Positions 1-64,000 of a stretch of 64,000 bases of DNA are shown here, one piece after another. Position 1 is the stretch's first letter, and the number at the start of each line of letters is the position of its first letter. Both the position numbers and the translations under genes were made by a program. The notes below the pieces were generated by a model. The model was given only the letters and a program-made list of their open reading frames with translations. It had not been told where the DNA came from and searched no databases. The DNA is from Myxococcota bacterium (lineage in GTDB: Bacteria > Myxococcota_A > Polyangia > Polyangiales > Sandaracinaceae). The stretch spans positions 64,001 to 128,000 of the forward strand of contig JAYZQJ010000004.1 of NCBI GenBank assembly GCA_036149055.1. Reading direction: 5' to 3'.

Positions 1-365
1 GTCTCCACCGCCGACGTGCCGGGCCCCGCCGTCACCGCCACGAGGAACACGTCCGCCTCGTCGGTCAGCGCCTCGAGGTAGAGCACGGGCGGTCCGGCGG
101 CGCCGAGCCCCCGCACCGCGAACGAGCCGTCGGGCGAGACCGGGGTCTCCCTCGCGTCGCGGTCGCTGCTGACCCGCAACGCGAGCAGCTCGCCGGAGAG
201 CGCGCCCGCCGCGCCGAGCAGGTCCACCCGCTCCGGCTGGCCCGCCTCGACGAGGCTCATCTGGCGCACGTCGGCGGTCGGTGGCGTCGGGAGCGGCGTG
301 GCCACGCAGCTGCCGAGCGCGATCCCGAGCAGTGCAATGAAGAGTGTCGCGAGCGTGCTTCGCAA
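1..365 (-). CDS. Hypothetical lipoprotein, 3'-truncated by the window edge (not in the ORF track)
   Basis: Manual translation from TTG at 365, with GGAG upstream: MRSTLATLFIALLGIALGSC|VATPLPTPP... The frame stays open to base 1 and carries a lipobox (LGSC). Confidence 0.6.
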   Translation of the reverse strand, partial: MRSTLATLFIALLGIALGSCVATPLPTPPTADVRQMSLVEAGQPERVDLLGAAGALSGELLALRVSSDRDARETPVSPDGSFAVRGLGAAGPPVLYLEALTDEADVFLVAVTAGPGTSAVE

Positions 366-442
366 GGGAGTTCTCCGCGCCTGGAGGGGGTTGTCGCTCA
401 GGCGCGGCCTCGCCGCAATCGGGCGAGGCCGCGGGAAGGGGC

Positions 443-1435
443 TCAGGGCGCCGCGCAGCGCCCGCCGCTGCAGATCTCGCCCATCGCGCAGTCGGCGTCG
501 GAGCGGCACGCCGCGCCGCACGCCGCCTCGTCGATCACTCCGTCGCAGTCGTCGTCCAGGCCGTTGCAGCTCTCCGCCGCGCCGGGGTGCACGCTCGCGT
601 CGTGGTCGTCGCAGTCCGCCGGCGCCGCGTGACCGTCGCCGTCCGCGTCGCTCCCCACGCACATGCCGGCGCTCGAGCAGATCATGCCCATCGCGCAGTC
701 GGCGTCGCTCGCGCAGGGGCAAGCGTCCCACTCGTCCACCAGCCCGTCGTGGTCGTCGTCGATGCCGTTGCCGCAGATCTCGGTCCCGACCTGGCAGACG
801 CCCGACACGCAGACCTCACCGCGCGCGCAGTCCGCGTCGGCGGCGCACGCGCTCGGCGGCGGGCAGCCCTCGTCGATCATGCCGTCGCCGTCGTCGTCGA
901 GCCCGTTGTCGCAGACCTCGGCCACGCCGCTCGGCTGGCAGACGCCGCGCACGCAGAGCTCGCCCGCGGCGCAGTCGGCGTCGGCGGCGCACGCCGAGCC
1001 GCAGTCCTCGTCGATCAGGCCGTCGCCGTCGTCGTCGAGGCCGTTGCCGCAGACCTCGCCCGCGGCCGAGACGCAGCTCCCGCCCGCGCAGCGCGCGCCC
1101 ATCGGGCACTCCGCGTCGCTCGCGCAGGTCCACGGCGCCGGCGGCGTCGCGCAGGCGCCGGCCACGCACGCCTCCCCCATCGCGCAGTCGGCGTCGCTCG
1201 CGCAGCTGCCCGCGGCGGTCGCCCAGCACACCCCGTCGCGGCAGACGGCGCCCGCCGCGCAGTCCGCGTCCGCGCGGCACACGTCGTGACAGAGCCCGTC
1301 GACGCAGCGCGCGCCCCCCGCGCAGGTGCCGTCCATCGCGCACAGCGGCGCGCGATAGCCGCCCGTCTCCGGGGTGCCCGTACATCCCCCGACCGTCAGC
1401 GCCGCCAAAGCCATCGAAAGTGTCCATCGAGCCAT
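443..1435 (-). CDS. Cys-rich repeat lipoprotein with putative metal/Ca-binding (MopE-like) repeats
   Basis: Lipobox TVGGC. Repeated CxxDADCxxGxxCxxGxC units and ExCxNGxDDDxDGxxDE units, plus CDDHDASVHPGAAESCNGLDDDCDG. Confidence 0.8.
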   Translation of the reverse strand: MARWTLSMALAALTVGGCTGTPETGGYRAPLCAMDGTCAGGARCVDGLCHDVCRADADCAAGAVCRDGVCWATAAGSCASDADCAMGEACVAGACATPPAPWTCASDAECPMGARCAGGSCVSAAGEVCGNGLDDDGDGLIDEDCGSACAADADCAAGELCVRGVCQPSGVAEVCDNGLDDDGDGMIDEGCPPPSACAADADCARGEVCVSGVCQVGTEICGNGIDDDHDGLVDEWDACPCASDADCAMGMICSSAGMCVGSDADGDGHAAPADCDDHDASVHPGAAESCNGLDDDCDGVIDEAACGAACRSDADCAMGEICSGGRCAAP

Positions 1436-1489
1436 CTCGGTCTCGCTCCTTTCCGGACGGGCGCCGTGCCCGCCGCTGGACCGCCCTGG

Positions 1490-1505
1490 AGCAACCGGAG
1501 TGCCA
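1490..1505 (-). promoter_or_regulatory. Sigma54 (-24/-12) promoter for the Cys-rich lipoprotein operon
   Basis: Minus strand reads TGGCACTCCGGTTGCT, a near-perfect TGGCAC-N5-TTGC with GG-N10-GC spacing. Confidence 0.8.
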
Positions 1506-1566
1506 GCCTGGTGACCTCAATGATTCCAGTGGGTTATGCGATGATGCCGGGACGCGGTGCGTCACT

Positions 1567-1584
1567 GTTACGAATAGGTGTAAC
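1567..1584. promoter_or_regulatory. Candidate enhancer (EBP-binding) palindrome
   Basis: GTTAC-N8-GTAAC in an AT-rich patch about 65-80 bp upstream of the sigma54 -24 element. Confidence 0.45.
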
Positions 1585-1595
1585 GTATCTGCGAC

Positions 1596-4500
1596 ATGGG
1601 CTGGAGCGAGCGCCGCTACGTCGTCGAGGAGACGCTGGGGCCCGGGGTCTCCCGGGCGCGGGACCGGCTCCGGGGCCGGCGGGTGGTGCTGAAGCGCGCG
1701 TCCGCCGACCAGCCCGGGGCGCTCGAGCGAGAGCACGCGCTGCTGCTGCGGCTGCGCCACCCGGCCTTTCGGCGACTGCTCGGCGCGCACCGGGCCGACG
1801 CGGACGAGCTGGTGCTCGAGCACGTGGAGGGCCGCGCGCCCAGTGCGGCGAGCGAGGTCGCGGTGCCGCTGCTGCGCGCGCTGCTCCACCTCCACGAGCG
1901 CGGCTGGGTGCACGGGGACCTGAAGCCCGAGAACCTCATCGTCGCCGACGGGCGCCTGCGGGTGCTGGACCTTGGGCTCGCGGCGCGGATCGGCGGGGCT
2001 CCGTCCGGGGGCACGCGCGGGCAGCTGGCCCCCGAGCTGCTCCGTGGGGCTCCGGCGTCGGTGGCGAGCGATCTCTTCGCGCTCGGTCGCACGCTGCAGC
2101 GTCTCGGCGCCGAGGGCGAGCTCGGGCGATGGGCGAGGCGGGCGGCGGCCGAGGCTCCGGACGCTCGACCTGCGTCCGCGGCCGCCGCGCTGGTCGCGCT
2201 CGGGGTGATGCCGACCCCCGCCGATCGCGCGGGGCTCCTGCCGTGGCGTGGCGTGGACGTGGTGGAGCGCGCGGCCGGCGCGCTGCGTGGGGGCAGGGCG
2301 CTCGTGCTCGGCGCGCCACCCGGCGCGGGGCGGACCCGCGTCGCCACCGAGCTCGGCCTGCGGCTCGCCGCGGCCTGGCGTCCGCTCGCCGACGTGTCGC
2401 TCCGGGAGCCCGCGGCCCTGGCCGCCCTGGCGGCGCTCTACGGCGAGACCGAGGGCTCGCTCGAGCGCCGCCTCGCCGCCCTCGCGCCGCGGCTCGCCGA
2501 GGACGGGGTCGCGGTGGTGCTCGACGACGCGGACAGGGCGGGAGACGACGCGCGGGCGGGGCTCGCCGCGCTCGCGGAGGGGCTCGCGCGGGCCGGGGAG
2601 GGGGGCCTCGTGGTGATCGGCGCCGACGAGGCGACGTCGGCGCGTCTCGAGGACGCGGGCGCGGAGGTGACCGCGATCCCGCCCCTCTCGGCGCCCGACG
2701 TGCGGGGCTTGCTCGAGGACGCGGGCGCGCGGGCCTCGAGCGCGCTGGTCGAGGGGCTGACGGCGGCCAGCGAGGGGCGGGCCGGGGCGGCCGCGGAGGC
2801 GGCGCTGGGGCTCGCGGAGGATCCGAGCTCGAGCGACGCGGAGATCATCGCGGGCGTGGCCCGTCGGCTCCGCCCCGGTCCGGTCGCCGCGCCGGCGGAT
2901 CCGCGGGCGGCGGCGCGGGCCGCGGTGGAGGCGGGCGAGGGGCGGCGCGCGCTCGCGTGGCTCGAGGGCCTCGCCGACCGGGATCCCGCCGACCGCGAGC
3001 TCCGGGTGCGCGCGCTCGAGCTCGCCGGTCGCCTCGGGGAGGCGTTCGAGGCGCTCGACGGAGCGCGAGGCGACGGAGAGCCGAGCAACCGCGCGGCGCG
3101 ACTCGCCGCCAAGCTCGGGCGCTACGAGCAGGTCCTGGAGCTGGCCGACGACGACGCCGAGGGTTGCGCGCTCGCGGCCTCCGCCGCGCTCGCCCTCGGC
3201 CGGCTCGACGACGTGGACCGCCTCGTGGCCCGCGCCGAGGGCCGAGGCGGAGGGGAGGGCCTGGCCTCGATCCGCAGCGACGCCGCCCTCCGCCGCGGAG
3301 ACGCGCGCGCCGCCGAAGCCTTCGCCCGGGAGGCGCGGGCGCACGCCGACGACCCGCGGGCCATCGCCGAGAGCGAGAGCCGGCTCGGCTCCGCGCTCGC
3401 GCTCGGCGGTGATCCACGCGGCGCGCGGGCGCATCACCGCGCCGCCCTCGACGCGGCGGAGCGCGCCGGCGATCCGGCGATGCTCCCGGCCTACGTCATC
3501 AACGTCGCGACCGCGCACCACGCGCTCGGGGAGCTCGGCGCGGCCATGGCGCGCTACGAGCAAGCCGCCCGCCTGAGCGAGCGGCTCGGGCGCGCCTCGA
3601 TGCGGGCGGTCGCGCTCACCAACCTCGCCGGGCTGCTCGTGTCGGTGGGGGCGGTCGCCGAGGCCGAGCCGGTCCTGGCGTCCGCGCGGGCGGCGGCGCG
3701 GGAGAGCGGCGCGTCGCTCTACGAGGCGCAGTGCGCGCTCATCGACGCCGAGCGTCTCGGCGCCGCCGACGTCGAGGCGGGAGCGCGGGCGGCGCGCGCG
3801 GCGGCCGTCGCCTTCGAGGCCTGCGGGGCCGCGCGCCAGGCGCTCGAGGCGGCGCTCCTCGAGGCGGAGCTGTCGAAGGACGACGCCTGGGTGAGCGCGC
3901 GCCGCGCGGCCCTCGAGGACGCGGGGCTCGGCGATCGGGCCGCCCTGCTCGAGGCCCGGGTGGCGGCCGACGCCGGAGCGCTCGGGCCGGCGCTGGAGGC
4001 GGCGACCGTCGCCGCGGAGTCGCAAGACGCCGTGCACCGCGCGAGGGCGCTGGAGCTGGCCGCGGAGCTCGCTCGACGGCGAGGTGACGCCGACGCGAGT
4101 CAGCGCGCGGACGCCGCTCGCGCCGCGGTCGAGGGGGTGGCCGACGCCTTGCCGGCGGGGCTGCGCGAGCGCTGGCTCGGCGGCGCGCTCCGGCCCGAGG
4201 TCGCGGCGGCGCCGGCTCCGGGCGGCCGGCTCGGCGAGGGAGGTCGGCGGCTGCTCTCCCTCGTGCGCCGCGTGCTCCTCGAGGGCGACGAGCGCCGGGT
4301 CCTCGAGGCCGCGGTGGACGAGGCCGTCGCCTCCACCCGCGCCGAGCGCGCCTTCCTGCTCCGAGCCGCCGACCGGCCCGGGGACGGAGAGGTGGTGATC
4401 GCGCGCAACCTCGACCGGGACACGATCCGGAGCGGCCGCTTCAGCCGCTCGGTGGCGGAGCGCGTGCTCGTGACCGGCGAGCCCGTGTTGACCGAGATGG

Positions 4501-5753
4501 CCACCGCCGACCCCTCGCTCGCCAGCGCGCGCAGCGTCGCCGATCTGGGCCTGCGCTCGATCCTCTGCGCGCCGGTCCGCGGCCCGGAGCGGGTCATCGG
4601 GGCGCTCTACCTCGATCATCGCTTCGAGACCGCGCGCTTCGGCGGTGACGATCTGGAGCTGATCGGCGCCCTGGCCGACGTGATCGGGATGGCGCTCGAG
4701 AACGCCCGGCTGCACCGCGAGGCGGAGGCGAGGGCCCGTCAGCTCGAGCGGATCAACGCGGAGATCCGGGAAGAGAACGTGCGCGCGGCCATCCGGCTCG
4801 AGCGGCTCGAGCAGCGCCTCGCGACCGAGGAGACGGGGGCGAGCGCGACCGGGATCGTCGGCGAGAGCCGGGCTCTGCGGCGCGCGCTCGCGGTGGCCCG
4901 TCGGGTCGCGCCGAGCGATCTCTCGGTGCTCGTCGAGGGCGAGAGCGGCACGGGCAAGGAGCTGTTCGCGCGCTTCGTGCACGCCGAGAGCCACCGCAGC
5001 AGCGGCCCGTTCCTCGCGATCAACTGCGGCGCGCTGCCGGAGACGCTCCTCGAGTCGGAGCTCTTCGGGCACGTGCGCGGCGCCTTCACCGGCGCGCAGC
5101 GCGACCACCCGGGCCTGTTCCGCAGCGCGCGCGGCGGCACGCTCTTCCTGGACGAGATCGGCGAGATGCCGCCGCGCATGCAGACGCGCCTGCTCCGGGT
5201 GCTCCAGGAGCGCGAGGTGCGGGCGGTGGGCGCCGAGCGGCCCGAGCCGGTCGACGTGCGCGTCGTCGCGGCGACCAACCGAGATCTCTCGGCCGCGCTC
5301 GCGCAGGGGACGTTCCGGGAGGACCTCTTCTACCGGCTGGTGGGGGTGCGCATCGCGCTGCCTCCGCTGCGGGAGCGGCGCGATGACGTCCCGCGGCTGG
5401 CGGCGCACGCGCTCGAGCGCATCGCCGAGGAGCCGGGCATGCGGGCGGTGACGCTCTCGAAGGCGGCGCTCGCCGCGCTGCTGCTGCACGACTGGCCGGG
5501 GAACGTGCGGGAGCTCTGGCAGACGCTCCGGCGCGCGGTGCTGGTGGCGGAGGGCGACGCGATCGAGCCGGAGGATCTCGCGCTCGGGAGTGGGCCGGCG
5601 ATGGACCGGCGCGCGGCGCTCCGCCGCTTCGATCGGCGCCTGGTCGAGGAGGCGCTCCGAGCGGCGGACGGCAACCGCACGGCGGCCGCCAAGGCGCTCG
5701 GGGTGAGCCGCATGACCGTGCATCGCTGGATCAAGCGCTACGACCTCACGTGA
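1596..5753 (+). CDS. Ser/Thr kinase - helical/TPR-like - GAF - sigma54 AAA+ activator - Fis HTH fusion
   Basis: Kinase motifs HGDLKPEN and DLG. Degenerate P-loop GAPPGAGRT. GAF (LRSILCAPV...GALYLD). Activator motifs GESGTGKE, ESELFGHVRGAFTGA and WPGNVREL. HTH GNRTAAAKALGVSRMTVHR. Confidence 0.9.
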   Translation: MGWSERRYVVEETLGPGVSRARDRLRGRRVVLKRASADQPGALEREHALLLRLRHPAFRRLLGAHRADADELVLEHVEGRAPSAASEVAVPLLRALLHLHERGWVHGDLKPENLIVADGRLRVLDLGLAARIGGAPSGGTRGQLAPELLRGAPASVASDLFALGRTLQRLGAEGELGRWARRAAAEAPDARPASAAAALVALGVMPTPADRAGLLPWRGVDVVERAAGALRGGRALVLGAPPGAGRTRVATELGLRLAAAWRPLADVSLREPAALAALAALYGETEGSLERRLAALAPRLAEDGVAVVLDDADRAGDDARAGLAALAEGLARAGEGGLVVIGADEATSARLEDAGAEVTAIPPLSAPDVRGLLEDAGARASSALVEGLTAASEGRAGAAAEAALGLAEDPSSSDAEIIAGVARRLRPGPVAAPADPRAAARAAVEAGEGRRALAWLEGLADRDPADRELRVRALELAGRLGEAFEALDGARGDGEPSNRAARLAAKLGRYEQVLELADDDAEGCALAASAALALGRLDDVDRLVARAEGRGGGEGLASIRSDAALRRGDARAAEAFAREARAHADDPRAIAESESRLGSALALGGDPRGARAHHRAALDAAERAGDPAMLPAYVINVATAHHALGELGAAMARYEQAARLSERLGRASMRAVALTNLAGLLVSVGAVAEAEPVLASARAAARESGASLYEAQCALIDAERLGAADVEAGARAARAAAVAFEACGAARQALEAALLEAELSKDDAWVSARRAALEDAGLGDRAALLEARVAADAGALGPALEAATVAAESQDAVHRARALELAAELARRRGDADASQRADAARAAVEGVADALPAGLRERWLGGALRPEVAAAPAPGGRLGEGGRRLLSLVRRVLLEGDERRVLEAAVDEAVASTRAERAFLLRAADRPGDGEVVIARNLDRDTIRSGRFSRSVAERVLVTGEPVLTEMATADPSLASARSVADLGLRSILCAPVRGPERVIGALYLDHRFETARFGGDDLELIGALADVIGMALENARLHREAEARARQLERINAEIREENVRAAIRLERLEQRLATEETGASATGIVGESRALRRALAVARRVAPSDLSVLVEGESGTGKELFARFVHAESHRSSGPFLAINCGALPETLLESELFGHVRGAFTGAQRDHPGLFRSARGGTLFLDEIGEMPPRMQTRLLRVLQEREVRAVGAERPEPVDVRVVAATNRDLSAALAQGTFREDLFYRLVGVRIALPPLRERRDDVPRLAAHALERIAEEPGMRAVTLSKAALAALLLHDWPGNVRELWQTLRRAVLVAEGDAIEPEDLALGSGPAMDRRAALRRFDRRLVEEALRAADGNRTAAAKALGVSRMTVHRWIKRYDLT

Positions 5754-6195
5754 CGGCTGCCTCTTCGAGGTGAGACGTGCACTGCGGGCAGCGGAGCGCC
5801 GTCTCGTCGATGTGCGACCGGCAGAAGGGGCAGGGCTTCGTCTTCTCCGCCGGCGGGGTGTCGGGGCGCCGGAGCCGGTTGATCCACCGCACCATGAAGA
5901 AGAGCGCGAGCGCCACGAGCGTGAAGCTCACCGCCTCGTTGGCCAGCTCGCCGTACGCGATCACCGTCGCGCCCGCCTCCCGGGCCGCCGCCGCGGTGGC
6001 GTACTCGCCCTCGCCCTCGAGCAGGAGGTAGTGCGCCGAGAAGTCGAGGCCGCCGGTCAGCAAGCCCAGGGCTGGCATGAGCACGTCGTCGACCACGGAC
6101 TGCACGATGGCGGTGAAGGCGGCGCCGAGGATGATGCCGACCGCCATGTCGACCACGTTGCCCTTGATCGCGAACTCGCGGAATTCCTTCAGCAC
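5746..6195 (-). CDS. mscL: Large-conductance mechanosensitive channel with C-terminal zinc ribbon
   Basis: MLKEFREFAIKGNVVDMAVGIILGAAF; tail CPFC...CPQC. Confidence 0.95.
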   Translation of the reverse strand: MLKEFREFAIKGNVVDMAVGIILGAAFTAIVQSVVDDVLMPALGLLTGGLDFSAHYLLLEGEGEYATAAAAREAGATVIAYGELANEAVSFTLVALALFFMVRWINRLRRPDTPPAEKTKPCPFCRSHIDETALRCPQCTSHLEEAAVT

Positions 6196-6216
6196 GCGAG
6201 GGAGATAGCCCCACCT

Positions 6217-6825
6217 TCAGCTCGCAAAGGAGAAGATGGCCCGCAGCGCGTCGACGTCGCGGCGGCTCCGCTTCGTCATCGGCTCCAGCCCCACGATCGC
6301 GTCGCGCGGCACGCGGCGGGCCAGGATGACCCCATTCGGAGCCACGAAGACGGTCACGCCGGCGGCCCGGACTCGCCCGGGATCGACCGCGAGCATGACG
6401 TCGACGGCCGCGCGCTTGCCGACCACGCTCTCGAGCTCGGCCGCGAGGTGCACGTGGGTGCGCCGCCCCGGCGCGAGGCCGGACGCCGCGATGCTCTCGA
6501 GCGCGGCGCGCGAGGTGCCGTGCCAGATCGGGGCGTCTCCCTCGTGCGCTCTCCAGGTGGCCTCGAGCGCCTCCCGCGTGACCGGCACCCCGGCCGCGCT
6601 GTGACCCTGGCAGGCCCGCACGCGATCGCCGTCCAGCTGGAGTCGGCGCTTCCGGTTCGTCTGCACCGCGTGCTCGAGCTGCGCGCGGGACATGCGGAGC
6701 CGCGCGAGCACGTCGGCGACCGGCGCCCAGCCGGCGGCGTCCATCGGGAGCCCCTCCTCGCCCGCGCCGTGGCGCAGCAGCCACGAGAGCTTCTTGCTTC
6801 TTCGGATGTCGTTCTTGGTTTGCAT
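6217..6825 (-). CDS. kptA: RNA 2'-phosphotransferase (Tpt1/KptA family)
   Basis: SKKLSWLLRH, MDAAGW, RVRACQGHS, WHGT, RTHVHL and NGVILARRVP motifs. ATG at 6825; the track ORF is over-extended. Confidence 0.9.
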   Translation of the reverse strand: MQTKNDIRRSKKLSWLLRHGAGEEGLPMDAAGWAPVADVLARLRMSRAQLEHAVQTNRKRRLQLDGDRVRACQGHSAAGVPVTREALEATWRAHEGDAPIWHGTSRAALESIAASGLAPGRRTHVHLAAELESVVGKRAAVDVMLAVDPGRVRAAGVTVFVAPNGVILARRVPRDAIVGLEPMTKRSRRDVDALRAIFSFAS

Positions 6826-6881
6826 GGCCCCATGGTGGCGCTCGCCCGCAATCACCGGAAGTAGTAGTTTCGGAGTCATCA

Positions 6882-6894
6882 TCACGAAACGTGA
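6882..6894. promoter_or_regulatory. LysR-type T-N11-A box
   Basis: Palindrome TCACG-AAA-CGTGA between divergent kptA and lysR. Confidence 0.6.
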
Positions 6895-6900
6895 GTCCTG

Positions 6901-7749
6901 ATGCCGAACCTCGAGTGGCTGCGCAGCTTCGTCGTCTTCGCCGAGCATCTCAACTTCACCCGCGCGGCGGAAGCGCTCCACCTCTCGCAGCCCGCCCTGC
7001 ACGTGCAGGTGAAGAAGCTCGCCGAGCAGCTCGGGGTCACGCTCTACGAGCGCCGGGGCCGCGGGCTCGCGCTCACCCCGGACGGGCGCCGCGTGCTCGC
7101 GTTCGGCCGCGAGCTGCTCGCGCGCTGCGAGCGCTTCTCCGACGATCTCCGGGGAGCGCCCCCGTCGCGCGCGCCGGTGCTCGCGGCGGGGGAGGGCGCC
7201 TTCCTCTACCTCCTGCCGCTCGCGAGGCTGCGGGCGAGCGCGCCGATCGACGCGCGGGTGGTCGACGGCGAGGAGGCGCTCCGGGCGGTGCGCGAGGCGG
7301 AGGCCGACGTCGGGGTGGCGGCGGTCGACGCGGGCGATCTCGAGACGCGCGCGCTCGCCGACGTCGGCAGCGCGCTCCTCGTGCCCTCGCGGCACCGTCT
7401 CGCCGGGCGCGCGCGCGTGCGGGCCGCCGACCTCGACGGTGAGCGGCTGGTGCTCCCGCCGGCGGGTCGCCCTCACCGTCAGGCGATCGAGCTCTGGCTG
7501 GCTGGCGCCGGGGCCCGGGTGGAGATCGCGGCCGAGGCGCGCGGCTGGCCGCTGACCCTCCGCCTCGCCGAGGCCGGGCTCGGGCTCGCCATCGTCAACG
7601 ACCTCTGCCCCACGCCGAAGCGCATGCGCGCGATCCCGGTGCGCGGCCTCCCGCGTCGGCGCTACGTCGCGTTCCGGCGCCCCGGCGCCCTCCGCTCGGC
7701 GGCCGCCGAGCGCCTCTGGGAGAGCCTCACCTCCACGACCGGCGCGTGA
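6901..7749 (+). CDS. LysR-family transcriptional regulator
   Basis: NFTRAAEALHLSQPALHVQVKKLAEQLGVTLYER HTH. Confidence 0.95.
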   Translation: MPNLEWLRSFVVFAEHLNFTRAAEALHLSQPALHVQVKKLAEQLGVTLYERRGRGLALTPDGRRVLAFGRELLARCERFSDDLRGAPPSRAPVLAAGEGAFLYLLPLARLRASAPIDARVVDGEEALRAVREAEADVGVAAVDAGDLETRALADVGSALLVPSRHRLAGRARVRAADLDGERLVLPPAGRPHRQAIELWLAGAGARVEIAAEARGWPLTLRLAEAGLGLAIVNDLCPTPKRMRAIPVRGLPRRRYVAFRRPGALRSAAAERLWESLTSTTGA

Positions 7750-7800
7750 AGACCGCCCGTGGGCTCGACGACCTCACCCCCGCGGTGGCATCACCCCGAC

Positions 7801-8181
7801 GTGGGCTTCTGGTTCCTGGTCATCCTCACGGTGCTCGTCACCGGCGTCTTCACGCGGGAGCTCTGGCGCGCGGCGGCGCCTGGGCTCCGGGCGCGGCGTC
7901 GGCGCGCGAAGATCGAGGGGGAGCTCGAGCGGCGCACCGAGTCGGCGCTCGACGCGCCCGGGGCCACGCCGGAGCGGGCCGTGGTCCTGCCGAGCGCGTC
8001 GGTGGTCGAGGTCCGCGCCGCCTCGGAGAGCTGCCCGGTCTGCGGCGAGCGCTCGTTCGTCGAGCGTCACGTGGTCGAGACCTTCGGGGGCCGCGCGCTC
8101 CGGGTGGTGTGGCTCAAGTGCAAGCGCTGCGGCCACCGCCGCCCGTTCTACGCCCAGATCGACGCTCCGGTGGTGAACTGA
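7801..8181 (+). CDS. Small membrane protein with zinc ribbon
   Basis: N-terminal TM (GFWFLVILTVLVTGVF) and CPVC...CKRC. Start at 7801 (GTG) or 7759. Confidence 0.6.
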   Translation: MGFWFLVILTVLVTGVFTRELWRAAAPGLRARRRRAKIEGELERRTESALDAPGATPERAVVLPSASVVEVRAASESCPVCGERSFVERHVVETFGGRALRVVWLKCKRCGHRRPFYAQIDAPVVN

Positions 8182-8241
8182 GCTGTGCTGAAATGAGCCA
8201 GGGGGCTGGCGGATCGGAGGGCCAGGCGCAAGGCTCGGGCC

Positions 8242-9138
8242 ATGCGTGACGTGCTGAGCGAGCTGACCGAGATCCTCACCCTCGAGCGGATCGAGGAGAA
8301 CATCTTCCGCGGGCAGAGCCAGGACCTCGGCTGGGGCCGGGTCTTCGGCGGGCAGGTCCTCGGGCAGGCGCTGTCGGCGGCGGAGCAGACGGTGCCGAGC
8401 GATCGGTCGGTGCACTCGCTCCACGGCTACTTCCTCCGCCCCGGCGACGCGAAGAAGCCCATCGTGTTCACCGTCGACCCCATCCGCGACGGCAAGAGCT
8501 TCACGACCCGTCGCGTGGTCGCGGTGCAGGACGGCCACGCGATCTTCAGCCTCTCGGCGAGCTTCCAGATCGAGGAGGGCGGCCTCGAGCACCAGGCGGA
8601 CGAGATGCCCGACGACGTGCCCGGGCCCGACGGCCTCCGCTCGGAGCAGGAGCTCGGCAAGCGCTACCTGGAGCGCCTCCCGGAGGCGGTGAAGAATTCG
8701 TTCCCGAAGGGCATGCGGGAGCGGGTGGTCGCCGACCGGCCGATCGAGATCCGGCCGGTCAGCCCCCTCGACCCGATGAACCCGGACGTGCGCCCGCCCC
8801 GGCGCCACGCGTGGTTCAAGGCGAGCGGCGCGCTGCCCGACACGCGGGCGATCCATCAGTACATGCTCGCCTACGCCTCGGACTTCCACCTGCTCGGCTC
8901 GACCATGCAGCCGCACGGGGTCACCTGGCTGACGCCCGGCATGCAGGTGGCCAGCCTCGACCACGCGATGTGGTTCCACCGCCCGTTCCGCTTCGACGAC
9001 TGGCTGCTCTACGACATCGACGCGCCGTCCGCCCAGGGCGCGCGGGGGCTCGCGCGCGGCCGCTGGTTCACCCGCGACGGCGTGCTCATCGCGTCGACGG
9101 CCCAGGAGGGCCTGATCCGCGATCACCGCAAGAAGTGA
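8242..9138 (+). CDS. tesB: Acyl-CoA thioesterase II
   Basis: VFGGQVLGQAL, HSLHGYFLRPG, ASLDHAMWFH, STAQEG. Confidence 0.95.
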   Translation: MRDVLSELTEILTLERIEENIFRGQSQDLGWGRVFGGQVLGQALSAAEQTVPSDRSVHSLHGYFLRPGDAKKPIVFTVDPIRDGKSFTTRRVVAVQDGHAIFSLSASFQIEEGGLEHQADEMPDDVPGPDGLRSEQELGKRYLERLPEAVKNSFPKGMRERVVADRPIEIRPVSPLDPMNPDVRPPRRHAWFKASGALPDTRAIHQYMLAYASDFHLLGSTMQPHGVTWLTPGMQVASLDHAMWFHRPFRFDDWLLYDIDAPSAQGARGLARGRWFTRDGVLIASTAQEGLIRDHRKK

Positions 9139-9205
9139 ACGTCGCGATTCGCCACGTCGGGCGGCTGCGCACGGCGTGGGGGCCCTGAATCGGGCACGAT
9201 CCCGG

Positions 9206-9221
9206 TGGCACGGCGCCTGCG
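9206..9221 (+). promoter_or_regulatory. Sigma54 promoter
   Basis: TGGCACGGCGCCTGCG, GG-N10-GC. The -12 C lies 14 nt before ATG 9234. Confidence 0.65.
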
Positions 9222-9233
9222 AAAGTGGGCGGC

Positions 9234-9863
9234 ATGTCGACGGAAGAACGATGGATAGACGTGGTCGGCTCGCTCCAGCACCACGGCATGCTCACCGGCG
9301 TGGAGGAGGGGCTGGTGCCCTGGGACCAGGAGGTCACGCCGAGCCTGCTGATGCGCCTGATCCGACGGCACTACCGGATCGCGCCCGACCTGATCGAGCT
9401 CGCCTGGCGTCGGCAGCAGGACCACTACCTCGAGACGACCGACGGACAGCCGGTGGACTCGGTCGTGGCCGCCATCCGTCACGCCTGGCCGACCGCGCTC
9501 GACGGCCTCGAGGCCCGGCTGGAGAGCAACCAGCTCATCGTGCGCTCGGGTGAGGAGGAGGTCGCGCTCTACCGGATGCTGCGCCACGCGCGCTTGAACC
9601 GCCGGGTGATCGCGCCCGCCGACGAGCCGCGTCACGTGGTGGGCGGCGCCAACGTGCTGCTCGCGCGGATGGGCGTCGGACAGCGCTTCATCGAGCTGAA
9701 CCTCGGCCGCGGCCGGCAGGGCTTCATCGGCACGTCGCGGGACGGCGCCCAGGTGCTGTTCCGCTTCGGCCTCAGCCCGCGCCGCACCCTGCCGGAGGCC
9801 ATCGCCTTCGGCCGCTGGCAGGAGGCGCAGCGCGCCGAGGCGCCTCAGGCCCAGGCGATCTGA
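9234..9863 (+). CDS. Hypothetical protein
   Basis: GC3-rich ORF filling the gap, downstream of a sigma54 motif; no family recognised. Confidence 0.7.
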   Translation: MSTEERWIDVVGSLQHHGMLTGVEEGLVPWDQEVTPSLLMRLIRRHYRIAPDLIELAWRRQQDHYLETTDGQPVDSVVAAIRHAWPTALDGLEARLESNQLIVRSGEEEVALYRMLRHARLNRRVIAPADEPRHVVGGANVLLARMGVGQRFIELNLGRGRQGFIGTSRDGAQVLFRFGLSPRRTLPEAIAFGRWQEAQRAEAPQAQAI

Positions 9864-11795
9864 TCACTCCCCGAAGTCGCAGCCGCCGGGGCAGCTCGCC
9901 GGCGGCGCGATCACGGGGGCGCCGGCGCGCACGCTGCGCACGAAGGCGAAGATCTGCTCGCGGGCCGCGTCGCCGGCCGGCGTGTCCCGGGCGGCGAAGC
10001 CGTGCACCGCGAAGCTGTCGCCCGGCGGCGCGCGGAACTGCGTGAGCCCGCTGGCCATCGTCTCGCCGGCGACCGGCGCCACGCCCACCACCGGCTCGAG
10101 CACGCCGCCGACGTGGACCGCGCCCGCCGTCACCGCGGCGATCTCCGTGCCGGGGTTCGGCAGGATCGGGTCGCCCATGCTCTCCTGGAGCAGGAAGGTC
10201 GTCGGGCTCTCCGCGAGCACGTCCGTCCACGAGGCGCCGTCCGCCATGTCGAGGTTGGTCTGCGCGATGCTGAGCGCGAGCGCGAGGTCGATGTCGTCGT
10301 CGTGGCGGAGGCTCAGCAGCCCGTGGATGAGGTCGAAGGTCTCGGAGTGCCAGACCCACTGCGACCAGGCCGCGCCGGGCACGTTGACGACCGCGTTCTC
10401 CACCTCGGGATCGGCGGCGGCGTAGACCAGGCCGGTGGTGCCGCCGAGCGAGCCGCCCACCCACATGCGCAGCGAGCGGTCGGGGCGACGGCCCGCGATC
10501 GGGCTCGGCTCGCCGACGAGGGTGTCGGCGGCGAGCGCCTCGCCGAGCACGCCGGGCATGGCCGCGTCGATCGCCGCCGCGTGCGCGAGCGCCTCCACCA
10601 GCGAGGCGGCCGCCGCGTAGCTGCCGGAGAACGCCTGCTGCAGGCCGCCGAAGGTGCCGAGCACGTCGGTGTCGGTCCAGCCGTAGAGCCGCACGCCGAC
10701 CTTGGCGAGGCCCTCGGCGCCGAGCTCGGAGTCGAAGGCGTCGTCGCCCTCGTTGCCGCCGGTGCCGTGGCCGTACATCACGTACGGGTAGTCGCCCTCG
10801 CCGGCCGGGACGAGCAGCCGGAAGGGCGCCTCGGCGGTGCCGAGCTCGGTCGGCAGGCCGTCGTCGCCGGGCACGAAGCCGCCCTCCTCGGCGAGGAAGG
10901 TCGGCAGGCCGGTGATCGCGCCGCGCACGACGGCGGCGATCGCCGGATCGTCGGGGGTGTCCACCCGATCGATCCGCGCCTCGACGCGGCCCTCGCGCAC
11001 CGCGTCGAGCGCCGTCTGCCGCACGTGGATCATCGCCGCCCGCGGGTCGCGCGCGCTGCGGGTGGTGAACTCCCAGACGCGCAGCACCCGGGCCGGGTCG
11101 ATGGAGAGCTCGTCGAGCAGCGCGCGGGTCGGCGCGTGGTAGCCGGCGGCGTCCGCCTCCTCCGCGGTGGCGGGCCGGCGGAGGCCGAGCGCGGCGAGGG
11201 TGCCGGGGGGCGCCTCGAAGTCGCCGCCGTCGGTGGGGCGCAGCCCGTCGTCGATCACGACCACGTAGTCGGCGTTCGCGGCGAGGACCTCGCGCGGGTC
11301 GGCGATCACCACCGTGGCCCCGCCGTCGACCGTCAACGTCTCGAGCCGGAGCGGGACCTCGCGGCCGCGGTCGGGGTGACCGCTCTGCGCGAGGTAGAGG
11401 TGCACGCCGTCCTCGAGGCTCGCCTCGTCCACCGGCCGCTCGAAGTGGGCGAGGATCGGGGTCACGCGCGAGAAGCCGTCGGCCAGCGAGAGCGAGGCCC
11501 CGTCGTCGCGCGCGTTGATCGACGCCTCCGACACGGAGAGCCGGAGGCCGGTCTCGGTGCTCGAGTCGGCCACGGTGAAGGTGTTGGAGGGCCAGGGCAG
11601 GAGGCAGCGGCCGGGGTCGACCACGTCGCACGGCGCGCTCCGCGGCGCCCGCTCTCCCTCGGCGCGAGGCGTCACCTCGAAGTGCGCGTCGACCATGTCG
11701 CCGCCGTCGGGAGCGGCGGCCCCGTCGTCGCAGGCCTGGAGGCAGAGGAGGAGGGCGAAGAGGCGGAGCGTACGCACGCGCGGAGCGTAGCTCAC
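9864..11795 (-). CDS. Lipoprotein with C-terminal alpha/beta-hydrolase (lipase-like) domain
   Basis: Lipobox LQAC. CLLPWPSN N-terminal motif, YGHGTGG, GGSLGG nucleophile elbow, DPILPN, VHGF. Confidence 0.7.
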   Translation of the reverse strand: MSYAPRVRTLRLFALLLCLQACDDGAAAPDGGDMVDAHFEVTPRAEGERAPRSAPCDVVDPGRCLLPWPSNTFTVADSSTETGLRLSVSEASINARDDGASLSLADGFSRVTPILAHFERPVDEASLEDGVHLYLAQSGHPDRGREVPLRLETLTVDGGATVVIADPREVLAANADYVVVIDDGLRPTDGGDFEAPPGTLAALGLRRPATAEEADAAGYHAPTRALLDELSIDPARVLRVWEFTTRSARDPRAAMIHVRQTALDAVREGRVEARIDRVDTPDDPAIAAVVRGAITGLPTFLAEEGGFVPGDDGLPTELGTAEAPFRLLVPAGEGDYPYVMYGHGTGGNEGDDAFDSELGAEGLAKVGVRLYGWTDTDVLGTFGGLQQAFSGSYAAAASLVEALAHAAAIDAAMPGVLGEALAADTLVGEPSPIAGRRPDRSLRMWVGGSLGGTTGLVYAAADPEVENAVVNVPGAAWSQWVWHSETFDLIHGLLSLRHDDDIDLALALSIAQTNLDMADGASWTDVLAESPTTFLLQESMGDPILPNPGTEIAAVTAGAVHVGGVLEPVVGVAPVAGETMASGLTQFRAPPGDSFAVHGFAARDTPAGDAAREQIFAFVRSVRAGAPVIAPPASCPGGCDFGE

Positions 11796-14700
11796 ATCTT
11801 GCGGTTGCGTGCCTCTTCGAGCAGCCGGGTGAGCTCTTGCTTGCTCATCGGCTTGACGAGGTGTCGATCGAAGCCGGCGGCGTCCGCCTTGTCCTTGTCC
11901 TCGGCGCGGCCGTAGCCGGTGAGCGCGACCAGGAAGTGGGCGACGCCGTTCTCCGCCTGGCGGATCCGCCGCGCGACCTCGTAGCCGTCGATGCCCGGCA
12001 GGCCGATGTCGACGAGCGCGAGGTCGGGCTGCGCGTCGAGGATCGCGCCGATCGCGCTCTCGCCGTCGCCCACCGCGATCGCCTCGTGTCCGCGCATCTG
12101 CACGAGCATCTGGAGCATCTCGCGGTTGTCGTCCTGGTCCTCGACGACCACCACCCGGAGCGAGGCCTGATCCCCGTCGGTGACCGGCTCCTCGTCGGTG
12201 TCGTCGGGCAGCGCGCCCTTCGCGACCGGCAGCTCGATGAGCACCTCGGTCCCCTTGCCCCGGCCCTCGCTCTTCGCGCGGATGGTTCCGTCGTGCGCGT
12301 CGGCGATCTTGCGCGCGAGGCTGAGCCCCACCCCGAGCCCGCCCATCGCGCGGTCGATGTCCTGCTCGCGCTGGTAGAAGAGCTCGAAGATCTGGGCCGC
12401 CTCCGCCGGCGCCATGCCGACGCCCTCGTCCCGCACCCAGACGCGCGCGAGGTCCCCTTCGCGCTCCACCGTCAGCCGCACCGCCTTGCCGCGGTCGGTG
12501 AACTTCACGCCGTTCATCAGGACGTTGGTGATCATCTGCTGGAGGCGCGACGGGTCGGCCACCAGGCGCACGTCGGGCAGCTCCTCCGGCCCCTCGAGCT
12601 TCACGCCGCGGGCGCGCGCGGTGACCGCGACGGTCTCCAGGCTGCGCTCGACGACGGTCGCCAGGGTGACCGGCTTCTTGCGCATCTCCAGCCGATCCAT
12701 CGTGAGCCGGCTGACGTCGAGCAGGTCCTCGAGCAGGTCGCGCACGTGCTGGGTCTGGCGCTTCATCACCGCCAGGGCGCGGCTCGCCTCTTCGTCGTCG
12801 CGCCGCTCGACCACGTGGGCCGCGTTCGCGATGGCGGCCAGCGGGTTGCGCAGCTCGTGCGACAGCATCGCGAGGAAGCGATCGCGCTGTTCGACCGCGC
12901 GCCGCTGCTGCTCCTCGACGAGCTTCCGGTCGGTGATGTCGAGGCTGACGCTCGCGACCCCCACGTTGGAGCCGTCGGCGCCGGGGAAGGCGAACTTCGA
13001 GGTGAGGAAGGTGTGGGCCTCGCCGTCGAGCGAGACCGCCTCCTCGATGATGACGGGATCGCCGGTCGCGAGGACCCGCTGCTCGGTCTCGTCGAGCGGG
13101 CGCGCCTCGTCGGGGGTGAAGAGCCGCCGGGCCTCCTGGCTCGCCATGGTCAGCCGGCCCTGCGGGTCTCGCGCGGTGATGGCGAAGGGGCTGTGCTCGA
13201 GGATCGCCTGCAGCTCGTTCTCGCGCACCTCGAGCCGCGCCTCGGTCTGCTTCACCGCCGAGATGTCGATGAGGGTGAGGACCACGCCCTCGATCCGCTC
13301 GCGCGGCTGATAGGGGAGGATCCGCAGCAGGTAGCTCTGCCCGGCCTGGTCCTTCACCTCGCGCTCCACGCGCCCGGCGCCGTTCTTCACCGCGTGCAGG
13401 TCACGGGTGAGGTCGGCGTGGCTCAGGCGATGCGAGAACGACTCGATCGAGCGGCCGATGTCCCGGTCGATGAGGTTGAAGGTCTCGGCCATCTTCGGGG
13501 TGAACTTCCGGACGCGGAGCTCGGCGTCGAGGAAGACGGTGTGCACCTCGGTCGCCTCGAGCAGGTGCTCGACGTCGTTGGTCAGCTGCTGGAGCTCCGC
13601 GATCTTCTGCTGGTGCTCGGCGTTGACCGTGTAGAGCTCCTCGTTGACCGACTGCAGCTCCTCGTTCGCGCTGTGGAGCTCCTCGTTCGAGGCGATCAGC
13701 TCCTCGTTGGTGGCCTGCAGCTCCTCGTTCGAGGCCTCCATCTCCTCGACGGTGGCCTGCAGGTTCTCCTTCGCGTAGCGGAGCTCGAGCTCCAGCGACT
13801 CGACGCGCTCCTTGGCGAGCCCGTCCCGCGGCCGGGTCTCGGCGTCGTCGTCGTCGAGGAGGCGCTCGGGCGCGGCGCGCTCCTGGAAGGTGATGAGGAA
13901 GGCGTCGCTGTCCCCCTCGATCATCTCCGCGGTGAGCTGCAGCATCTGCTCGCCGTCCGACGTCCGGTGCGGCACCGCCTCGAAGCGGATGGGCTTGCCG
14001 GGGCCGTGCTCGCGGGCGCGCTTGAGGGCGCTGGCCAGCGCGTACTTGAGCTCCCCGTCGACCATGTCGAGGATCTGGAGGCTGGCCGCGCCCTCGCGGT
14101 GGGTGAGGAAGCGGCTCGCGCCGCCCTCGCTCCGGATCAGGGTGTGGTCGCCCGAGACGATGAGGCTCGCCGGGGCGAAGCGCTCGAGCAGGAGGCGCCG
14201 GGAGCGCTCGAGCAGCTCGTCCGGGCCGCTGCGCCGCGGCTCCGGCCGGCGGCGGGCGCGGGTGAGCGAGCGCAGCTCGGGCGGCAGCCGGACCTCGCGG
14301 CGCTTGCGGTAGATCTTCCAGCGCCGGTGCACCGGGGCGAGCTCGTCGCCGAGGCTGCCGGGGCTCTCGCTCGGCCCGAGCATGAGGATGCCCTGGCTCT
14401 TGAGGCCGAAGTGGAACAGCGCGAGCGTCTTCCGCTGCGCCTGGGGCCGCAGGTAGATCAGCAGGTTGCGGCAGACCACGAGGTCGAGCCGGGTGAACGG
14501 CGCGTCGCGCAGGACGTTGTGGTAGGCGAAGACGATCTGGTTGCGCAGCTCGTCGCGCACCCGGAAGCGGTCGCCCTCGCGCGCGAAGTAGCGGTCGCGC
14601 CGCTCCTTGCCGAGCTCCGCCAGGCTCTCCTCGGCGTAGACGCCGCTCGAGGCGACCTCGAGGGAGCCGCGGTGCACGTCGGTCGCGAACAGCCGGAGCT

Positions 14701-15775
14701 TCGGCTTGCGGTCGAGGCTCCGGAACGCCTCGTGGGCGGCGATCGCGACCGAGTAGGCCTCCTCACCGGTGGCGCAGGCGGCCGACCACACCCGGAGCGG
14801 CTGACCCTCCTCGAGGTTCTCGATCAGCTCGGGGAGGATCTCCTGCTCGAGCTTCACGAACGCGTCCGGGTCGCGGAAGAAGCTGGTCACCCCGATCAGC
14901 AGGTCGCGGTAGAGCGCCTCTCGCTCGGTCGGGCTGTCCCGCAGCTTGTCGAGGTACTCGTCGAGATCGCGGGCCCCGGTCATCAGGAGCCGGCGGTCGA
15001 GGCGGCGGCCGATGGTGCTCGCCTTGTAGGCGCCGAAGTCGACGCCGGTGTCCTTGGCGAGCACCTCGAAGATGCCCTCGAGCCCCTCGTGCTGCTCCTC
15101 GACCAGGAACGGGCGGTCGTCGCGCGAGACCCGCTCGGAGTAGCGGGCGATCGCCTCGCCGATCTGCGCCGGGCCGAGCACGAGGTCGACGTCCCCGGTG
15201 TCGATCGCGCTCATCGGCATGCCGTCGAAGCGCGCCGACGGCGGGTCCTGGGCGACGACGAGGCCGCCCGCCTGGTGAACGGCCGTGCAGCCTCGGGTGC
15301 CGTCGCTCCCGGTGCCGCTCAGGATCACCGCGCACGATCGCGGGCCGGCGTCCTCGGCGAGCGATCGGAGGAAGGCGTCGATCGGCAGCCAGATGCCCTT
15401 GTCCGGCTCGCGGTCCTTGAGCAGGAGCCGGCCGGCGCTGACGATCATCTCGACCTTCGGGGGCATCAGGTAGATGACGCCCTGCTCGACGGGCTGCTCG
15501 TGGGTGGCGATCTCGATCTGCCAGTCGGTGTGGGCCGCCAGCAGCTCGTCCATCTTCGTCTCGAAGTCGGGCGAGAGGTGCTGGACCACCACCAGCGCGG
15601 CCGGGAGCCGGTTGGGGAGGCCCGCCAGCAGCTCCTGCAACGCCTGCAGGCCCCCGGCGGACGCACCCACCCCCACGACCGTCAGCGGGGGCTGTCGGTC
15701 TCCCGACTCCCCCGAATCGTGCGTCTGGTCTGACACCGCTGCGGGGAATCCTATGTCCGGCCCGGTCCCCCACAA
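11792..15775 (-). CDS. CheB/CheR fusion with coiled coil, PAS, histidine kinase and receiver domains
   Basis: CheB motifs [17 protein letters not shown]. CheR motifs [28 protein letters not shown]. (NEELQ)n coil, [23 protein letters not shown]. Exact start uncertain. Confidence 0.9.
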
Positions 15776-15851
15776 CCACTTATCTACAATTGCGAAGGGC
15801 GCGCGGCCGAAGCCTGCGCGCCCTCCGCGGATCGGCGGCCCGACGAGCTCG

Positions 15852-17249
15852 TCAGGCCGCCACGTGGCTTTTCGAGATGCCCTTCTTCTTGAGCTTCTCG
15901 ACCAGGGTCGTCCGGTTCATCTGGAGGATCGAGGCCGCCTGGTTCTTGTTCCAGCCGGTCCGCTCGAGCGCCTGCACGATGAGCGCGTTCTCGAACTGCT
16001 CGACCGCGTCCTTCAGGTCCAGCCCCGCCTCCGGGAGGATCGGGTTGCCGCCACCGTCGGCCGCCGCGGCGCCGCTGGCCTCGCGGATGCGCGCCGGCAC
16101 GTCGTCGAGGGTCAGGGTCTCCCCCTGGGCCAGGACGACCATGCGCTCGACGGTGTGGCGCAGCTGGCGGACGTTCCCGGGCCAGTCGAAGCCCTGGAGG
16201 GCCGCCAGCGCCGCGTCCTCGATGCGGGTGATGTTGCGGTTCCGGCGCCGGCTCGCCTCGGTGATGAAGTGGCCGACGAGGTGGGGGATGTCTCCGGGGC
16301 GCTGCCGGAGCGCGGGCAGCTCGATCCGGATCACGTCGAGCCGGTAGAGGAGGTCCTCCCGGAAGCGGCCCTTCTCGGCCATCTCCTCGACGTCGCGGTG
16401 GGTCGCGGCGACCACCCGGACGTCGACCTTGTGGCTCTTGGACTCGCCGACCGGCCGGATCTCGCCCTCCTGGAGCACCCGGAGGAGCTTCGCCTGGAGC
16501 GAGAGGTCCATCTCGCCGATCTCGTCGAGCAGGAGGGTGCCGCCGTCGGCGACCGCGAAGCGCCCCTTGTGCGCGCTGGTGGCCCCGGTGAAGGCGCCCT
16601 TGGCGTGCCCGAAGAGCTCGCTCTCCATCAGGTTCTCGGGGATCGCGGCGCAGTTCATCGGGACGAAGGCGCCCTTGCGGCGCTCGCTCGCCCGGTGGAT
16701 CGCCTGCGCGACGAGCTCCTTGCCGGTCCCGGTCTCGCCGGTGATGAGCACCGAGCAGTCGGTGTCGGCGACCCGGCGCACGATGTCGAAGACCCGCATC
16801 AGGGTGGGGTCCTCGCCGATGATCTCCGGGCAGTGCTCGGTCCGCCACGCGGCCAGGTCGTCCTCGGTGGCCGGCGGCGCCGCGCCGAGGGAGCGCGCGC
16901 TCTGGACGCGCTCGAGGCTGTTGTCGAGGGCCTCGAGCGAGAAGGGCTTGGTCAGGAAGTCGTCGGCGCCGTGGCGGAGCGCGGAGATCGCGTGGTCCAG
17001 GACCGCCTGGCCGGTCATGACGATCACCGCCGCGCGGCTGGCGTGCACGTGGTCGACCACGCTGAAGCCCTGTCCGTCGGGCAGCATCACGTCGGTGAGG
17101 ACGACGTCGACGTCGGGCTCCGCCTCGAGCACCTCGCGGGCCTCCTTGCAGCTGCCCGCCTCGAGGATCTCCTCGCCACGCCGGCGCAGGTGCCTCGCGA
17201 GGCTGCGCCGGAGCGTCTCTTCGTCTTCGACGATCAGGATTTTCGACAT
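15852..17249 (-). CDS. Sigma54-dependent response regulator, FleQ/FlrA-like candidate flagellar master activator
   Basis: REC (ILIVEDE, TDVMLPDG), GETGTGKE, ESELFGHAKGAFTGA, and C-terminal LPEAGLDLK...NRTTLVEKLKK resembling FleQ/FlrA. ATG at 17249. Confidence 0.85.
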   Translation of the reverse strand: MSKILIVEDEETLRRSLARHLRRRGEEILEAGSCKEAREVLEAEPDVDVVLTDVMLPDGQGFSVVDHVHASRAAVIVMTGQAVLDHAISALRHGADDFLTKPFSLEALDNSLERVQSARSLGAAPPATEDDLAAWRTEHCPEIIGEDPTLMRVFDIVRRVADTDCSVLITGETGTGKELVAQAIHRASERRKGAFVPMNCAAIPENLMESELFGHAKGAFTGATSAHKGRFAVADGGTLLLDEIGEMDLSLQAKLLRVLQEGEIRPVGESKSHKVDVRVVAATHRDVEEMAEKGRFREDLLYRLDVIRIELPALRQRPGDIPHLVGHFITEASRRRNRNITRIEDAALAALQGFDWPGNVRQLRHTVERMVVLAQGETLTLDDVPARIREASGAAAADGGGNPILPEAGLDLKDAVEQFENALIVQALERTGWNKNQAASILQMNRTTLVEKLKKKGISKSHVAA

Positions 17250-17280
17250 CGCGTGGGGCCTCCCGCCTCCATGGATTTCG

Positions 17281-17318
17281 TCCGACACCCCGAACGGCGG
17301 AGGTGTCGGATTTTTGAC
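17281..17318. promoter_or_regulatory. Inverted repeat plus GTC-N8-GAC (FleQ-box-like) site
   Basis: TCCGACACC..GGTGTCGGA (17281-17310) overlaps GTCGGATTTTTGAC (17305-17318). Confidence 0.5.
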
Positions 17319-17379
17319 CCTAACCAGGATCAAAGCTGATTTCCTCAAGCTCGGCCAGCTTTCGACCGTTGACGAGGGC

Positions 17380-18462
17380 ATGAGCCGCGCGACTCTCCCG
17401 CGACCCCTGCTCGGCGACGCCTTCTCCCCGGACGCGGTCATCGAGGTGGAGGCGCTGCTCCGGCGCCAGCTCCGGCCCCACGGCTGGGTGCGCTCCGTCG
17501 AGGTCGCGACCGAGCCCGAGGCGCTGCCCGCGCCGGGCCGCGGCGATCACGCCCGCCTCCGGGTCCCGGTCGAGGCCGAGCGCGTCTGGGCCCAGATCGT
17601 CTGGGAGCCGGGCGACGGAGCCCGGGACGCGCTGGTCCGGCAGTCGGTGGAGCTGGTCGGGGCCCGCATCCGCGAGGAGGCGTGGGCCGGGGAGCAGCTC
17701 GTCCTGCGCGATCGCCTCGCCGCCCTCCGCCAGCGCATGGTCGAGCGCAACCGGATGGCCGCGCTCGGCACGATGGCCGCGAGCGTCGCCCACGACATCC
17801 GCACCCCGCTGACCGTGCTCTTCGCCAACCTCTCCTACCTGGAGGAGGCGCTCGAGGGCCTGCAGACCGACGACTCCGAGGAGCTGCGCTCGGTCCTCGA
17901 CGACAACCGCCTGGCGGTCGAGCTGATCGAGGGGGTCCTCGACTCGATGAAGACCTTCGTCGCCGACGGCGAGGCCGCCGGCCTGGTGCGGGTCGAGCAG
18001 GTGGTCGCCTCGGCGGTGCGCCTGACCCGCTGGCACTTCGGCAACGCCCAGGTGCACGTCGAGCCCCGGGTCGAGGGCGATCCGCTCGCCTGCGGCACCG
18101 TCGGCGAGGTCTGTCAGATCCTCGTCAATCTCCTGGCGAACGCCGCCGAGGCCTCCCCGCGCGGCTCGCTCGTCCGGGTGCTCGCGCGCCGGGCCGGGGA
18201 GATGACCTCCATCTTCGTCGTCGACGAGGGCCCCGGGGTCCCGCGCCGCCACCGCGACGCCATCTTCGAGGCCTTCCACACCACCAAGGCCGCCGGCATG
18301 GGCCTCGGCCTCTCGATCGCGCGCGAGATGGCCCGCCGCCACGGCGGGGAGCTCGCCCTGCTCGACGCCCCGCCCCCCGAGCTCGATCCCGCCCCCGTCG
18401 GCGCCTGCTTCGAGCTCCGCCTCCCCGCTTCCCTCCGCGCCACCCTCTTCCCTCCCGCCTGA
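17380..18462 (+). CDS. Cytoplasmic sensor histidine kinase (FleS/FlgS-like position)
   Basis: AHDIRTPL, QILVNLLANA, DEGPG, FHTTK, GMGLGL. No obvious TM. Divergent from the sigma54 regulator. Confidence 0.85.
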   Translation: MSRATLPRPLLGDAFSPDAVIEVEALLRRQLRPHGWVRSVEVATEPEALPAPGRGDHARLRVPVEAERVWAQIVWEPGDGARDALVRQSVELVGARIREEAWAGEQLVLRDRLAALRQRMVERNRMAALGTMAASVAHDIRTPLTVLFANLSYLEEALEGLQTDDSEELRSVLDDNRLAVELIEGVLDSMKTFVADGEAAGLVRVEQVVASAVRLTRWHFGNAQVHVEPRVEGDPLACGTVGEVCQILVNLLANAAEASPRGSLVRVLARRAGEMTSIFVVDEGPGVPRRHRDAIFEAFHTTKAAGMGLGLSIAREMARRHGGELALLDAPPPELDPAPVGACFELRLPASLRATLFPPA

Positions 18463-19360
18463 TCCCTTCGTGCTCCCTGGCTTCACCGAAGTCAGGGGAG
18501 ACGGGAGAGAGGAGGCGAGGAGGAAGTGTCGCTGCGCGCCACGCGACTCCTTGCGGGGTCTCGGAGGACGGCAATTGCTCTCGCAAAGACGCAAAGCCGC
18601 CAAGGGGGTGGGTGGCGGCGGGGTGGGGGCTGGCCGCCGGGTCTCGGGCTGCGTCCGTCGAACCGGCCGTTCGAAGCGGTGGGCTCGGAGGACGGCAATT
18701 GCTCTCGCAAAGACGCAAAGCCGCAAAGGGGGTGGGTGGCGGCGGGGTGGGGGCTGGCCGCCGGGTGCCGGGCTGGATTGTCGCGTTCGGCCGGCAGGCC
18801 CGCCCAGCTATTCCTCCTCGCCTCCCACCTCCCCTCTCCCCTGCTTTCTGCGACGCCGAAGAGGGTCCTGATCCTCCGTGGTCCGTGGCTTCACCGAAGT
18901 CGGGGGAGACGGGAGAGAGGAGGCGAGGAGGAAGTGTCGCTGCGCGCCACGCGACTCCATGCGGGGTCTCGGAGGACGGCAATTGCTCTCGCAAAGGCGC
19001 AAAGCCGCAAAGGGGGTGGGTGGCGGCGGGGTGGGGGCTGGCCGCGGGGTGCTGGGCTGGATCGTCGCGTTCGGCCGGCAGGCCCGCCTGGCTATTCCTC
19101 CTCGCCTCCCACCTCCCCTCTCCCTGCTTTCTGCGACGCCGAAGAGGGCTCTGATCCTCCGTGGTCCGTGGCTTCACCGAAGTCGGGGGAGACGGGAGAG
19201 AGGAGGCGAGGAGGAAGTGTCGCTGCGCGACACGCGGCGATCGGGCGGCGGGGTGGGGGCTGGCCGCCGGGTGCTGGGCTGGACCGTCGCGTTCGGCCGG
19301 CAGGCCCGCCCAGCTATTCCTCCTCGCCTCCCACCTCCCCTCTCCCCTGCTTTCTGCGAG
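18459..19360. repeat. Mosaic REP/BIME-like tandem repeat (modules A, B, C)
   Basis: Module A starts at 18459/18868/19151. Module B (CTCGGAGGACGGCAATTGCTCTCGCAAAG) at 18560/18684/18968. Module C (CTATTCCTCCTCGCCTCCCACCTCCCC) near 18805/19090/19310. A and C cores are reverse complements. Confidence 0.9.
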
Positions 19361-19396
19361 GCCGATGCTCTCTGCGGGCCGACGGGGAGAAGGGGT

Positions 19397-19410
19397 GTCG
19401 GAGCGTTGGC
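19397..19410. promoter_or_regulatory. Candidate activator box for the flgB operon
   Basis: GTCGGAGCGTTGGC, 100 bp upstream of the -24 GG. It shares GGTGTCGGA with the 17302 site. Confidence 0.45.
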
Positions 19411-19495
19411 ACCCGATGGGGGGATCCGAGGGGGCTCTGACGCTCGGAGGGGGATCGAGGGGTGAAAGGTGGGGGATCGCGTGTGGAACCAGGGG

Positions 19496-19511
19496 TGGCA
19501 CGAGGGGTGCA
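19496..19511 (+). promoter_or_regulatory. Sigma54 promoter of the flgB operon
   Basis: TGGCACGAGGGGTGCA, GG-N10-GC. Confidence 0.8.
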
Positions 19512-19524
19512 CTAGCTCCGCTCC

Positions 19525-19923
19525 GTGATTCCCATCTTCCAGAGCGTGGCCCTGACCCACCGCGCGCTCGACTATCACCTCGAGCGCCAGAACGTCCTGG
19601 CCTCCAACGTCGCCAACGTCGACACGCCCGGCTTCCGGCCCCTCGAGCTCGTCCGGGAGGACGTGCCGACCGAGGCGCCGGGGACGCTGCGGCTCGAGAC
19701 GACGCACGGGGCCCACGTGGGCCAGTCCGGCGACGCGACCCGCCCCTTCGTGCTCACCGAGTCCGAGGAGCAGGTCGTCAACCCCGGCAACGACGGGAAC
19801 GCCGTCTCGCTCGAGCGCGAGATGAGCAAGGTCGCCGCCAACAACATCCGGTACGAGGGCGCGGTTCGGATCGTCCGCAGCCAGCTCGGCCTCCTTCGCT
19901 ACGCCGCCAACGACGGGCACTGA
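19525..19923 (+). CDS. flgB: Flagellar basal-body rod protein FlgB
   Basis: RQNVLASNVANVDTPGF; DGNAVSLEREM. Confidence 0.92.
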   Translation: MIPIFQSVALTHRALDYHLERQNVLASNVANVDTPGFRPLELVREDVPTEAPGTLRLETTHGAHVGQSGDATRPFVLTESEEQVVNPGNDGNAVSLEREMSKVAANNIRYEGAVRIVRSQLGLLRYAANDGH

Positions 19924-19931
19924 GAGAGACG

Positions 19932-20372
19932 ATGAACTTCTTTTCCGCCATGGAGATCGCCGCCAGCGGCCTGGGCGCCCAGCGCACCCGGATGAACGTG
20001 CTCGCCAGCAACCTCGCGAACGCGCGCACCACGCGCACCGAGGACGGCCAGGGCCCGTACCGCCGCATGGACCCCGTGTTCCGGGCCGTCCCGGTCGCCG
20101 ACCGCTTCGAGGAGCTGCGCGGCGACGCGCACGCCGAGAACGCGTTCGTGGTCGAGGTGCCGGAGATCCGGCAGGACGACTCGCCGCCCCAGCGCATCTA
20201 CGAGCCGAGCCACCCGGACGCCGACGAGGACGGATACGTCGAGATGCCGAACGTCAACGTGGTGGAGGAGATGGTCAACATGATCACCGCCTCTCGCGCG
20301 TACGAGTCCGGCGTGACCGTCATGCAGAGCCTCAAGAGCATGGCCAAGAGCGCCATCAGCATCAGCGGCTGA
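19932..20372 (+). CDS. flgC: Flagellar basal-body rod protein FlgC
   Basis: ASGLGAQRTRMNVLASNLANA; YEPSHPDADEDGYVEMPNVNVVEEMVNMI. ATG at 19932. Confidence 0.95.
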   Translation: MNFFSAMEIAASGLGAQRTRMNVLASNLANARTTRTEDGQGPYRRMDPVFRAVPVADRFEELRGDAHAENAFVVEVPEIRQDDSPPQRIYEPSHPDADEDGYVEMPNVNVVEEMVNMITASRAYESGVTVMQSLKSMAKSAISISG

Positions 20373-20382
20373 GAGAAGAACG

Positions 20383-20751
20383 ATGACCGCCCCGATCAGC
20401 AACGACATGACGAGCTTCGCCGCGACGCTCCAGCGCGCCGACGCCACGGTGCAGACGCGCGAGGCGCGGGCGCCGCAGGCCGACTCGCTGCGGATCGGCG
20501 ACGGAACCCAGACCGTCCAGGCCCCCGAGGGCCCGAGCTTCGGGGAGCGCGTGGAGCAGCTCCTCGAGCAGACCAACCAGGTGCAGGTCAACGCCGAGCA
20601 GGCCGCCGAGTCCTACGCGAACGGCACCCGGAACGACATGCACGGGACGATGATCGCGCTCGAGCAGGCCGACATCAGCTTCCGCCTCGTCAGCAACATT
20701 CGCAGTCGCCTCGTCGACGCCTACCGCGAAGTCATGCGGATGGGAGCCTGA
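20383..20751 (+). CDS. fliE: Flagellar hook-basal body protein FliE
   Basis: MHGTMIALEQADISFRLVSNIRSRLVDAYREVMRM. Confidence 0.9.
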   Translation: MTAPISNDMTSFAATLQRADATVQTREARAPQADSLRIGDGTQTVQAPEGPSFGERVEQLLEQTNQVQVNAEQAAESYANGTRNDMHGTMIALEQADISFRLVSNIRSRLVDAYREVMRMGA

Positions 20752-20754
20752 TCG

Positions 20755-22449
20755 ATGGACCAGGTGAAGGAGCGGCTCAAGGCCCTCGAGGAGAAGTGGA
20801 AGGCGCTGAACGCGCGCGTCCGCATCGGCATCCTGGCCGGCGCCGGCGTGCTCGTGGCGGGCGCCATCCTCTTCTTCGCGCACGGCTCGAGCCCCGACTA
20901 CGGGATCCTCTTCTCGAACCTCTCGCAGGAGGACGCGGCCCGGATCGTCGAGCGCCTCCGCGCGATGAACGTGGACTACGAGCTCGCCGAGGGCGGCGGC
21001 ACCATCCTCGTCCCCGACGCGAGCGTGCACGAGACGCGGCTCACCCTGGCCAACGAGGGGCTCCCGAGCGGCGGCGGCGTGGGCTTCGAGCTCTTCGACA
21101 CCCAGCGCTTCGGCGAGAGCGACTTCTCCGAGCAGGTGCAGTTCCGCCGCGCGCTCGAGGGCGAGCTCGCCCGGACCATCCGCCACCTCGCCGGGGTCGA
21201 GAGCGCCCGCGTGCACCTCGTGCTCCCCGAGCGGCGGCTCTTCACCACCGACGAGAGCGAGGCGAGCGCCTCGGTCGCGCTCCACATGAACCCGGGCTGG
21301 CGCCTCCGCGAGGACCAGGTCCAGGGCGTGCAGCACCTCGTCGCCTCGAGCGTGCAGGGGCTCTCGCCCTCGAACGTCACCGTGGTCGACGGCGACGGTC
21401 GCCCCCTCAGCGAGCAGGGCGGCGGCGCGGGCGAGGGCGTCTCGGACGCCGAGGATCTCCGCCGCCAGATCGAGCAGGGCAAGCAGCGCGCGGTGCAGCA
21501 GCTCCTCGACGCCTCGCTCGGGCCGGGCGTCGCCGTCGTGCGGGTCAGCGCCGAGGTCGACATGTCGCGGGTCGAGGATCTCCAGGAGACCTACGACCCC
21601 GACCGCATCGCGACCCGCAGCTTCGAGGTCACCGAGGAGCGCACGGCGGACGCCGAGGGCGACGCGCAGGGCATCCCGGGCGCCGCCTCGAACCTGCCGG
21701 GCGGGCCCGCCGCCGAGGCGACCGCCGGCGAGAGCGCGGCCGGGCGCCGCCACGAGCGCCGCAACTACGAGGTCACCAAGACGGTGCGCCGCCAGGTGCG
21801 CCCGGTCGGCCGGCTCTCGCGCCTCACCGTCGCGGTGGTCGTCGACGGCACCTGGACCGGCGAGGGCGACGGGCGCAGCTACACCGAGCGCGACGCCGAC
21901 GAGCTCGCGCGCATCCGCTCGCTGGTGGCCACCGCCGCCGGCATCAGCGCCGAGCGCGGCGACGAGGTCACGGTCGAGAACGTGCCCTTCGCCGGCTCGC
22001 AGGACGTGCCCGCCGCGCACCCGAGCGACTTCATCGCCGTCTACGAGCCGTGGCTGCCCTACGCGGCCGGCGCGGCGCTCTTCCTGCTGGCCCTGATCGG
22101 CGGCGTCATCCTCTGGCTGCGACGCAAGCGGAAGAAGAAGGAGCGCGAGCAGGAGGAGAAGCTCCGCGAGCTCGAGGCCCGGGCGGCCGGCCAGGAGGTC
22201 GACTCCGACGACCCCGACGCCCTGCCGGCTCCCACCCCGGTCGCCGAGCTCGGCGCGGGCGAGGAGGACGACTTCGAGGGCTACGAGGGCGACGTCGAGG
22301 CGGTGCTCGCCGACTACGAGCAGCTCCGGGTGCTCGCCCTCGAGGTGGCCCGGCGCGACCCCGAGCTGGCGGCCCGCGTGGTGCGCGGCTGGCTCGCCGA
22401 TGACGTGAAGGCGCAGAAGAAGGACGACGCGTCCAAGGAGGCAGCGTGA
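20755..22449 (+). CDS. fliF: Flagellar MS-ring protein FliF
   Basis: Two TMs; LFSNL, GFELFD, RALEGELARTI, ARVHLVLP, NYEVTKT. Confidence 0.95.
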   Translation: MDQVKERLKALEEKWKALNARVRIGILAGAGVLVAGAILFFAHGSSPDYGILFSNLSQEDAARIVERLRAMNVDYELAEGGGTILVPDASVHETRLTLANEGLPSGGGVGFELFDTQRFGESDFSEQVQFRRALEGELARTIRHLAGVESARVHLVLPERRLFTTDESEASASVALHMNPGWRLREDQVQGVQHLVASSVQGLSPSNVTVVDGDGRPLSEQGGGAGEGVSDAEDLRRQIEQGKQRAVQQLLDASLGPGVAVVRVSAEVDMSRVEDLQETYDPDRIATRSFEVTEERTADAEGDAQGIPGAASNLPGGPAAEATAGESAAGRRHERRNYEVTKTVRRQVRPVGRLSRLTVAVVVDGTWTGEGDGRSYTERDADELARIRSLVATAAGISAERGDEVTVENVPFAGSQDVPAAHPSDFIAVYEPWLPYAAGAALFLLALIGGVILWLRRKRKKKEREQEEKLRELEARAAGQEVDSDDPDALPAPTPVAELGAGEEDDFEGYEGDVEAVLADYEQLRVLALEVARRDPELAARVVRGWLADDVKAQKKDDASKEAA

Positions 22450-23525
22450 CCAACGCAGCGGACGTCGAGGCGAGCGCGGACGAGCTGCTGGCCAAGAACG
22501 GGCTGGCCCGGATCAAGGTCGACCGGAAGGCGCTGAAGCGCCTCAGCGGCGCGGAGAAGGCGCTGCTCTTCCTGGTCAGCCTCGACGAGTCGATCGCGAC
22601 CCGCATCCTCGGCCACCTCGGCGACGACGAGGTCAAGCTCCTGCGCGACTCCTCGTCGGCCATGACCGAGGCCCCGCCGAAGGCGATCAAGGCGGTGCAC
22701 CACGAGTTCCTCGAGCGCGTGCGGCAGGGCATGCCGGCGAGCCTCAAGGGCTCGAGCGCCTACCTCCGCCGCCTCGCGGGCAACGCGCTCGGCGAGGGGC
22801 GCGCGTCGGAGCTCTGGAGCGACAAGCCCAAGAGCGAGGGCGCGGCCGCGCTCGCGAAGCTCGAGACCGGCGTGCTCCAGGCGCTGCTCGACGCGGAGCA
22901 GCCGCAGACGGTGGCCATCGTGCTCTCGCAGCTCCCGGCGGCGAAGGCGTCCGAGATCATCGAGAAGATGGAGGCGAGCCGTCGTCAGGACGTCATGCTT
23001 CGCCTCGCGCAGCTCGAGAGCATCCCCGAGGCGGTGTTCCGCGACATCGAGCAGGCCTTCCAGGTGCACGTCGAGGCGCTCGCCGAGGTGCAGCGCCGCG
23101 AGATCCCCGGCAAGAAGTCGGCGGCCGACATCGTCAAGCGCCTGCCGGCCGAGATCGGCGAGGAGCTGCTCGAGGCGCTCCGCAGCGCGAGCCAGGACGC
23201 GGCCGACGCCATCGAGAAGGCGCTCTTCACCTTCGAGGACCTCTGCCGGGTCGACAGCCGCGGCATGCAGCAGCTCCTCAAGGAGGTCGCGACCGACCAG
23301 CTCACCCTCGCCCTCAAGACGGCGAGCGACGAGCTCAAGGAGAAGGTCTTCGGCAACATCTCGAGCCGCGCGGCGGACCTGCTGCACGAGGAGCTCGAGC
23401 TGATGGGCCCGGTCAAGCTCAGCGACGTGGAGGAGGCCCAGCAGGGCATCATCCAGATCGCGCTCGACCTCGAGAAGGACGGCCGGATCGCCATCGCGCG
23501 CGAGGGCGGGGGCGACTATGTCTGA
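22446..23525 (+). CDS. fliG: Flagellar motor switch protein FliG
   Basis: LSGAEKA, EQPQTVAIVL, FTFEDL, NISSRAA, GPVKLSDVEEAQ. Confidence 0.93.
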   Translation: MTNAADVEASADELLAKNGLARIKVDRKALKRLSGAEKALLFLVSLDESIATRILGHLGDDEVKLLRDSSSAMTEAPPKAIKAVHHEFLERVRQGMPASLKGSSAYLRRLAGNALGEGRASELWSDKPKSEGAAALAKLETGVLQALLDAEQPQTVAIVLSQLPAAKASEIIEKMEASRRQDVMLRLAQLESIPEAVFRDIEQAFQVHVEALAEVQRREIPGKKSAADIVKRLPAEIGEELLEALRSASQDAADAIEKALFTFEDLCRVDSRGMQQLLKEVATDQLTLALKTASDELKEKVFGNISSRAADLLHEELELMGPVKLSDVEEAQQGIIQIALDLEKDGRIAIAREGGGDYV

Positions 23526-23546
23526 GCGCCCTGACGGGAGGCCGGC

Positions 23547-24332
23547 GTGAGCGCGAAGGCCTTCACCTTCCCGGTCGTCGAGCGGAGCGAGGCGAAGCCC
23601 GCGTGGATCGACGCCAGGCCGGCGCCGGTGCGCAAGCTCGCCTTCGCGCACGTGGACGCGGCGCGGCCGGCGGCCCCGGAGGCGCCGAAGAAGCCGGTCT
23701 CGGTCGTGCCGCCGCCGCAGCCGGTCGCGGCGACGCCTCCGCCTCCCCCCGCGGCGCCCGCGCCCGACACCCGGGTGATCCTCGAGCAGCTCGAGGCGGA
23801 GCTCCGCGCGGAGATCGACGTCGAGATGGAGAGGGCGCGCGCCGAGCTGTCGGCGATGCGCGACGCGCTCGAGGCCGAGCGCAAGGATCTCGAGGAGCAG
23901 AAGGCTCGCTTCGTCCAGGGCGCGGTCGAGCTCGCCGCCGCCCGACAGCTCGCGTTCGGCGAGGCGGAGGAGCCCCTCCTCGAGCTCGCCTGCGGGGTGG
24001 CCGAGGCCATCGTGGGCGACGCGCTCGAGCGGCAGTCGGAGCTGTGGACCGCGTTCGCGCGGGCCGCGCTCGAGAGCCTCGACGACGCGAACGGGGCCAA
24101 GCTCCGGGCCGGCGCCGACGCCTACGCCGCGATCCTCGACGCGCTCGGCGCTCCGGAGATCACCTACCGCGGCGTGCGGGTGCCGGTGGTCGTCGACCCG
24201 ACCCTCGACGGGCTCGGCTGCGTGGCCGAGGTCGGCCGCGCGAAGGTCGACGGACGCCTCTCCGAGCGCCTCGAGGCGGTGCGCGACGCGCTGATCCACG
24301 AGCGCCGCCGGGTGAAGGGAGAGTCGGCGTGA
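23547..24332 (+). CDS. fliH: Flagellar assembly protein FliH
   Basis: Lies between fliG and fliI; coiled coil plus DPTLDGLGCVAE...VDGRLSERL C-terminus. Confidence 0.75.
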   Translation: MSAKAFTFPVVERSEAKPAWIDARPAPVRKLAFAHVDAARPAAPEAPKKPVSVVPPPQPVAATPPPPPAAPAPDTRVILEQLEAELRAEIDVEMERARAELSAMRDALEAERKDLEEQKARFVQGAVELAAARQLAFGEAEEPLLELACGVAEAIVGDALERQSELWTAFARAALESLDDANGAKLRAGADAYAAILDALGAPEITYRGVRVPVVVDPTLDGLGCVAEVGRAKVDGRLSERLEAVRDALIHERRRVKGESA

Positions 24333-25642
24333 TCGCCCTCGATCGCTACCTCCCGGTGGCCCGCGAGGCCGCGCGCCCGGCGCTCGACGGCTGGCTCTCC
24401 GAGGCGGTCGGCCTGGTGCTCGAGGCCCAGGGCGTGCGCGCCTCCATCGGCGATCTCTACCGGCTCCGCCCGGTCGACCAGCCCGCCATCGAGGCCGAGG
24501 TGGTCGGGGTGCGCGGAGACCGCACGCTGCTCATGCCGCTCGGCGCCACCGAGGGGCTCGAGGTCGGCACCCCGATCCGCCGCGTCGGCCGCGCGGCCCG
24601 CGCCGAGGTCGGCCCCGGGCTGCTCGGTCGCGTGGTCGACGGCCTCGGCCGCCCGCTCGACGGAGGCCCGACGCCCTCGCTCGACGCCGAGCGCCCGCTC
24701 TACGGCAAGCCGCCGAACCCGCTGCAGCGCCGCCCGATCGAGCAGCAGCTCCCCACCGGCGTCCGCGCCATCGACGGCCTGCTCACCCTGGCCGAGGGCC
24801 AGCGCATCGGGATCTTCGCCGGCGGCGGCGTCGGCAAGTCGACCCTGCTCGGCATGCTGGTGCGCCGGATGCGCGCCGACGTCGCGGTCATCGCGCTGAT
24901 CGGTGAGCGCGGCCGCGAGGTCGAGGAGTTCGTGCACCGCACCCTCGGCGACGAGGGCATGCAGAAGGCGGTCGTGGTCGCCGCGACCAGCGCCGACCCG
25001 CCCCTCGTCCGCGCCCGCGGCGCGCTCTACGCGACCGCGATCGCCGAGCACTTCCGCGACCAGGGCAAGCGCGTCTTGTTGATGATGGACAGCGTCACCC
25101 GCTACGCGATGGCGCTGCGCGAGATCGGCCTCGCGATCGGCGAGCCGCCGACCACCAAGGGCTACACCCCGAGCGTCTTCGCCGCGCTGCCCCGGCTCCT
25201 CGAGCGGGCCGGCACGTCGACCGGCCCCGGCTCGATCACCGGGCTCTACACGGTGCTCGTCGAGGGCGACGACATGAGCGATCCGATCGCGGACGCCGCC
25301 CGCGCGATCCTCGACGGCCACGTGCTGCTCTCGCGCAAGCTCGCCGAGCGCGGTCACTTCCCGGCCATCGACGTGCCGCGCTCGATCTCGCGCTGCATGT
25401 CGGCGGTCACGAGCGAGGAGCGTCAGCGCATGGCCCAGGACGCCCGGGCCCTGCTCGCCGCCCACGCCGAGGCCGAGGACCTGGTCGCGATCGGCGCCTA
25501 CCAGGCCGGCTCGGTGCCGCGCCTCGATCGCGCGCTCGCGCGCATGCCGGCCCTCGAATCTTTCCTCAAGCAGCCGTTCTCCGAAGACGCGGGGGACTCC
25601 ATCGACGAGGCCCTCCGCGCCATCTGGGAGGAGCCGCAGTGA
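24329..25642 (+). CDS. fliI: Flagellar export ATPase FliI
   Basis: GIFAGGGVGKST, ALIGERGREV, DSVTRYAMALREIG, VLVEGDD, LDGHVLLSR. GTG at 24329. Confidence 0.95.
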   Translation: MIALDRYLPVAREAARPALDGWLSEAVGLVLEAQGVRASIGDLYRLRPVDQPAIEAEVVGVRGDRTLLMPLGATEGLEVGTPIRRVGRAARAEVGPGLLGRVVDGLGRPLDGGPTPSLDAERPLYGKPPNPLQRRPIEQQLPTGVRAIDGLLTLAEGQRIGIFAGGGVGKSTLLGMLVRRMRADVAVIALIGERGREVEEFVHRTLGDEGMQKAVVVAATSADPPLVRARGALYATAIAEHFRDQGKRVLLMMDSVTRYAMALREIGLAIGEPPTTKGYTPSVFAALPRLLERAGTSTGPGSITGLYTVLVEGDDMSDPIADAARAILDGHVLLSRKLAERGHFPAIDVPRSISRCMSAVTSEERQRMAQDARALLAAHAEAEDLVAIGAYQAGSVPRLDRALARMPALESFLKQPFSEDAGDSIDEALRAIWEEPQ

Positions 25643-26073
25643 CCGAACGCCACCGCCTGACCCGCATCATCCGCCTCAAGGAGCGCATCCGGGACGCCCG
25701 CCGCGGCGCCCTCGCCCAGGCGGAGGCCGAGCGCCACGCCGCCTCCGAGCGGGTGGAGCAGGCCGAGGCCCAGGTGGTCGCGCTGGTGCGCGGCTACTGC
25801 GAGGCGGGGACCTTCGACGCCCGCGAGCTCCTGCACCGGGCGAGCCTGGTGGAGTCCGCCCGCGAGCACCGCGCGGCGATGCAGGCCCGCCTCACGGAGG
25901 TCGAGGCCGAGCGGGCGCGCTGCGCCGCGGCGCTGGCCGAGGCCGGCCGCGACGTGCGGAGCCTCGAGGTCCTCGAGGGCCGCCTCCTCGCCGAGGAGAA
26001 GCGCGAGGCCGGCCGACGCGAGCAGGCGATGCTCGACGAGCGTGGCGCCCGCTACCAGCGGAGGGCCGGATGA
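25639..26073 (+). CDS. fliJ: Flagellar export protein FliJ
   Basis: Coiled coil after fliI with C-terminal EQAMLDE. Confidence 0.8.
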   Translation: MTERHRLTRIIRLKERIRDARRGALAQAEAERHAASERVEQAEAQVVALVRGYCEAGTFDARELLHRASLVESAREHRAAMQARLTEVEAERARCAAALAEAGRDVRSLEVLEGRLLAEEKREAGRREQAMLDERGARYQRRAG

Positions 26074-27248
26074 AGGTCGAGCCCCGCAGCGCCCCCGAGC
26101 CGCGCCGGAAGCGCGCCACGAGCGAGGACCCGAGCGGCTTCTCGATGTCCCTCGCCGCCACCCTCGCCGCGCAGCAGCGCCCCCTCGAGCGGGTCGAGAC
26201 GATCAAGCCGCGAGGCCACGACGCCGGCGCCCGCGAGCGCGTGACCGAGCCCGCCCCCGCGCGCCCGATCGTGCTCGACGGCCCCGTCACCGTCACCCGC
26301 GGCGCCCCCGCGGTGCCCCCCGCCCAGGTCGCCGCCGCGATGGAAGGCGACGCCCCCGAGCTCCCCCCCGGCGCCGCCGCTCCCCAGCCCCCGGCCACCC
26401 AGGCCGACCCCGGCACCACGCCCGAGACCGCCCCCGAAGCCGCCGCCGGCCCCGCTGCCGCTCCCGGCCCCGCTGCCGCTTCCGGCCCCGCTGCCGCCGC
26501 CGCCCCCGCTGCCGGCCCCGAAGCCGCAGCCGCTGCCGCTGCCGCGCCCGAAGCCGCTGCCGGCTCCGAAGCCGCCGCCGCTGCCGCCCCCGCTGCCGCT
26601 GCCGCTGCCGCCCCCGAAGCCGCTGCCGAGACCGCGGCCGCTGCCGAGACCGAAGCCGCTGCCGAAGCCGAAGCCGAAGCCGAGGCCGAAGCCGAAGCCG
26701 AGGCCGCCGGCGAAGCCGACTCCTCCGACCTGCCCCGCTCCGGCGGAGACGGCGCCTCCAGCGACGACACCCCCGGCGACGGCGGCGCCGACCACGCCGC
26801 CCGCCTCCGCGCCACCCAGGTCACCGCCCCCGACCTCGCGCGCCCCACCTTCACCCTCGACCGCCCCGGCGACTCCCCCGAGGTCGAGGTCCCGCTGCCC
26901 CCGCCGACCAGCGACGAGGAGGCCGAGGCCTTCCAGCACGTCCGCTGGAGCGTGCTGAAGAACGCCGCCGGCGCGGAGCGCGCGCGGGTCCGGGTCGAGC
27001 ACCCGACCCTCGGCACGCTGCGCCTCGAGTTCGCCCTCGACGACGACGGCCTCGACGTGCGCGTGCTCGCCCCGAGCCTCGTCGCCGCGCTGCGGCTCGA
27101 GAAGGACGAGGACCGCATCCGCGGCCTCCTCCGCGAGCACGGCACCCGGCTCGCCAAGCTGCGCGTCGCGCTCGAGGAGCGCCGAGACGCCCGACCCCTT
27201 TCGCGCCCGCGCCCCAGCGCGCCCGGGCGCCTGTCCACGGAGGCCTGA
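26070..27248 (+). CDS. fliK: Hook-length control protein FliK with Ala/Pro/Glu low-complexity tract
   Basis: Sits before flgD; C-terminal ARVRVEHPTLGTLRLEF...LLREHG domain. Confidence 0.75.
   Translation: MKVEPRSAPEPRRKRATSEDPSGFSMSLAATLAAQQRPLERVETIKPRGHDAGARERVTEPAPARPIVLDGPVTVTRGAPAVPPAQVAAAMEGDAPELPPGAAAPQPPATQADPGTTPETAPEAAAGPAAAPGPAAASGPAAAAAPAAGPEAAAAAAAAPEAAAGSEAAAAAAPAAAAAAAPEAAAETAAAAETEAAAEAEAEAEAEAEAEAAGEADSSDLPRSGGDGASSDDTPGDGGADHAARLRATQVTAPDLARPTFTLDRPGDSPEVEVPLPPPTSDEEAEAFQHVRWSVLKNAAGAERARVRVEHPTLGTLRLEFALDDDGLDVRVLAPSLVAALRLEKDEDRIRGLLREHGTRLAKLRVALEERRDARPLSRPRPSAPGRLSTEA
26425..26716. repeat. In-frame low-complexity repeat inside fliK
   Basis: CCGGCCCCGCTGCCG at 26446/26464/26482 (18-bp period), followed by (GCCGAR)n. 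Confidence 0.8.
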
Positions 27249-27253
27249 GAGAG

Positions 27254-28069
27254 ATGGAGATCGATTCCACCCGCAGCGGCGCGAACGCGCTCGGAGGCAA
27301 CGGCGTCGGCGAAGCGAGCACCGACTTCGACCGCGACGCCTTCATGCAGCTCCTCGTGACGCAGATCCGCAATCAGGACCCGATGGATCCGATGGACACG
27401 CGCGACATGATGGCCCAGCTCACCCAGCTGACCTCGGTCGAGCATCTCATCGGCATCGAGCAAGGCGTGCAGACGCTCGGCGTCGCCTCCGCCTCGATCG
27501 CCAACGCGCAGGTCGCCGGCTTCGTCGGCAAGACGGTCACCGCCGACGCCAGCTCCCTCCGCCTCGAGGAGGCGGGCAGCGCCGCGGGCGCCTTCGAGCT
27601 CGACGGCCGCGCCTCGAACGTCACGGTGACCATCCGCGACGAGGAGGGCCGCGTCGTGCGCACGATGGAGCTCGAGGGTGACCGCTTCGCCGGCACCCAC
27701 CGCTACGAGTGGGACGGCGTGGACGACTCGGGCACCCGCCTGCCGGAGGGTCGCTACCGCGTCGAGGTCTCGGCCACCGACGGCGAGGGTCAGCCGGTCG
27801 GCGCCGACACCGAGGTCCGCGGCACGGTCACCGGCGTCAGCTACGAGCACGGCTACCCGGAGCTCATCCTCGACGGCGAGCACAAGATCCTCATGGGCGA
27901 CGTGCGCCGCGTCGACGACGGCCCCGGCGGCGGCGCGGGCGCCACGCGAGAGCGCTCCGGCGCGAGCGGGACGAGCACCGCGCCCTCCACCGCGCCCGGG
28001 AGCCTCCCCGAGCTCGAGAACCCCAGCCTCATCGACCCTTCCGTCGCGCTCTCTTCCTACACGCGCTGA
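27254..28069 (+). CDS. flgD: Flagellar hook capping protein FlgD
   Basis: FMQLLVTQIRNQDPMDPMD...AQLTQLTSVE; WDGVDDSG. ATG at 27254. Confidence 0.93.
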   Translation: MEIDSTRSGANALGGNGVGEASTDFDRDAFMQLLVTQIRNQDPMDPMDTRDMMAQLTQLTSVEHLIGIEQGVQTLGVASASIANAQVAGFVGKTVTADASSLRLEEAGSAAGAFELDGRASNVTVTIRDEEGRVVRTMELEGDRFAGTHRYEWDGVDDSGTRLPEGRYRVEVSATDGEGQPVGADTEVRGTVTGVSYEHGYPELILDGEHKILMGDVRRVDDGPGGGAGATRERSGASGTSTAPSTAPGSLPELENPSLIDPSVALSSYTR

Positions 28070-28093
28070 CGCCCCGACCCTGGAGAGATAGCC

Positions 28094-29392
28094 ATGACCA
28101 TCATGAAGTCCCTGAACACCGCCTCCTCGGGCATCCGCAGCCACAGCGAGGCGCTCTCGGTCGTCGGCGACAACATCGCCAACGTGAACACGGTCGGATA
28201 CAAGCGCTCGCGCGCGAACTTCCAGGACATGCTCGGGCGCAGCATCGCCGGCTCGAGCGCGATGCCGCAGGCCGGCGCCGGCAGCCGCGTGGGCAGCATC
28301 CAGCAGATGTGGGCGCAGGGCGCCTTGCTCACCACCGACTCGCCGACCGACCTCGCGCTCAACGGCTCCGGGTTCTTCGTCGTCAGCGGCAACGTCGGCG
28401 GCGTCGACGGCAGCTTCTACACGCGGGCCGGCCAGTACACGCTCGACAGCGAGGGTTACCTCGTCAACCAGGACGGCCTGCGCCTGCAGGGCTACCCGGC
28501 CGACGACACCGGCGCGCTGAGCGGCACGCTCGGAGACCTGCAGGTCGAGCAGGGCACCATCGGGGCCAACGCCACCACGAGCGTCGACGTCGGCGCGAAC
28601 CTCGACGCCGAGACCGCGGTGCGGACCGACGCCTGGGATCCCACCGACCCGGCCGGCACGAGTGACTTCTCCTCGAACGTCACCGTGTACGACTCGCTCG
28701 GCAACGCGCACGAGGTGACCGTCTACTATCGCAAGACCGGCGCGAACAGCTGGGAGTGGCACGCGATGGCGGACGGCGCCGAAGTCACCGGCGGCACCCC
28801 GGGCACGCCCTTCGAGGGCGCGAGCGGCACCCTGACCTTCACCACCGACGGCCAGCTCGACACCGAGACCACCAGCGCCTCGAGCTGGGACTTCGTCGAC
28901 GCGACCCCCGGCCAGGCGGTCACCTTCGACTTCGGCGACTCGATCACCACCGACTCGGGCACCGGCATGAGCGGGACCACCCAGTACGCCTCGCCCTCCA
29001 CCAACACCGGCATCAGCCAGGACGGCTACGGCGCCGGCGAGGTCGCGGGCATCTCGATCGGGCAGGACGGAACCATCGAGGGGGTGTTCACCAACGGCCA
29101 GCGCCGGGTCCTCGGGCAGGTCGCGGTCGCGGACTTCGCGAGCGTCGACGGCCTCGAGCGGGCCGGGCAGGGCCTCTGGGTCGAGACCCAGGCCAGCGGC
29201 GAGGCGGTGGTCGGCGCGGCCGGCACCGGCGGGCGCGGCGCGGTGGTGGCGGGGGCCCTCGAGGGCAGCAACGTCGACCTCGCGCGCGAGTTCGTCGACC
29301 TCATCGCCTACCAGCGCGGGTTCTCCGCCAACAGCCGCATCGTCAGCACCGCCGACGAGATGTACACGGAGCTGGTCAACCTGAAGCGGTGA
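28094..29392 (+). CDS. flgE: Flagellar hook protein FlgE
   Basis: GDNIANVNTVGYK, DLALNGSGFF, YTRAG, VYDSLG, LEGSNVDLAREF. Confidence 0.95.
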   Translation: MTIMKSLNTASSGIRSHSEALSVVGDNIANVNTVGYKRSRANFQDMLGRSIAGSSAMPQAGAGSRVGSIQQMWAQGALLTTDSPTDLALNGSGFFVVSGNVGGVDGSFYTRAGQYTLDSEGYLVNQDGLRLQGYPADDTGALSGTLGDLQVEQGTIGANATTSVDVGANLDAETAVRTDAWDPTDPAGTSDFSSNVTVYDSLGNAHEVTVYYRKTGANSWEWHAMADGAEVTGGTPGTPFEGASGTLTFTTDGQLDTETTSASSWDFVDATPGQAVTFDFGDSITTDSGTGMSGTTQYASPSTNTGISQDGYGAGEVAGISIGQDGTIEGVFTNGQRRVLGQVAVADFASVDGLERAGQGLWVETQASGEAVVGAAGTGGRGAVVAGALEGSNVDLAREFVDLIAYQRGFSANSRIVSTADEMYTELVNLKR

Positions 29393-29448
29393 TCACGACC
29401 GCCATTCGTGGACTTTTCCTTCTTCACCGGAAGCGTTAACGTGGCCCG

Positions 29449-29979
29449 GTGCGGCGGAGAAGAGCAGGGTTCACGCTGGTGGAGCTGATGTCGGTGGTCA
29501 CGATCGTCGGCATCCTCGCCGCGCTCGCCATCCCGAGCTTCGTCAGCTACTCGCGGCGGGCTCGGACCAGCGAGGCGACGACGATGCTCGGCGACCTCTA
29601 CCACCACGCGGCGAGCTACTACGTCGCCGAGTACCCGCCCGGGCGCTCGGCGCCGCAGACCTTCTCGGGCTGCGTGGTGGACTCGGCCGGCCCGCTGCCC
29701 GCCGTCCCCCGCGGCGTCGCCGCCTACCCGGACTGGGAGTCGGATCCCAGCTTCAGCGGGCTCGGCTTCGCGAGCGGCGGGGCGCTCCGCTACGGCTACG
29801 AGATCGTCTCGGTCGGAGGCTGCCGGCACGGGGCCGGCGAGGCCCTCTACAGCTTCCGCGCGATCGGCGACCTCGACGGCGACGGCGCGACCAGCCTCTT
29901 CGAGGTCGCGGCCGGCTCGAACTCGGACAACGTGCTGATGCGCACGCCCGGGCACTACGTCGAGTCGGCGCTCGAGTAG
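29449..29979 (+). CDS. Type IV pilin (PilA-like)
   Basis: Class III signal RRRRAG|FTLVELMSVVTIVGILAALAIP; C-terminal AIGDLDGDG. Confidence 0.88.
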   Translation: MRRRRAGFTLVELMSVVTIVGILAALAIPSFVSYSRRARTSEATTMLGDLYHHAASYYVAEYPPGRSAPQTFSGCVVDSAGPLPAVPRGVAAYPDWESDPSFSGLGFASGGALRYGYEIVSVGGCRHGAGEALYSFRAIGDLDGDGATSLFEVAAGSNSDNVLMRTPGHYVESALE

Positions 29980-30914
29980 CGGTCCTCGAGGGCCCAGGCG
30001 AAGAGCCCGCACATCACGAAGCCGTGCGCGTTCGCGTAGCCGTGCGTGCGCAGCATCCACTGGATGCCGATCAGGCGGTGCCCGGTCGCCTCGCCCCACG
30101 CGTAGGCCAGCGCGAGCGGCATCGAGAGCAGCAGGGAGGCGCCGCTGACGAGCAGCAGCACCCGCGAGACGGCGCGGCGAGGCCGCCGCCAGACCCACCC
30201 GAGGGTCAGCCCGGCGACGAGGAGCAGCGCGCCGGCGAGCAGCGCCGTGCCGGCCAGCGCGAGCCACGGCGACGAGGTGATGCCGATCGCGACGATCGGC
30301 TGCGCGGCCACCGCGGCCAGCGCCGCGCCCAGGGCCAGCCGGCGGCGTCGCCCTTCGAGCGCGAGGCCGGCGCGGACCGCGAGGATCGGGGCGGCCACCG
30401 CGGCGAAGTGGAAGTGGACGCCGGTAAGCGCGACGATCAGCGGGTCGAAGTCGAGGGGGCGCGCGCCGACCCGAGACAGCAGCAGCCACCCCGCGCCCAC
30501 CGGCAGGTAGGCGAGCGCGAGCCCGGTCGCGAGCGTGTCCAGCCGCCGCAGCCCGCCCGCGAGCACCCGGCCGAGCCCGAGGAGCGCCACCAGGATGGCG
30601 AAGCTGACCCAGGCCGCCGCCCACGCGCCCGCCTCGAGCGAGACCGGCAGGGAGAGGGCGACCACCGCGGCCGCGCCGCACAGGGGCTGGGCGATCGCGG
30701 CGAGGTCGACGAGCCGGCTCTCGCGGGCGAGGGGCGCGACCGCGAGCGCCAGCGGCGCGACGCCGAGCACGGCGAGGGCGAGGACCCGGCTGATCGCGTC
30801 GGCGCCGACGAACCGGAGCCCGATGGAGAGCGCGACCCCCAGCCCGGCGCTGACCAGGAGGAGAGTGCGGGTGCGACGACCGGCGAGCTTCGGCACCCGC
30901 GGAGAATGCGTCAT
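29955..30914 (-). CDS. YndJ-like membrane protein
   Basis: Multi-TM; LTGVHFHFA and WMLRTHGYANAHGF motifs. Start uncertain. Confidence 0.75.
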   Translation of the reverse strand: MTHSPRVPKLAGRRTRTLLLVSAGLGVALSIGLRFVGADAISRVLALAVLGVAPLALAVAPLARESRLVDLAAIAQPLCGAAAVVALSLPVSLEAGAWAAAWVSFAILVALLGLGRVLAGGLRRLDTLATGLALAYLPVGAGWLLLSRVGARPLDFDPLIVALTGVHFHFAAVAAPILAVRAGLALEGRRRRLALGAALAAVAAQPIVAIGITSSPWLALAGTALLAGALLLVAGLTLGWVWRRPRRAVSRVLLLVSGASLLLSMPLALAYAWGEATGHRLIGIQWMLRTHGYANAHGFVMCGLFAWALEDRYSSADST

Positions 30915-30924
30915 TCTCGGGCGG

Positions 30925-31893
30925 ATGCACTGGATGGATCTGGAGCCCGCCCACGCGCGCCTGGCGCTGGGGGCGATGCGGGCGGTGGCGGGGGCGGACG
31001 GTGAGCTCGCGGAGGCGGAGCGCGGCCTGCTCGAGGCCGCGGGGCGGCTGCTCGAGATCGACCCCGAGGTGCCCCCGCTGACCCCGGCGGCGCTGGCGAG
31101 CGCGGGGCTGGCCGGCCGGGACGCCGAGCGGGTGGTGCAGGCGGGCATCCTCGCGGCCCTGCTCGACGGCCGGATCGACCCGGCCGAGGTGGAGGTGGTG
31201 CGCGCCCTGGCGTCGGCGGCCGGGGTCGACGAGCCCCGGGTCCACAACCTCGCCCAGATCGCGAAGGGGAGGGTGCGGCTCGCCTGGCTCGACCTGGCCC
31301 GGCGCTCGTTCGCCCGGGACGTCTTCGTCGACGCGCTGAAGCGCGAGGGGCCCCGCGGGGTCTGGAAGATCGTGGGCCCCATGCTCGGCCGGGCCGTCGA
31401 TTCGGCCCTCGCGGCCCGCTACATCGCGCTCGGCGAGCTGCCCGAGGGCACCCTCGGTCACGCCTACTTCCGCTTCGTCTACGAGAACGGGCTCGGCTTC
31501 CCGGGTGAGAAGGGCGCGGTGCCCGAGTCGGGCGTCTGGCACGACGTCAGCCACGTGCTCGGCGGGTATGGCGTCGCGCCCCGGGAGGAGGTCGAGGTGG
31601 TGTCCTTCATCGCCGGCTTCACCCGCGAGGACCCGTTCTTCTGGGTCTTCACCATCACGCTGCAGTTCCACCTCGGGATGCGTGTCTCGCCGTACTCGCA
31701 GGGGGGCGTCGGGCTCGTGGACCCGGCCCGCATGCTCGGCGCCTTCGCGCGGGGCGCGGCGATGACCGAGGACCTCTCGGTGGACGGCTGGGATCCGTGG
31801 CCCTGGTTCCCCGAGCAGCTCGAGGCGGTCCGGGCGCGCTTCGGCGTGCGTCAAGCGCCTGACCTCGGGCCCGCCGGAGCGCCGGAGGGCTGA
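30925..31893 (+). CDS. TerB-like N-terminal / Coq4-like C-terminal protein
   Basis: AVAGADG and LLDGRIDPAE (TerB-like); LPEGTLGHAY...HDVSHVLGGY...E (Coq4-like HDxxH). Confidence 0.65.
   Translation: MHWMDLEPAHARLALGAMRAVAGADGELAEAERGLLEAAGRLLEIDPEVPPLTPAALASAGLAGRDAERVVQAGILAALLDGRIDPAEVEVVRALASAAGVDEPRVHNLAQIAKGRVRLAWLDLARRSFARDVFVDALKREGPRGVWKIVGPMLGRAVDSALAARYIALGELPEGTLGHAYFRFVYENGLGFPGEKGAVPESGVWHDVSHVLGGYGVAPREEVEVVSFIAGFTREDPFFWVFTITLQFHLGMRVSPYSQGGVGLVDPARMLGAFARGAAMTEDLSVDGWDPWPWFPEQLEAVRARFGVRQAPDLGPAGAPEG
31850..31863. promoter_or_regulatory. Candidate activator box for the fliL operon
   Basis: GTCAAGCGCCTGAC (GTC-N8-GAC), 99 bp upstream of the -24 GG. Confidence 0.5.
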
Positions 31894-31947
31894 CGCCGAG
31901 GCCGCCGGATCACGTCCGAGCCCCTCCCTGCAGGCCTCGGAGAGCGA

Positions 31948-31963
31948 TGGCACGGTCGGTGCT
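31948..31963 (+). promoter_or_regulatory. Sigma54 promoter of the fliL operon
   Basis: TGGCACGGTCGGTGCT, GG-N10-GC, followed by CTAGCTC as in the flgB promoter. Confidence 0.8.
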
Positions 31964-31978
31964 CTAGCTCTCGTCGCG

Positions 31979-32473
31979 ATGGCCGACGACAAGCAAGACA
32001 CCGAGGAGCAGCCCGCGCCGAGCGGCGGCGGGAAGAGCACCCTCATCATCGTGCTCGTGGTGACCAACCTGCTCGTGGTGGCGGGCGCCGCCGGCGCGGT
32101 GGTCATGACGATGGGCAGCCAGCCGGCCGCGACCGCGGAGGCGGCCGAGCCCACGGGGAGCGGCCGCGAGGTCGGCCCCCTGCTCGAGCTCTCGGCGCTG
32201 GTGGTCAACCTCGAGGACCCCAACGGGACGCACTACCTGCGGGCGGGCTTCCAGATGGAGATCCGCGACGCCGAGCGGCAGGCCGAGGTGGAGACCCGCC
32301 TCGTCCCGCTCCGCTCCGCCGTCCTCCTGCACCTCAGCGGCAAGTCGATGGACGAGGTCGTCGGGCAGGAGAACCGCGCCGCCATCCTCGAGGAGCTGAC
32401 CGAGCTCGCCAACGAGCAGATCGGCGGCGACCTCGTGCGCGCCGTCTACTTCACGGAGTTCGTCGTCCAGTAA
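31979..32473 (+). CDS. fliL: Flagellar basal body protein FliL
   Basis: N-terminal TM; LVVNL, HYLRA, VYFTEFVVQ. Confidence 0.9.
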   Translation: MADDKQDTEEQPAPSGGGKSTLIIVLVVTNLLVVAGAAGAVVMTMGSQPAATAEAAEPTGSGREVGPLLELSALVVNLEDPNGTHYLRAGFQMEIRDAERQAEVETRLVPLRSAVLLHLSGKSMDEVVGQENRAAILEELTELANEQIGGDLVRAVYFTEFVVQ

Positions 32474-32488
32474 GGGCGGAGCCGCGCG

Positions 32489-33472
32489 ATGTTCGAAGAG
32501 CCGTCCATGGAAGAGCCCCTGCTCAGCGACGAGGAGACCAGCGCGCTCCTCGACGCGATGCGGGAGGAGGAGACGCGAGGGGAGGTCGAAGCCAAGAAGA
32601 CCGACCTCGGCTCCCCCGAGGGCCCGATGCGCGACGCGCTGGGCCGGGCGGACGCGGCGGCCATCCAGCTCGGGCGGGCGGCGCGCACGCAGCTCCTCAA
32701 GCAGACCGCGCGCGGCATGGACGTCGAGCTGCTCCCCGCCGAGATCGTGCCGCGGGACGTGCTCACCTCCTCGATCGACCCGCACGCGCTGCTGTTCACG
32801 GTGCGCTCCCGCGGCGAGGCGCTCGGCGTGGTCGCGCTCGACTCGAACCTCGGCCGCTCGGTGCTCGAGCGCTGCATGGGCGCGCCGGAGTCGAGCGGTG
32901 AGGCGGCGGCGCCCGGCGGCGCGCTGAGCGAGCTCGACCGACGCATCCTCCGCCCCTTCCCGGCGGCGGTGGTCGAGGCGCTCGGAGAGACCTTCCTCCG
33001 CGGCCGGCCCCTCACCCTCGAGGACCACGACGACGCCGACGACGGCGGGGTGCGCTTCGAGCCGATGCTCCGCCTGGGCCTGCGGTTCTCGAACGGCGGC
33101 CAGCGCGCGGGCGAGCTGCTCCTCGCCCTGACCGCGGCCGCGGTGACGAGCGCGTGCCCCAAGCAGCAGGCGGCCCGCGAGGCGCTGCAGAAGAAGAAGG
33201 AGGAGGCGCCCCGCGCGAAGGACCTCCTCGTCGAGAAGATCGCCGGCGCCGAGGTGGACCTGATCGCGGTCCTCGGGCGCGCCCCCTCGAGCGTGCGCGA
33301 CCTGCTCGCGCTCCAGACGGGCGACGTGCTGCGGCTCAGCGGCGCGCCCGGTGACCCCGTCGCGCTCTGCATCGAGGACGTGGTCCTCGGGCACGGCAAC
33401 CCGGTCGTCCACAAGGGCGACCTCGCGATCGAAGTGACCTCCAGAGAATCGAAGGGACGGCAGACGTCATGA
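32489..33472 (+). CDS. fliM: Flagellar motor switch protein FliM (divergent)
   Basis: N-terminal LSDEETSALL (LSQxEIDALL-like), LSELDRRI, C-terminal SpoA (LLALQTGDVLRL). Confidence 0.8.
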   Translation: MFEEPSMEEPLLSDEETSALLDAMREEETRGEVEAKKTDLGSPEGPMRDALGRADAAAIQLGRAARTQLLKQTARGMDVELLPAEIVPRDVLTSSIDPHALLFTVRSRGEALGVVALDSNLGRSVLERCMGAPESSGEAAAPGGALSELDRRILRPFPAAVVEALGETFLRGRPLTLEDHDDADDGGVRFEPMLRLGLRFSNGGQRAGELLLALTAAAVTSACPKQQAAREALQKKKEEAPRAKDLLVEKIAGAEVDLIAVLGRAPSSVRDLLALQTGDVLRLSGAPGDPVALCIEDVVLGHGNPVVHKGDLAIEVTSRESKGRQTS

Positions 33473-33828
33473 GTGAGCTCAGCATGGAATCTCTCGGCTT
33501 CGGCGCGAGCTCGCCCGAAGAGGCCCCCGCCGCGGCGCCGACCCCCGAGCGGTCGCACGACCTCGACCGGATCCTCGAGATCCCGCTCGACATCCACGTC
33601 GAGCTCGGGCGTCGCAAGATGCGCATCCACGAGCTGCTCGAGCTGGACGTCGGCTCGGTCCTGGAGCTCGGCACCCCGGCGGGCACCCCGCTCAGCATCT
33701 ACGCGAACAAGGTGCTCGTCGCTCAGGGCGAGGCCGTCATCGTCGGCGAGCGCTACGGCGTCCGCATCACCGACATCGTCCCCGCGAGCGAGCGCGTCCG
33801 CCGCCTCGGCGGGAAGGAGGGCTTCTGA
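33469..33828 (+). CDS. fliN: Flagellar motor switch protein FliN
   Basis: ILEIPLDIHVELG...GEAVIVGERYGVRITDI. Confidence 0.93.
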   Translation: MSELSMESLGFGASSPEEAPAAAPTPERSHDLDRILEIPLDIHVELGRRKMRIHELLELDVGSVLELGTPAGTPLSIYANKVLVAQGEAVIVGERYGVRITDIVPASERVRRLGGKEGF

Positions 33829-34949
33829 TGAAGCAGCGAATCGCCACCCTCGCCCTCGCCCTGCTCGCCGTGCCGAGCGCCGCGTCGGCGAACACCATCA
33901 CCGACGCGCGCGCCGACCTCGGCGAGGAGACCTACGAGCTCCGCGTGCAGGCCGAGGCGGACCTCGGAGAGCCGCGCATCCGCACCTCGCCCGGCTTCGT
34001 CCGGGTGTGGTTCCCGGGCATGAACAGCGTGAGCCTCGACCGGGACGGCGACGGCGCGGCCATCCGCTTCGTCCGCATCCGCCCCGGCTACGAGGACACC
34101 GCGGTGACCATCATCCGGCTCGGCGACATGCGTCGCCTCTCCGCCGACGAGGTCGTGGTGACCCGCGACGGCCCGGTGGCCCGGATCTCCATCCCGCGCG
34201 CCGCCTTGCCCCAGGTCGCGGCGATCGCGGCGGCCGAGACCGCGGCCCCCGCGCCGGTCGAGGCCCGCCAGGCGGAGCCCGCGTCGGCCGAGGCGTCCCC
34301 GGAGCCGGCCGCCGAGCCCGAGGCCGTCGAGGCGGAGGAGGAGGCGTCCGCGCCGCCGCTCGCGCTCACCCGGTCGAGCGACGCCCAGCCGCTGCCCGCG
34401 TCGGACGGTCCGAGCACGACCGTCATCCTGCTCGTCCTGACCCTGCTGCTCGGCGGCGGCTACCTGGCGCTCCGCACGGTGCAGAAGAAGATCGGCAAGG
34501 CCGGCCCGCGCCGCGACATCGACATCATCGCCCAGAAGCGGATCGGCGGGAAGCACCAGCTCCTCGTGGTCCGGGCGCTCGGCGAGGATCATCTGCTGGC
34601 GGTCCACGCCGGCCGCACCGAGAAGATCGCCTCGATGCCGGCGCCCCGCGGCGGCGACGAGGGCGGCGGCGAGCTCTCCGAGGAGAGCGACCTGCTCCCC
34701 TTCCTGCGCCTCGGCGCGGGGGAGGACGAGGAGCGCCCGCAGACGCTGCACCGCGCGTCGAGCCGCAAGAAGGTCGAGGATCGCCCGCGCTTCGGCGCCG
34801 AGCTGATGAAGCTGGTCGGAGACCGCGGCCGCGCCGACAGCGTGAGCCTCAGCGGCGGCCTCGGCGGAGGCCTCGGCGGTGGGGCGGCGTCGGCGCCCAG
34901 CGAGGCCGTCGCCGGCCTGCTCCGCCTCCGCGAGAAGCTCGGGCGCTGA
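33828..34949 (+). CDS. fliO: FliO with N-terminal extracytoplasmic extension
   Basis: Between fliN and fliP; signal peptide, TM, then IDIIAQKRIGGKHQLLVVRALGEDHLLAV. Confidence 0.75.
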   Translation: MKQRIATLALALLAVPSAASANTITDARADLGEETYELRVQAEADLGEPRIRTSPGFVRVWFPGMNSVSLDRDGDGAAIRFVRIRPGYEDTAVTIIRLGDMRRLSADEVVVTRDGPVARISIPRAALPQVAAIAAAETAAPAPVEARQAEPASAEASPEPAAEPEAVEAEEEASAPPLALTRSSDAQPLPASDGPSTTVILLVLTLLLGGGYLALRTVQKKIGKAGPRRDIDIIAQKRIGGKHQLLVVRALGEDHLLAVHAGRTEKIASMPAPRGGDEGGGELSEESDLLPFLRLGAGEDEERPQTLHRASSRKKVEDRPRFGAELMKLVGDRGRADSVSLSGGLGGGLGGGAASAPSEAVAGLLRLREKLGR

Positions 34950-34966
34950 GCCAGAGGAAAGACGTC

Positions 34967-35782
34967 ATGAAGAGCCCGCGTCACAGCGTCCGCGCCGCCT
35001 GGGTGAGCTTCGCGCTCGCCCTCGGGGTCTGCGGGGCCACCCTCGCGCCGGCCTTCGTGGCGCCCGCGATCGCGTCCGCGCAGAGCCAGGACGACGCCAC
35101 GGTGACCCCGCCGGGGAGCGTGACCGTCACCCTCCCGGATCTCGAGGAGCCCGACCAGATGGTGCCGGCGCTCAAGATCCTGGTGCTGATGACGGTGCTG
35201 AGCCTGGCGCCGGCCATCCTCATCTCGATGACGAGCTTCACCCGCATCGTCATCGTGCTCAGCTTCGTGCGGCAGGCGGTCGGCACCCAGAACGTGCCCC
35301 CGATGCAGGTGATCCTCTCGCTCTCGCTCCTGCTGACCGCGGTGGTGATGGCGCCGATCTTCCATCGCGTTCAGGTGGAGGCGCTCGACCCCTACGAGGC
35401 CGAGCAGATCGACGGCGACGAGGCCTGGGAGCGCGGCTCCGACATCATGCGCGGCTTCCTCATCCGGCAGACCCGCGAGGACGACCTGCTGCTCTTCTAC
35501 GAGCTCAGCCAGACCGACCGCCCCGCCGACCTGAGCGACGTCTCGCTCCACCTCCTGGTGCCCGCCTTCATGATCAGCGAGCTGCGCACCGGCTTCGAGA
35601 TGGGCTTCCTGCTCTTCCTGCCGTTCGTGCTCGTCGACCTGATCACCGGCAGCGTCCTGACCTCGATGGGCATGGTGATGCTCCCGCCGACGATGGTCTC
35701 GACCCCGCTCAAGATCTTGCTCTTCGTCCTGGTGGACGGATGGGCCCTCCTCACCCGCTCACTCGTGGCCTCGTTCGCATGA
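34967..35782 (+). CDS. fliP: Flagellar export protein FliP
   Basis: MTSFTRIVIVLS, PAFMISELRTGFEMGF, MGMVMLPP, PLKILLFVLVDGW. Confidence 0.95.
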   Translation: MKSPRHSVRAAWVSFALALGVCGATLAPAFVAPAIASAQSQDDATVTPPGSVTVTLPDLEEPDQMVPALKILVLMTVLSLAPAILISMTSFTRIVIVLSFVRQAVGTQNVPPMQVILSLSLLLTAVVMAPIFHRVQVEALDPYEAEQIDGDEAWERGSDIMRGFLIRQTREDDLLLFYELSQTDRPADLSDVSLHLLVPAFMISELRTGFEMGFLLFLPFVLVDLITGSVLTSMGMVMLPPTMVSTPLKILLFVLVDGWALLTRSLVASFA

Positions 35783-36051
35783 CCCCCTCCATCGGGCTCG
35801 ACTGGATCCGCGAGACGATGTGGACCGCGGTGGTCGCCGGCGCGCCGGTGATCCTGACGGTGGCCATCATCGGGCTCGCGCTCGCCATCCTGCAGGCCGC
35901 CACGCAGGTCAACGACGCGGCGGTCCCGTTCGCGGCCAAGGCCATCGGCGTGTTCGTCGCGCTGACGATGACCGGGGCGTGGATGCTCGGGCAGATGACC
36001 GACTTCGCGGAGAGCGCCTTCGAGGCGATGGCCCGCGTCACCGGCGGTTGA
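35779..36051 (+). CDS. fliQ: Flagellar export protein FliQ
   Basis: IGLALAILQAATQVND...FAAK...GAWML; ATGA overlap with fliP. Confidence 0.9.
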   Translation: MTPSIGLDWIRETMWTAVVAGAPVILTVAIIGLALAILQAATQVNDAAVPFAAKAIGVFVALTMTGAWMLGQMTDFAESAFEAMARVTGG

Positions 36052-36083
36052 CGACCTCGGGGTCGCCGGTCGACGATGGATCG

Positions 36084-38096
36084 ATGGGGGCAGGCGCGAG
36101 GGGGGCCGAGGAGTCGCCGGATCGCGCGCTGAGGGTGGCCAGCGCCGCGCTCGGCGCCGTCGCGAAGGCGGAGAGCGAGAGCGCGCTGTACCAGCGGGTC
36201 TGCGCCCTGCTCACCGAGGAGGCGGGCTACGCGCTCGCGTGGGTGGGCGCCAAGCAGCCGGGCGGCGAGGTGTGCCCGGTCGCCTGGACGGGCGACGGAT
36301 CCTACCCGGCGGGCGCCGCGACCCGCTGGGACGAGGGCCCGCGCGCGCAGGGGCCCACCGGTCGCGCGGTGCGCGAGGGCCGCACCGCGAAGGCGGTGGC
36401 CGACGAGACGAGCTACTCGCCGTGGCAGGAGGCGGCGCGGGCGCAGGGCTTCTCCGCCAGCTGCGCGGTGCCGATCCGGGTGGGCGACGCGGTGGTCGGC
36501 GCGCTGAACGTCTACGCCACCCGCGAGGGGGCGTTCGACGCCGACGAGGTGCGCCGGCTCGAGGAGATCGCCGACGTGCTGGGCCGCGGGGTGGAGCTCT
36601 TCCGGGGCCGGGCGGAGCTCAGCGCCGCGCGGGATCAGCTGCAGGCGCTCTACGACGCCAGCCCGGACATGATCTTCGTGCACGGCGGGGACGGCCGGAT
36701 CCTCGACGTGAACGAGCGGGTGCTCGAGGCCCTCCGCGTCACCCGGCAGCTGCTGATCGAGGGCCCACCCGAGGCGACGATCAGCGACCGGCACTCCCTC
36801 GAGGAGGCCCTGGGGAACACCCGGCGCGCGCTCGAGGAGGGGAGCCACGACTTCGAGTGGGAGGCGAAGCGCGGCGACGGCACGACCTTCCCGGTGGAGG
36901 TGCGCCTGCGGCGGCTGCCCGGCGCCGACCCCACGCGGCCCGACGTGCCGGCCCTGGTCGCGATCGTCCGGGACCTCACCGAGCGCAAGCGCTTCGAGGC
37001 GCAGCTCGTCGAGTCCAGCAAGCTCGAGTCGCTGTCGCTCTTCGCCGGCGGGGTGGCGCACGACTTCAACAACTTCCTCTCGGCGGTGCTGGGCGCGGCC
37101 AGCGCGCTCGAGCCGACGCTGGAGGGGGACGAGCGGAGCGCGTTCCTGCGCGACGTGATCGACGCGGCCCAGGGCGCGCGCGGCCTGACCCGGCAGCTCC
37201 TGGCGTTCGCCCGCGGCGGCGCCAGCGCGCGGGGCACCTTCGATCTCGGCCCGCTGATCCACCAGGCGGCCCGGCTCACCCTCGCGGGGCGGGGGCTGCG
37301 GGCGGAGCTCGAGGTGCCGGAGAGCCTGTGGGCCATCGACGGCGACCGCGATCAGCTCACGAGCGTGCTCCACAACCTCGTGCTCAACGCGGTGCAGGCC
37401 TCGCCGGAGGGCGCGGTGATCCGGCTCCGGGCCGAGAACGAGCGGATCCAAGCCCGGCCGCCCCTCGAGGACGGCCCGCACGTGCGCGTCGAGGTCTCGG
37501 ACCTCGGGCCGGGCATGGACGCGCAGACCCTCGCCCGGGCCTTCGACCCCTTCTTCACCACCAAGCGCGAGGGCTCCGGCCTCGGGCTGCCGACGGCGCG
37601 GGCGGTGGTCCGCCGCCACGACGGCGACCTGCAGCTCGAGAGCGCGCCCGGCCGCGGCACCACCGTGCGCCTCTGGCTGCCCGCCCTCGAGGTGCGGCCC
37701 CCCGCGCGCTCGGCCTCGGCGCCGCCGCAGCGCGACACGTCGCGCCTCCGGATCCTGCTGCTCGAGGACGAGGCCTCGCTGCAGCGCATCTTCGGCCGCA
37801 TGCTCGAGCAGCTCGGACACGACGTGGTGACCGCCGACCACGGCGACGAGGCGCTCGAGAAGGCAGCGCAGCTCCGCGCCGCCGGCGCGCGGGTCGACGT
37901 GGCCATCCTCGATCTCACGGTGCGCGGCGGCCGGGGCGGGCGCGAGATCCTGGCGGAGCTGCGCGAGGCGCTGCCGGACACGCGCGTGGTGGGCACCAGC
38001 GGCTACTCGGACGTCGACCCGAGCACCGTGCCCTTCGACGCCTTCCTCCCCAAGCCGTTCACGCTCGGGCAGCTGAGGCGGATCCTGCGGGAGTAA
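36084..38096 (+). CDS. GAF-PAS hybrid histidine kinase with receiver
   Basis: GVAHDFNN, NLVLNA, FFTTK, GSGLGL, C-terminal REC (ILDL, PKPF). Confidence 0.9.
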   Translation: MGAGARGAEESPDRALRVASAALGAVAKAESESALYQRVCALLTEEAGYALAWVGAKQPGGEVCPVAWTGDGSYPAGAATRWDEGPRAQGPTGRAVREGRTAKAVADETSYSPWQEAARAQGFSASCAVPIRVGDAVVGALNVYATREGAFDADEVRRLEEIADVLGRGVELFRGRAELSAARDQLQALYDASPDMIFVHGGDGRILDVNERVLEALRVTRQLLIEGPPEATISDRHSLEEALGNTRRALEEGSHDFEWEAKRGDGTTFPVEVRLRRLPGADPTRPDVPALVAIVRDLTERKRFEAQLVESSKLESLSLFAGGVAHDFNNFLSAVLGAASALEPTLEGDERSAFLRDVIDAAQGARGLTRQLLAFARGGASARGTFDLGPLIHQAARLTLAGRGLRAELEVPESLWAIDGDRDQLTSVLHNLVLNAVQASPEGAVIRLRAENERIQARPPLEDGPHVRVEVSDLGPGMDAQTLARAFDPFFTTKREGSGLGLPTARAVVRRHDGDLQLESAPGRGTTVRLWLPALEVRPPARSASAPPQRDTSRLRILLLEDEASLQRIFGRMLEQLGHDVVTADHGDEALEKAAQLRAAGARVDVAILDLTVRGGRGGREILAELREALPDTRVVGTSGYSDVDPSTVPFDAFLPKPFTLGQLRRILRE

Positions 38097-38148
38097 CCGA
38101 ACGTGGTCTTCAGCCACGACGGTTTTCGCCGTACACTGGCTGGAGCCC

Positions 38149-39600
38149 ATGTCGGACGCGTACCGAGCGTTGTTCGCGCAGGCGCCGGACGCGATCACGG
38201 TCGCCGACCTGGAGCGGCGCCACGTCGACTGCAACGAGGTCGCGTGCCGGATGTTCGGCTACACGCGGGACGAGCTGCTCGCGCTCCGCGTCGACGACCT
38301 GGTCGACCCCGAGGCGCTGTCCGTCGATCCGGTGCGGCTGGAGCGGCTCCGCGGCGGCAACCCGCTCTACAAGGTGCGTTCCTTGCGCCGAAAGGACGGC
38401 ACCACCTTCCTGGGCGAGGTGTCGAGCAAGCTCCTGCCGGACGGGCGGGCGATGGCGATCATTCGCGAGCTCGACAGCGAGCGGCTGCGGGCGGCGCACC
38501 ACGAGGCCTTCGAGGCCCGCATGAACGTGGAGCGCCTGGAGTCCCTCGCGCGCCTCGCGGGCGGGGTCGCGCACGACTTCAACAACCTCTTCACCGTGAT
38601 CGCGGCTCAGGCCGAGCTGGCGCGCGAAGGCGACCCCGAGGCCTCGCTCGCCGACATCCTGCAGGCCGTCGAGCGGGGGGCGGAGCTGACCGCGCAGCTG
38701 CTCACGTTCACGCGCCAGCGCGACGAGGACGCGGAGCCGGTCGACTTGCACGCCGCGATCCGCCAGAGCCGCCCGATGCTCGCGCGCATCCTGGGCGACG
38801 CGATCACGCTGAAGACCGAGCTGGTCGCCCGGGACGCCTTCGCGCGGATCTCGGTCGGCGCCTTCGAGCAGGTGCTCGGCATCCTGGCCGCGAACGCGAA
38901 GGACGCGCTGCCCCGCGGCGGCTCCGTCACCATCGCGACCGGCGACGCCGGACAGGGCGCGGTGTCGATCGCCGTCCACGACGACGGCCTGGGCATGAGC
39001 CCCGAGACCCGCGCCCACGCCTTCGAGCCCTTCTTCACCACCAAGCGCCGACCGCTCGGGCGCGGCCTCGGGCTGAGCACCGTGCTCGGCTTCGTGCGCC
39101 GGGCGGGCGGCAACGTGCGGCTCCTCAGCCGCGAGGGGGAGGGCACCACCGTCGAGCTCAGCCTCCCGCGCACCGACGCGCGCCCGCGCCGCGCCGCGAG
39201 CCGCTTCCCCACGCCCCCCGCCCGACACGAGGGCCGCGTGCTCTTCGCCGAGGACGACGACGCGGTGCGCCGCACGACCACCCGCATCCTGCGCGCCGCG
39301 GGCTTCGACGTGACCGAGACCTCGAACGGTCAGGAGGCGCTCGAGCGCTTCGACGCGGACGACGGCTTCGACGTGCTGCTCACCGACGTGGTGATGCCCG
39401 GGATGGACGGCGTCGAGCTCGCCCGGCAGGTCCTGGAGCGCCGCCCGAGCATGCCGATCGTGCTCGTGAGCGGCTACACCGCCGATCGGCTCGACCGCTC
39501 CCCGCTGCCGGCGCGCGTCCGGCTCGTGCAGAAGCCGTTCACGCCCGACGACCTCTTCGCGGCGCTCGGCAAGGCGCGGGTCGTCAGCCCGGCCGGGTGA
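38149..39600 (+). CDS. PAS hybrid histidine kinase with receiver
   Basis: GVAHDFNNL, FEPFFTTK, GLGLS, TDVVMPGMDG. Confidence 0.92.
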   Translation: MSDAYRALFAQAPDAITVADLERRHVDCNEVACRMFGYTRDELLALRVDDLVDPEALSVDPVRLERLRGGNPLYKVRSLRRKDGTTFLGEVSSKLLPDGRAMAIIRELDSERLRAAHHEAFEARMNVERLESLARLAGGVAHDFNNLFTVIAAQAELAREGDPEASLADILQAVERGAELTAQLLTFTRQRDEDAEPVDLHAAIRQSRPMLARILGDAITLKTELVARDAFARISVGAFEQVLGILAANAKDALPRGGSVTIATGDAGQGAVSIAVHDDGLGMSPETRAHAFEPFFTTKRRPLGRGLGLSTVLGFVRRAGGNVRLLSREGEGTTVELSLPRTDARPRRAASRFPTPPARHEGRVLFAEDDDAVRRTTTRILRAAGFDVTETSNGQEALERFDADDGFDVLLTDVVMPGMDGVELARQVLERRPSMPIVLVSGYTADRLDRSPLPARVRLVQKPFTPDDLFAALGKARVVSPAG

Positions 39601-39623
39601 CGCTCATCACGGAGCCGTGACGC

Positions 39624-40157
39624 TCATTCCGGCGCCGTGACGACGGCCTCGCGCAGGGTCGCGAGCCGCGCGTCGCTCACCCCGAACGCCCGGGCGAGGG
39701 CCTGGTGCGCCTCCCGCTCTCCGTCGTCGAGGCGGTCGTCGGCGTCGGCCAGCTGCCAGCTCAGGGCCAGCATCAGCTCCCGCAGGCCCGGCTGGGTGAG
39801 CTCCTCGGCGATCTCGTCGGGGCTCAGCGGCACCCGGACCGCGCGCTCGAGGTGCTCCTTCTCGTCGGGCGACAGCTCGCTGTGCGCGATGATGCGCATC
39901 AGCAGCGCCACCTCCTCGGGCACGATCTCGCGGTCCGCCTGCGCGAGGTAGATGCAGGCGTGGATGGCGCCCCGGCGCTCGCGGACGCGCACCTCGTCCG
40001 ACGCGTCGTGGAAGAACTGGCGGAGCGCCCCCAGCTCGTCCGGCCCGAGCACGACGTTGGCGAGCACCGCGCCCACCTCCTCCTCGTGTCCCATCAGCAC
40101 GCCGCCGCGCGCGAGCGCCCCCACCCAGGTCGCCGTGGCTTCGATCGGGTTCGTCAT
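39624..40157 (-). CDS. TerB-family protein
   Basis: LAQADREIVPEE and LADADDRLDDGE motifs. ATG at 40157. Confidence 0.7.
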   Translation of the reverse strand: MTNPIEATATWVGALARGGVLMGHEEEVGAVLANVVLGPDELGALRQFFHDASDEVRVRERRGAIHACIYLAQADREIVPEEVALLMRIIAHSELSPDEKEHLERAVRVPLSPDEIAEELTQPGLRELMLALSWQLADADDRLDDGEREAHQALARAFGVSDARLATLREAVVTAPE

Positions 40158-40177
40158 CCGGCCCTCCGGCCGGGAGC

Positions 40178-41137
40178 CTATCTCGCCTGCCAGGCCACGG
40201 TCGAAAGGTACGGGAGCGAGGCCTCGTCGGAGACGATGCGGGCCCCGTCCGCGCTCACCGTGCCGGCGCCGAAGCGGGCCAGCTCCGCCTCCTCGACCGG
40301 GGTGCCGTCGACCAGGCGCGTGTCGAGGCCGCCGAGCACGTAGAGATCGACGCTCGCCCCCGGCGGCAGGCCGGCGTCGTTGGGCAGCGCGATCGCGGCC
40401 GGCGTCGCGAGCGCGCCCTCCGGGGTGAAGGTGTAGGCGCCGAGGAGCGGGCGCCCCTCCGCGAAGCAGGCGGTGGCCTCCACCGGCACCGGGCCTCCGG
40501 CGAGGCGCTCGTACGCGTCGGCGCCGAGGAGCGCGTCCGGCGCGAGGCTCAGCGTCACCCCGCCCGGGAAGCGCACCTCGCGCGGCGCGGCCGGGTCGCC
40601 CTCGGGCGGCACCTCGGCCGGCGCGGTCGCGGGCAAGGCGAAGGCCTCCTCGAGCGCGATCACCGGCTCGGTCCCCTCGAGCGCGAAGGGACAGTGGACC
40701 GCGCCGAGCGGCTGACGCGGCGCCACCACCCGCATCGCGGCCCGCTCCAGGCAGCGGATCTCCTGGGGCACCACGATGGTGAACTCGCCCTCGGCGTCGG
40801 TGGTGGGCGGGACCAGGCAGACGAGGCGATCGTCCGGCGCGACCCGCGCGCAGAGCTGCGGCCGCGCGTCGGCCACGCCCGCCCCGCCCTCGAGCGCGAT
40901 CACCCGGCCGCGCACGCCGACCGTCCACCGGGCCTCGCAGCTCGGGTCGGGCTCCAGCGACTCGCAGGCGAGCGGGTCGCCCATCGGGTCGGCCTCACAG
41001 GCCCCCGCGTCCTCGGTCGCGCCGACGTCGGCCAGGGCCCCGGCGTCGCGCCCCGCGTCCGGAGTGTCGTCCGGCGGAGCCGCTCCGTCGCACCCGGCGA
41101 GGGCCAGCGCGGCGATGATCTGTAACGCGCGTCGCAT
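40178..41137 (-). CDS. Hypothetical lipoprotein
   Basis: Lipobox LAGC; DAG-repeat linker. Confidence 0.7.
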   Translation of the reverse strand: MRRALQIIAALALAGCDGAAPPDDTPDAGRDAGALADVGATEDAGACEADPMGDPLACESLEPDPSCEARWTVGVRGRVIALEGGAGVADARPQLCARVAPDDRLVCLVPPTTDAEGEFTIVVPQEIRCLERAAMRVVAPRQPLGAVHCPFALEGTEPVIALEEAFALPATAPAEVPPEGDPAAPREVRFPGGVTLSLAPDALLGADAYERLAGGPVPVEATACFAEGRPLLGAYTFTPEGALATPAAIALPNDAGLPPGASVDLYVLGGLDTRLVDGTPVEEAELARFGAGTVSADGARIVSDEASLPYLSTVAWQAR

Positions 41138-41176
41138 CGGCGCATAGTAGTCGCCGCCTTCTGCCTCGGTTTCAGC

Positions 41177-41845
41177 ATGCGCGTGATTTCCTTCGCCTCA
41201 CTCCTCCTCCTCGGCTGCACCTCGAGCCCGCCGATGTCCCCCGACGCGGCCGCCGACGCCAGCCTCGGCCACCCTCCCGACGCCGCGTCCGCTTCCGACG
41301 CCGGGCCCGAGGACGCCGGGCGCCACGACGCCGGACCCGTGGACGCAGGCCTTCCCGGGCCTATCTGTCCTCCGGAGGGGCCCTTCGGGCCGAACCGGGG
41401 CGACGTGGCCGAGGAGCTCGTGCTGATGGACTGCGACGGGGTCGCCCACTCGCTCCACGAGCTCTGCGATCGCGAGGTCACCTGGCTCTTCGAGCTCGCC
41501 GACTGGTGCCCGCCCTGCCGCTCGTTCGCGCGGAACGACGCCAACCGGATCTACGATCGCTTCGTCGCCGAGCGCGGAGAGGCCTTCGCCGGGTGGATGG
41601 TGATCAGCGAGGACGCCGGCTTCGATCCGGCCGACGCGGCGGACTGCGCCGAGATCCGCGAGCGCTACGGCATCCACATGCCGGTGCTCATCGACCCGAC
41701 CGGCGCCTTCCAGTCGCAGTTCGGCGTCACCTCGAACGAGGTGCACATCGTGCTCACCGAGGGCGCGGTCATCGGCTGGAAGGGCCACTACGCCGGCGAC
41801 CAGGTCGAGGACCGGATCGAGGCCGCCTTCGCCTCAGGGGGCTGA
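41177..41845 (+). CDS. Thioredoxin-fold (TlpA/redoxin-like) lipoprotein
   Basis: Lipobox LLGC; ADWCPPC; PVLIDP. Confidence 0.8.
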   Translation: MRVISFASLLLLGCTSSPPMSPDAAADASLGHPPDAASASDAGPEDAGRHDAGPVDAGLPGPICPPEGPFGPNRGDVAEELVLMDCDGVAHSLHELCDREVTWLFELADWCPPCRSFARNDANRIYDRFVAERGEAFAGWMVISEDAGFDPADAADCAEIRERYGIHMPVLIDPTGAFQSQFGVTSNEVHIVLTEGAVIGWKGHYAGDQVEDRIEAAFASGG

Positions 41846-44770
41846 CCCGTCGTAGAAGGCGCGGGCGTGCGCGATGGCGGCGAGGCCGACGTCGTGCCCG
41901 AGCGTGCGGCCCACCACGTCGTCGGGGCGGATGTGGATGCCGCCGTAGATCCGCGACTGACCCGCCTGGTCGGCGGCGTCGAAGTAGGTGCCCCACTGGA
42001 GGCGGACCTCGACGCTCGGGCCGCGCTCGAACACGAGGTAGCTGCGCTCCCGGGCGACGTACTCGCCGAGCCCGCCGGGGAAGAACGCGTCGCCGGTGAA
42101 GGCGGCGAGCACCTCGGCGGCCGCGCGGCTGAAGGTGCTGTGCCCCGAGACGAAGCCCGGGAAGGCGGGCGTGACGAAGTTCCGCCGCTGGTAAGGCACC
42201 CACTCGACCCCGCGCAGCCACTGGATCGGCGTGGTGTCGTTCGCCCGGTCGCCCGGCTCTCCCGGCCAGCCGCGCACCGCGACCTGACCGACGAAGGGCG
42301 CGAGCCGCTCGTGGCGGGCCCCCGGAACGACCGTCTCCTCGGTGATCAGCTCGATCAGCCCGGGCACGAGCGGCAGGCCGTCGGGGTGATAGGCGGGCCC
42401 GTCCGGATCGCTCGACTGCCCGAGCTGGGCCATGTAGCGGACGAGCGAGATCGGCCGCGCGCTCGAGTGCGCGCGCTTGGTGCCCCAGGCGACGATCGCG
42501 GCGTCGTGCACGGCGCCGTTCAGCGCGAGGTAGAGCTTCACGTCCCACTCGAGCGGGTCGAGCTCCGGCGCCGAGCCGTCGCGGCAGGCGTCGAAGTCGG
42601 GCGCGCCGCCGACGCAGCGCCGCTGCATCGGGTGATCGGTCACGTAGTTGGCGAGCGTGTTCCAGTGCCCCGGCGGCGTCTCGGAGCTGGGGCCGTCGGC
42701 CCAGAACTCGGCGAGCACGCGCGCGAGGTCCCCGAGCGGCACCACGTTGGGCGCGTAGGGCGCGCCGGTGGCCGGGTTGAGCGGGTGCCCTTCGCCGTCC
42801 TGGGTGCCGAGCGGGTTGTTGCCGTAGGCGCCCGGCGAGATGTCGAGGGTGACGTCGTTCACCTCGAGGTCCGCCTCCGCCTGGATGATCTCGACGACCC
42901 AGCCCTTCATCTCCGGGTCGGCGAAGGTGGGCCCCTCGCCCGCGTCGAGGTAGAGCCCGTCGGGGCGGCGATCGCGGAGGGCGAAGGGCCGGACCTCTCC
43001 CCAGTTGGGGCCGATGTAGCCCTGCACGCCGCTCGGCAGGATCAGCCCGTTCTGGGTCGCGGCCTCGAAGAGGTTGAGCTGCTGCCACCAGTCCGGCGCC
43101 GGCAGCTCCACGCCGGGCTCGTCGACCACGAGCGGCGGGTTCATCGGCGCCCAGCCCGTGGTGTCGGCGTAGTTGGCGCCCTCGTTCGCGCCGTCGTCCG
43201 CGCTCATGGCGACGATCGCGGCGCCGATGCGGTTGCCGAGCGCGCGCGGGGAGTCTCCCTCGGCGCCGTCGTCGTCCGGATCGTAGCCCAGCGTCTCCAT
43301 GAACGAACGGAAGCAGGCTTGCGAGACGTCCGAGCCGGGCTGCGCGGCGCGGCTGTCGTCGTAGCGGTGCGCGAGCACCCGGAGGGCGGCGTAGCTGATG
43401 GCCTCGCGCCGGGCCGCGTCGACGTCGCTCGCGCTCTGACGCTCGCGCACGAGGACGCCCTGGGCGACCGCGTCGTAGGCCGCCCACGCGTCCCACATCG
43501 CCGCCGACAGGTGGTAGAGGTTGCGCGCGTGCACGCCGGGGCGGGGGATGTCGCGGCGGATCGCGTTGAGGATCTGCTCGTTCCAGCGGCGCGCGATGCT
43601 GCCCTCGGGCGCGGGGTCGATCGCGTCGGCGGGGCAGGTCGCCGGGGTGGGGCCCGCGTCGACGCCGCCGTCGCTCGGGGGCGGCGCCTCGGCGTACACC
43701 GGCACCTCGGCGCCGAAGTGCACCACCGCGCCCTCGGTGAGCGCGGGGGAGAGCACGTCGCCGCCCACCAGCCAGACGCCGCCGCTCGGGTCGATCCAGG
43801 TCGCGTGGTAGGAGCCGACCCGCACGTCGACCTCGGGCCGGACCTCCTCCCAGTCCTGGCCGCCGCCGTCGCGGCGGTAGATCGTGCCCTGGAAGCCGCC
43901 CGCCCAGGCCGAGCCGTCGGCGCGCACCGAGACGCCCTGGAGCAGCGGGGCGAGCTCGGGGGAGGCGTCGGCGAGGGCGCCGTCCGCGCCCGCCTCGAGC
44001 ACCCGGCAGTTGCCGGCCCCGCCGACCGCGACGAGGTGCGCCATCGCGCCGGCCTCGTCGGTCGCGCCGGCGACGGTGAAGAGCGTCTCCTCGGCCGGGC
44101 TCTCGACGACCTCGAAGGTGGCGCCGTCGTCGGCGCGCAGCACGAGCCCGCGGCCCCCGACCACCCAGACCCGGCCCTCGCCGTCGCCCCACACCTTGAA
44201 GAGCCCCGGCCAGTCGCCGTCGGGCCCGAGGGGGATGTCGCGAGGCAGCGTGAGCTGGCTCCAGGTCTCGCCGTCCCAGCGCCAGATGAAGCCGCGGCGC
44301 CCGCCGAAGCCGCCCACCGCGTAGACGTCGTCGGGCCGCGCGCCCCAGACGCCGAACACCGTCTCGCGACCGAGGCCGGGCGTGTCCATGCGCGTCCAGG
44401 CGGCGCCGTCCCAGCGCAGGATCGCGCCGCGCTCACCGCCGACGAAGAGATCGTCCGGGGCGAAGGCGTGGGCCCACCAGAGGTGGCCGTCGTGGCCGGT
44501 CTCCACCCGCGCCCAGCGATCGCCGTCGTAGTGCAGCACGAGCGGGCCGCGGCCGAGGTCGGCGCCCACCGCCCAGACGTCGTCGGCGGCGGTCCCGGTG
44601 ATCGAGAGGAGCGCCTCCGGGAGGCGCTCCGAGACCACGGTCCAGCGGCGTTCGTCCGGCTCGGGGCAGCCGGAGAGCACGAGCGCAGCGCAGAGGGTGA
44701 GGGCGAAGCGGGCAGCGGTTGTCCGGATGATCACGGGCGGAACATTGGCACCACCGGCCCGGTTCGTCAC
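41834..44770 (-). CDS. Lipoprotein: beta-propeller-like repeats plus vanadium haloperoxidase/PAP2-like domain
   Basis: LSGC lipobox (start may be GTG 44734). VWAVG/WDG repeats. KRAHSSARP, PGFVSGHSTF and SRIYGGIH vanadate/phosphate-binding motifs. Confidence 0.8.
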   Translation of the reverse strand: MTNRAGGANVPPVIIRTTAARFALTLCAALVLSGCPEPDERRWTVVSERLPEALLSITGTAADDVWAVGADLGRGPLVLHYDGDRWARVETGHDGHLWWAHAFAPDDLFVGGERGAILRWDGAAWTRMDTPGLGRETVFGVWGARPDDVYAVGGFGGRRGFIWRWDGETWSQLTLPRDIPLGPDGDWPGLFKVWGDGEGRVWVVGGRGLVLRADDGATFEVVESPAEETLFTVAGATDEAGAMAHLVAVGGAGNCRVLEAGADGALADASPELAPLLQGVSVRADGSAWAGGFQGTIYRRDGGGQDWEEVRPEVDVRVGSYHATWIDPSGGVWLVGGDVLSPALTEGAVVHFGAEVPVYAEAPPPSDGGVDAGPTPATCPADAIDPAPEGSIARRWNEQILNAIRRDIPRPGVHARNLYHLSAAMWDAWAAYDAVAQGVLVRERQSASDVDAARREAISYAALRVLAHRYDDSRAAQPGSDVSQACFRSFMETLGYDPDDDGAEGDSPRALGNRIGAAIVAMSADDGANEGANYADTTGWAPMNPPLVVDEPGVELPAPDWWQQLNLFEAATQNGLILPSGVQGYIGPNWGEVRPFALRDRRPDGLYLDAGEGPTFADPEMKGWVVEIIQAEADLEVNDVTLDISPGAYGNNPLGTQDGEGHPLNPATGAPYAPNVVPLGDLARVLAEFWADGPSSETPPGHWNTLANYVTDHPMQRRCVGGAPDFDACRDGSAPELDPLEWDVKLYLALNGAVHDAAIVAWGTKRAHSSARPISLVRYMAQLGQSSDPDGPAYHPDGLPLVPGLIELITEETVVPGARHERLAPFVGQVAVRGWPGEPGDRANDTTPIQWLRGVEWVPYQRRNFVTPAFPGFVSGHSTFSRAAAEVLAAFTGDAFFPGGLGEYVARERSYLVFERGPSVEVRLQWGTYFDAADQAGQSRIYGGIHIRPDDVVGRTLGHDVGLAAIAHARAFYDGSAP

Positions 44771-46980
44771 CCCCGGCGGCGTCGAACGAACACCAGGGCG
44801 GCGAGCGCGAGGCCCAGCAACCAGCCGTGCCGCGTGGAGTCACCGGTGGCGACTCCGCAGTTGGGGTTGGTCCGGGTGTAGCCGCCGCTGGCCCCCGCCG
44901 TCTCGGGGCAGTAGGTCAGCCCCTCGGGGCGGCGGCAGGTGCCGGGGCACTCCCACGAGCCGTCGGCCCGGCAGGAGCAGTGGCGGACCGAGCCGCGCGA
45001 GCAGCCCTGGTCGTGGAGCACGATGCCGCCCACGCAGATGCGGCGGTCGCCCGCGCCGGCGAGGCCCGGGGCCACGCAGTGCGGCTCGCTCGCGCGCGGC
45101 TCGCGGTCGCAGGGGTTCGGGTTCTGGACCGGGCAGAGCGGGCAGTAGCCGTTCGTGCAGACGTAGCGGTCCTCGCGCCCGCCGGGCGGCCCGCAGGTGG
45201 CGTCGGCGGAGCGGCCGTACTCGCCGTCGAGCTTCACGTCCCGGAACGCGCGGGCCACGCTGCAGGCGTCGGCGGCGGTGAACCCGTGGCGCCCGCTCTG
45301 CGCCCAGGCGTCGGCCTGCTGCACGATCGCGTCGCGGAACTGCCGGAAGCGCTCGGTGCTCGACGACCGGTTGTAGCCGAGCGTGAAGTACATCAGGTGC
45401 TCGGCCCGCTGCACCGGCATGTCGTACTCCTGGAGCATCCGGTAGAACGGCGTGCTGATCAGGTAGGTGTGATCGTGCACGTCGTAGCCGGCGTCGCGCA
45501 GCATGTCGGCGTTCAGGCCCGCGCGCAGGAAGGCGTCGTAGTTGCTCTGGTCGGGCCGGCCGGGGGGCGACTGGAAGTTCTGCCCGCGGTAGCCCGAGCG
45601 CCGGCTGCCGGTCAGCCACGGGTCGCAGAAGACCCAGAAGGCGTCGGCGACCGCCTCCTTGATCGCGCCCGGCTCCGCGCGGTGGCGGCGCAGCGTGTCG
45701 TGCAGCGCGTGGCCGTACTCGTGGCAGACCACCGCCGCCTCGCCCGCCGAGCGGGTGCCGAGGTAGACGAGCCCGTAGGAGTACCACCCCGCGCTCGGGC
45801 TCACGCTCGTCGGCTCCATCATGATGCGGACGCCGCCGGGCGAGAGCTGGGAGATGTTCACCGCCGGGTGCGAGGTCGCGCGCCAGCCATCCTGACCGGA
45901 GCGAGCGCGCACCGACTCGGCGATGCGAGCCATCCAGCTCCAGACCTGCCGCTCGCTGCTGGTCAGCCCGGTGGGCGGGCCGCCGCTGCTCGAGGCGGCG
46001 GCGACGCGACGGTGGCCGGTCATGTGATCGCGGCTGCTGCCGGGCAGCGGGGTCGGCGTCGGGCGGTGGATCTCCACCGAGGCCTCGTCGAAGGTCGAGA
46101 ACGACTCGAGCACCTCGAGGCTGCCGTCCTCGATCACCATCTGGCGGAGGGAGCCGTCCACCTGCCAGGCCGCCCGCGGGCGCGCCGGGTCGAAGAGCAC
46201 GCCGAAGGCCGCGGCGATGTCGCCCGCCTCGGCGGCCGCCTCGCGGGCCTCGGCCTCGGTGGAGGTGAACGAGGGCGCCGCGTCGACGCCGACGAAGAGG
46301 CGGGCGTGCACGCTCACGACCACGCCCTCGGGGTCCATCTCGATGTCGATCCCGGCGCGGTGCCCGGGCACTCCGTCGATGACCTGGTCGAAGCGCACCG
46401 TGGCCCAGCCGTCGGGCGCGACCTCCACCGCGGACTCCACCAGCTGATCCGCCGGCGCGCCGAAGGCGAGGGCGTGGCGGGCGAGGAAGTCGGCGGCCCG
46501 CGCCGAGGGCGTGTCCCCGGTGGTGCCGACCCGCAGGGTCACGTTGGCCGGGGCGCCGGTCTCGTCGCTCTCGGTGATCGCGACCTCGTGCGCGCTCTCG
46601 GCCCGGAGCCGGTCGAGCGCCTCCTCGACGCTGGCCCGCTGCACGAGCCGCACGGTGCACTCGAAGACGCTCGCGCGGGTCACCCGCAGGCGCACCGGGG
46701 TCTCGGCCGGCACCGCCACCTCGCCGATGGCCACCTCGCCCGGGCCGCCGCTGAAGTCGGCGGTGACGTTCTCCTCGTCGAGCCAGACCTCGAAGCCGTC
46801 CTCCCCGCTCGAGATCCGGACCTCGGCGGTGGGCCCGGTCCGCAGCGTCTGCTCGATCATGCAGTCGACGGGGAAGGCGTCGACCGACACGGCGAGCGCG
46901 TCTCCGTCCCGCACCGCCGGCTCCGGGGTGGCGCAGGCGGGGACGAGGATGAAGGCGCAGAGCAGGAGGCAGCGGCGCAT
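44767..46980 (-). CDS. M4/thermolysin-like metallopeptidase, paralog 1
   Basis: VPAC lipobox; propeptide VRFDQVIDGVP; HEYGH...GAIKEAVAD; Cys-rich tail; C...TM-RRRR MYXO-CTERM-like end. Confidence 0.75.
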   Translation of the reverse strand: MRRCLLLCAFILVPACATPEPAVRDGDALAVSVDAFPVDCMIEQTLRTGPTAEVRISSGEDGFEVWLDEENVTADFSGGPGEVAIGEVAVPAETPVRLRVTRASVFECTVRLVQRASVEEALDRLRAESAHEVAITESDETGAPANVTLRVGTTGDTPSARAADFLARHALAFGAPADQLVESAVEVAPDGWATVRFDQVIDGVPGHRAGIDIEMDPEGVVVSVHARLFVGVDAAPSFTSTEAEAREAAAEAGDIAAAFGVLFDPARPRAAWQVDGSLRQMVIEDGSLEVLESFSTFDEASVEIHRPTPTPLPGSSRDHMTGHRRVAAASSSGGPPTGLTSSERQVWSWMARIAESVRARSGQDGWRATSHPAVNISQLSPGGVRIMMEPTSVSPSAGWYSYGLVYLGTRSAGEAAVVCHEYGHALHDTLRRHRAEPGAIKEAVADAFWVFCDPWLTGSRRSGYRGQNFQSPPGRPDQSNYDAFLRAGLNADMLRDAGYDVHDHTYLISTPFYRMLQEYDMPVQRAEHLMYFTLGYNRSSSTERFRQFRDAIVQQADAWAQSGRHGFTAADACSVARAFRDVKLDGEYGRSADATCGPPGGREDRYVCTNGYCPLCPVQNPNPCDREPRASEPHCVAPGLAGAGDRRICVGGIVLHDQGCSRGSVRHCSCRADGSWECPGTCRRPEGLTYCPETAGASGGYTRTNPNCGVATGDSTRHGWLLGLALAALVFVRRRRG

Positions 46981-46992
46981 GTACGACGGAAA

Positions 46993-47008
46993 AGCGAAAC
47001 CCATGCCG
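46993..47008 (-). promoter_or_regulatory. Sigma54-like promoter
   Basis: Minus strand CGGCATGGGTTTCGCT, GG-N10-GC. Confidence 0.55.
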
Positions 47009-47064
47009 GCCATGATCGTGGCATGGCAGGCGAGGTTTCGCTCCCAAAACGGGGACTCTGGACC

Positions 47065-49296
47065 TCAGCGCTGCGCCGGCCCGTCGCAGCGCCTCCGTCT
47101 CCGGCGCCCGGCCACCCAGGCCGCGAGGGCGATCGCCAGCCAGCCCGGCACCCCCGTGCGACCCGGGCTCGCCGCGCAGGCGTTGCTCCCGGTCCGCCGC
47201 GTGAAGCCGCCCTCCGCGCCGGCGACCTCGGGGCAGTACTCGAGGTCCCCGCCCGGGTCGCGGCACTCGCCGGGGCACTCCCAGGAGCCGTCGGCGAGGC
47301 AGGCGCAGTGGCGGAGCTGTCCGCGGGTGCAGCCCTCGTCGGTGAGCGCGATCGCGCCGACGCAGATCCGTCGGTCGCCGGCCCCCGCGAGCCCCGGCGC
47401 GACGCAGTGCGGCTCGCTCTCGGTCGGCTCCCGCTCGCAGGGGTTCGGGTTCACGACCGGGCAGAGCGGGCAGTAGCCGCGGGTGCAGATGTAGCGGTCC
47501 TCCCCGCCGGCCGGGCCCCCGCAGCTCGCGTCCGCCGCGCGGCCGTACTCGCCGTCGAGGTTCATCTCGCGGAAGGCGAGCGCGACGTTGCAGGCGTCGC
47601 CGGCGGTGAACCCGTGCCGCCCGCTCTGCGCCCAGGCGTCGGCCTGCTGCACGATCGCGTCGCGGAACTGGCGGAAGCGCTCGGTGCTCGACGCGCGGTT
47701 GTAGCCGAGCGTGAAGTACATCAGCTGCTCGGCCCGCTCGACCGGCGTGTCGTAGCTCTCGACCAGCCGGTAGAAGGGCGTGCTCAGGAAGTAGGTGTGG
47801 TCGTGGACCCGGTAGCCCGCGTCGTAGAGGGCGTCCGCGGTGAGGCCGGCCGAGAGGAAGGCGTCGTAGTCGGTCTGGTCGGGGCGCCCGCCGGGCGACG
47901 GGAAGCTCTGCCCGCGGTAGCCGGCGTTCCGGCGGCCGGTGAGCCACGGGTCGCAGAAGATCCAGAACGAGTCCGCCACCGCCTCCTTGAGCGCCGGGAT
48001 CTCGGGTTCCTGACGACGCAAGGTGTCGTGGAGGGCGTGGCCGTACTCGTGGCACACCACCGCGGGCTCCTCGGTCGAGGCGGTGCCGAGGTAGGCGATG
48101 CCGTAGGAGTACCAGCCGACCCGCGGGTGCTCGCTCATCGGCTCGACCATGAAGCGCACCCCGCTCGTCGGGACCTGCGAGATCGGCACCCAGGGATGCG
48201 TCGTGGCGCTCCAGCCGTCCTGCCCCGAGTGCGCGCGCACGTTCTCGGCGATTTGCGCGGCCCAGGTCCAGACGCGCTGCTCCTGCTCCGACAGCGCCGC
48301 CGGCGCGCTCCCGGTGCTCGAGCCACCGGCGACCAGGGTGTGCCCGGTCATCGAGTCGCGCGATCCCATCGGGAGCGGCGTGGGCGTCGGGCGGTGGATC
48401 TCCACGCGGGCCTCGTCCCAGGTCGGCGTCCGCTCGAGCACCTCGAGCGAGCCATCCTCGACGACCCGCCGCTCCGCCCGGCCGCGCACGTCCCAGGCGG
48501 CGCGCGGCCGGGCGGGGTCGTAGAGGACCCGGGTGAGCTCCGCGGTCTCGCCCGCGCTCACCTCGGCCTCGCTCGACGTGAAGGCGGGGGCTCGATCCAG
48601 GCCGACGAAGAGGCGCGCGTGCACGCTGACCACGACGCCCGCCGGGTCGAGCTCGAGGTCGAGCCCCGCGCGGTGGCCGGGCAGGCCGTCGACGATCTGC
48701 GCGAAACGCACGGTGGCCCAGCCGTCGGGGGCCACGGTCGCCTCGGTCTCCACCAGCTGCTCGGCCGGGGCGCCGAACGCTCCGGCGTGCCGGGCGAGGA
48801 AGTCGGCCGCGCGATCCGACGGGGTGCTCCCCGTGGTGCCGACGCGGAGCGTGACGTTGGCGGGCGCGCCGGTCTCGTCGCTCCGGGTCATCGCCACCTC
48901 GTGGGCGCTCTCGCCGCGGAGCCGGTCGAGCGCCACCTCCACGTCGGGCCGGTGCACGAGCCGCACGCTGCACCCGTAGGTGTCGTCGCGGGTGGCCCGC
49001 AGCAGCGCGGGGACCTCGGGCGCGAGGGTGAGCGCGCCGACGAGGGGATCGCCCGCGAAGTCGCCGGTGACCTCCCGGTCGTCGAGGTAGAGGCGCACGA
49101 CGCCGCCGCCCCCGTCCACCCGGAGCTCCGCCGTCGGACCCACCCGGATCGTCTGCTCCACCAGGCAGTCCACCGGCACCCCGTCCACCGACATCGCCAG
49201 CGCGCCCTCGTCGCGCAGGGTGGGCCCGCCCCCGGCGCCTCCACACCCGAGAGCGAGAGCGAACGACAGCGTGACCGCAGCCCGTCGAGACCTCAT
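47065..49296 (-). CDS. M4/thermolysin-like metallopeptidase, paralog 2
   Basis: ALGC lipobox; HEYGH...ALKEAVAD; collinear with paralog 1 over its full length. Confidence 0.75.
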   Translation of the reverse strand: MRSRRAAVTLSFALALGCGGAGGGPTLRDEGALAMSVDGVPVDCLVEQTIRVGPTAELRVDGGGGVVRLYLDDREVTGDFAGDPLVGALTLAPEVPALLRATRDDTYGCSVRLVHRPDVEVALDRLRGESAHEVAMTRSDETGAPANVTLRVGTTGSTPSDRAADFLARHAGAFGAPAEQLVETEATVAPDGWATVRFAQIVDGLPGHRAGLDLELDPAGVVVSVHARLFVGLDRAPAFTSSEAEVSAGETAELTRVLYDPARPRAAWDVRGRAERRVVEDGSLEVLERTPTWDEARVEIHRPTPTPLPMGSRDSMTGHTLVAGGSSTGSAPAALSEQEQRVWTWAAQIAENVRAHSGQDGWSATTHPWVPISQVPTSGVRFMVEPMSEHPRVGWYSYGIAYLGTASTEEPAVVCHEYGHALHDTLRRQEPEIPALKEAVADSFWIFCDPWLTGRRNAGYRGQSFPSPGGRPDQTDYDAFLSAGLTADALYDAGYRVHDHTYFLSTPFYRLVESYDTPVERAEQLMYFTLGYNRASSTERFRQFRDAIVQQADAWAQSGRHGFTAGDACNVALAFREMNLDGEYGRAADASCGGPAGGEDRYICTRGYCPLCPVVNPNPCEREPTESEPHCVAPGLAGAGDRRICVGAIALTDEGCTRGQLRHCACLADGSWECPGECRDPGGDLEYCPEVAGAEGGFTRRTGSNACAASPGRTGVPGWLAIALAAWVAGRRRRRRCDGPAQR

Positions 49297-49309
49297 GGGC
49301 GCCGAGAAC

Positions 49310-49346
49310 AGCGAAACCCGTGCCGAGGCCAGCGGCACGGGTTTCG
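49310..49346 (-). promoter_or_regulatory. Sigma54-like promoter within a perfect 14-bp inverted repeat
   Basis: Minus strand CGGCACGGGTTTCGCT (49310-49325); arms 49312-49325 and 49333-49346. Confidence 0.6.
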
Positions 49347-49419
49347 GCGGAGCCGGGCTCCACGAATGGGGAGGGTCGACCTCAGCCCGCCGCCGGATCG
49401 GAGCGCGACGGGCTCCGGG

Positions 49420-50754
49420 TCAATACCCCTCGGCGGCCATCGCCTCGTCGGCGAATTCGTAGGCGGCCGCGGCCTGCGCGGGGGCGCCCTGGGCGCTCGA
49501 GGCGCGGGCTCGGGACCGCTCCATGCGCTGGGCGCGCTCTCGCAGGGCACGACCCTCGGCCTCGGGCGCCTCCTCGGCGGCGGCGTCGAGCACCGAGCGG
49601 GCCTGGGCGAGCTGAGCGGCCGCCTGCTGACCCTGACCGCTGCGCATCAGCTCGGCGGCCCGCATCTGGGCCTCGGTGGCCTCGTGGTTGGCGACCATCG
49701 CGGCGACCCGCGGCGCCCGGCTGCGGGCGGCGGCCGAGGCGTCCCGGGTGACCTGGTAGCGGAGCACCGCCTCCTGGGTCTGGGTGCCGCGCTGGCCCGG
49801 CTCCATGTAGACCAGGCGCGCGTGGGCGAGGGGCTGGCTGCCCTCGCGGCGGGTGTCGACCTGGGCCCGGAAGAGGACCTCGCGGTGCTGGCCGGCGTAG
49901 ACCTGGCCGAGCGGGAGGCGGAGCCGGCCGTTCTCGAGCACCGCGCCGGTGGTGGCGCCCTCGAGGATGCGCACGCCGGGGGCCGGGATCACCTCGATGT
50001 AGGCGTTCACGGCCACGCTCTGCGACAGCAGGCTCATCTCCTCCTGGAGGATGCTCGCCATCTGGTGCGGCTGCGCGAGGTGGTAGAGGCGGCCGGAGCT
50101 CCGCACGACCATCGCGCTCAGGGTGGCCTGGTCGTAGCTGAGCCCGACGCCGATGCCGGTGATCTGGGTGCCGAACTCGGTCGCGCCGGCGGCGAGGTTG
50201 GAGAGCGAGTGCGGGTCCGAGGGGCCGATGTTCGCGTGCCCGTCGCTGATCAGGAAGACCCGCCGCACCGGGTGGCTGCCCGGCGCCTGGCCCATGCGGG
50301 AGATGCCGGCCTGCATGCCGCCGTAGAGGTTGGTCCCGCCCGACGCGTAGAGCTGCTGGATGCGCTGCATCAGCGGGCCGCGGCTCGAGGCGCTCACCAC
50401 CGTGGGCGGCGCGAACTCGGTGACCTGGTTGCTGAAGCCGTAGATCGAGACGATGTCGCCGTCGGCGAGGTTCTCGAGCAGGCTCGCGGCGGCCATGCGG
50501 GCGTTCTGGATCTTGTCGCCGGCCATCGAGCCCGAGGTGTCGACCACCAGCGACACCGCCATCGGCGCCCGCGCTCGCCGCGCCGTCACCTGGTGAGGCG
50601 CGTCGACCCACACCCCGACGAACGTCTGCCCATCGGCGCCGACCCGGATCCGCGTCTGCACCGGCGAGCCGTCGATCCACGTCTGCTGCGCCAGCGCCGG
50701 GGCCGCGCTCAGCGCGATCGCCCCCATCAAGATCCCCATCAGTCCTCGTCGCAT
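49420..50754 (-). CDS. Secreted vWA-domain protein
   Basis: Signal peptide; MIDAS VVDTSGSM, GGTNL, LISDGHANIG. Confidence 0.88.
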   Translation of the reverse strand: MRRGLMGILMGAIALSAAPALAQQTWIDGSPVQTRIRVGADGQTFVGVWVDAPHQVTARRARAPMAVSLVVDTSGSMAGDKIQNARMAAASLLENLADGDIVSIYGFSNQVTEFAPPTVVSASSRGPLMQRIQQLYASGGTNLYGGMQAGISRMGQAPGSHPVRRVFLISDGHANIGPSDPHSLSNLAAGATEFGTQITGIGVGLSYDQATLSAMVVRSSGRLYHLAQPHQMASILQEEMSLLSQSVAVNAYIEVIPAPGVRILEGATTGAVLENGRLRLPLGQVYAGQHREVLFRAQVDTRREGSQPLAHARLVYMEPGQRGTQTQEAVLRYQVTRDASAAARSRAPRVAAMVANHEATEAQMRAAELMRSGQGQQAAAQLAQARSVLDAAAEEAPEAEGRALRERAQRMERSRARASSAQGAPAQAAAAYEFADEAMAAEGY

Positions 50755-50825
50755 GCTCTCGACCTCCCGTGTGGAGGGCCCAGACGAGCGAGGCGGCGGT
50801 GGGATCTAAATTGGTCGGGACCTGG

Positions 50826-50858
50826 ATTGCTCTCGCAAAGACGCGAAGCCGCAAGGGG
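50826..50858. repeat. Dispersed copy of module B
   Basis: ATTGCTCTCGCAAAGACGCGAAGCCGCAAGGGG matches the 18.6-19.0 kb copies. Confidence 0.8.
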
Positions 50859-50871
50859 CGCGGGGCGACGC

Positions 50872-50903
50872 GCCGAATGACGATATGACGACGAGCGTCC
50901 CCG
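50872..50903. repeat. 32-bp direct repeat, left copy (right copy 52982-53013)
   Basis: GCCGAAWGACGATATGACGACGAGCGTCCCCG, one mismatch between copies. Confidence 0.85.
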
Positions 50904-50915
50904 GCCCGCTTCACG

Positions 50916-51701
50916 TCAACGGTCGCGCAGCCACCCCTCCAGGCGCTGCCGCTCCGCCTCGTCGAGCACGCTGATCTGGCGCGCCCCGTCGGGGCGAACG
51001 ACCCGGACGGCGGGGCGGGGGCCCAGCGTGGTCCACTCCAGGCTCGCGCCGGCCTCGACCGCTCGCTGGATCATGCCGACTCGGCTGAAGTCGTGCGCCT
51101 CCGCCTCCGGCCGACGAAGCGACGCGACGAAGGCGTCGAGGTCGTCCGCGACCCGGTGGATGTACTCCCACCAGGGCAGGGCGTCCTTGGCGGCCTCCCA
51201 TCGGAGCCGCCGCCGCTCCTCGGCGTCACGCGCCGTCAGCTCGACCCCGGCCAGCGTCTCGCGTGCCGCCTCGCTCTCGAGCGCGCGCTCCACCCGCTCC
51301 CACCACCACGCCGGGAAGCTCGTCCGCGGCCGGTCGTGGTGCCAGAGCATCACCCGACCGGCGTCGGGGCCGGCGAGGACGAAGAACAGCTGGTTGCCGC
51401 CGGGATCCTCCGCGATCGGCAGCGCCTCCGGGGGCAGCCGATCTCGATAGGTCCGCTGCCGGGCCGCGAGCACGTCGAGCCCATGGAACGTCTCGACGCA
51501 GACCTCGCCGCCCTCGGCTGCCGGCGCGACGACGTCGTGCAGGAACACGCCCGCGCACTCGGCGAGGAAGCTCCGACAGGGCTCGGGAAGGGCCGCGCCC
51601 AGCTCCCCCTCGAGCCGGGCGAGAGCCTCTGACCGCGCCTCCGACCTCTCGTCGGGCAAGCGGGGAGACAGCGGCGCGAGCACAGCGAGGTAGCGGCCCA
51701 T
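50916..51701 (-). CDS. SMI1/KNR4 (SUKH) family protein
   Basis: LARLEGELGAALPEPCRSFL; LPIAEDPGGNQL; GRVMLWHHD. ATG at 51701. Confidence 0.85.
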   Translation of the reverse strand: MGRYLAVLAPLSPRLPDERSEARSEALARLEGELGAALPEPCRSFLAECAGVFLHDVVAPAAEGGEVCVETFHGLDVLAARQRTYRDRLPPEALPIAEDPGGNQLFFVLAGPDAGRVMLWHHDRPRTSFPAWWWERVERALESEAARETLAGVELTARDAEERRRLRWEAAKDALPWWEYIHRVADDLDAFVASLRRPEAEAHDFSRVGMIQRAVEAGASLEWTTLGPRPAVRVVRPDGARQISVLDEAERQRLEGWLRDR

Positions 51702-51765
51702 GCCCCACGATACGACGCGCGCGCCCCATCGATACCTACGCCTCCGTCGTCGAGAGCTGCCGTCC

Positions 51766-51825
51766 CCGAGACCGAATCCGAGACCGAGTCCGAGACCGAG
51801 TCCGAAACCGGGTCCGAGACCGAGT
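51766..51825. repeat. Hexamer array (CCGRRW)x10
   Basis: ccgaga ccgaat ccgaga ccgagt...; inverted relative to the 52.7 kb array. Confidence 0.85.
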
Positions 51826-51830
51826 CCGGC

Positions 51831-51893
51831 GCCCTCGGTGGCGACGCTCATCAGGGGAGGAGGGAGGTAGGAGGCGAGGAGGAGTAGCTGGGC
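51831..51893. repeat. Inverted dispersed copy of module C
   Basis: GGGAGGTAGGAGGCGAGGAGGAGTAGCTGGGC versus reverse-complement module C GGGAGGTGGGAGGCGAGGAGGAATAGCTGGGC. Confidence 0.75.
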
Positions 51894-52066
51894 CCGACCC
51901 CGGCCCCCCGGTCGATGCCGGCTCTGCCCTCGTCGAATCGGTGCGAGCTCGGCTGCGGCGCGGGCCACCGGGCGCCCTCGAGGAGGTGCTGGCGGGAACA
52001 TGGGAAGAACGCGCCGTGCTCCGCGACGAAGCAGCGGCGGCTCCGACCGAAGCCGGAGCCGCTTCG

Positions 52067-52387
52067 TCAGTGCAACATCTTCCAGGTCACCGCGCGCGCC
52101 TTGTCGGCCCAGTCCGCGAGCGGCGTGACCGTCTCCTCGCTCACGTAGCCCAGCCCGACGGCCGCGAGCAGCCACACCCGCGCCTCGCCGGCGGAGCCGT
52201 AGGCGGTCTCGAACCGCTCGCGCTGGTGCCCGCCGCGCCGGTTCTCGCCCTCGCCGAGGTTGCCGACCACGCTCGACGCGCTGTCGCGCAGCTGCCGAGC
52301 GAGGTTCTTGTCCTGCTTCGCGATGGCCTCCCAGACGGGCCGGACGCGGGTGAGCCAGTCGATCGCTTCCGAGGTGATGTCGAGCAT
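52067..52387 (-). CDS. Four-helix-bundle protein (23S rRNA IVP / Avd-like family)
   Basis: LARQLRDSASSVVGNLGEG...RFETAYGSAGEARVWL...GYV; GGAGAG RBS before ATG 52387. Confidence 0.85.
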   Translation of the reverse strand: MLDITSEAIDWLTRVRPVWEAIAKQDKNLARQLRDSASSVVGNLGEGENRRGGHQRERFETAYGSAGEARVWLLAAVGLGYVSEETVTPLADWADKARAVTWKMLH

Positions 52388-52430
52388 CGTTCTCTCCGAG
52401 GAGGCGGCCCGCGCAACGCTGTGTCGCGCA

Positions 52431-52572
52431 TCGTCCTCCACCTCCCTCCGCGCCGGGCGCGGACGGGCTAGTCAAGGACGAGCGAGCGCAGCGAGCGAAG
52501 CCGGCGTAGCCGGCGCCGCAGGCGTCCTTTACTCGCCCGGCGGCGTCCGGCACCGTCAGAGGAGGAGGACGA
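52431..52572. other. Long imperfect hairpin with GNA-triloop minihairpins
   Basis: 52464-52480 pairs with 52523-52539 (15/17); 52431-52444 pairs with 52559-52572 (13/14). The apex contains GC-GCA-GC, GC-GAA-GC, CCGGC-GTA-GCCGG and CC-GCA-GG. Confidence 0.75.
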
Positions 52573-52619
52573 GGCGCCAACACGTCTGCCTCTCATGCGG
52601 GCTCGACGGGGGCGTAGCC

Positions 52620-52897
52620 GGCAGCGGGGAGCGGCAGCGAGGCCGGCAGCGGGGCCGGCAGCGGCAGCGGGGGCCGGGGTCGGAGTTGGCGTCGGAGTCG
52701 GAGTCGGAGTCGGAGTCGGAGTCGGAGTCGGAGTCGGAGTCGGAGTCGGAGTCGGAGTCGGAGTCGGACCCGGCGCCGGATTCGGATTCGGATTCGGATT
52801 CGGATTCGGGCTCGGATTCGGGCTCGGACTCGGATTCGGATTCGGAGTCGGACTCGAGCTCGGATTCGGCGTCGGACTCGGATGCGCCGTCGGACTC
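52620..52897. repeat. GGCAGCGG repeats followed by an (NTCGGN)n hexamer array
   Basis: 13 perfect GTCGGA copies at 52691-52768, then TTCGGA/CTCGGA variants. Confidence 0.9.
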
Positions 52898-52917
52898 AGA
52901 CCGCCCCGAGACCGTCA

Positions 52918-53060
52918 GAGATCGATGAAACGAATAGGATCGTCCCCGCTCTCCGGCTGCGACCGGGCTGGTCCGTCTCCTGCCGAAAGACGATATGACG
53001 ACGAGCGTCCCCGAGGTCGGCGGAGATCGATGAAACGAACGGGATCGTCCCCGCTCTCCG
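52918..53060. repeat. 38-bp direct repeat x2 enclosing the right 32-bp repeat
   Basis: GAGATCGATGAAACGAAYRGGATCGTCCCCGCTCTCCG at 52918-52955 and 53023-53060. Confidence 0.85.
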
Positions 53061-53086
53061 CTTGGGGATCGGGGAAGGTCGTCTCT

Positions 53087-54169
53087 TTACTGCAACGGCG
53101 GCGGGTTCTGGAGGCAGGCGCGGAGCTCGGGCGTCTCGGTCCAGCCGCAGTCTCCGTTCGCCTGGCGCTCGCAGGTCGCGCTGCGGTAGCAGGCGTGCTC
53201 GGGGCGGGCGACGCAGATGCTGGCCCGGTCTCCCTGGGCCGGGTCGACGCAGAGCTCGCCGCCGCAGCCGGTGCGCCGGCAGGCCTGCGCGCCGGGGGCT
53301 CCTCCGCCGCCGCCGCCGCCGGCCGCGCACTCGCCCTGGTGGCGGACCGAGACGCCGGCCGCCGCGGCGCCGCAGGCGTTGGAGTAGGTCTGGCCGTCGC
53401 AGCCGCAGACCGGGCGGAACTCGCGGGTGCAGACGGTCGGGCGCGGGCGGCAGGTGCCGGGGTGGTCGGTCTCCCCGCACTGCGCGGTCTCCGGGTGCTG
53501 GCAGAAGAGGCCCTCGCCGCAGGGCGCGAAGCCGCGGGTGCCGCAGGTGTCGCCCTCGGCGCCGGCCGCGTCGCCGTCACCGGGCGGCGGCTCGGAGACC
53601 GGGGGCATGCCCTGGCAGTACGAGGGGCAGGGCGCACGGATGCACTGGACGAAGGCGCACTGCGAGCCGGTCGGGCAGGCGCCGCCGGCGCCGCACTCCA
53701 CGCGACACTCGTCCGAGGCGCAGCGCACGCTCAGCGAGAACGGCGCCGCCGCGCCCGCCGGGCCGAGGACCGCGAGCAGGTAGCTGCCGTCCTGGGGCGC
53801 GTCGAAGCCGACCTCGCCGTCGCCACCGCCGCGCGCGAGGAAGGGCGCCTCGTTCCACTCGCGGGTGAGCGGGCCGTACACCAGGACCTCGCTCGTCGGC
53901 TGCGCCTGGAGGGTGATCCCCACGCGCGCCCCGCCGGACGCCGACAGCACGTAGCCGACCGCCACCCCCTCCTGACCGCTGAGGTGGCCCTGGCGGGTCT
54001 GGTCGAAGGAGATGTTGTCCGCGATCTGGACGTCGCTGGGCCCCGCGGGGCGCGGGACCGGATGGCTGACCTGGCCGCCGTGGCGGACCGGCTCGTCGAC
54101 GTGCTCGACGTAGCAGCCGGTGGCGACGAGGGTGAGGGCGAGGCAAGGGAGGATGTTCTTCATGTTCAT
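53087..54169 (-). CDS. Cys-rich lipoprotein with Kazal-type domain
   Basis: VATGC lipobox; [21 protein letters not shown]-terminal [11 protein letters not shown]...CGW. Confidence 0.8.
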
Positions 54170-54279
54170 GGCTCCGACGTCGTGACGGGTCGGGTTGTTC
54201 AGCGGCGTGTAGCTCCCGCGGAGCCCGCGTCCACCTCGGTCACGACATTTGGCGTATGCTCCGGGGCTCGGAGAACCCC

Positions 54280-54756
54280 ATGACCACACCTCACATGTCG
54301 CCTCGCGTGGCCGCCGGCCTCGTCGCGCTGCTGCTCGGGACCGCCTGCGGTGGGGCCACGACGGAGCTCGCGACCGATCCGGAGGCTCCGCTCGAGGTCG
54401 AGCTCCGCGGCAACCGCATCGTGTTCAACCACAAGCTCCAGTTCGAGTGGGACAGCGCGCAGATCCTCGAGGAGAGCTACCCGATCCTCGATCGCATCTG
54501 CGAGCTGCTGGCCGAGCACGAGGAGATCTTCCGCGTGCAGGTGCAGGGCCACACGAGCGTCGACGGCCAGGAGCAGCACAACCAGGAGCTGTCGGCCGCC
54601 CGCGCCGAGGCGGTGGCGGAGTACCTCCGCGGGCACGGCGTCACCCAGGAGATCACCTCACAGGGCTACGGCGAGACCTACCCGGTGTGCCGCGACGAGA
54701 CCGAGGAGTGTCACCTCCAGAACCGCCGCGTCGAGTTCTTCGTCGACTCGCGATAG
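54280..54756 (+). CDS. OmpA-family lipoprotein
   Basis: GTAC lipobox; [32 protein letters not shown]. Confidence 0.9.
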
Positions 54757-54917
54757 TGCAGAGATCCGACCGGTAGAAGGGGAGATGGCGCCGGACCGGC
54801 GTTTCAGGGCAAGGCGCGACGACGAGTCGATGCACCGCATCGGCGAGGAGGAGCAACGCCGCCCTGGAGCGTCGGGACAAGCCAGGTCCCCTTCTACCGG
54901 GATGGATCTCGCACTAG

Positions 54918-55112
54918 TCAGACGACGCAGCCGCGGCGGCGGAGCTCGGTCGCGACGTGGGCGCGGCACATGCGCAGGGCGGCGAGCAGCCCGCGGCCGG
55001 CCGGATCGAGGGCGCCGTCCTCCAGCTCGAGGATCTCGCGGCTGAGGCGGGCGTGCTCGGCGACCGCCAGGGAGAGGCGGGGATCGTCTCGATGAACGAA
55101 AGACTGTTTCAC
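54918..55112 (-). CDS. Small hypothetical protein (64 aa)
   Basis: GGAGG RBS then GTG: MKQSFVHRDDPRLSLAVAEHARLSREILELEDG... Confidence 0.4.
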   Translation of the reverse strand: MKQSFVHRDDPRLSLAVAEHARLSREILELEDGALDPAGRGLLAALRMCRAHVATELRRRGCVV

Positions 55113-55237
55113 TGCATCCTCCACGCGGCGGAGTCTGGCGCGGAGGACGGGAAGCGCTAGAGACGGTTGGGTGACGTGACGAAGTCGACGCGGCGCGGAT
55201 CGTTTCGGAGTATCATGCGGGCGCGAAAGGGTTGACG

Positions 55238-56140
55238 ATGGGCGACGATTGGAACGGACCGGACTTCGCCGACGAGACCCTCCCCGTGCTCCGTCCACGG
55301 CGGGCCGAGCGCAAGGCGCCCGAGGCGCACCCGATGGACATCGCCGGGCAGACCGACGTCGGCTGCGCGCGGGATCACAACGAGGACACCTTCCTGATCG
55401 CCGACCTCGGGCGCTGGCTGGAGATCCGGGACGGCTCGCTCTCGATGCCGGAGGCGCAGCGGCGCATCCCCGGCCCCAAGGGGACCTTCCTCATGGTGGC
55501 CGACGGCATGGGCGGGCACGGCGGCGGCGAGGTCGCGAGCGCGGTCGCGGTCGACATGATCGCGCAGTTCGCGCTCTACGCGATGCCCTGGGTCACCGCG
55601 CCGAGCGACGAGGACGAGAAGGAGCTCTGCGAGCAGCTCGGGAACGCGCTGAGCCAGTGCCAGTCCCGCCTCGAGAAGGTCGCCGCGCGCAAGGAGATCG
55701 ACCAGCTCAACCCGGGCACCACGCTCACCGTGGGCTACGTGCTCTGGCCCAAGCTCTACGTCAGCCACGCCGGCGACAGCCGCCTCTACCTCCAGCGCGG
55801 CGACCGGCTGGTGCAGATCACGCGGGACCACACGGTCGGCCAGGCGCTCCGCGAGTCCGGCGCGATCCCCGCGGGACCCAGCCGCTTCGACCACATCCTG
55901 GTGAACGTGGTCGGCGGCGGCGGGGAGCGAGTCGACGCCGAGGCGCACGCGCTCACCCTCGAGCCGGGCGACCGCGTGCTGCTCTGCAGCGACGGGCTCA
56001 ACGGCCACGTGGCCGACGCCACCATCCTGCACGAGCTCCGCACCGCGCACACCTCGCGCGAGGTCTGCGAGCGCCTGATCGAGGCCGCCAAGGCGGGCGG
56101 CGGCCTCGACAACATCACGGTCGTCGTCGCCTCGTTCTAG
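55238..56140 (+). CDS. PP2C-family Ser/Thr phosphatase
   Basis: RDHNED, VADGMGGH, GTT, GDSR, LCSDGL, DNIT. Confidence 0.93.
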   Translation: MGDDWNGPDFADETLPVLRPRRAERKAPEAHPMDIAGQTDVGCARDHNEDTFLIADLGRWLEIRDGSLSMPEAQRRIPGPKGTFLMVADGMGGHGGGEVASAVAVDMIAQFALYAMPWVTAPSDEDEKELCEQLGNALSQCQSRLEKVAARKEIDQLNPGTTLTVGYVLWPKLYVSHAGDSRLYLQRGDRLVQITRDHTVGQALRESGAIPAGPSRFDHILVNVVGGGGERVDAEAHALTLEPGDRVLLCSDGLNGHVADATILHELRTAHTSREVCERLIEAAKAGGGLDNITVVVASF

Positions 56141-56157
56141 GTTCTAGCAGCGCGGTG

Positions 56158-56385
56158 CTAGCGCCGGAAGAAGTCGGCGAGCGGGTAGGCGGTGATCGAC
56201 TGGATGGTGCGCTTCTTCATCGGCTGCGCCGGCGCCTCGGTGGCGTCCTCCAGATAGCGACGGCCGAGGTCGTCCACGCTCGGGTTGAGCGGCTGGCGCT
56301 TCGGCGGGCCGTCACCGTCGTCCTCGAACACGTCGTAGACCTCGTCGTCGGGCGTGATGTCGTCGCAGTTCAGATCGTCTTCCAT
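56158..56385 (-). CDS. Small acidic hypothetical protein (75 aa)
   Basis: GAGGAG RBS, ATG at 56385, upstream sigma54 motif; MEDDLNCDDITPDDEVYDVFEDD... Confidence 0.6.
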   Translation of the reverse strand: MEDDLNCDDITPDDEVYDVFEDDGDGPPKRQPLNPSVDDLGRRYLEDATEAPAQPMKKRTIQSITAYPLADFFRR

Positions 56386-56415
56386 GCAGATGCTCCTCTT
56401 TCTGCGAGGAGCTTC

Positions 56416-56431
56416 CGCAAGAGCGACGCCA
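56416..56431 (-). promoter_or_regulatory. Sigma54 promoter
   Basis: Minus strand TGGCGTCGCTCTTGCG, GG-N10-GC. Confidence 0.6.
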
Positions 56432-56561
56432 GCCCGGGTGGCCGGGGCGCGGGGCGCCGCGCCGCGCCAGCGCATCCCGACGTGGCGGATCGACACGCCT
56501 CGATCGCCGCGCGCCTCGACCGGGCGGGGGAGGCACGGAGCGTGCTGCACTTCGCCCCACC

Positions 56562-57062
56562 ATGGAAGAAGTCCTCGCTCGGCTCCAGCTCGACGGTGTG
56601 GACGCGGTCGATCTCGCGGTGAACGTGAGCGTGCTCGCGATCGCGCTGCTCTTCTCCATGCCGGTCGCCTGGGACCGCGAGAAGAGCACGCGCGCGATGG
56701 GCCTGCGCACCTTTCCCCTGGTCGCGGTGGCGAGCGCGGCCTTCGTGCTCGTCGGGCGCGCGGTCATCGGCGACGGCGACCCCGACGCGCACGCGCGGGT
56801 CATCCAGGGGCTCGTGGCCGGCATCGGCTTCATCGGCGGCGGCGCCATCCTGAAGAAGGGTGACCGGGTCCTGGGCGCGGCCACCGCGGCGGCGATCTGG
56901 GCCACCGCCGGGATCGGCCTCGCGGTCGCCCACGGGCTCTACGCGGTCGCCGGCGTGCTCTCGCTCCTGAGCTTCGCGGTGCTCCGGCTGCTCCGCCCGG
57001 TGAAGGAGGCGATGAACGGCAACGACCAGTGGGCCGACGGGGTGAGCGACGAAGAGGAGTGA
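56562..57062 (+). CDS. MgtC/SapB family membrane protein
   Basis: DRE...GLRTFPLV; RVIQGLVAGIGFIGGGAI; ATAAAIW. Confidence 0.9.
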   Translation: MEEVLARLQLDGVDAVDLAVNVSVLAIALLFSMPVAWDREKSTRAMGLRTFPLVAVASAAFVLVGRAVIGDGDPDAHARVIQGLVAGIGFIGGGAILKKGDRVLGAATAAAIWATAGIGLAVAHGLYAVAGVLSLLSFAVLRLLRPVKEAMNGNDQWADGVSDEEE

Positions 57063-57108
57063 GGCGCCGCGGATTGTCTCGGGCCGGGGTGGTCCTAGGA
57101 GCAGGGGC

Positions 57109-58809
57109 GTGAAGAAGGTCGCTCAGCGTTCTCTCTGGCTGCTCGTCTTCGCGCTCGCGGCGAGCGCGTGCGGCGGCTCCAACCTGCGTCGCTTCGCGGC
57201 GCGCCCGGTCGTCTGGGACGACGCGGCGGATCGGCGCCCGTTCCGGCCGGCGCCCGAAGAGACCCACGTGACCAACTCGTGGCCGGCGATGGACAGCCTG
57301 ATCTTCAGGCCGCTGAGCCAGGTCTGGCTCTTCGAGCCGGGGACCCGCTCGCTGAACGTCAACGCGGTCGACGAGGTCCCCGACTCGAGCTGGTACCAGA
57401 ACCGGATCTCGCGCCGGCCGATGAGCCCGGAGGAGGTCGCGCGCGGCGCCTGCCCCGAGCTCGACCTGCCGGTGCGCGCGCCGTGGCGGATCGTCGACGG
57501 CAAGATCGACGGCGCGACCCTCGGCTTCCAGATCGAGGACGCCGACGGCAACCGCTACGTCCTGAAGATCGACCGAGCCCAGCAGCCCGAGCAGGCGACG
57601 GCGGCCGACGCGGTCGTCTCGTCGATTTTCCACGCGGCCGGCTACCACGTGCCCTGCAACCGGGTGGTCTTCTTCGAGCGCGACGAGCTGGTGATCTCCG
57701 CCGACGCGACCCTCTCCCACGCGGGCGGCGAGGAGCCGCTGACCTCCGACCACGTCGAGCGGGTCCTCGACGCGGCGCAGCGCACCGCCGACGGGCGCTA
57801 TCGCGCGACGGTCAGCCTCTACATCGACGGCCGCCCGATCGGGCCCTGGGACTACCGCGGCACCCGCGACGACGACCCGAACGACGTGATCCCGCACGAG
57901 CGGCGGCGCGAGCTGCGGGGCATGTACGTGCTCGCGGCCTGGGTCGGCCGGTGGGACGCGCGCCCGCACAACACCCTCAGCGCCTGGGTCGATCGCGGCC
58001 CCCAGGGCGGCTACGTGCGCCACTACGTGATCGACTTCGGCGAGTGCCTCGGCCTCGTCGAGGGCAACCACCGGCGCGCGAGGCGCTTCGGCCACTCGCA
58101 GTGGCTGGACACCCAGCACGTGGTCGAGGACGCGCTGACCTTCGGCGTCGTGCGCCGCCCCTGGGACGACGCGCCGGAGGGCCCGGAGGTCCTGGGCAAC
58201 TTCGACGTCGAGCACTTCGACGCCGACCAGTTCCGCCCGGACTACTGGAACGGCGCCTTCGACGCGCGCTCGGAGGCGGACTCGGCCTGGATGGCCCGGA
58301 TCATCGCCCGCTTCGACCGGCCGCACCTCGAGGCCGTCGTCCAGCTCGGGCGCTACAGCGATCCCGAGGTCCAGCGCACCCTCGTCGACGTCCTGATGGG
58401 TCGCCGCGAGCGCATCCTCGAGCGCTACCTCACCCGGCTGTCGCCGCTGAGCGACCCGCGCCTGCGCACCACCGCGGGCGGCGCGGAGGCCTGCTTCACC
58501 GACCTCGCCGTCGCCAGCGGCATCCGGGACGCCGCCGACCGGTCGCACCTGGCGCGGATCTACGCCGGCGACCCGCTCGCCCCGGTGTCCTCCCCGGACG
58601 TCCGGACCGGAGCCGGCGGCGAGATCTGCGTGCCGGTGCCGGCTCGCTCCGCCGAGTCCGCGGAGGAGGGCTACGTGGTCGTCGACGTGCACGCGTCGAC
58701 CCCGGGCCGCGATCAGCCGGCGCCGCTCCGCCTCCACCTCGTCATGAACGGCGCCAACGCCCAGATCGTGGGCCTCGAGCGCCCCGAGGGTCACTCTCCT
58801 CCCAGCTGA
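57109..58809 (+). CDS. Lipoprotein with atypical kinase-like motifs
   Basis: ASAC lipobox; YVLK, WDARPHN, YVIDFG. Confidence 0.65.
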   Translation: MKKVAQRSLWLLVFALAASACGGSNLRRFAARPVVWDDAADRRPFRPAPEETHVTNSWPAMDSLIFRPLSQVWLFEPGTRSLNVNAVDEVPDSSWYQNRISRRPMSPEEVARGACPELDLPVRAPWRIVDGKIDGATLGFQIEDADGNRYVLKIDRAQQPEQATAADAVVSSIFHAAGYHVPCNRVVFFERDELVISADATLSHAGGEEPLTSDHVERVLDAAQRTADGRYRATVSLYIDGRPIGPWDYRGTRDDDPNDVIPHERRRELRGMYVLAAWVGRWDARPHNTLSAWVDRGPQGGYVRHYVIDFGECLGLVEGNHRRARRFGHSQWLDTQHVVEDALTFGVVRRPWDDAPEGPEVLGNFDVEHFDADQFRPDYWNGAFDARSEADSAWMARIIARFDRPHLEAVVQLGRYSDPEVQRTLVDVLMGRRERILERYLTRLSPLSDPRLRTTAGGAEACFTDLAVASGIRDAADRSHLARIYAGDPLAPVSSPDVRTGAGGEICVPVPARSAESAEEGYVVVDVHASTPGRDQPAPLRLHLVMNGANAQIVGLERPEGHSPPS

Positions 58810-58908
58810 AACCCCTTGCATTTCGGGGCGGCGTCGATCTATGTGCGCTGCGTGGCGCGCGGCCCCACGACGGTCGCCGCGCCGGGTTCTGGCTAGAGGA
58901 GAGCAAGC

Positions 58909-59355
58909 ATGCGAGCGGTCTCGGTCCAATCATCCGAGCGCGGTCACCTACGCGTCTGGGGAACCGGCAGCTTCGAGAACGAGGCGGCCATGCGCTGGGT
59001 GGAGAACCTGGAGGACGCCCCCGACCTGGAGTGGGTCGTCTCGTCTCTGGACGAGGTGCTCGAGGCGGACGAGGCCGGAGACGCGCCCGATCCCCAGTCG
59101 GCCTCCCGCGCGATCGCGGCCGCCGAGACCGTCGCGGCGCTCGCCAGCGAGCCTGGCCCGCAGCTCCCGGAGGAGGTCCGGCAGTGGTGCTTCGACAACC
59201 CGGGCGCCGAGCTCGACGAGATCACCCCGCGGGCGCTCCAGGCGCTCGGCGTGGTGCTCGGGGAGTCCGAGCTGCGCGAGGTCTACGAGGCCGCCGGCGA
59301 GCTCGAGGGCTGGGAGGCCGAGGTCGAAGGCCTGCGGGATCGCCTCCGCGGTTGA
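58909..59355 (+). CDS. DUF4259-like protein
   Basis: WGTGSFENE, AIAAAETVA, SELRE...LRDRL; GAGGAG RBS. Confidence 0.75.
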   Translation: MRAVSVQSSERGHLRVWGTGSFENEAAMRWVENLEDAPDLEWVVSSLDEVLEADEAGDAPDPQSASRAIAAAETVAALASEPGPQLPEEVRQWCFDNPGAELDEITPRALQALGVVLGESELREVYEAAGELEGWEAEVEGLRDRLRG

Positions 59356-59396
59356 AGAATTCGCGGTCGCCCGCGTAAGTTGGCGCGAGCGCTCGC

Positions 59397-61178
59397 ATGT
59401 CCGCGATCCAAAGCCCGCCCCGCTTCGCCGCGTTCGGTCGCTACCTGCTGCTCGAGCGGATGGCGACCGGCGGCATGGCCGAGGTGTACCTCGCCAAGCA
59501 CTTCGCCGAGACGGGCGAGGTCAGCGATCTGCTCGCGGTCAAGCGCATCCGGCCCTCGCTCGCCGCGGACTCCGAGTTCATCCGGATGTTCCTCGACGAG
59601 GCCAAGATCGCGGGGCAGCTGCACCACCCCGGGATCGTCCAGATCCGCGAGCTCGGCCGCATCGGCGCCAGCCACTACCTCGCGATGGACTTCGTCTGGG
59701 GCAAGGACCTGCTCCAGATCATCCGGCGGTGCCGCATGCTCGGCGCGCAGCTCTCGCCGCCGCTCGTGGCCTGGCTCGGCGCGAGCCTCTGCGAGGCGCT
59801 GCACTACGCGCACACCCGGAGCGACAAGCACGGCGAGCCGATGCGGATCATTCACCGCGACGTCTCGCCGCAGAACGTGCTCGTCAGCTTCGACGGCCGG
59901 GTGAAGGTGATCGACTTCGGCATCGCCAAGGCGGCGTCGCGCAGCACCCACACCCAGGCCGGCGTGCTCAAGGGCAAGGTCGGTTACATGAGCCCCGAGC
60001 AGGTGCAGGGGAAGCGCATCGACCACCGCTCGGATCTCTTCGCGGTGGGGACCTGCCTCTGGGAGCTGCTGACCCTGCGCTCGCTCTTCGCGCGCGAGAA
60101 CAACTACGACGCGATGGAGAACGTGCGCCACGCGCGGACCCACCCGGTGCGGAAGCTCCGGCCGGACGTGCCGGAGGCGTTCGCGGCGGTGCTCGACCGC
60201 GCGCTCCAGGCGGACCCCGAGCAGCGCTGGCAGAGCGCGCGGGACATGAAGGAGGCGCTGCTCCGCTACGTGAGCGACGCCGACCCGAGCTTCGATCGCG
60301 TCACCGCGGTGGGCTGGATGCGGGACGCGTTCCGCAAGGAGTTCCACCTCGAGCGGGGCCGGCTCGAGGCCTTCGATCAGCTGGGGCGGCCCCAGGTGCG
60401 GCCGACCGACGAGCCGCGGCGGACCTCGGTGGTCGACCTCCAGATCCCCGACGCCGCGCCGCCGGACCCCGAGTGGGCCACCGAGCACGCGACCATCGAT
60501 CTCGATCTGCTCGCTCCCTTCGACGGCGGGCCGCCGATCGGGCCGGACGAGGTCTTCTTCACCGCCACCGAGATCACCGAGCCGCCGATCCCGCAGACCG
60601 ATCCCGGGCAGACGGTCGGCTCGGACGCGCCCCCGCCCCACGAGGCCGAGCCCGAGCCCCAGCCCGAGCCCCAGCCCGATCCGCAGCCGCTCCCGATGGG
60701 GGGCGACGTCTCGGTCGCGCCCCAGCGCATCGACTCCCAGGTGATCCGGTCGCTGATGCCCACCGAGGACGCCGAGGCGGAGGAGCGCAAGCGCTCGGCC
60801 CGGGAGCCGACCGCCCGGCAGCAGATCCCTCCGCGGGACGCCATCGCCCCGCCGGGCCGCCGCGGGAGCGGCGCCTTCGCCAAGGTGCTGGTGGCCCTGG
60901 TGTTCCTCGCCCTCGGCGTGGGCGGCGGCTGGGTGTGGTTCACGATGGCCGGTCGCGCGACCATCGAGGTGCGCACCGTGCCCGACGTGGGCGCGATCGT
61001 GCTCTTCGACGGCGCGAGCCGCGGGGCCGCCCCGCTCCGGCTGGAGGAGGTCGCCCCCGGCCGGCACGCGGTGACGATCGTCGCCGACGGCTACCGGGAC
61101 GTGACCCGGGAGCTCGACGTGGCCAGCCACGCCCACGTGGTGGTCGAGGTGGCCCTCGAGCCGCTCGACGATCCATGA
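59397..61178 (+). CDS. Membrane Ser/Thr protein kinase with PEGA-like domain
   Basis: GGMAEVY, HRDVSPQN, DFGIAK, GKVGYMSPEQ; TM; C-terminal PGRHAVTIVADGY. Confidence 0.93.
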   Translation: MSAIQSPPRFAAFGRYLLLERMATGGMAEVYLAKHFAETGEVSDLLAVKRIRPSLAADSEFIRMFLDEAKIAGQLHHPGIVQIRELGRIGASHYLAMDFVWGKDLLQIIRRCRMLGAQLSPPLVAWLGASLCEALHYAHTRSDKHGEPMRIIHRDVSPQNVLVSFDGRVKVIDFGIAKAASRSTHTQAGVLKGKVGYMSPEQVQGKRIDHRSDLFAVGTCLWELLTLRSLFARENNYDAMENVRHARTHPVRKLRPDVPEAFAAVLDRALQADPEQRWQSARDMKEALLRYVSDADPSFDRVTAVGWMRDAFRKEFHLERGRLEAFDQLGRPQVRPTDEPRRTSVVDLQIPDAAPPDPEWATEHATIDLDLLAPFDGGPPIGPDEVFFTATEITEPPIPQTDPGQTVGSDAPPPHEAEPEPQPEPQPDPQPLPMGGDVSVAPQRIDSQVIRSLMPTEDAEAEERKRSAREPTARQQIPPRDAIAPPGRRGSGAFAKVLVALVFLALGVGGGWVWFTMAGRATIEVRTVPDVGAIVLFDGASRGAAPLRLEEVAPGRHAVTIVADGYRDVTRELDVASHAHVVVEVALEPLDDP

Positions 61179-61217
61179 ATTTCGAGCCTCGCGGCGTCGC
61201 TGGTACGTTCGGCGGCG

Positions 61218-61772
61218 GTGCTCAGAGGTCCTCAGCGCTACGGGCTCGCCGCCGCGATCGGCGCCCTGATCATGGTCGGCTCCCAGCCGGGCCGGGCGGA
61301 GGCGCCGCACTACACCCTCGCCGAGGGGGTGCGGCTCGCGCCCGAGGTGCGCCAGACCCTGGGCCAGATCGCCGACGCCTTCCACGCGCGCACCGGGCGG
61401 GGCATTCACGTCACCAGCGGCACCCGCACCCCGCGGGAGCAAGCCGACGCGATGTACGACAAGCTCCGCCTCGGCGTCCAGCTGACCCGCCTGTACCGCG
61501 ACTACGAGGCCGCGTCCGAGATCCAGAGCGCCTACCGCGGCTGTCGACGGCGCGCGCGCCAGCGCTGCGTGCGGGAGATCGCCCGGGTGATCCGGCGGCA
61601 GGTGCGCCGCGGCTGCTACATCTCGCGCCACCTCCGGGCGAGCGCGGTGGACGTGCGGAGCCGGGACATGAGCCGGCGCGAGCGGCGGATCTTCGAGCAG
61701 GTCGTGCGCGGGTTCGCCGGCGTCTCGGTCCTCGAAGAGGGCCGCCCGCCCCACTTCCATCTCCAGATGTGA
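61218..61772 (+). CDS. Secreted M15/LAS-type Zn peptidase-like protein
   Basis: VTSGTRT..EQA; SRHLRASAVD (HxxxxxxD); HFH. Confidence 0.65.
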   Translation: MLRGPQRYGLAAAIGALIMVGSQPGRAEAPHYTLAEGVRLAPEVRQTLGQIADAFHARTGRGIHVTSGTRTPREQADAMYDKLRLGVQLTRLYRDYEAASEIQSAYRGCRRRARQRCVREIARVIRRQVRRGCYISRHLRASAVDVRSRDMSRRERRIFEQVVRGFAGVSVLEEGRPPHFHLQM

Positions 61773-61791
61773 GCGCCCGATCTGGGCTATC

Positions 61792-63414
61792 GTGTCCAGC
61801 GTGCGTCTCTCGATCCTTCTGTTCTGCTGCGCGCTCGTCGCCTGCAGCCCCGCGCCGTCGGGCGTCTCCTCGACCTCCCCGCTCGAGGTCCCCGAGCAGT
61901 CGCTGGACGGCCTCACGCTCGCCGCGGAGCCCACGCAGCGGCTCGAGACGCCGGCCGGGGCGACCCGGGCGTCGGCCCTGGTGACCCTCGAGGGCGACGC
62001 GGCGCCGCGCCTCTTCGCGCGCGCGATCGACGAGGCGGGTGAGGGCCCCTGGCAGGCGCTCGAGGTCACGTGGCGCGAAGACGGGATGCTGGTGGCGGTG
62101 GCCGACCTGGACCGGGTCGCGGCCGCGGTGGAGCTGCGGGTCGAGGGCCCGGTCACCTTCCTGACCTGGTCGGCGGTGGTCCCCGAGCCCGCGACCGCGC
62201 TCCCGGACGTAGGCGCGAGCCGGCAGGCGCTCACCGCGGAGCTGGCCGCGCTCGGCGTCGTGGCCCGCGAGGACTGGGGCGCCCGGGCGACGCGCTGCTC
62301 GGACGAGAACCGAAGCAAGTACCGCATCGCCGTGCACCACACGGTGACCGCGGCGATGGGCGACCCGGCGACCAACCTGCGCGGCATCCAGAGCTACCAC
62401 ATGGACGGCCGCGGCTGGTGCGACGTCGGCTACCACTTCCTCGTCTCGCTCGACGGCCGGGTCTGGGAGGGCCGGCCGATCCACCTGCTCGGCGCGCACG
62501 TCGGCGGGCACAACACCGGCAACATCGGCGTCTCGTTCATGGGCTGCTTCCACCCCACGAGCGACTGCTCGAGCTTCCCGCCCCAGGTCCCGCCCGACGA
62601 GATGATCGCGGGCGCGGCGAGCGTCATCGCGGGCCTCGCCGAGATCTACGGGATCCCCCGAGACGCGGCGAGCATCAAGGGGCACCGCGACCACACCAGC
62701 CAGTCGACCGCTTGCCCGGGCGACCACCTGCACGCCCGGCTCGGCGACCTGCGGAGCGGCATGGCCGGGGGCCCCGCCTGGGGCGCGCGCTACGTGACGC
62801 AGACCTTCCCGCTCGCGTCGGAGCCCTTCGAGCTGGCGCCCTACGAGCCGCGCGAGGGCTACCTCGAGCTGGAGAACGTGGGCACCGAGACCTGGCGCCC
62901 CGGCGAGGTCTTCCTCGGGACCACCGAGCCGCGGGACGGCTCGAGCGCGCTCTCGCACGCCAGCTGGGTGAGCACGCGTCGCGCCGCGACGGTGGATCGC
63001 GAGGTGGCGCCCGGCGAGACGGGCCGCTTCGTCTTCAGCGTGCAGGCGCCCGGGGTCCCGGGCGATCACCCGCAGTTCTTCAACCTCGTGCGCGAGGGCG
63101 TGGCCTGGTTCGGCGACCCCGGTCAGGGCGGCCCGCCCGACGATCAGCTCCAGATCCGGGTGACCACCCTCGACGTCGCGCCCTGGGAGCGACCGGACGC
63201 CGGCGTCACCCCTCCGCCGCCCACCGACGCGGGCGAGCCCCCGGTGACGCGCGACGCGGGGACCTTCGTCCCGGTGGACGCGGGCGACGGCCCCCCGCTC
63301 TCGGGCGGCTGCGGCTGCCGGGCCAGCGGCTCGGGCCCGTCGGCGACCTGGGCGCTCGCGGCGCTGGTCGGGCTGGCGATCACCGCGCGCAGGCGCCGGC
63401 GGCGAGCGCGCTGA
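61792..63414 (+). CDS. N-acetylmuramoyl-L-alanine amidase (Amidase_2/PGRP-like) lipoprotein with MYXO-CTERM-like tail
   Basis: LVAC lipobox; AVHHT, GWCDVGYHF, GAHVGGHN, GHRD...TACPG; GCGC...TM-RRRR. Confidence 0.9.
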   Translation: MSSVRLSILLFCCALVACSPAPSGVSSTSPLEVPEQSLDGLTLAAEPTQRLETPAGATRASALVTLEGDAAPRLFARAIDEAGEGPWQALEVTWREDGMLVAVADLDRVAAAVELRVEGPVTFLTWSAVVPEPATALPDVGASRQALTAELAALGVVAREDWGARATRCSDENRSKYRIAVHHTVTAAMGDPATNLRGIQSYHMDGRGWCDVGYHFLVSLDGRVWEGRPIHLLGAHVGGHNTGNIGVSFMGCFHPTSDCSSFPPQVPPDEMIAGAASVIAGLAEIYGIPRDAASIKGHRDHTSQSTACPGDHLHARLGDLRSGMAGGPAWGARYVTQTFPLASEPFELAPYEPREGYLELENVGTETWRPGEVFLGTTEPRDGSSALSHASWVSTRRAATVDREVAPGETGRFVFSVQAPGVPGDHPQFFNLVREGVAWFGDPGQGGPPDDQLQIRVTTLDVAPWERPDAGVTPPPPTDAGEPPVTRDAGTFVPVDAGDGPPLSGGCGCRASGSGPSATWALAALVGLAITARRRRRRAR

Positions 63415-63922
63415 GCTGCGCCTCCACCCAGCGCCGGGCCGCCGCCTCGCCGGCGTCGTCGAGGTGCCCCTCCACCCGGACGACGCGGTCGAGCACCGGC
63501 GGGGCGACCGTGTGGAAGACGTACTCGCCCTCCACGTCGTACTCCATGAGCGCGGGGTGACGGCAGACCGGGCCCTCGCACGCGATCGAGGGCTCGTCGC
63601 TCGGGTCCCGGTTGCGCCGCTGGAGATCGGCGTCGAGGCGCGCGAGGGCCGCGTCGAGCTCGGCGCCGCAGAGCCGGGAGGCCTCCCGGATCACGCCGTC
63701 CGGATCCCGGCGCGGATCCTGGTCCGAGGCGTCGACCTGCCAGAGCACGTAAACCAGCCCGCGGTCACGATCGACGAGCGAGGCCAGCGAGCGCTCTCCG
63801 CGCACGACCCGCACCATGGCGCGGTTCAGGGAGATGTCCGGCTCCCGCAGCGCGGCCCCCGACGAGCCCGCCGCGCCGCAGCCGAGGGAGAAGAGGATCG
63901 AGAGCCAGAGAGGTCGTCGCAC
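63380..63922 (-). CDS. Hypothetical lipoprotein
   Basis: SLGC lipobox; GC3-rich ORF. Confidence 0.6.
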   Translation of the reverse strand: MRRPLWLSILFSLGCGAAGSSGAALREPDISLNRAMVRVVRGERSLASLVDRDRGLVYVLWQVDASDQDPRRDPDGVIREASRLCGAELDAALARLDADLQRRNRDPSDEPSIACEGPVCRHPALMEYDVEGEYVFHTVAPPVLDRVVRVEGHLDDAGEAAARRWVEAQLSALAAGACAR

Positions 63923-63940
63923 GGCGGCGACGATAGCCGC

Positions 63941-64000
63941 TCACCGCTCGACCTTCACCCCGTTCCAGAAGGCGACGTAGCCCTCGATGTTCTTCGCGGC
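63941..64000 (-). CDS. 3' end of an unidentified gene running off the window
   Basis: ...AAKNIEGYVAFWNGVKVER* with GC3-rich codons. Confidence 0.5.
   Translation of the reverse strand, partial: AAKNIEGYVAFWNGVKVER

Follow-up and report, generated by a model that had tools for sequence, protein, structure and literature searches.

The window analysed here is a 64,000-nucleotide stretch of DNA. Pfam and NCBIfam scans of it identified 17 flagellar ORFs on the plus strand between 19525 and 36051, none with an internal stop or a frameshift. They lie in the order flgB, flgC, fliE, fliF, fliG, fliH, fliI, fliJ, a FliK-like gene, flgD and flgE, followed by fliL, fliM, fliN, fliO, fliP and fliQ. The features of the locus are given below, with bit scores set against model cut-offs.

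15852..17441, minus strand: NtrC-type response regulator/sigma54 activator (REC, AAA+ with GAFTGA, HTH_8; Pfam Sigma54_activat 4.4e-73, Response_reg, HTH_8)
17380..18462, plus strand: soluble histidine kinase (HisKA + HATPase_c; Pfam HATPase_c 6.1e-18, HisKA 2.8e-8)
18465..19365, no strand: non-coding repeat stretch (MITE/REP-like), ~0.9 kb, in the kinase-flgB gap (3 partly tandem units, 47-nt inverted arms)
19496..19511, plus strand: sigma54-type -24/-12 motif TGGCAC-N5-GTGCA immediately 5' of flgB (consensus match)
19525..19923, plus strand: flgB, proximal rod (TIGR01396 FlgB 73.1 bits, cut-off 59.05; Pfam Flg_bb_rod)
19932..20372, plus strand: flgC, proximal rod (TIGR01395 FlgC 168.1 bits, cut-off 102.1)
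20383..20751, plus strand: fliE (Pfam FliE 1.2e-21; TIGR00205 73.1 bits, cut-off 30)
20755..22449, plus strand: fliF, MS ring (TIGR00206 fliF 303.6 bits, cut-off 129.75; Pfam YscJ_FliF, YscJ_FliF_C)
22446..23525, plus strand: fliG, rotor/switch (Pfam FliG_N, FliG_M, FliG_C; TIGR00207 222.6 bits, slightly below the cut-off of 226.7)
23547..24332, plus strand: fliH (Pfam FliH 5.9e-8, 33.1 bits, cut-off 24.1)
24329..25642, plus strand: fliI, export ATPase (TIGR01026 FliI/YscN 559.9 bits, cut-off 379.5; NCBIfam FliI_clade1 580.5 bits, below its cut-off of 619.1)
25639..26073, plus strand: fliJ (Pfam FliJ 30.9 bits, cut-off 28.4)
26070..27248, plus strand: FliK-like hook-length protein, middle region rich in Ala/Glu/Pro (Pfam Flg_hook 29.6 bits, slightly below 29.8)
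27254..28069, plus strand: flgD, hook cap (Pfam FlgD, FlgD_ig, FLgD_tudor)
28094..29392, plus strand: flgE, hook (Pfam FlgE_D2 4.5e-26, Flg_bb_rod, Flg_bbr_C; TIGR03506 330.6 bits, cut-off 70.25)
29449..29979, plus strand: prepilin-like protein, not flagellar (G|FTLVE N-terminal methylation motif; Pfam N_methyl 7.7e-8; TIGR02532 27.5 bits, cut-off 16.3)
29955..30860, minus strand: YndJ-like membrane protein (Pfam YndJ 3.4e-51)
about 30925..31893, plus strand: TerB/DUF533-like protein (Pfam TerB 1.1e-7)
31948..31963, plus strand: sigma54-type -24/-12 motif TGGCAC-N5-GTGCT immediately 5' of fliL (consensus match)
31979..32473, plus strand: fliL (Pfam FliL 4.6e-19)
32489..33472, plus strand: fliM-like switch protein, middle domain divergent (Pfam FliMN_C 1e-17 only)
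33469..33828, plus strand: fliN (Pfam FliMN_C 8.8e-24; TIGR02480 83.3 bits, cut-off 84.05)
33828..34949, plus strand: fliO with a ~190-residue N-terminal extension and a signal-peptide-like start (Pfam FliO 22.9 bits, cut-off 22)
34967..35782, plus strand: fliP (TIGR01103 fliP 253.1 bits, cut-off 217.45)
35779..36051, plus strand: fliQ, the final flagellar gene of the contig (Pfam Bac_export_3 8.4e-20)

With the start codons chosen, 7 of the 15 same-strand flagellar junctions overlap by 1 to 4 nt, and GC3 is 0.93 to 0.99 in the cluster, a range equal to that of the flanks. The 17 intact, often coupled ORFs and the flank-like codon style described in the original prediction were thereby borne out, but the run is not uninterrupted: the three non-flagellar genes (prepilin-like, YndJ-like and TerB-like) separate flgE from fliL. 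The congeneric genome G001 has an identical gene order, these inserts included. Its prepilin-like gene lies at the same site (79% identity; dN/dS 0.27), its YndJ-like gene also lies between flgE and fliL (73%; 50% for that of G002, similarly placed), and its TerB-like protein is 82% identical (65% in G002; dN/dS 0.28). Three names come from weak matches, namely FliK and FliO, both scoring close to their cut-offs, and FliM, matched in its C-terminal FliMN_C part. The FliK-like protein had no match in the NCBIfam scan, and its conservation in relatives was confined to the C-terminal part. The N-terminal 191 residues of FliO gave no convincing Pfam match. The fliM-like protein, 90% identical to its G001 copy, scored 62.6 bits with TIGR01397 (cut-off 219.6), and a Pfam search of its residues 1-237 was empty at E 0.5; LLSDEETSALL at its N terminus resembles the CheY-P-binding peptide.

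The kinase and activator genes are divergently transcribed, and the true start of the activator is likely near 17249 (MSKILIVEDE...). The two products look like a working two-component pair, since the H-box His of the kinase (motif AHDIRTPL) and the receiver Asp of the activator (VVLTDVMLPDG) are both present. A hydropathy scan of the kinase found no 19-residue stretch with a mean above 1.44, and the protein is 80% identical to the equally placed G001 copy. An activator homologue adjoins flgB in G011, G029 and G286. The original prediction of sigma54 control was backed, at the level of prediction, by this adjacent activator with its GAFTGA motif, by rpoN in the genome and by the -24/-12 motifs before flgB and fliL, which share a trailing CTAGCTC. 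As consensus matches, TGGCAC-N5-NTGC[AT] has 58 sites on both strands of the 9.9 Mb genome, four of them directly before flgB, fliL, fliD and flgA, and the sigma28-type TCAAG-N14-17-CCGA[AT][TA] has six, of which three immediately precede flgM, the second flagellin gene and motA. Ahead of the first flagellin gene is a sigma28-type variant one base off, and neither motif type was seen upstream of the flagellar genes of contig C259. The -12 elements are very near the start codons, with a predicted transcript start 3 to 6 nt upstream of the latter; therefore, either the transcripts carry almost no leader or the start codons are misplaced.

Two tiers of control can be proposed. The soluble kinase would phosphorylate the neighbouring activator, which would open the sigma54 promoters 5' of flgB, fliL, flgA and fliD. 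Completion of the hook-basal body would then release FliA (sigma28) from FlgM, and FliA would drive the flagellin genes, flgM and motAB. Hierarchies of sigma54, a two-component system and sigma28 operate in polar flagellates, with FlgS/FlgR in Campylobacter, FlrB/FlrC in Vibrio and FleS/FleR in Pseudomonas. The present system is like these in having a soluble kinase and an NtrC-type activator adjoining rod/hook genes, -24/-12 motifs before basal-body and hook operons, FliA/FlgM with sigma28 motifs before a flagellin gene and motA, and both FlhF and FlhG. It differs in that its sigma54 control is predicted and its activator reached no NCBIfam equivalog cut-off (NtrC, 421 bits versus 558.6; FlgR, 325 versus 750; FlbD, 323 versus 750).

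A hybrid histidine kinase gene, not fliR, follows fliQ. The other flagellar parts were found on four further contigs of the same genome (five in total), in an inventory of parts other than the rod cap/muramidase FlgJ. Contig C259 carries fliR-flhB-flhA-flhF-flhG-fliA-flgF-flgG, C183 carries fliD and a FliT-like gene, and C132 carries flgM-flgN-flgK-flgL-fliW-csrA; motA, motB (encoding a plug-bearing MotB), PilZ, fliS, FlgI, FlgH and FlgA were also found. By contig, fliS and the two flagellin genes group with fliD, the genes for FlgA, FlgH and FlgI group with the flgM-to-csrA set, and motAB form the fourth group. Two of the three Flagellin_N matches also have a Flagellin_C domain and were counted as two flagellins, and the third was read as FlgL because it follows flgK. 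Thus, flagellin, flgKL, motAB, flhAB, fliR and flgHI, for which a search had been suggested, all turned up outside the window. The core block would supply the rod, MS ring, C ring, export apparatus, hook and FliL, and the other contigs the FliR/FlhB/FlhA export gate, distal rod, L and P rings, hook-filament junction, two flagellins, cap, chaperones, MotAB stator, FlhF/FlhG and FliA/FlgM. Judging from the gene content, the regulon whose core block lies in the window is very probably complete and functional, and gives a marine Sandaracinaceae host a rotary flagellum for swimming. FlhF and FlhG suggest that the flagellum is polar. We infer assembly, rotation, the phosphorelay, promoter activities and polar placement from the genes.

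Flagellar genes are already known in Myxococcota, where they were first reported in 2008 and are common in uncultured members. Anaeromyxobacter belongs to the class Myxococcia, whereas the present host belongs to Polyangia. In Anaeromyxobacter dehalogenans 2CP-C, a 55.7 kb cluster holds a near-complete flagellar set including motA, motB and fliC; Thomas et al. 2008 (PMC2330069), who described it, reported swimming for strain K and already proposed a flagellated common ancestor. The present genome resembles 2CP-C in being a myxobacterial lineage with a near-complete set. However, 2CP-C has a single cluster with chemotaxis genes inside, whereas here the genes occupy at least five contigs with fliR apart from fliQ; fliJ, flgN, fliT, flgA, flgJ and fliK are listed as missing in the paper, and FliJ, FlgN, FliT-like, FlgA and FliK-like products were detected here. 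Persicimonas caeni YN101T (Bradymonadales) is likewise a member of Myxococcota with flagellar genes; flagella seen by electron microscopy are described for it, as is gliding (PMC7188933, 2020), and it is now placed in that phylum (PMC11509652). It is a Bradymonadia isolate with a phenotype, whereas the present genome is known from sequence and RNA-library contigs. The original view of myxobacteria as a non-flagellated group is not supported, and flagellated relatives are in large part already well described; flagellar assembly genes are also mentioned for uncultured Myxococcota MAGs, as had been supposed. The locus is therefore a sound, fairly ordinary find: a marine bacterium related to the gliding myxobacteria carries an intact, conserved gene set for a swimming flagellum of the usual type.

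The marine host belongs to the Sandaracinaceae (Myxococcota, Polyangiales), in line with the myxobacterium-like host first proposed; the nearest FliG loci and same-family genomes carry the titles Sandaracinaceae, Polyangia or Myxococcota. The hook gene was present in 13 of 32 family genomes, in 159 of 401 sampled phylum genomes and in 122 of 255 sampled genera, which does not agree with the rarity implied at the outset. FliG identity was 93% in the genus, 75% in the family, 33-54% in the order and 26-37% in the phylum; past the family level it was flat, near 30-38%. Recent horizontal acquisition from another phylum would account for the patchiness within the family, including one of five genomes in genus g3, and for FliG identity to Bdellovibrionota (32-35%) being no lower than to Myxococcota outside the nearest families. 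We nevertheless consider it very improbable. GC3 matches the flanks, the hook gene is widespread among phylum genera, and the gene order with the activator next to flgB is kept by members of the order outside this family (G029, G286). Where RpoB segment identities in five compared genomes were 98, 91, 80, 75 and 64%, FliG kept this ranking bar one swap of two order-level genomes, and FlgE and FliI kept it in the four comparable genomes (G001, G286, G029, G367). The FliG tree, whose loci were picked by shared peptide words and whose only well-sampled outgroup was Bdellovibrionota, followed family and order labels and placed the window within a 7-row clade that is starred, and within one of 13 rows (93/86) comprising 9 loci titled Sandaracinaceae/Sandaracinus, 2 titled Polyangia/Deltaproteobacteria, the window and G001. 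The dN/dS against G001 was 0.025-0.42 in 16 of 16 genes tested, made up of the flagellar genes other than fliH, fliK and fliO together with the prepilin-like and TerB-like genes, although GC3 close to 0.96 may bias NG86 dS. These dN/dS values, the synteny and the FliG tree fit vertical descent under purifying selection. The most likely history is vertical inheritance within Polyangiales with loss in several lineages, among them the closed genomes of the genus that contains the Sandaracinus-titled record.

The original prediction had left open whether the lineage swims or has a repurposed machine. A flagellum-derived apparatus for secretion or adhesion would suit the divergent FliM middle domain and the prepilin-like gene within the cluster. 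Moreover, the non-flagellar type III systems of Myxococcus xanthus, as described in PMC12248157, have a homologous export core, with FliP/Q/R, FlhA/B, FliI, FliN and FliO homologues. Here, rod, hook, junction, filament, cap, stator, L/P rings, FliL and FliG are also present; therefore, this is a flagellum rather than an injectisome, as first proposed. Because the flagellins, FliD, FlgK/L, MotA/B and FlgH/I are all there, the repurposed machine loses its basis and is very unlikely, and the swimming-type gene set favours the other option; two flagellins with both N and C domains, a plug-bearing MotB, a three-domain FliG and late-gene sigma28 motifs before a flagellin gene and motA likewise speak against repurposing.

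Three RNA libraries, each from a different study (X15, X17 and X18), yielded contigs that matched 19558-26090, 26765-30036 and 31991-35565 at ≥95%, as assembled contigs without a silent control stretch and from a library type that can contain DNA. These matches, together with 17 genes free of stops and frameshifts and the low dN/dS, make a silent but intact relic heading for loss very unlikely, even though close relatives have lost the cluster.

The assembly also bore out the cluster as native to the contig. GC was 68-78% across all 289 contigs of the draft, and contigs from an independent DNA run (X2) crossed the regulator, kinase and fliQ-downstream junctions, with the cluster not spanned in one piece; together with the G001 gene order, these data answered the concern about chimerism. 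That the flagellar contigs came from another organism in the sample, through binning or assembly, is scarcely credible despite the fragmented draft, its 1.41% estimated contamination and the scatter over five contigs, given these junctions, a core cluster inside a 143.8 kb contig amid typical two-component and Ser/Thr-kinase genes, the hook gene in G001 and 11 more family genomes, and the shared types of sigma54 and sigma28 motif that link four of the five contigs.

The repeat stretch between the kinase gene and flgB contained families D1-D3 and inverted pairs I1-I9, and its modules gave 269 blastn HSPs over 110 contigs of the genome.

The G+C content of the window is 70 to 81%, which fills every frame with shadow ORFs. 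Real frames were picked by third-position G+C and then confirmed with family scans. The flagellar cluster that the original prediction had proposed was borne out by these scans, which identified 17 flagellar genes in two blocks between 19525 and 36051. The features of the region are as follows.

15852-17441, minus strand: response regulator comprising a receiver, a GAFTGA-bearing AAA+ module for sigma54 interaction, and an HTH_8 domain
~17380-18462, plus strand: histidine kinase, divergent from the response regulator, with an intact H-box
19525-29392, plus strand: first flagellar block, with flgB, flgC, fliE, fliF, fliG, fliH, fliI, fliJ, a FliK-like gene, flgD and flgE
29449-29979, plus strand: prepilin-like gene, nonflagellar
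29955-30860, minus strand: YndJ-like membrane protein gene, nonflagellar
~30925-31893, plus strand: TerB-like gene, nonflagellar
31979-36051, plus strand: second flagellar block, with fliL, fliM, fliN, fliO, fliP and fliQ

Of the 15 junctions at which flagellar genes on the same strand meet, 7 have overlaps of 1 to 4 nt. The likely start of the response regulator is at about 17249, and inspection of the kinase sequence revealed no hydrophobic segment. The 3' neighbor of fliQ (36051 onward) is a hybrid kinase, not fliR; the frame at 36239-38096 gave an empty family scan and was rejected as a wrong frame. Just upstream of the flagellar regulator, 11792-15775 (minus strand) encodes a single 1,327-residue protein that combines a CheB methylesterase, a CheR methyltransferase, PAS domains, a histidine kinase and a receiver.

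The window lies within contig C4 of a draft genome of 9,885,391 bases in 289 contigs (completeness, 96.06%; contamination, 1.41%). A search for the remaining flagellar parts had been set beforehand as a test, and flagellin, the hook-associated proteins, the stators, FlhA and FlhB, FliR, and FlgH and FlgI were all present in this genome. The inventory placed the parts that were searched for on four other contigs.

C259: fliR, flhB, flhA, flhF, flhG, fliA, flgF and flgG
C183: two genes for flagellins that have both helical domains, plus fliD, fliS and a FliT-like gene
C132: flgA, flgH, flgI, flgM, flgN, flgK, flgL, fliW and csrA
C281: a PilZ protein, motA, and motB with a plug

The rod and hook, which separate a flagellum from an injectisome, were represented by FlgB, FlgC, FlgF, FlgG, FlgE, the hook cap FlgD and FliE. 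Among these and their neighbors, FlgB, FlgC, FliE and FliF exceeded NCBIfam equivalog cutoffs, and FlgE exceeded a subfamily cutoff. The filament was represented on C183 and C132 by flagellin that has both terminal helical domains (N and C), the cap FliD, and the junction proteins FlgK and FlgL. Torque generation was covered by MotA, the plug-bearing MotB, FliL and a FliG with all three domains (N, M and C), and the bushings in the outer membrane and peptidoglycan by FlgH and FlgI together with the chaperone FlgA. The export apparatus was complete, with FlhA, FlhB, FliP, FliQ, FliR, FliO and FliH/I/J. The original prediction had allowed for either swimming or a repurposed machine. The gene set reveals no new kind of machine, and swimming is its likely function.

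Several assignments were close to their thresholds. FliO was barely over its cutoff (22.9 bits versus 22), and the FliK-like protein is a weak call (29.6 bits versus a cutoff of 29.8). For FliM, the FliMN_C part alone matched, the TIGR01397 score was 62.6 bits versus 219.6, and residues 1 to 237 gave no Pfam hit; the position of fliM is conserved, and FliM is 90% identical in the congeneric genome G001. FliO carries an N-terminal extension of about 190 residues (33828-34400) after a signal-peptide-like start, and this extension has no Pfam match. According to one preprint (PMC12248157), some FliO proteins of Myxococcota contain AMIN or LysM domains; here, neither domain turned up among Pfam hits for the N-terminal 191 residues at an E value of 0.5. 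Away from fliQ, fliR leads the flhB-flhA block at the contig end of C259, where its open frame (16498-17955 of locus L005) encodes 485 residues, with a family match only in residues 242 to 472. Two further observations were made on the additional contigs: downstream of flgG, DUF7668 proteins are encoded by three genes in tandem (L005 on C259, 5501-7773, minus strand), and one T2SSE-type ATPase gene adjoins csrA-fliW on C132.

The original prediction had also described the cluster as sigma54 controlled, and this link was supported by rpoN in the genome, by the GAFTGA enhancer-binding protein adjoining the flagellar genes and by -24/-12 motifs before flgB, fliL, fliD and flgA. The sigma54-type motif TGGCAC-N5-NTGC[AT] occurred at 58 sites genome-wide on both strands, 4 of them directly before these genes; on these raw site counts, -24 GG/-12 GC elements were judged to precede flagellar operons at above-chance frequency. 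A second motif, TCAAG...CCGA, was common to the upstream regions of late genes. In the form TCAAG-N14-17-CCGA[AT][TA], it had 6 sites genome-wide, of which 3 immediately preceded flgM, the second flagellin gene and motA; a one-base variant preceded the first flagellin gene. The E. coli-type sigma28 consensus [TC]AAA-N14-16-GCCGA[TA]A had 2 matches genome-wide and none near flagellar genes, and the TCAAG...CCGA form was used instead. The sigma54-type sites before flgB and fliL and the three sigma28-type sites before late genes are as follows.

19496-19511: sigma54-type motif TGGCAC-N5-GTGCA, directly before flgB
31948-31963: sigma54-type motif TGGCAC-N5-GTGCT, before fliL
C132, 4945, minus strand: sigma28-type TCAAG-N14-17-CCGA[AT][TA] site
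C183, 12785, plus strand: sigma28-type site of the same form
C281, 1630, plus strand: sigma28-type site of the same form

The flgB and fliL motifs end 13 to 15 nt ahead of the start codons and have a trailing CTAGCTC in common. Because their -12 elements are so near the start codons, the predicted leaders are just 3 to 6 nt long. Together with these promoter motifs, the presence of FliA, FlgM, FlhF and FlhG resembles the sigma54-then-sigma28 hierarchy of polar flagellates. The activator at 15852-17441 reached no NCBIfam equivalog cutoff. An ACCCA-loop RNA after the hook gene was not found, as no 160-nt stretch of the window held 3 or more ACCCA copies; the interval from flgE to fliL has just 2. 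The starts of the flagellin and flgM genes read ATGGCC, ATGGCA and ATGAAG rather than ATGGGT.

The gene order in G001 was the same as that in the window, including all three of the prepilin-like, YndJ-like and TerB-like genes between flgE and fliL, and G002, a further relative, keeps two of them within a larger insert. In G029 and G286, from other families of the order, none of the three lies between flgE and fliL; there, flgE is directly followed by fliL, and the activator adjoins flgB. Comparison with G001 gave dN/dS values of 0.025 to 0.42 in all 16 genes tested, and the two genes of the trio (29449-31893) that were tested had values of 0.27 to 0.28. A second TerB/DUF533-like match was noted 8 kb from the first, in a candidate frame at 39624-40928 (minus strand) that overlaps frames at 39705-40343 (plus strand) and 40178-41137 (minus strand). 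Between the kinase and flgB, 18465-19365 is about 0.9 kb of noncoding DNA with three partly tandem repeat units and 47-nt inverted arms. Its modules gave 269 blastn HSPs over 110 contigs of the genome, which identifies them as a dispersed MITE/REP-like element family.

To place the cluster, we scanned one genome per prokaryote species with the FliG query and picked loci by shared words. Both the titles of the FliG loci and the FliG tree supported the myxobacterial lineage that had been proposed. By title, the 38 confirmed loci were from Sandaracinaceae or Sandaracinus (9), Polyangia or Polyangiales (4), Myxococcota (3), Deltaproteobacteria (5), the Bdellovibrionota kind (16) and Chlamydiales (1). 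Among the seven nearest hits, L013 to L017 were 73 to 80% identical (four titled Sandaracinaceae and one Polyangia), and L018, titled Sandaracinus, was at 56%. The 16 Bdellovibrionota-type loci were at 32 to 35%, except for the short partial L050, which had 61% identity over 89 residues. The tree had 40 rows, namely, 36 loci (the 38 minus two partial loci), the window, G001, G029 and G367, a more distant genome of the phylum. The window grouped with G001 in a starred 7-row clade nested in a 13-row clade (93/86) that held 9 rows titled Sandaracinaceae or Sandaracinus, 1 Polyangia, 1 Deltaproteobacteria, the window and G001. Rows of Polyangiales and Myxococcota were neighbors of the 13-row clade, which was separate from Bdellovibrionota, in a tree whose rows were chosen by shared words, with few other phyla and with long branches flagged. 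This placement and the genome-based kinship with so-named genomes put the host in the Sandaracinaceae (Myxococcota). FliG identity was 93% within the genus, 75% in the family, 33 to 54% in the order, 33 to 38% in the class and 26 to 37% in the phylum. Over the RpoB segment, identity was 98% for G001, 91% for G004 (another relative), 80% for G286, 75% for G029 and 64% for G367. All contigs of the genome have 68 to 78% G+C.

We then examined public sequencing runs. The 9.9-kb flgB-flgE region was present wholly or partly in 20 of the 24 listed runs, from 10 studies, and at least half of the sampled words were found in 18. These were seawater and invertebrate-gut metagenomes and runs labeled with coded organisms; six of the runs were RNA libraries, and one run is a possible source of this DNA. 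Near-identical DNA of 19500-29400 (85 to 99% of sampled words) was present in 14 DNA runs, two of them labeled as other organisms, and the six RNA libraries contained 23 to 82% of the sampled words. Since 20 runs of 10 studies held part of this region, the bacterium or close strains of it are widespread in marine samples. Contigs from three RNA libraries of three studies matched 16200-36150 at 95% identity or more over most of both flagellar blocks; DNA may be present in such libraries, and contigs tell no level, strand or ends. One of these contigs (6,533 nt) spans 19558-26090, and a single contig covers flgD, flgE and the prepilin-like gene. In an independent DNA run, contigs crossed the outer junctions of the cluster. 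The flagellar regulon is apparently expressed. The inserted genes at 30186-31517 had a low mean word depth (1.67 and 0.45 in RNA library X15; 0 and 0 in X18), as did the repeat region, and the depth was flat in the DNA run X2. Such a dip was set aside as a mark of true RNA or of separate transcription units, since gaps in contig coverage are no proof. Contig starts are likewise weak hints of transcript starts at most, because contigs cannot reveal transcript ends: contigs of RNA libraries X15 and X17 both start at 19558, past which an X2 contig continues, and an X18 contig starts at about 31973, the start predicted from the fliL motif.

The prevalence of flagella was estimated with the hook domain FlgE_D2 above its cutoff as the marker. 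It was found in 15 of 41 relatives and in 13 of the 32 family genomes (8 of 12 genera). In an even sample of 401 genomes across the phylum, 159 had the domain (141 of 341 high-quality genomes; 122 of 255 genera), and a FliG protein query was positive in 161. Some families had no positive genome (0 of 29 searched in one, 0 of 18 in another). Judging from the family and phylum counts, uncultured relatives appear to be commonly flagellated.

The surprise that the original prediction attached to flagella in a myxobacterium was not supported, given these phylum counts and because flagellated Myxococcota have already been published. Thomas et al. (2008; PMC2330069) described a 55.7-kb flagellar cluster in Anaeromyxobacter dehalogenans 2CP-C, reported that strain K swims and proposed a flagellated ancestor; flagella of Persicimonas caeni were seen with an electron microscope (PMC7188933); a preprint (bioRxiv 10.1101/2021.07.06.451402) mentions flagellar assembly genes in MAGs of uncultured Myxococcota; and flagellum genes of marine Myxococcota and Bdellovibrionota MAGs were reported to be expressed (PMC11937823). 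Reviews still describe myxobacteria as lacking flagella (for example, PMC6060248 and PMC10196010). Our literature search found no paper that deals in particular with flagella of Sandaracinaceae or Polyangiales genomes, nor any giving the prevalence of flagella across the phylum. What this genome adds is a clean, well-preserved flagellar regulon from Sandaracinaceae, complete for the parts searched.

We are evenly divided on a broader reading, in which flagellar swimming would be ancestral in Myxococcota and still widespread (in about four in ten species-level lineages, with many marine Sandaracinaceae), the flagella-free textbook picture would reflect culturing bias, and the marine lineage would alternately swim and move over surfaces, and its flagellar genes would be expressed in the sea. 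Flagella among uncultured relatives bear on the dispersal and hunting of marine myxobacteria, and the gene set and promoter motifs offer concrete material for testing once a member of the genus is cultured. Variation was also found within one genus, which includes a record titled Sandaracinus: two closed genomes and two drafts were without hook and flagellin genes, and one draft had both.
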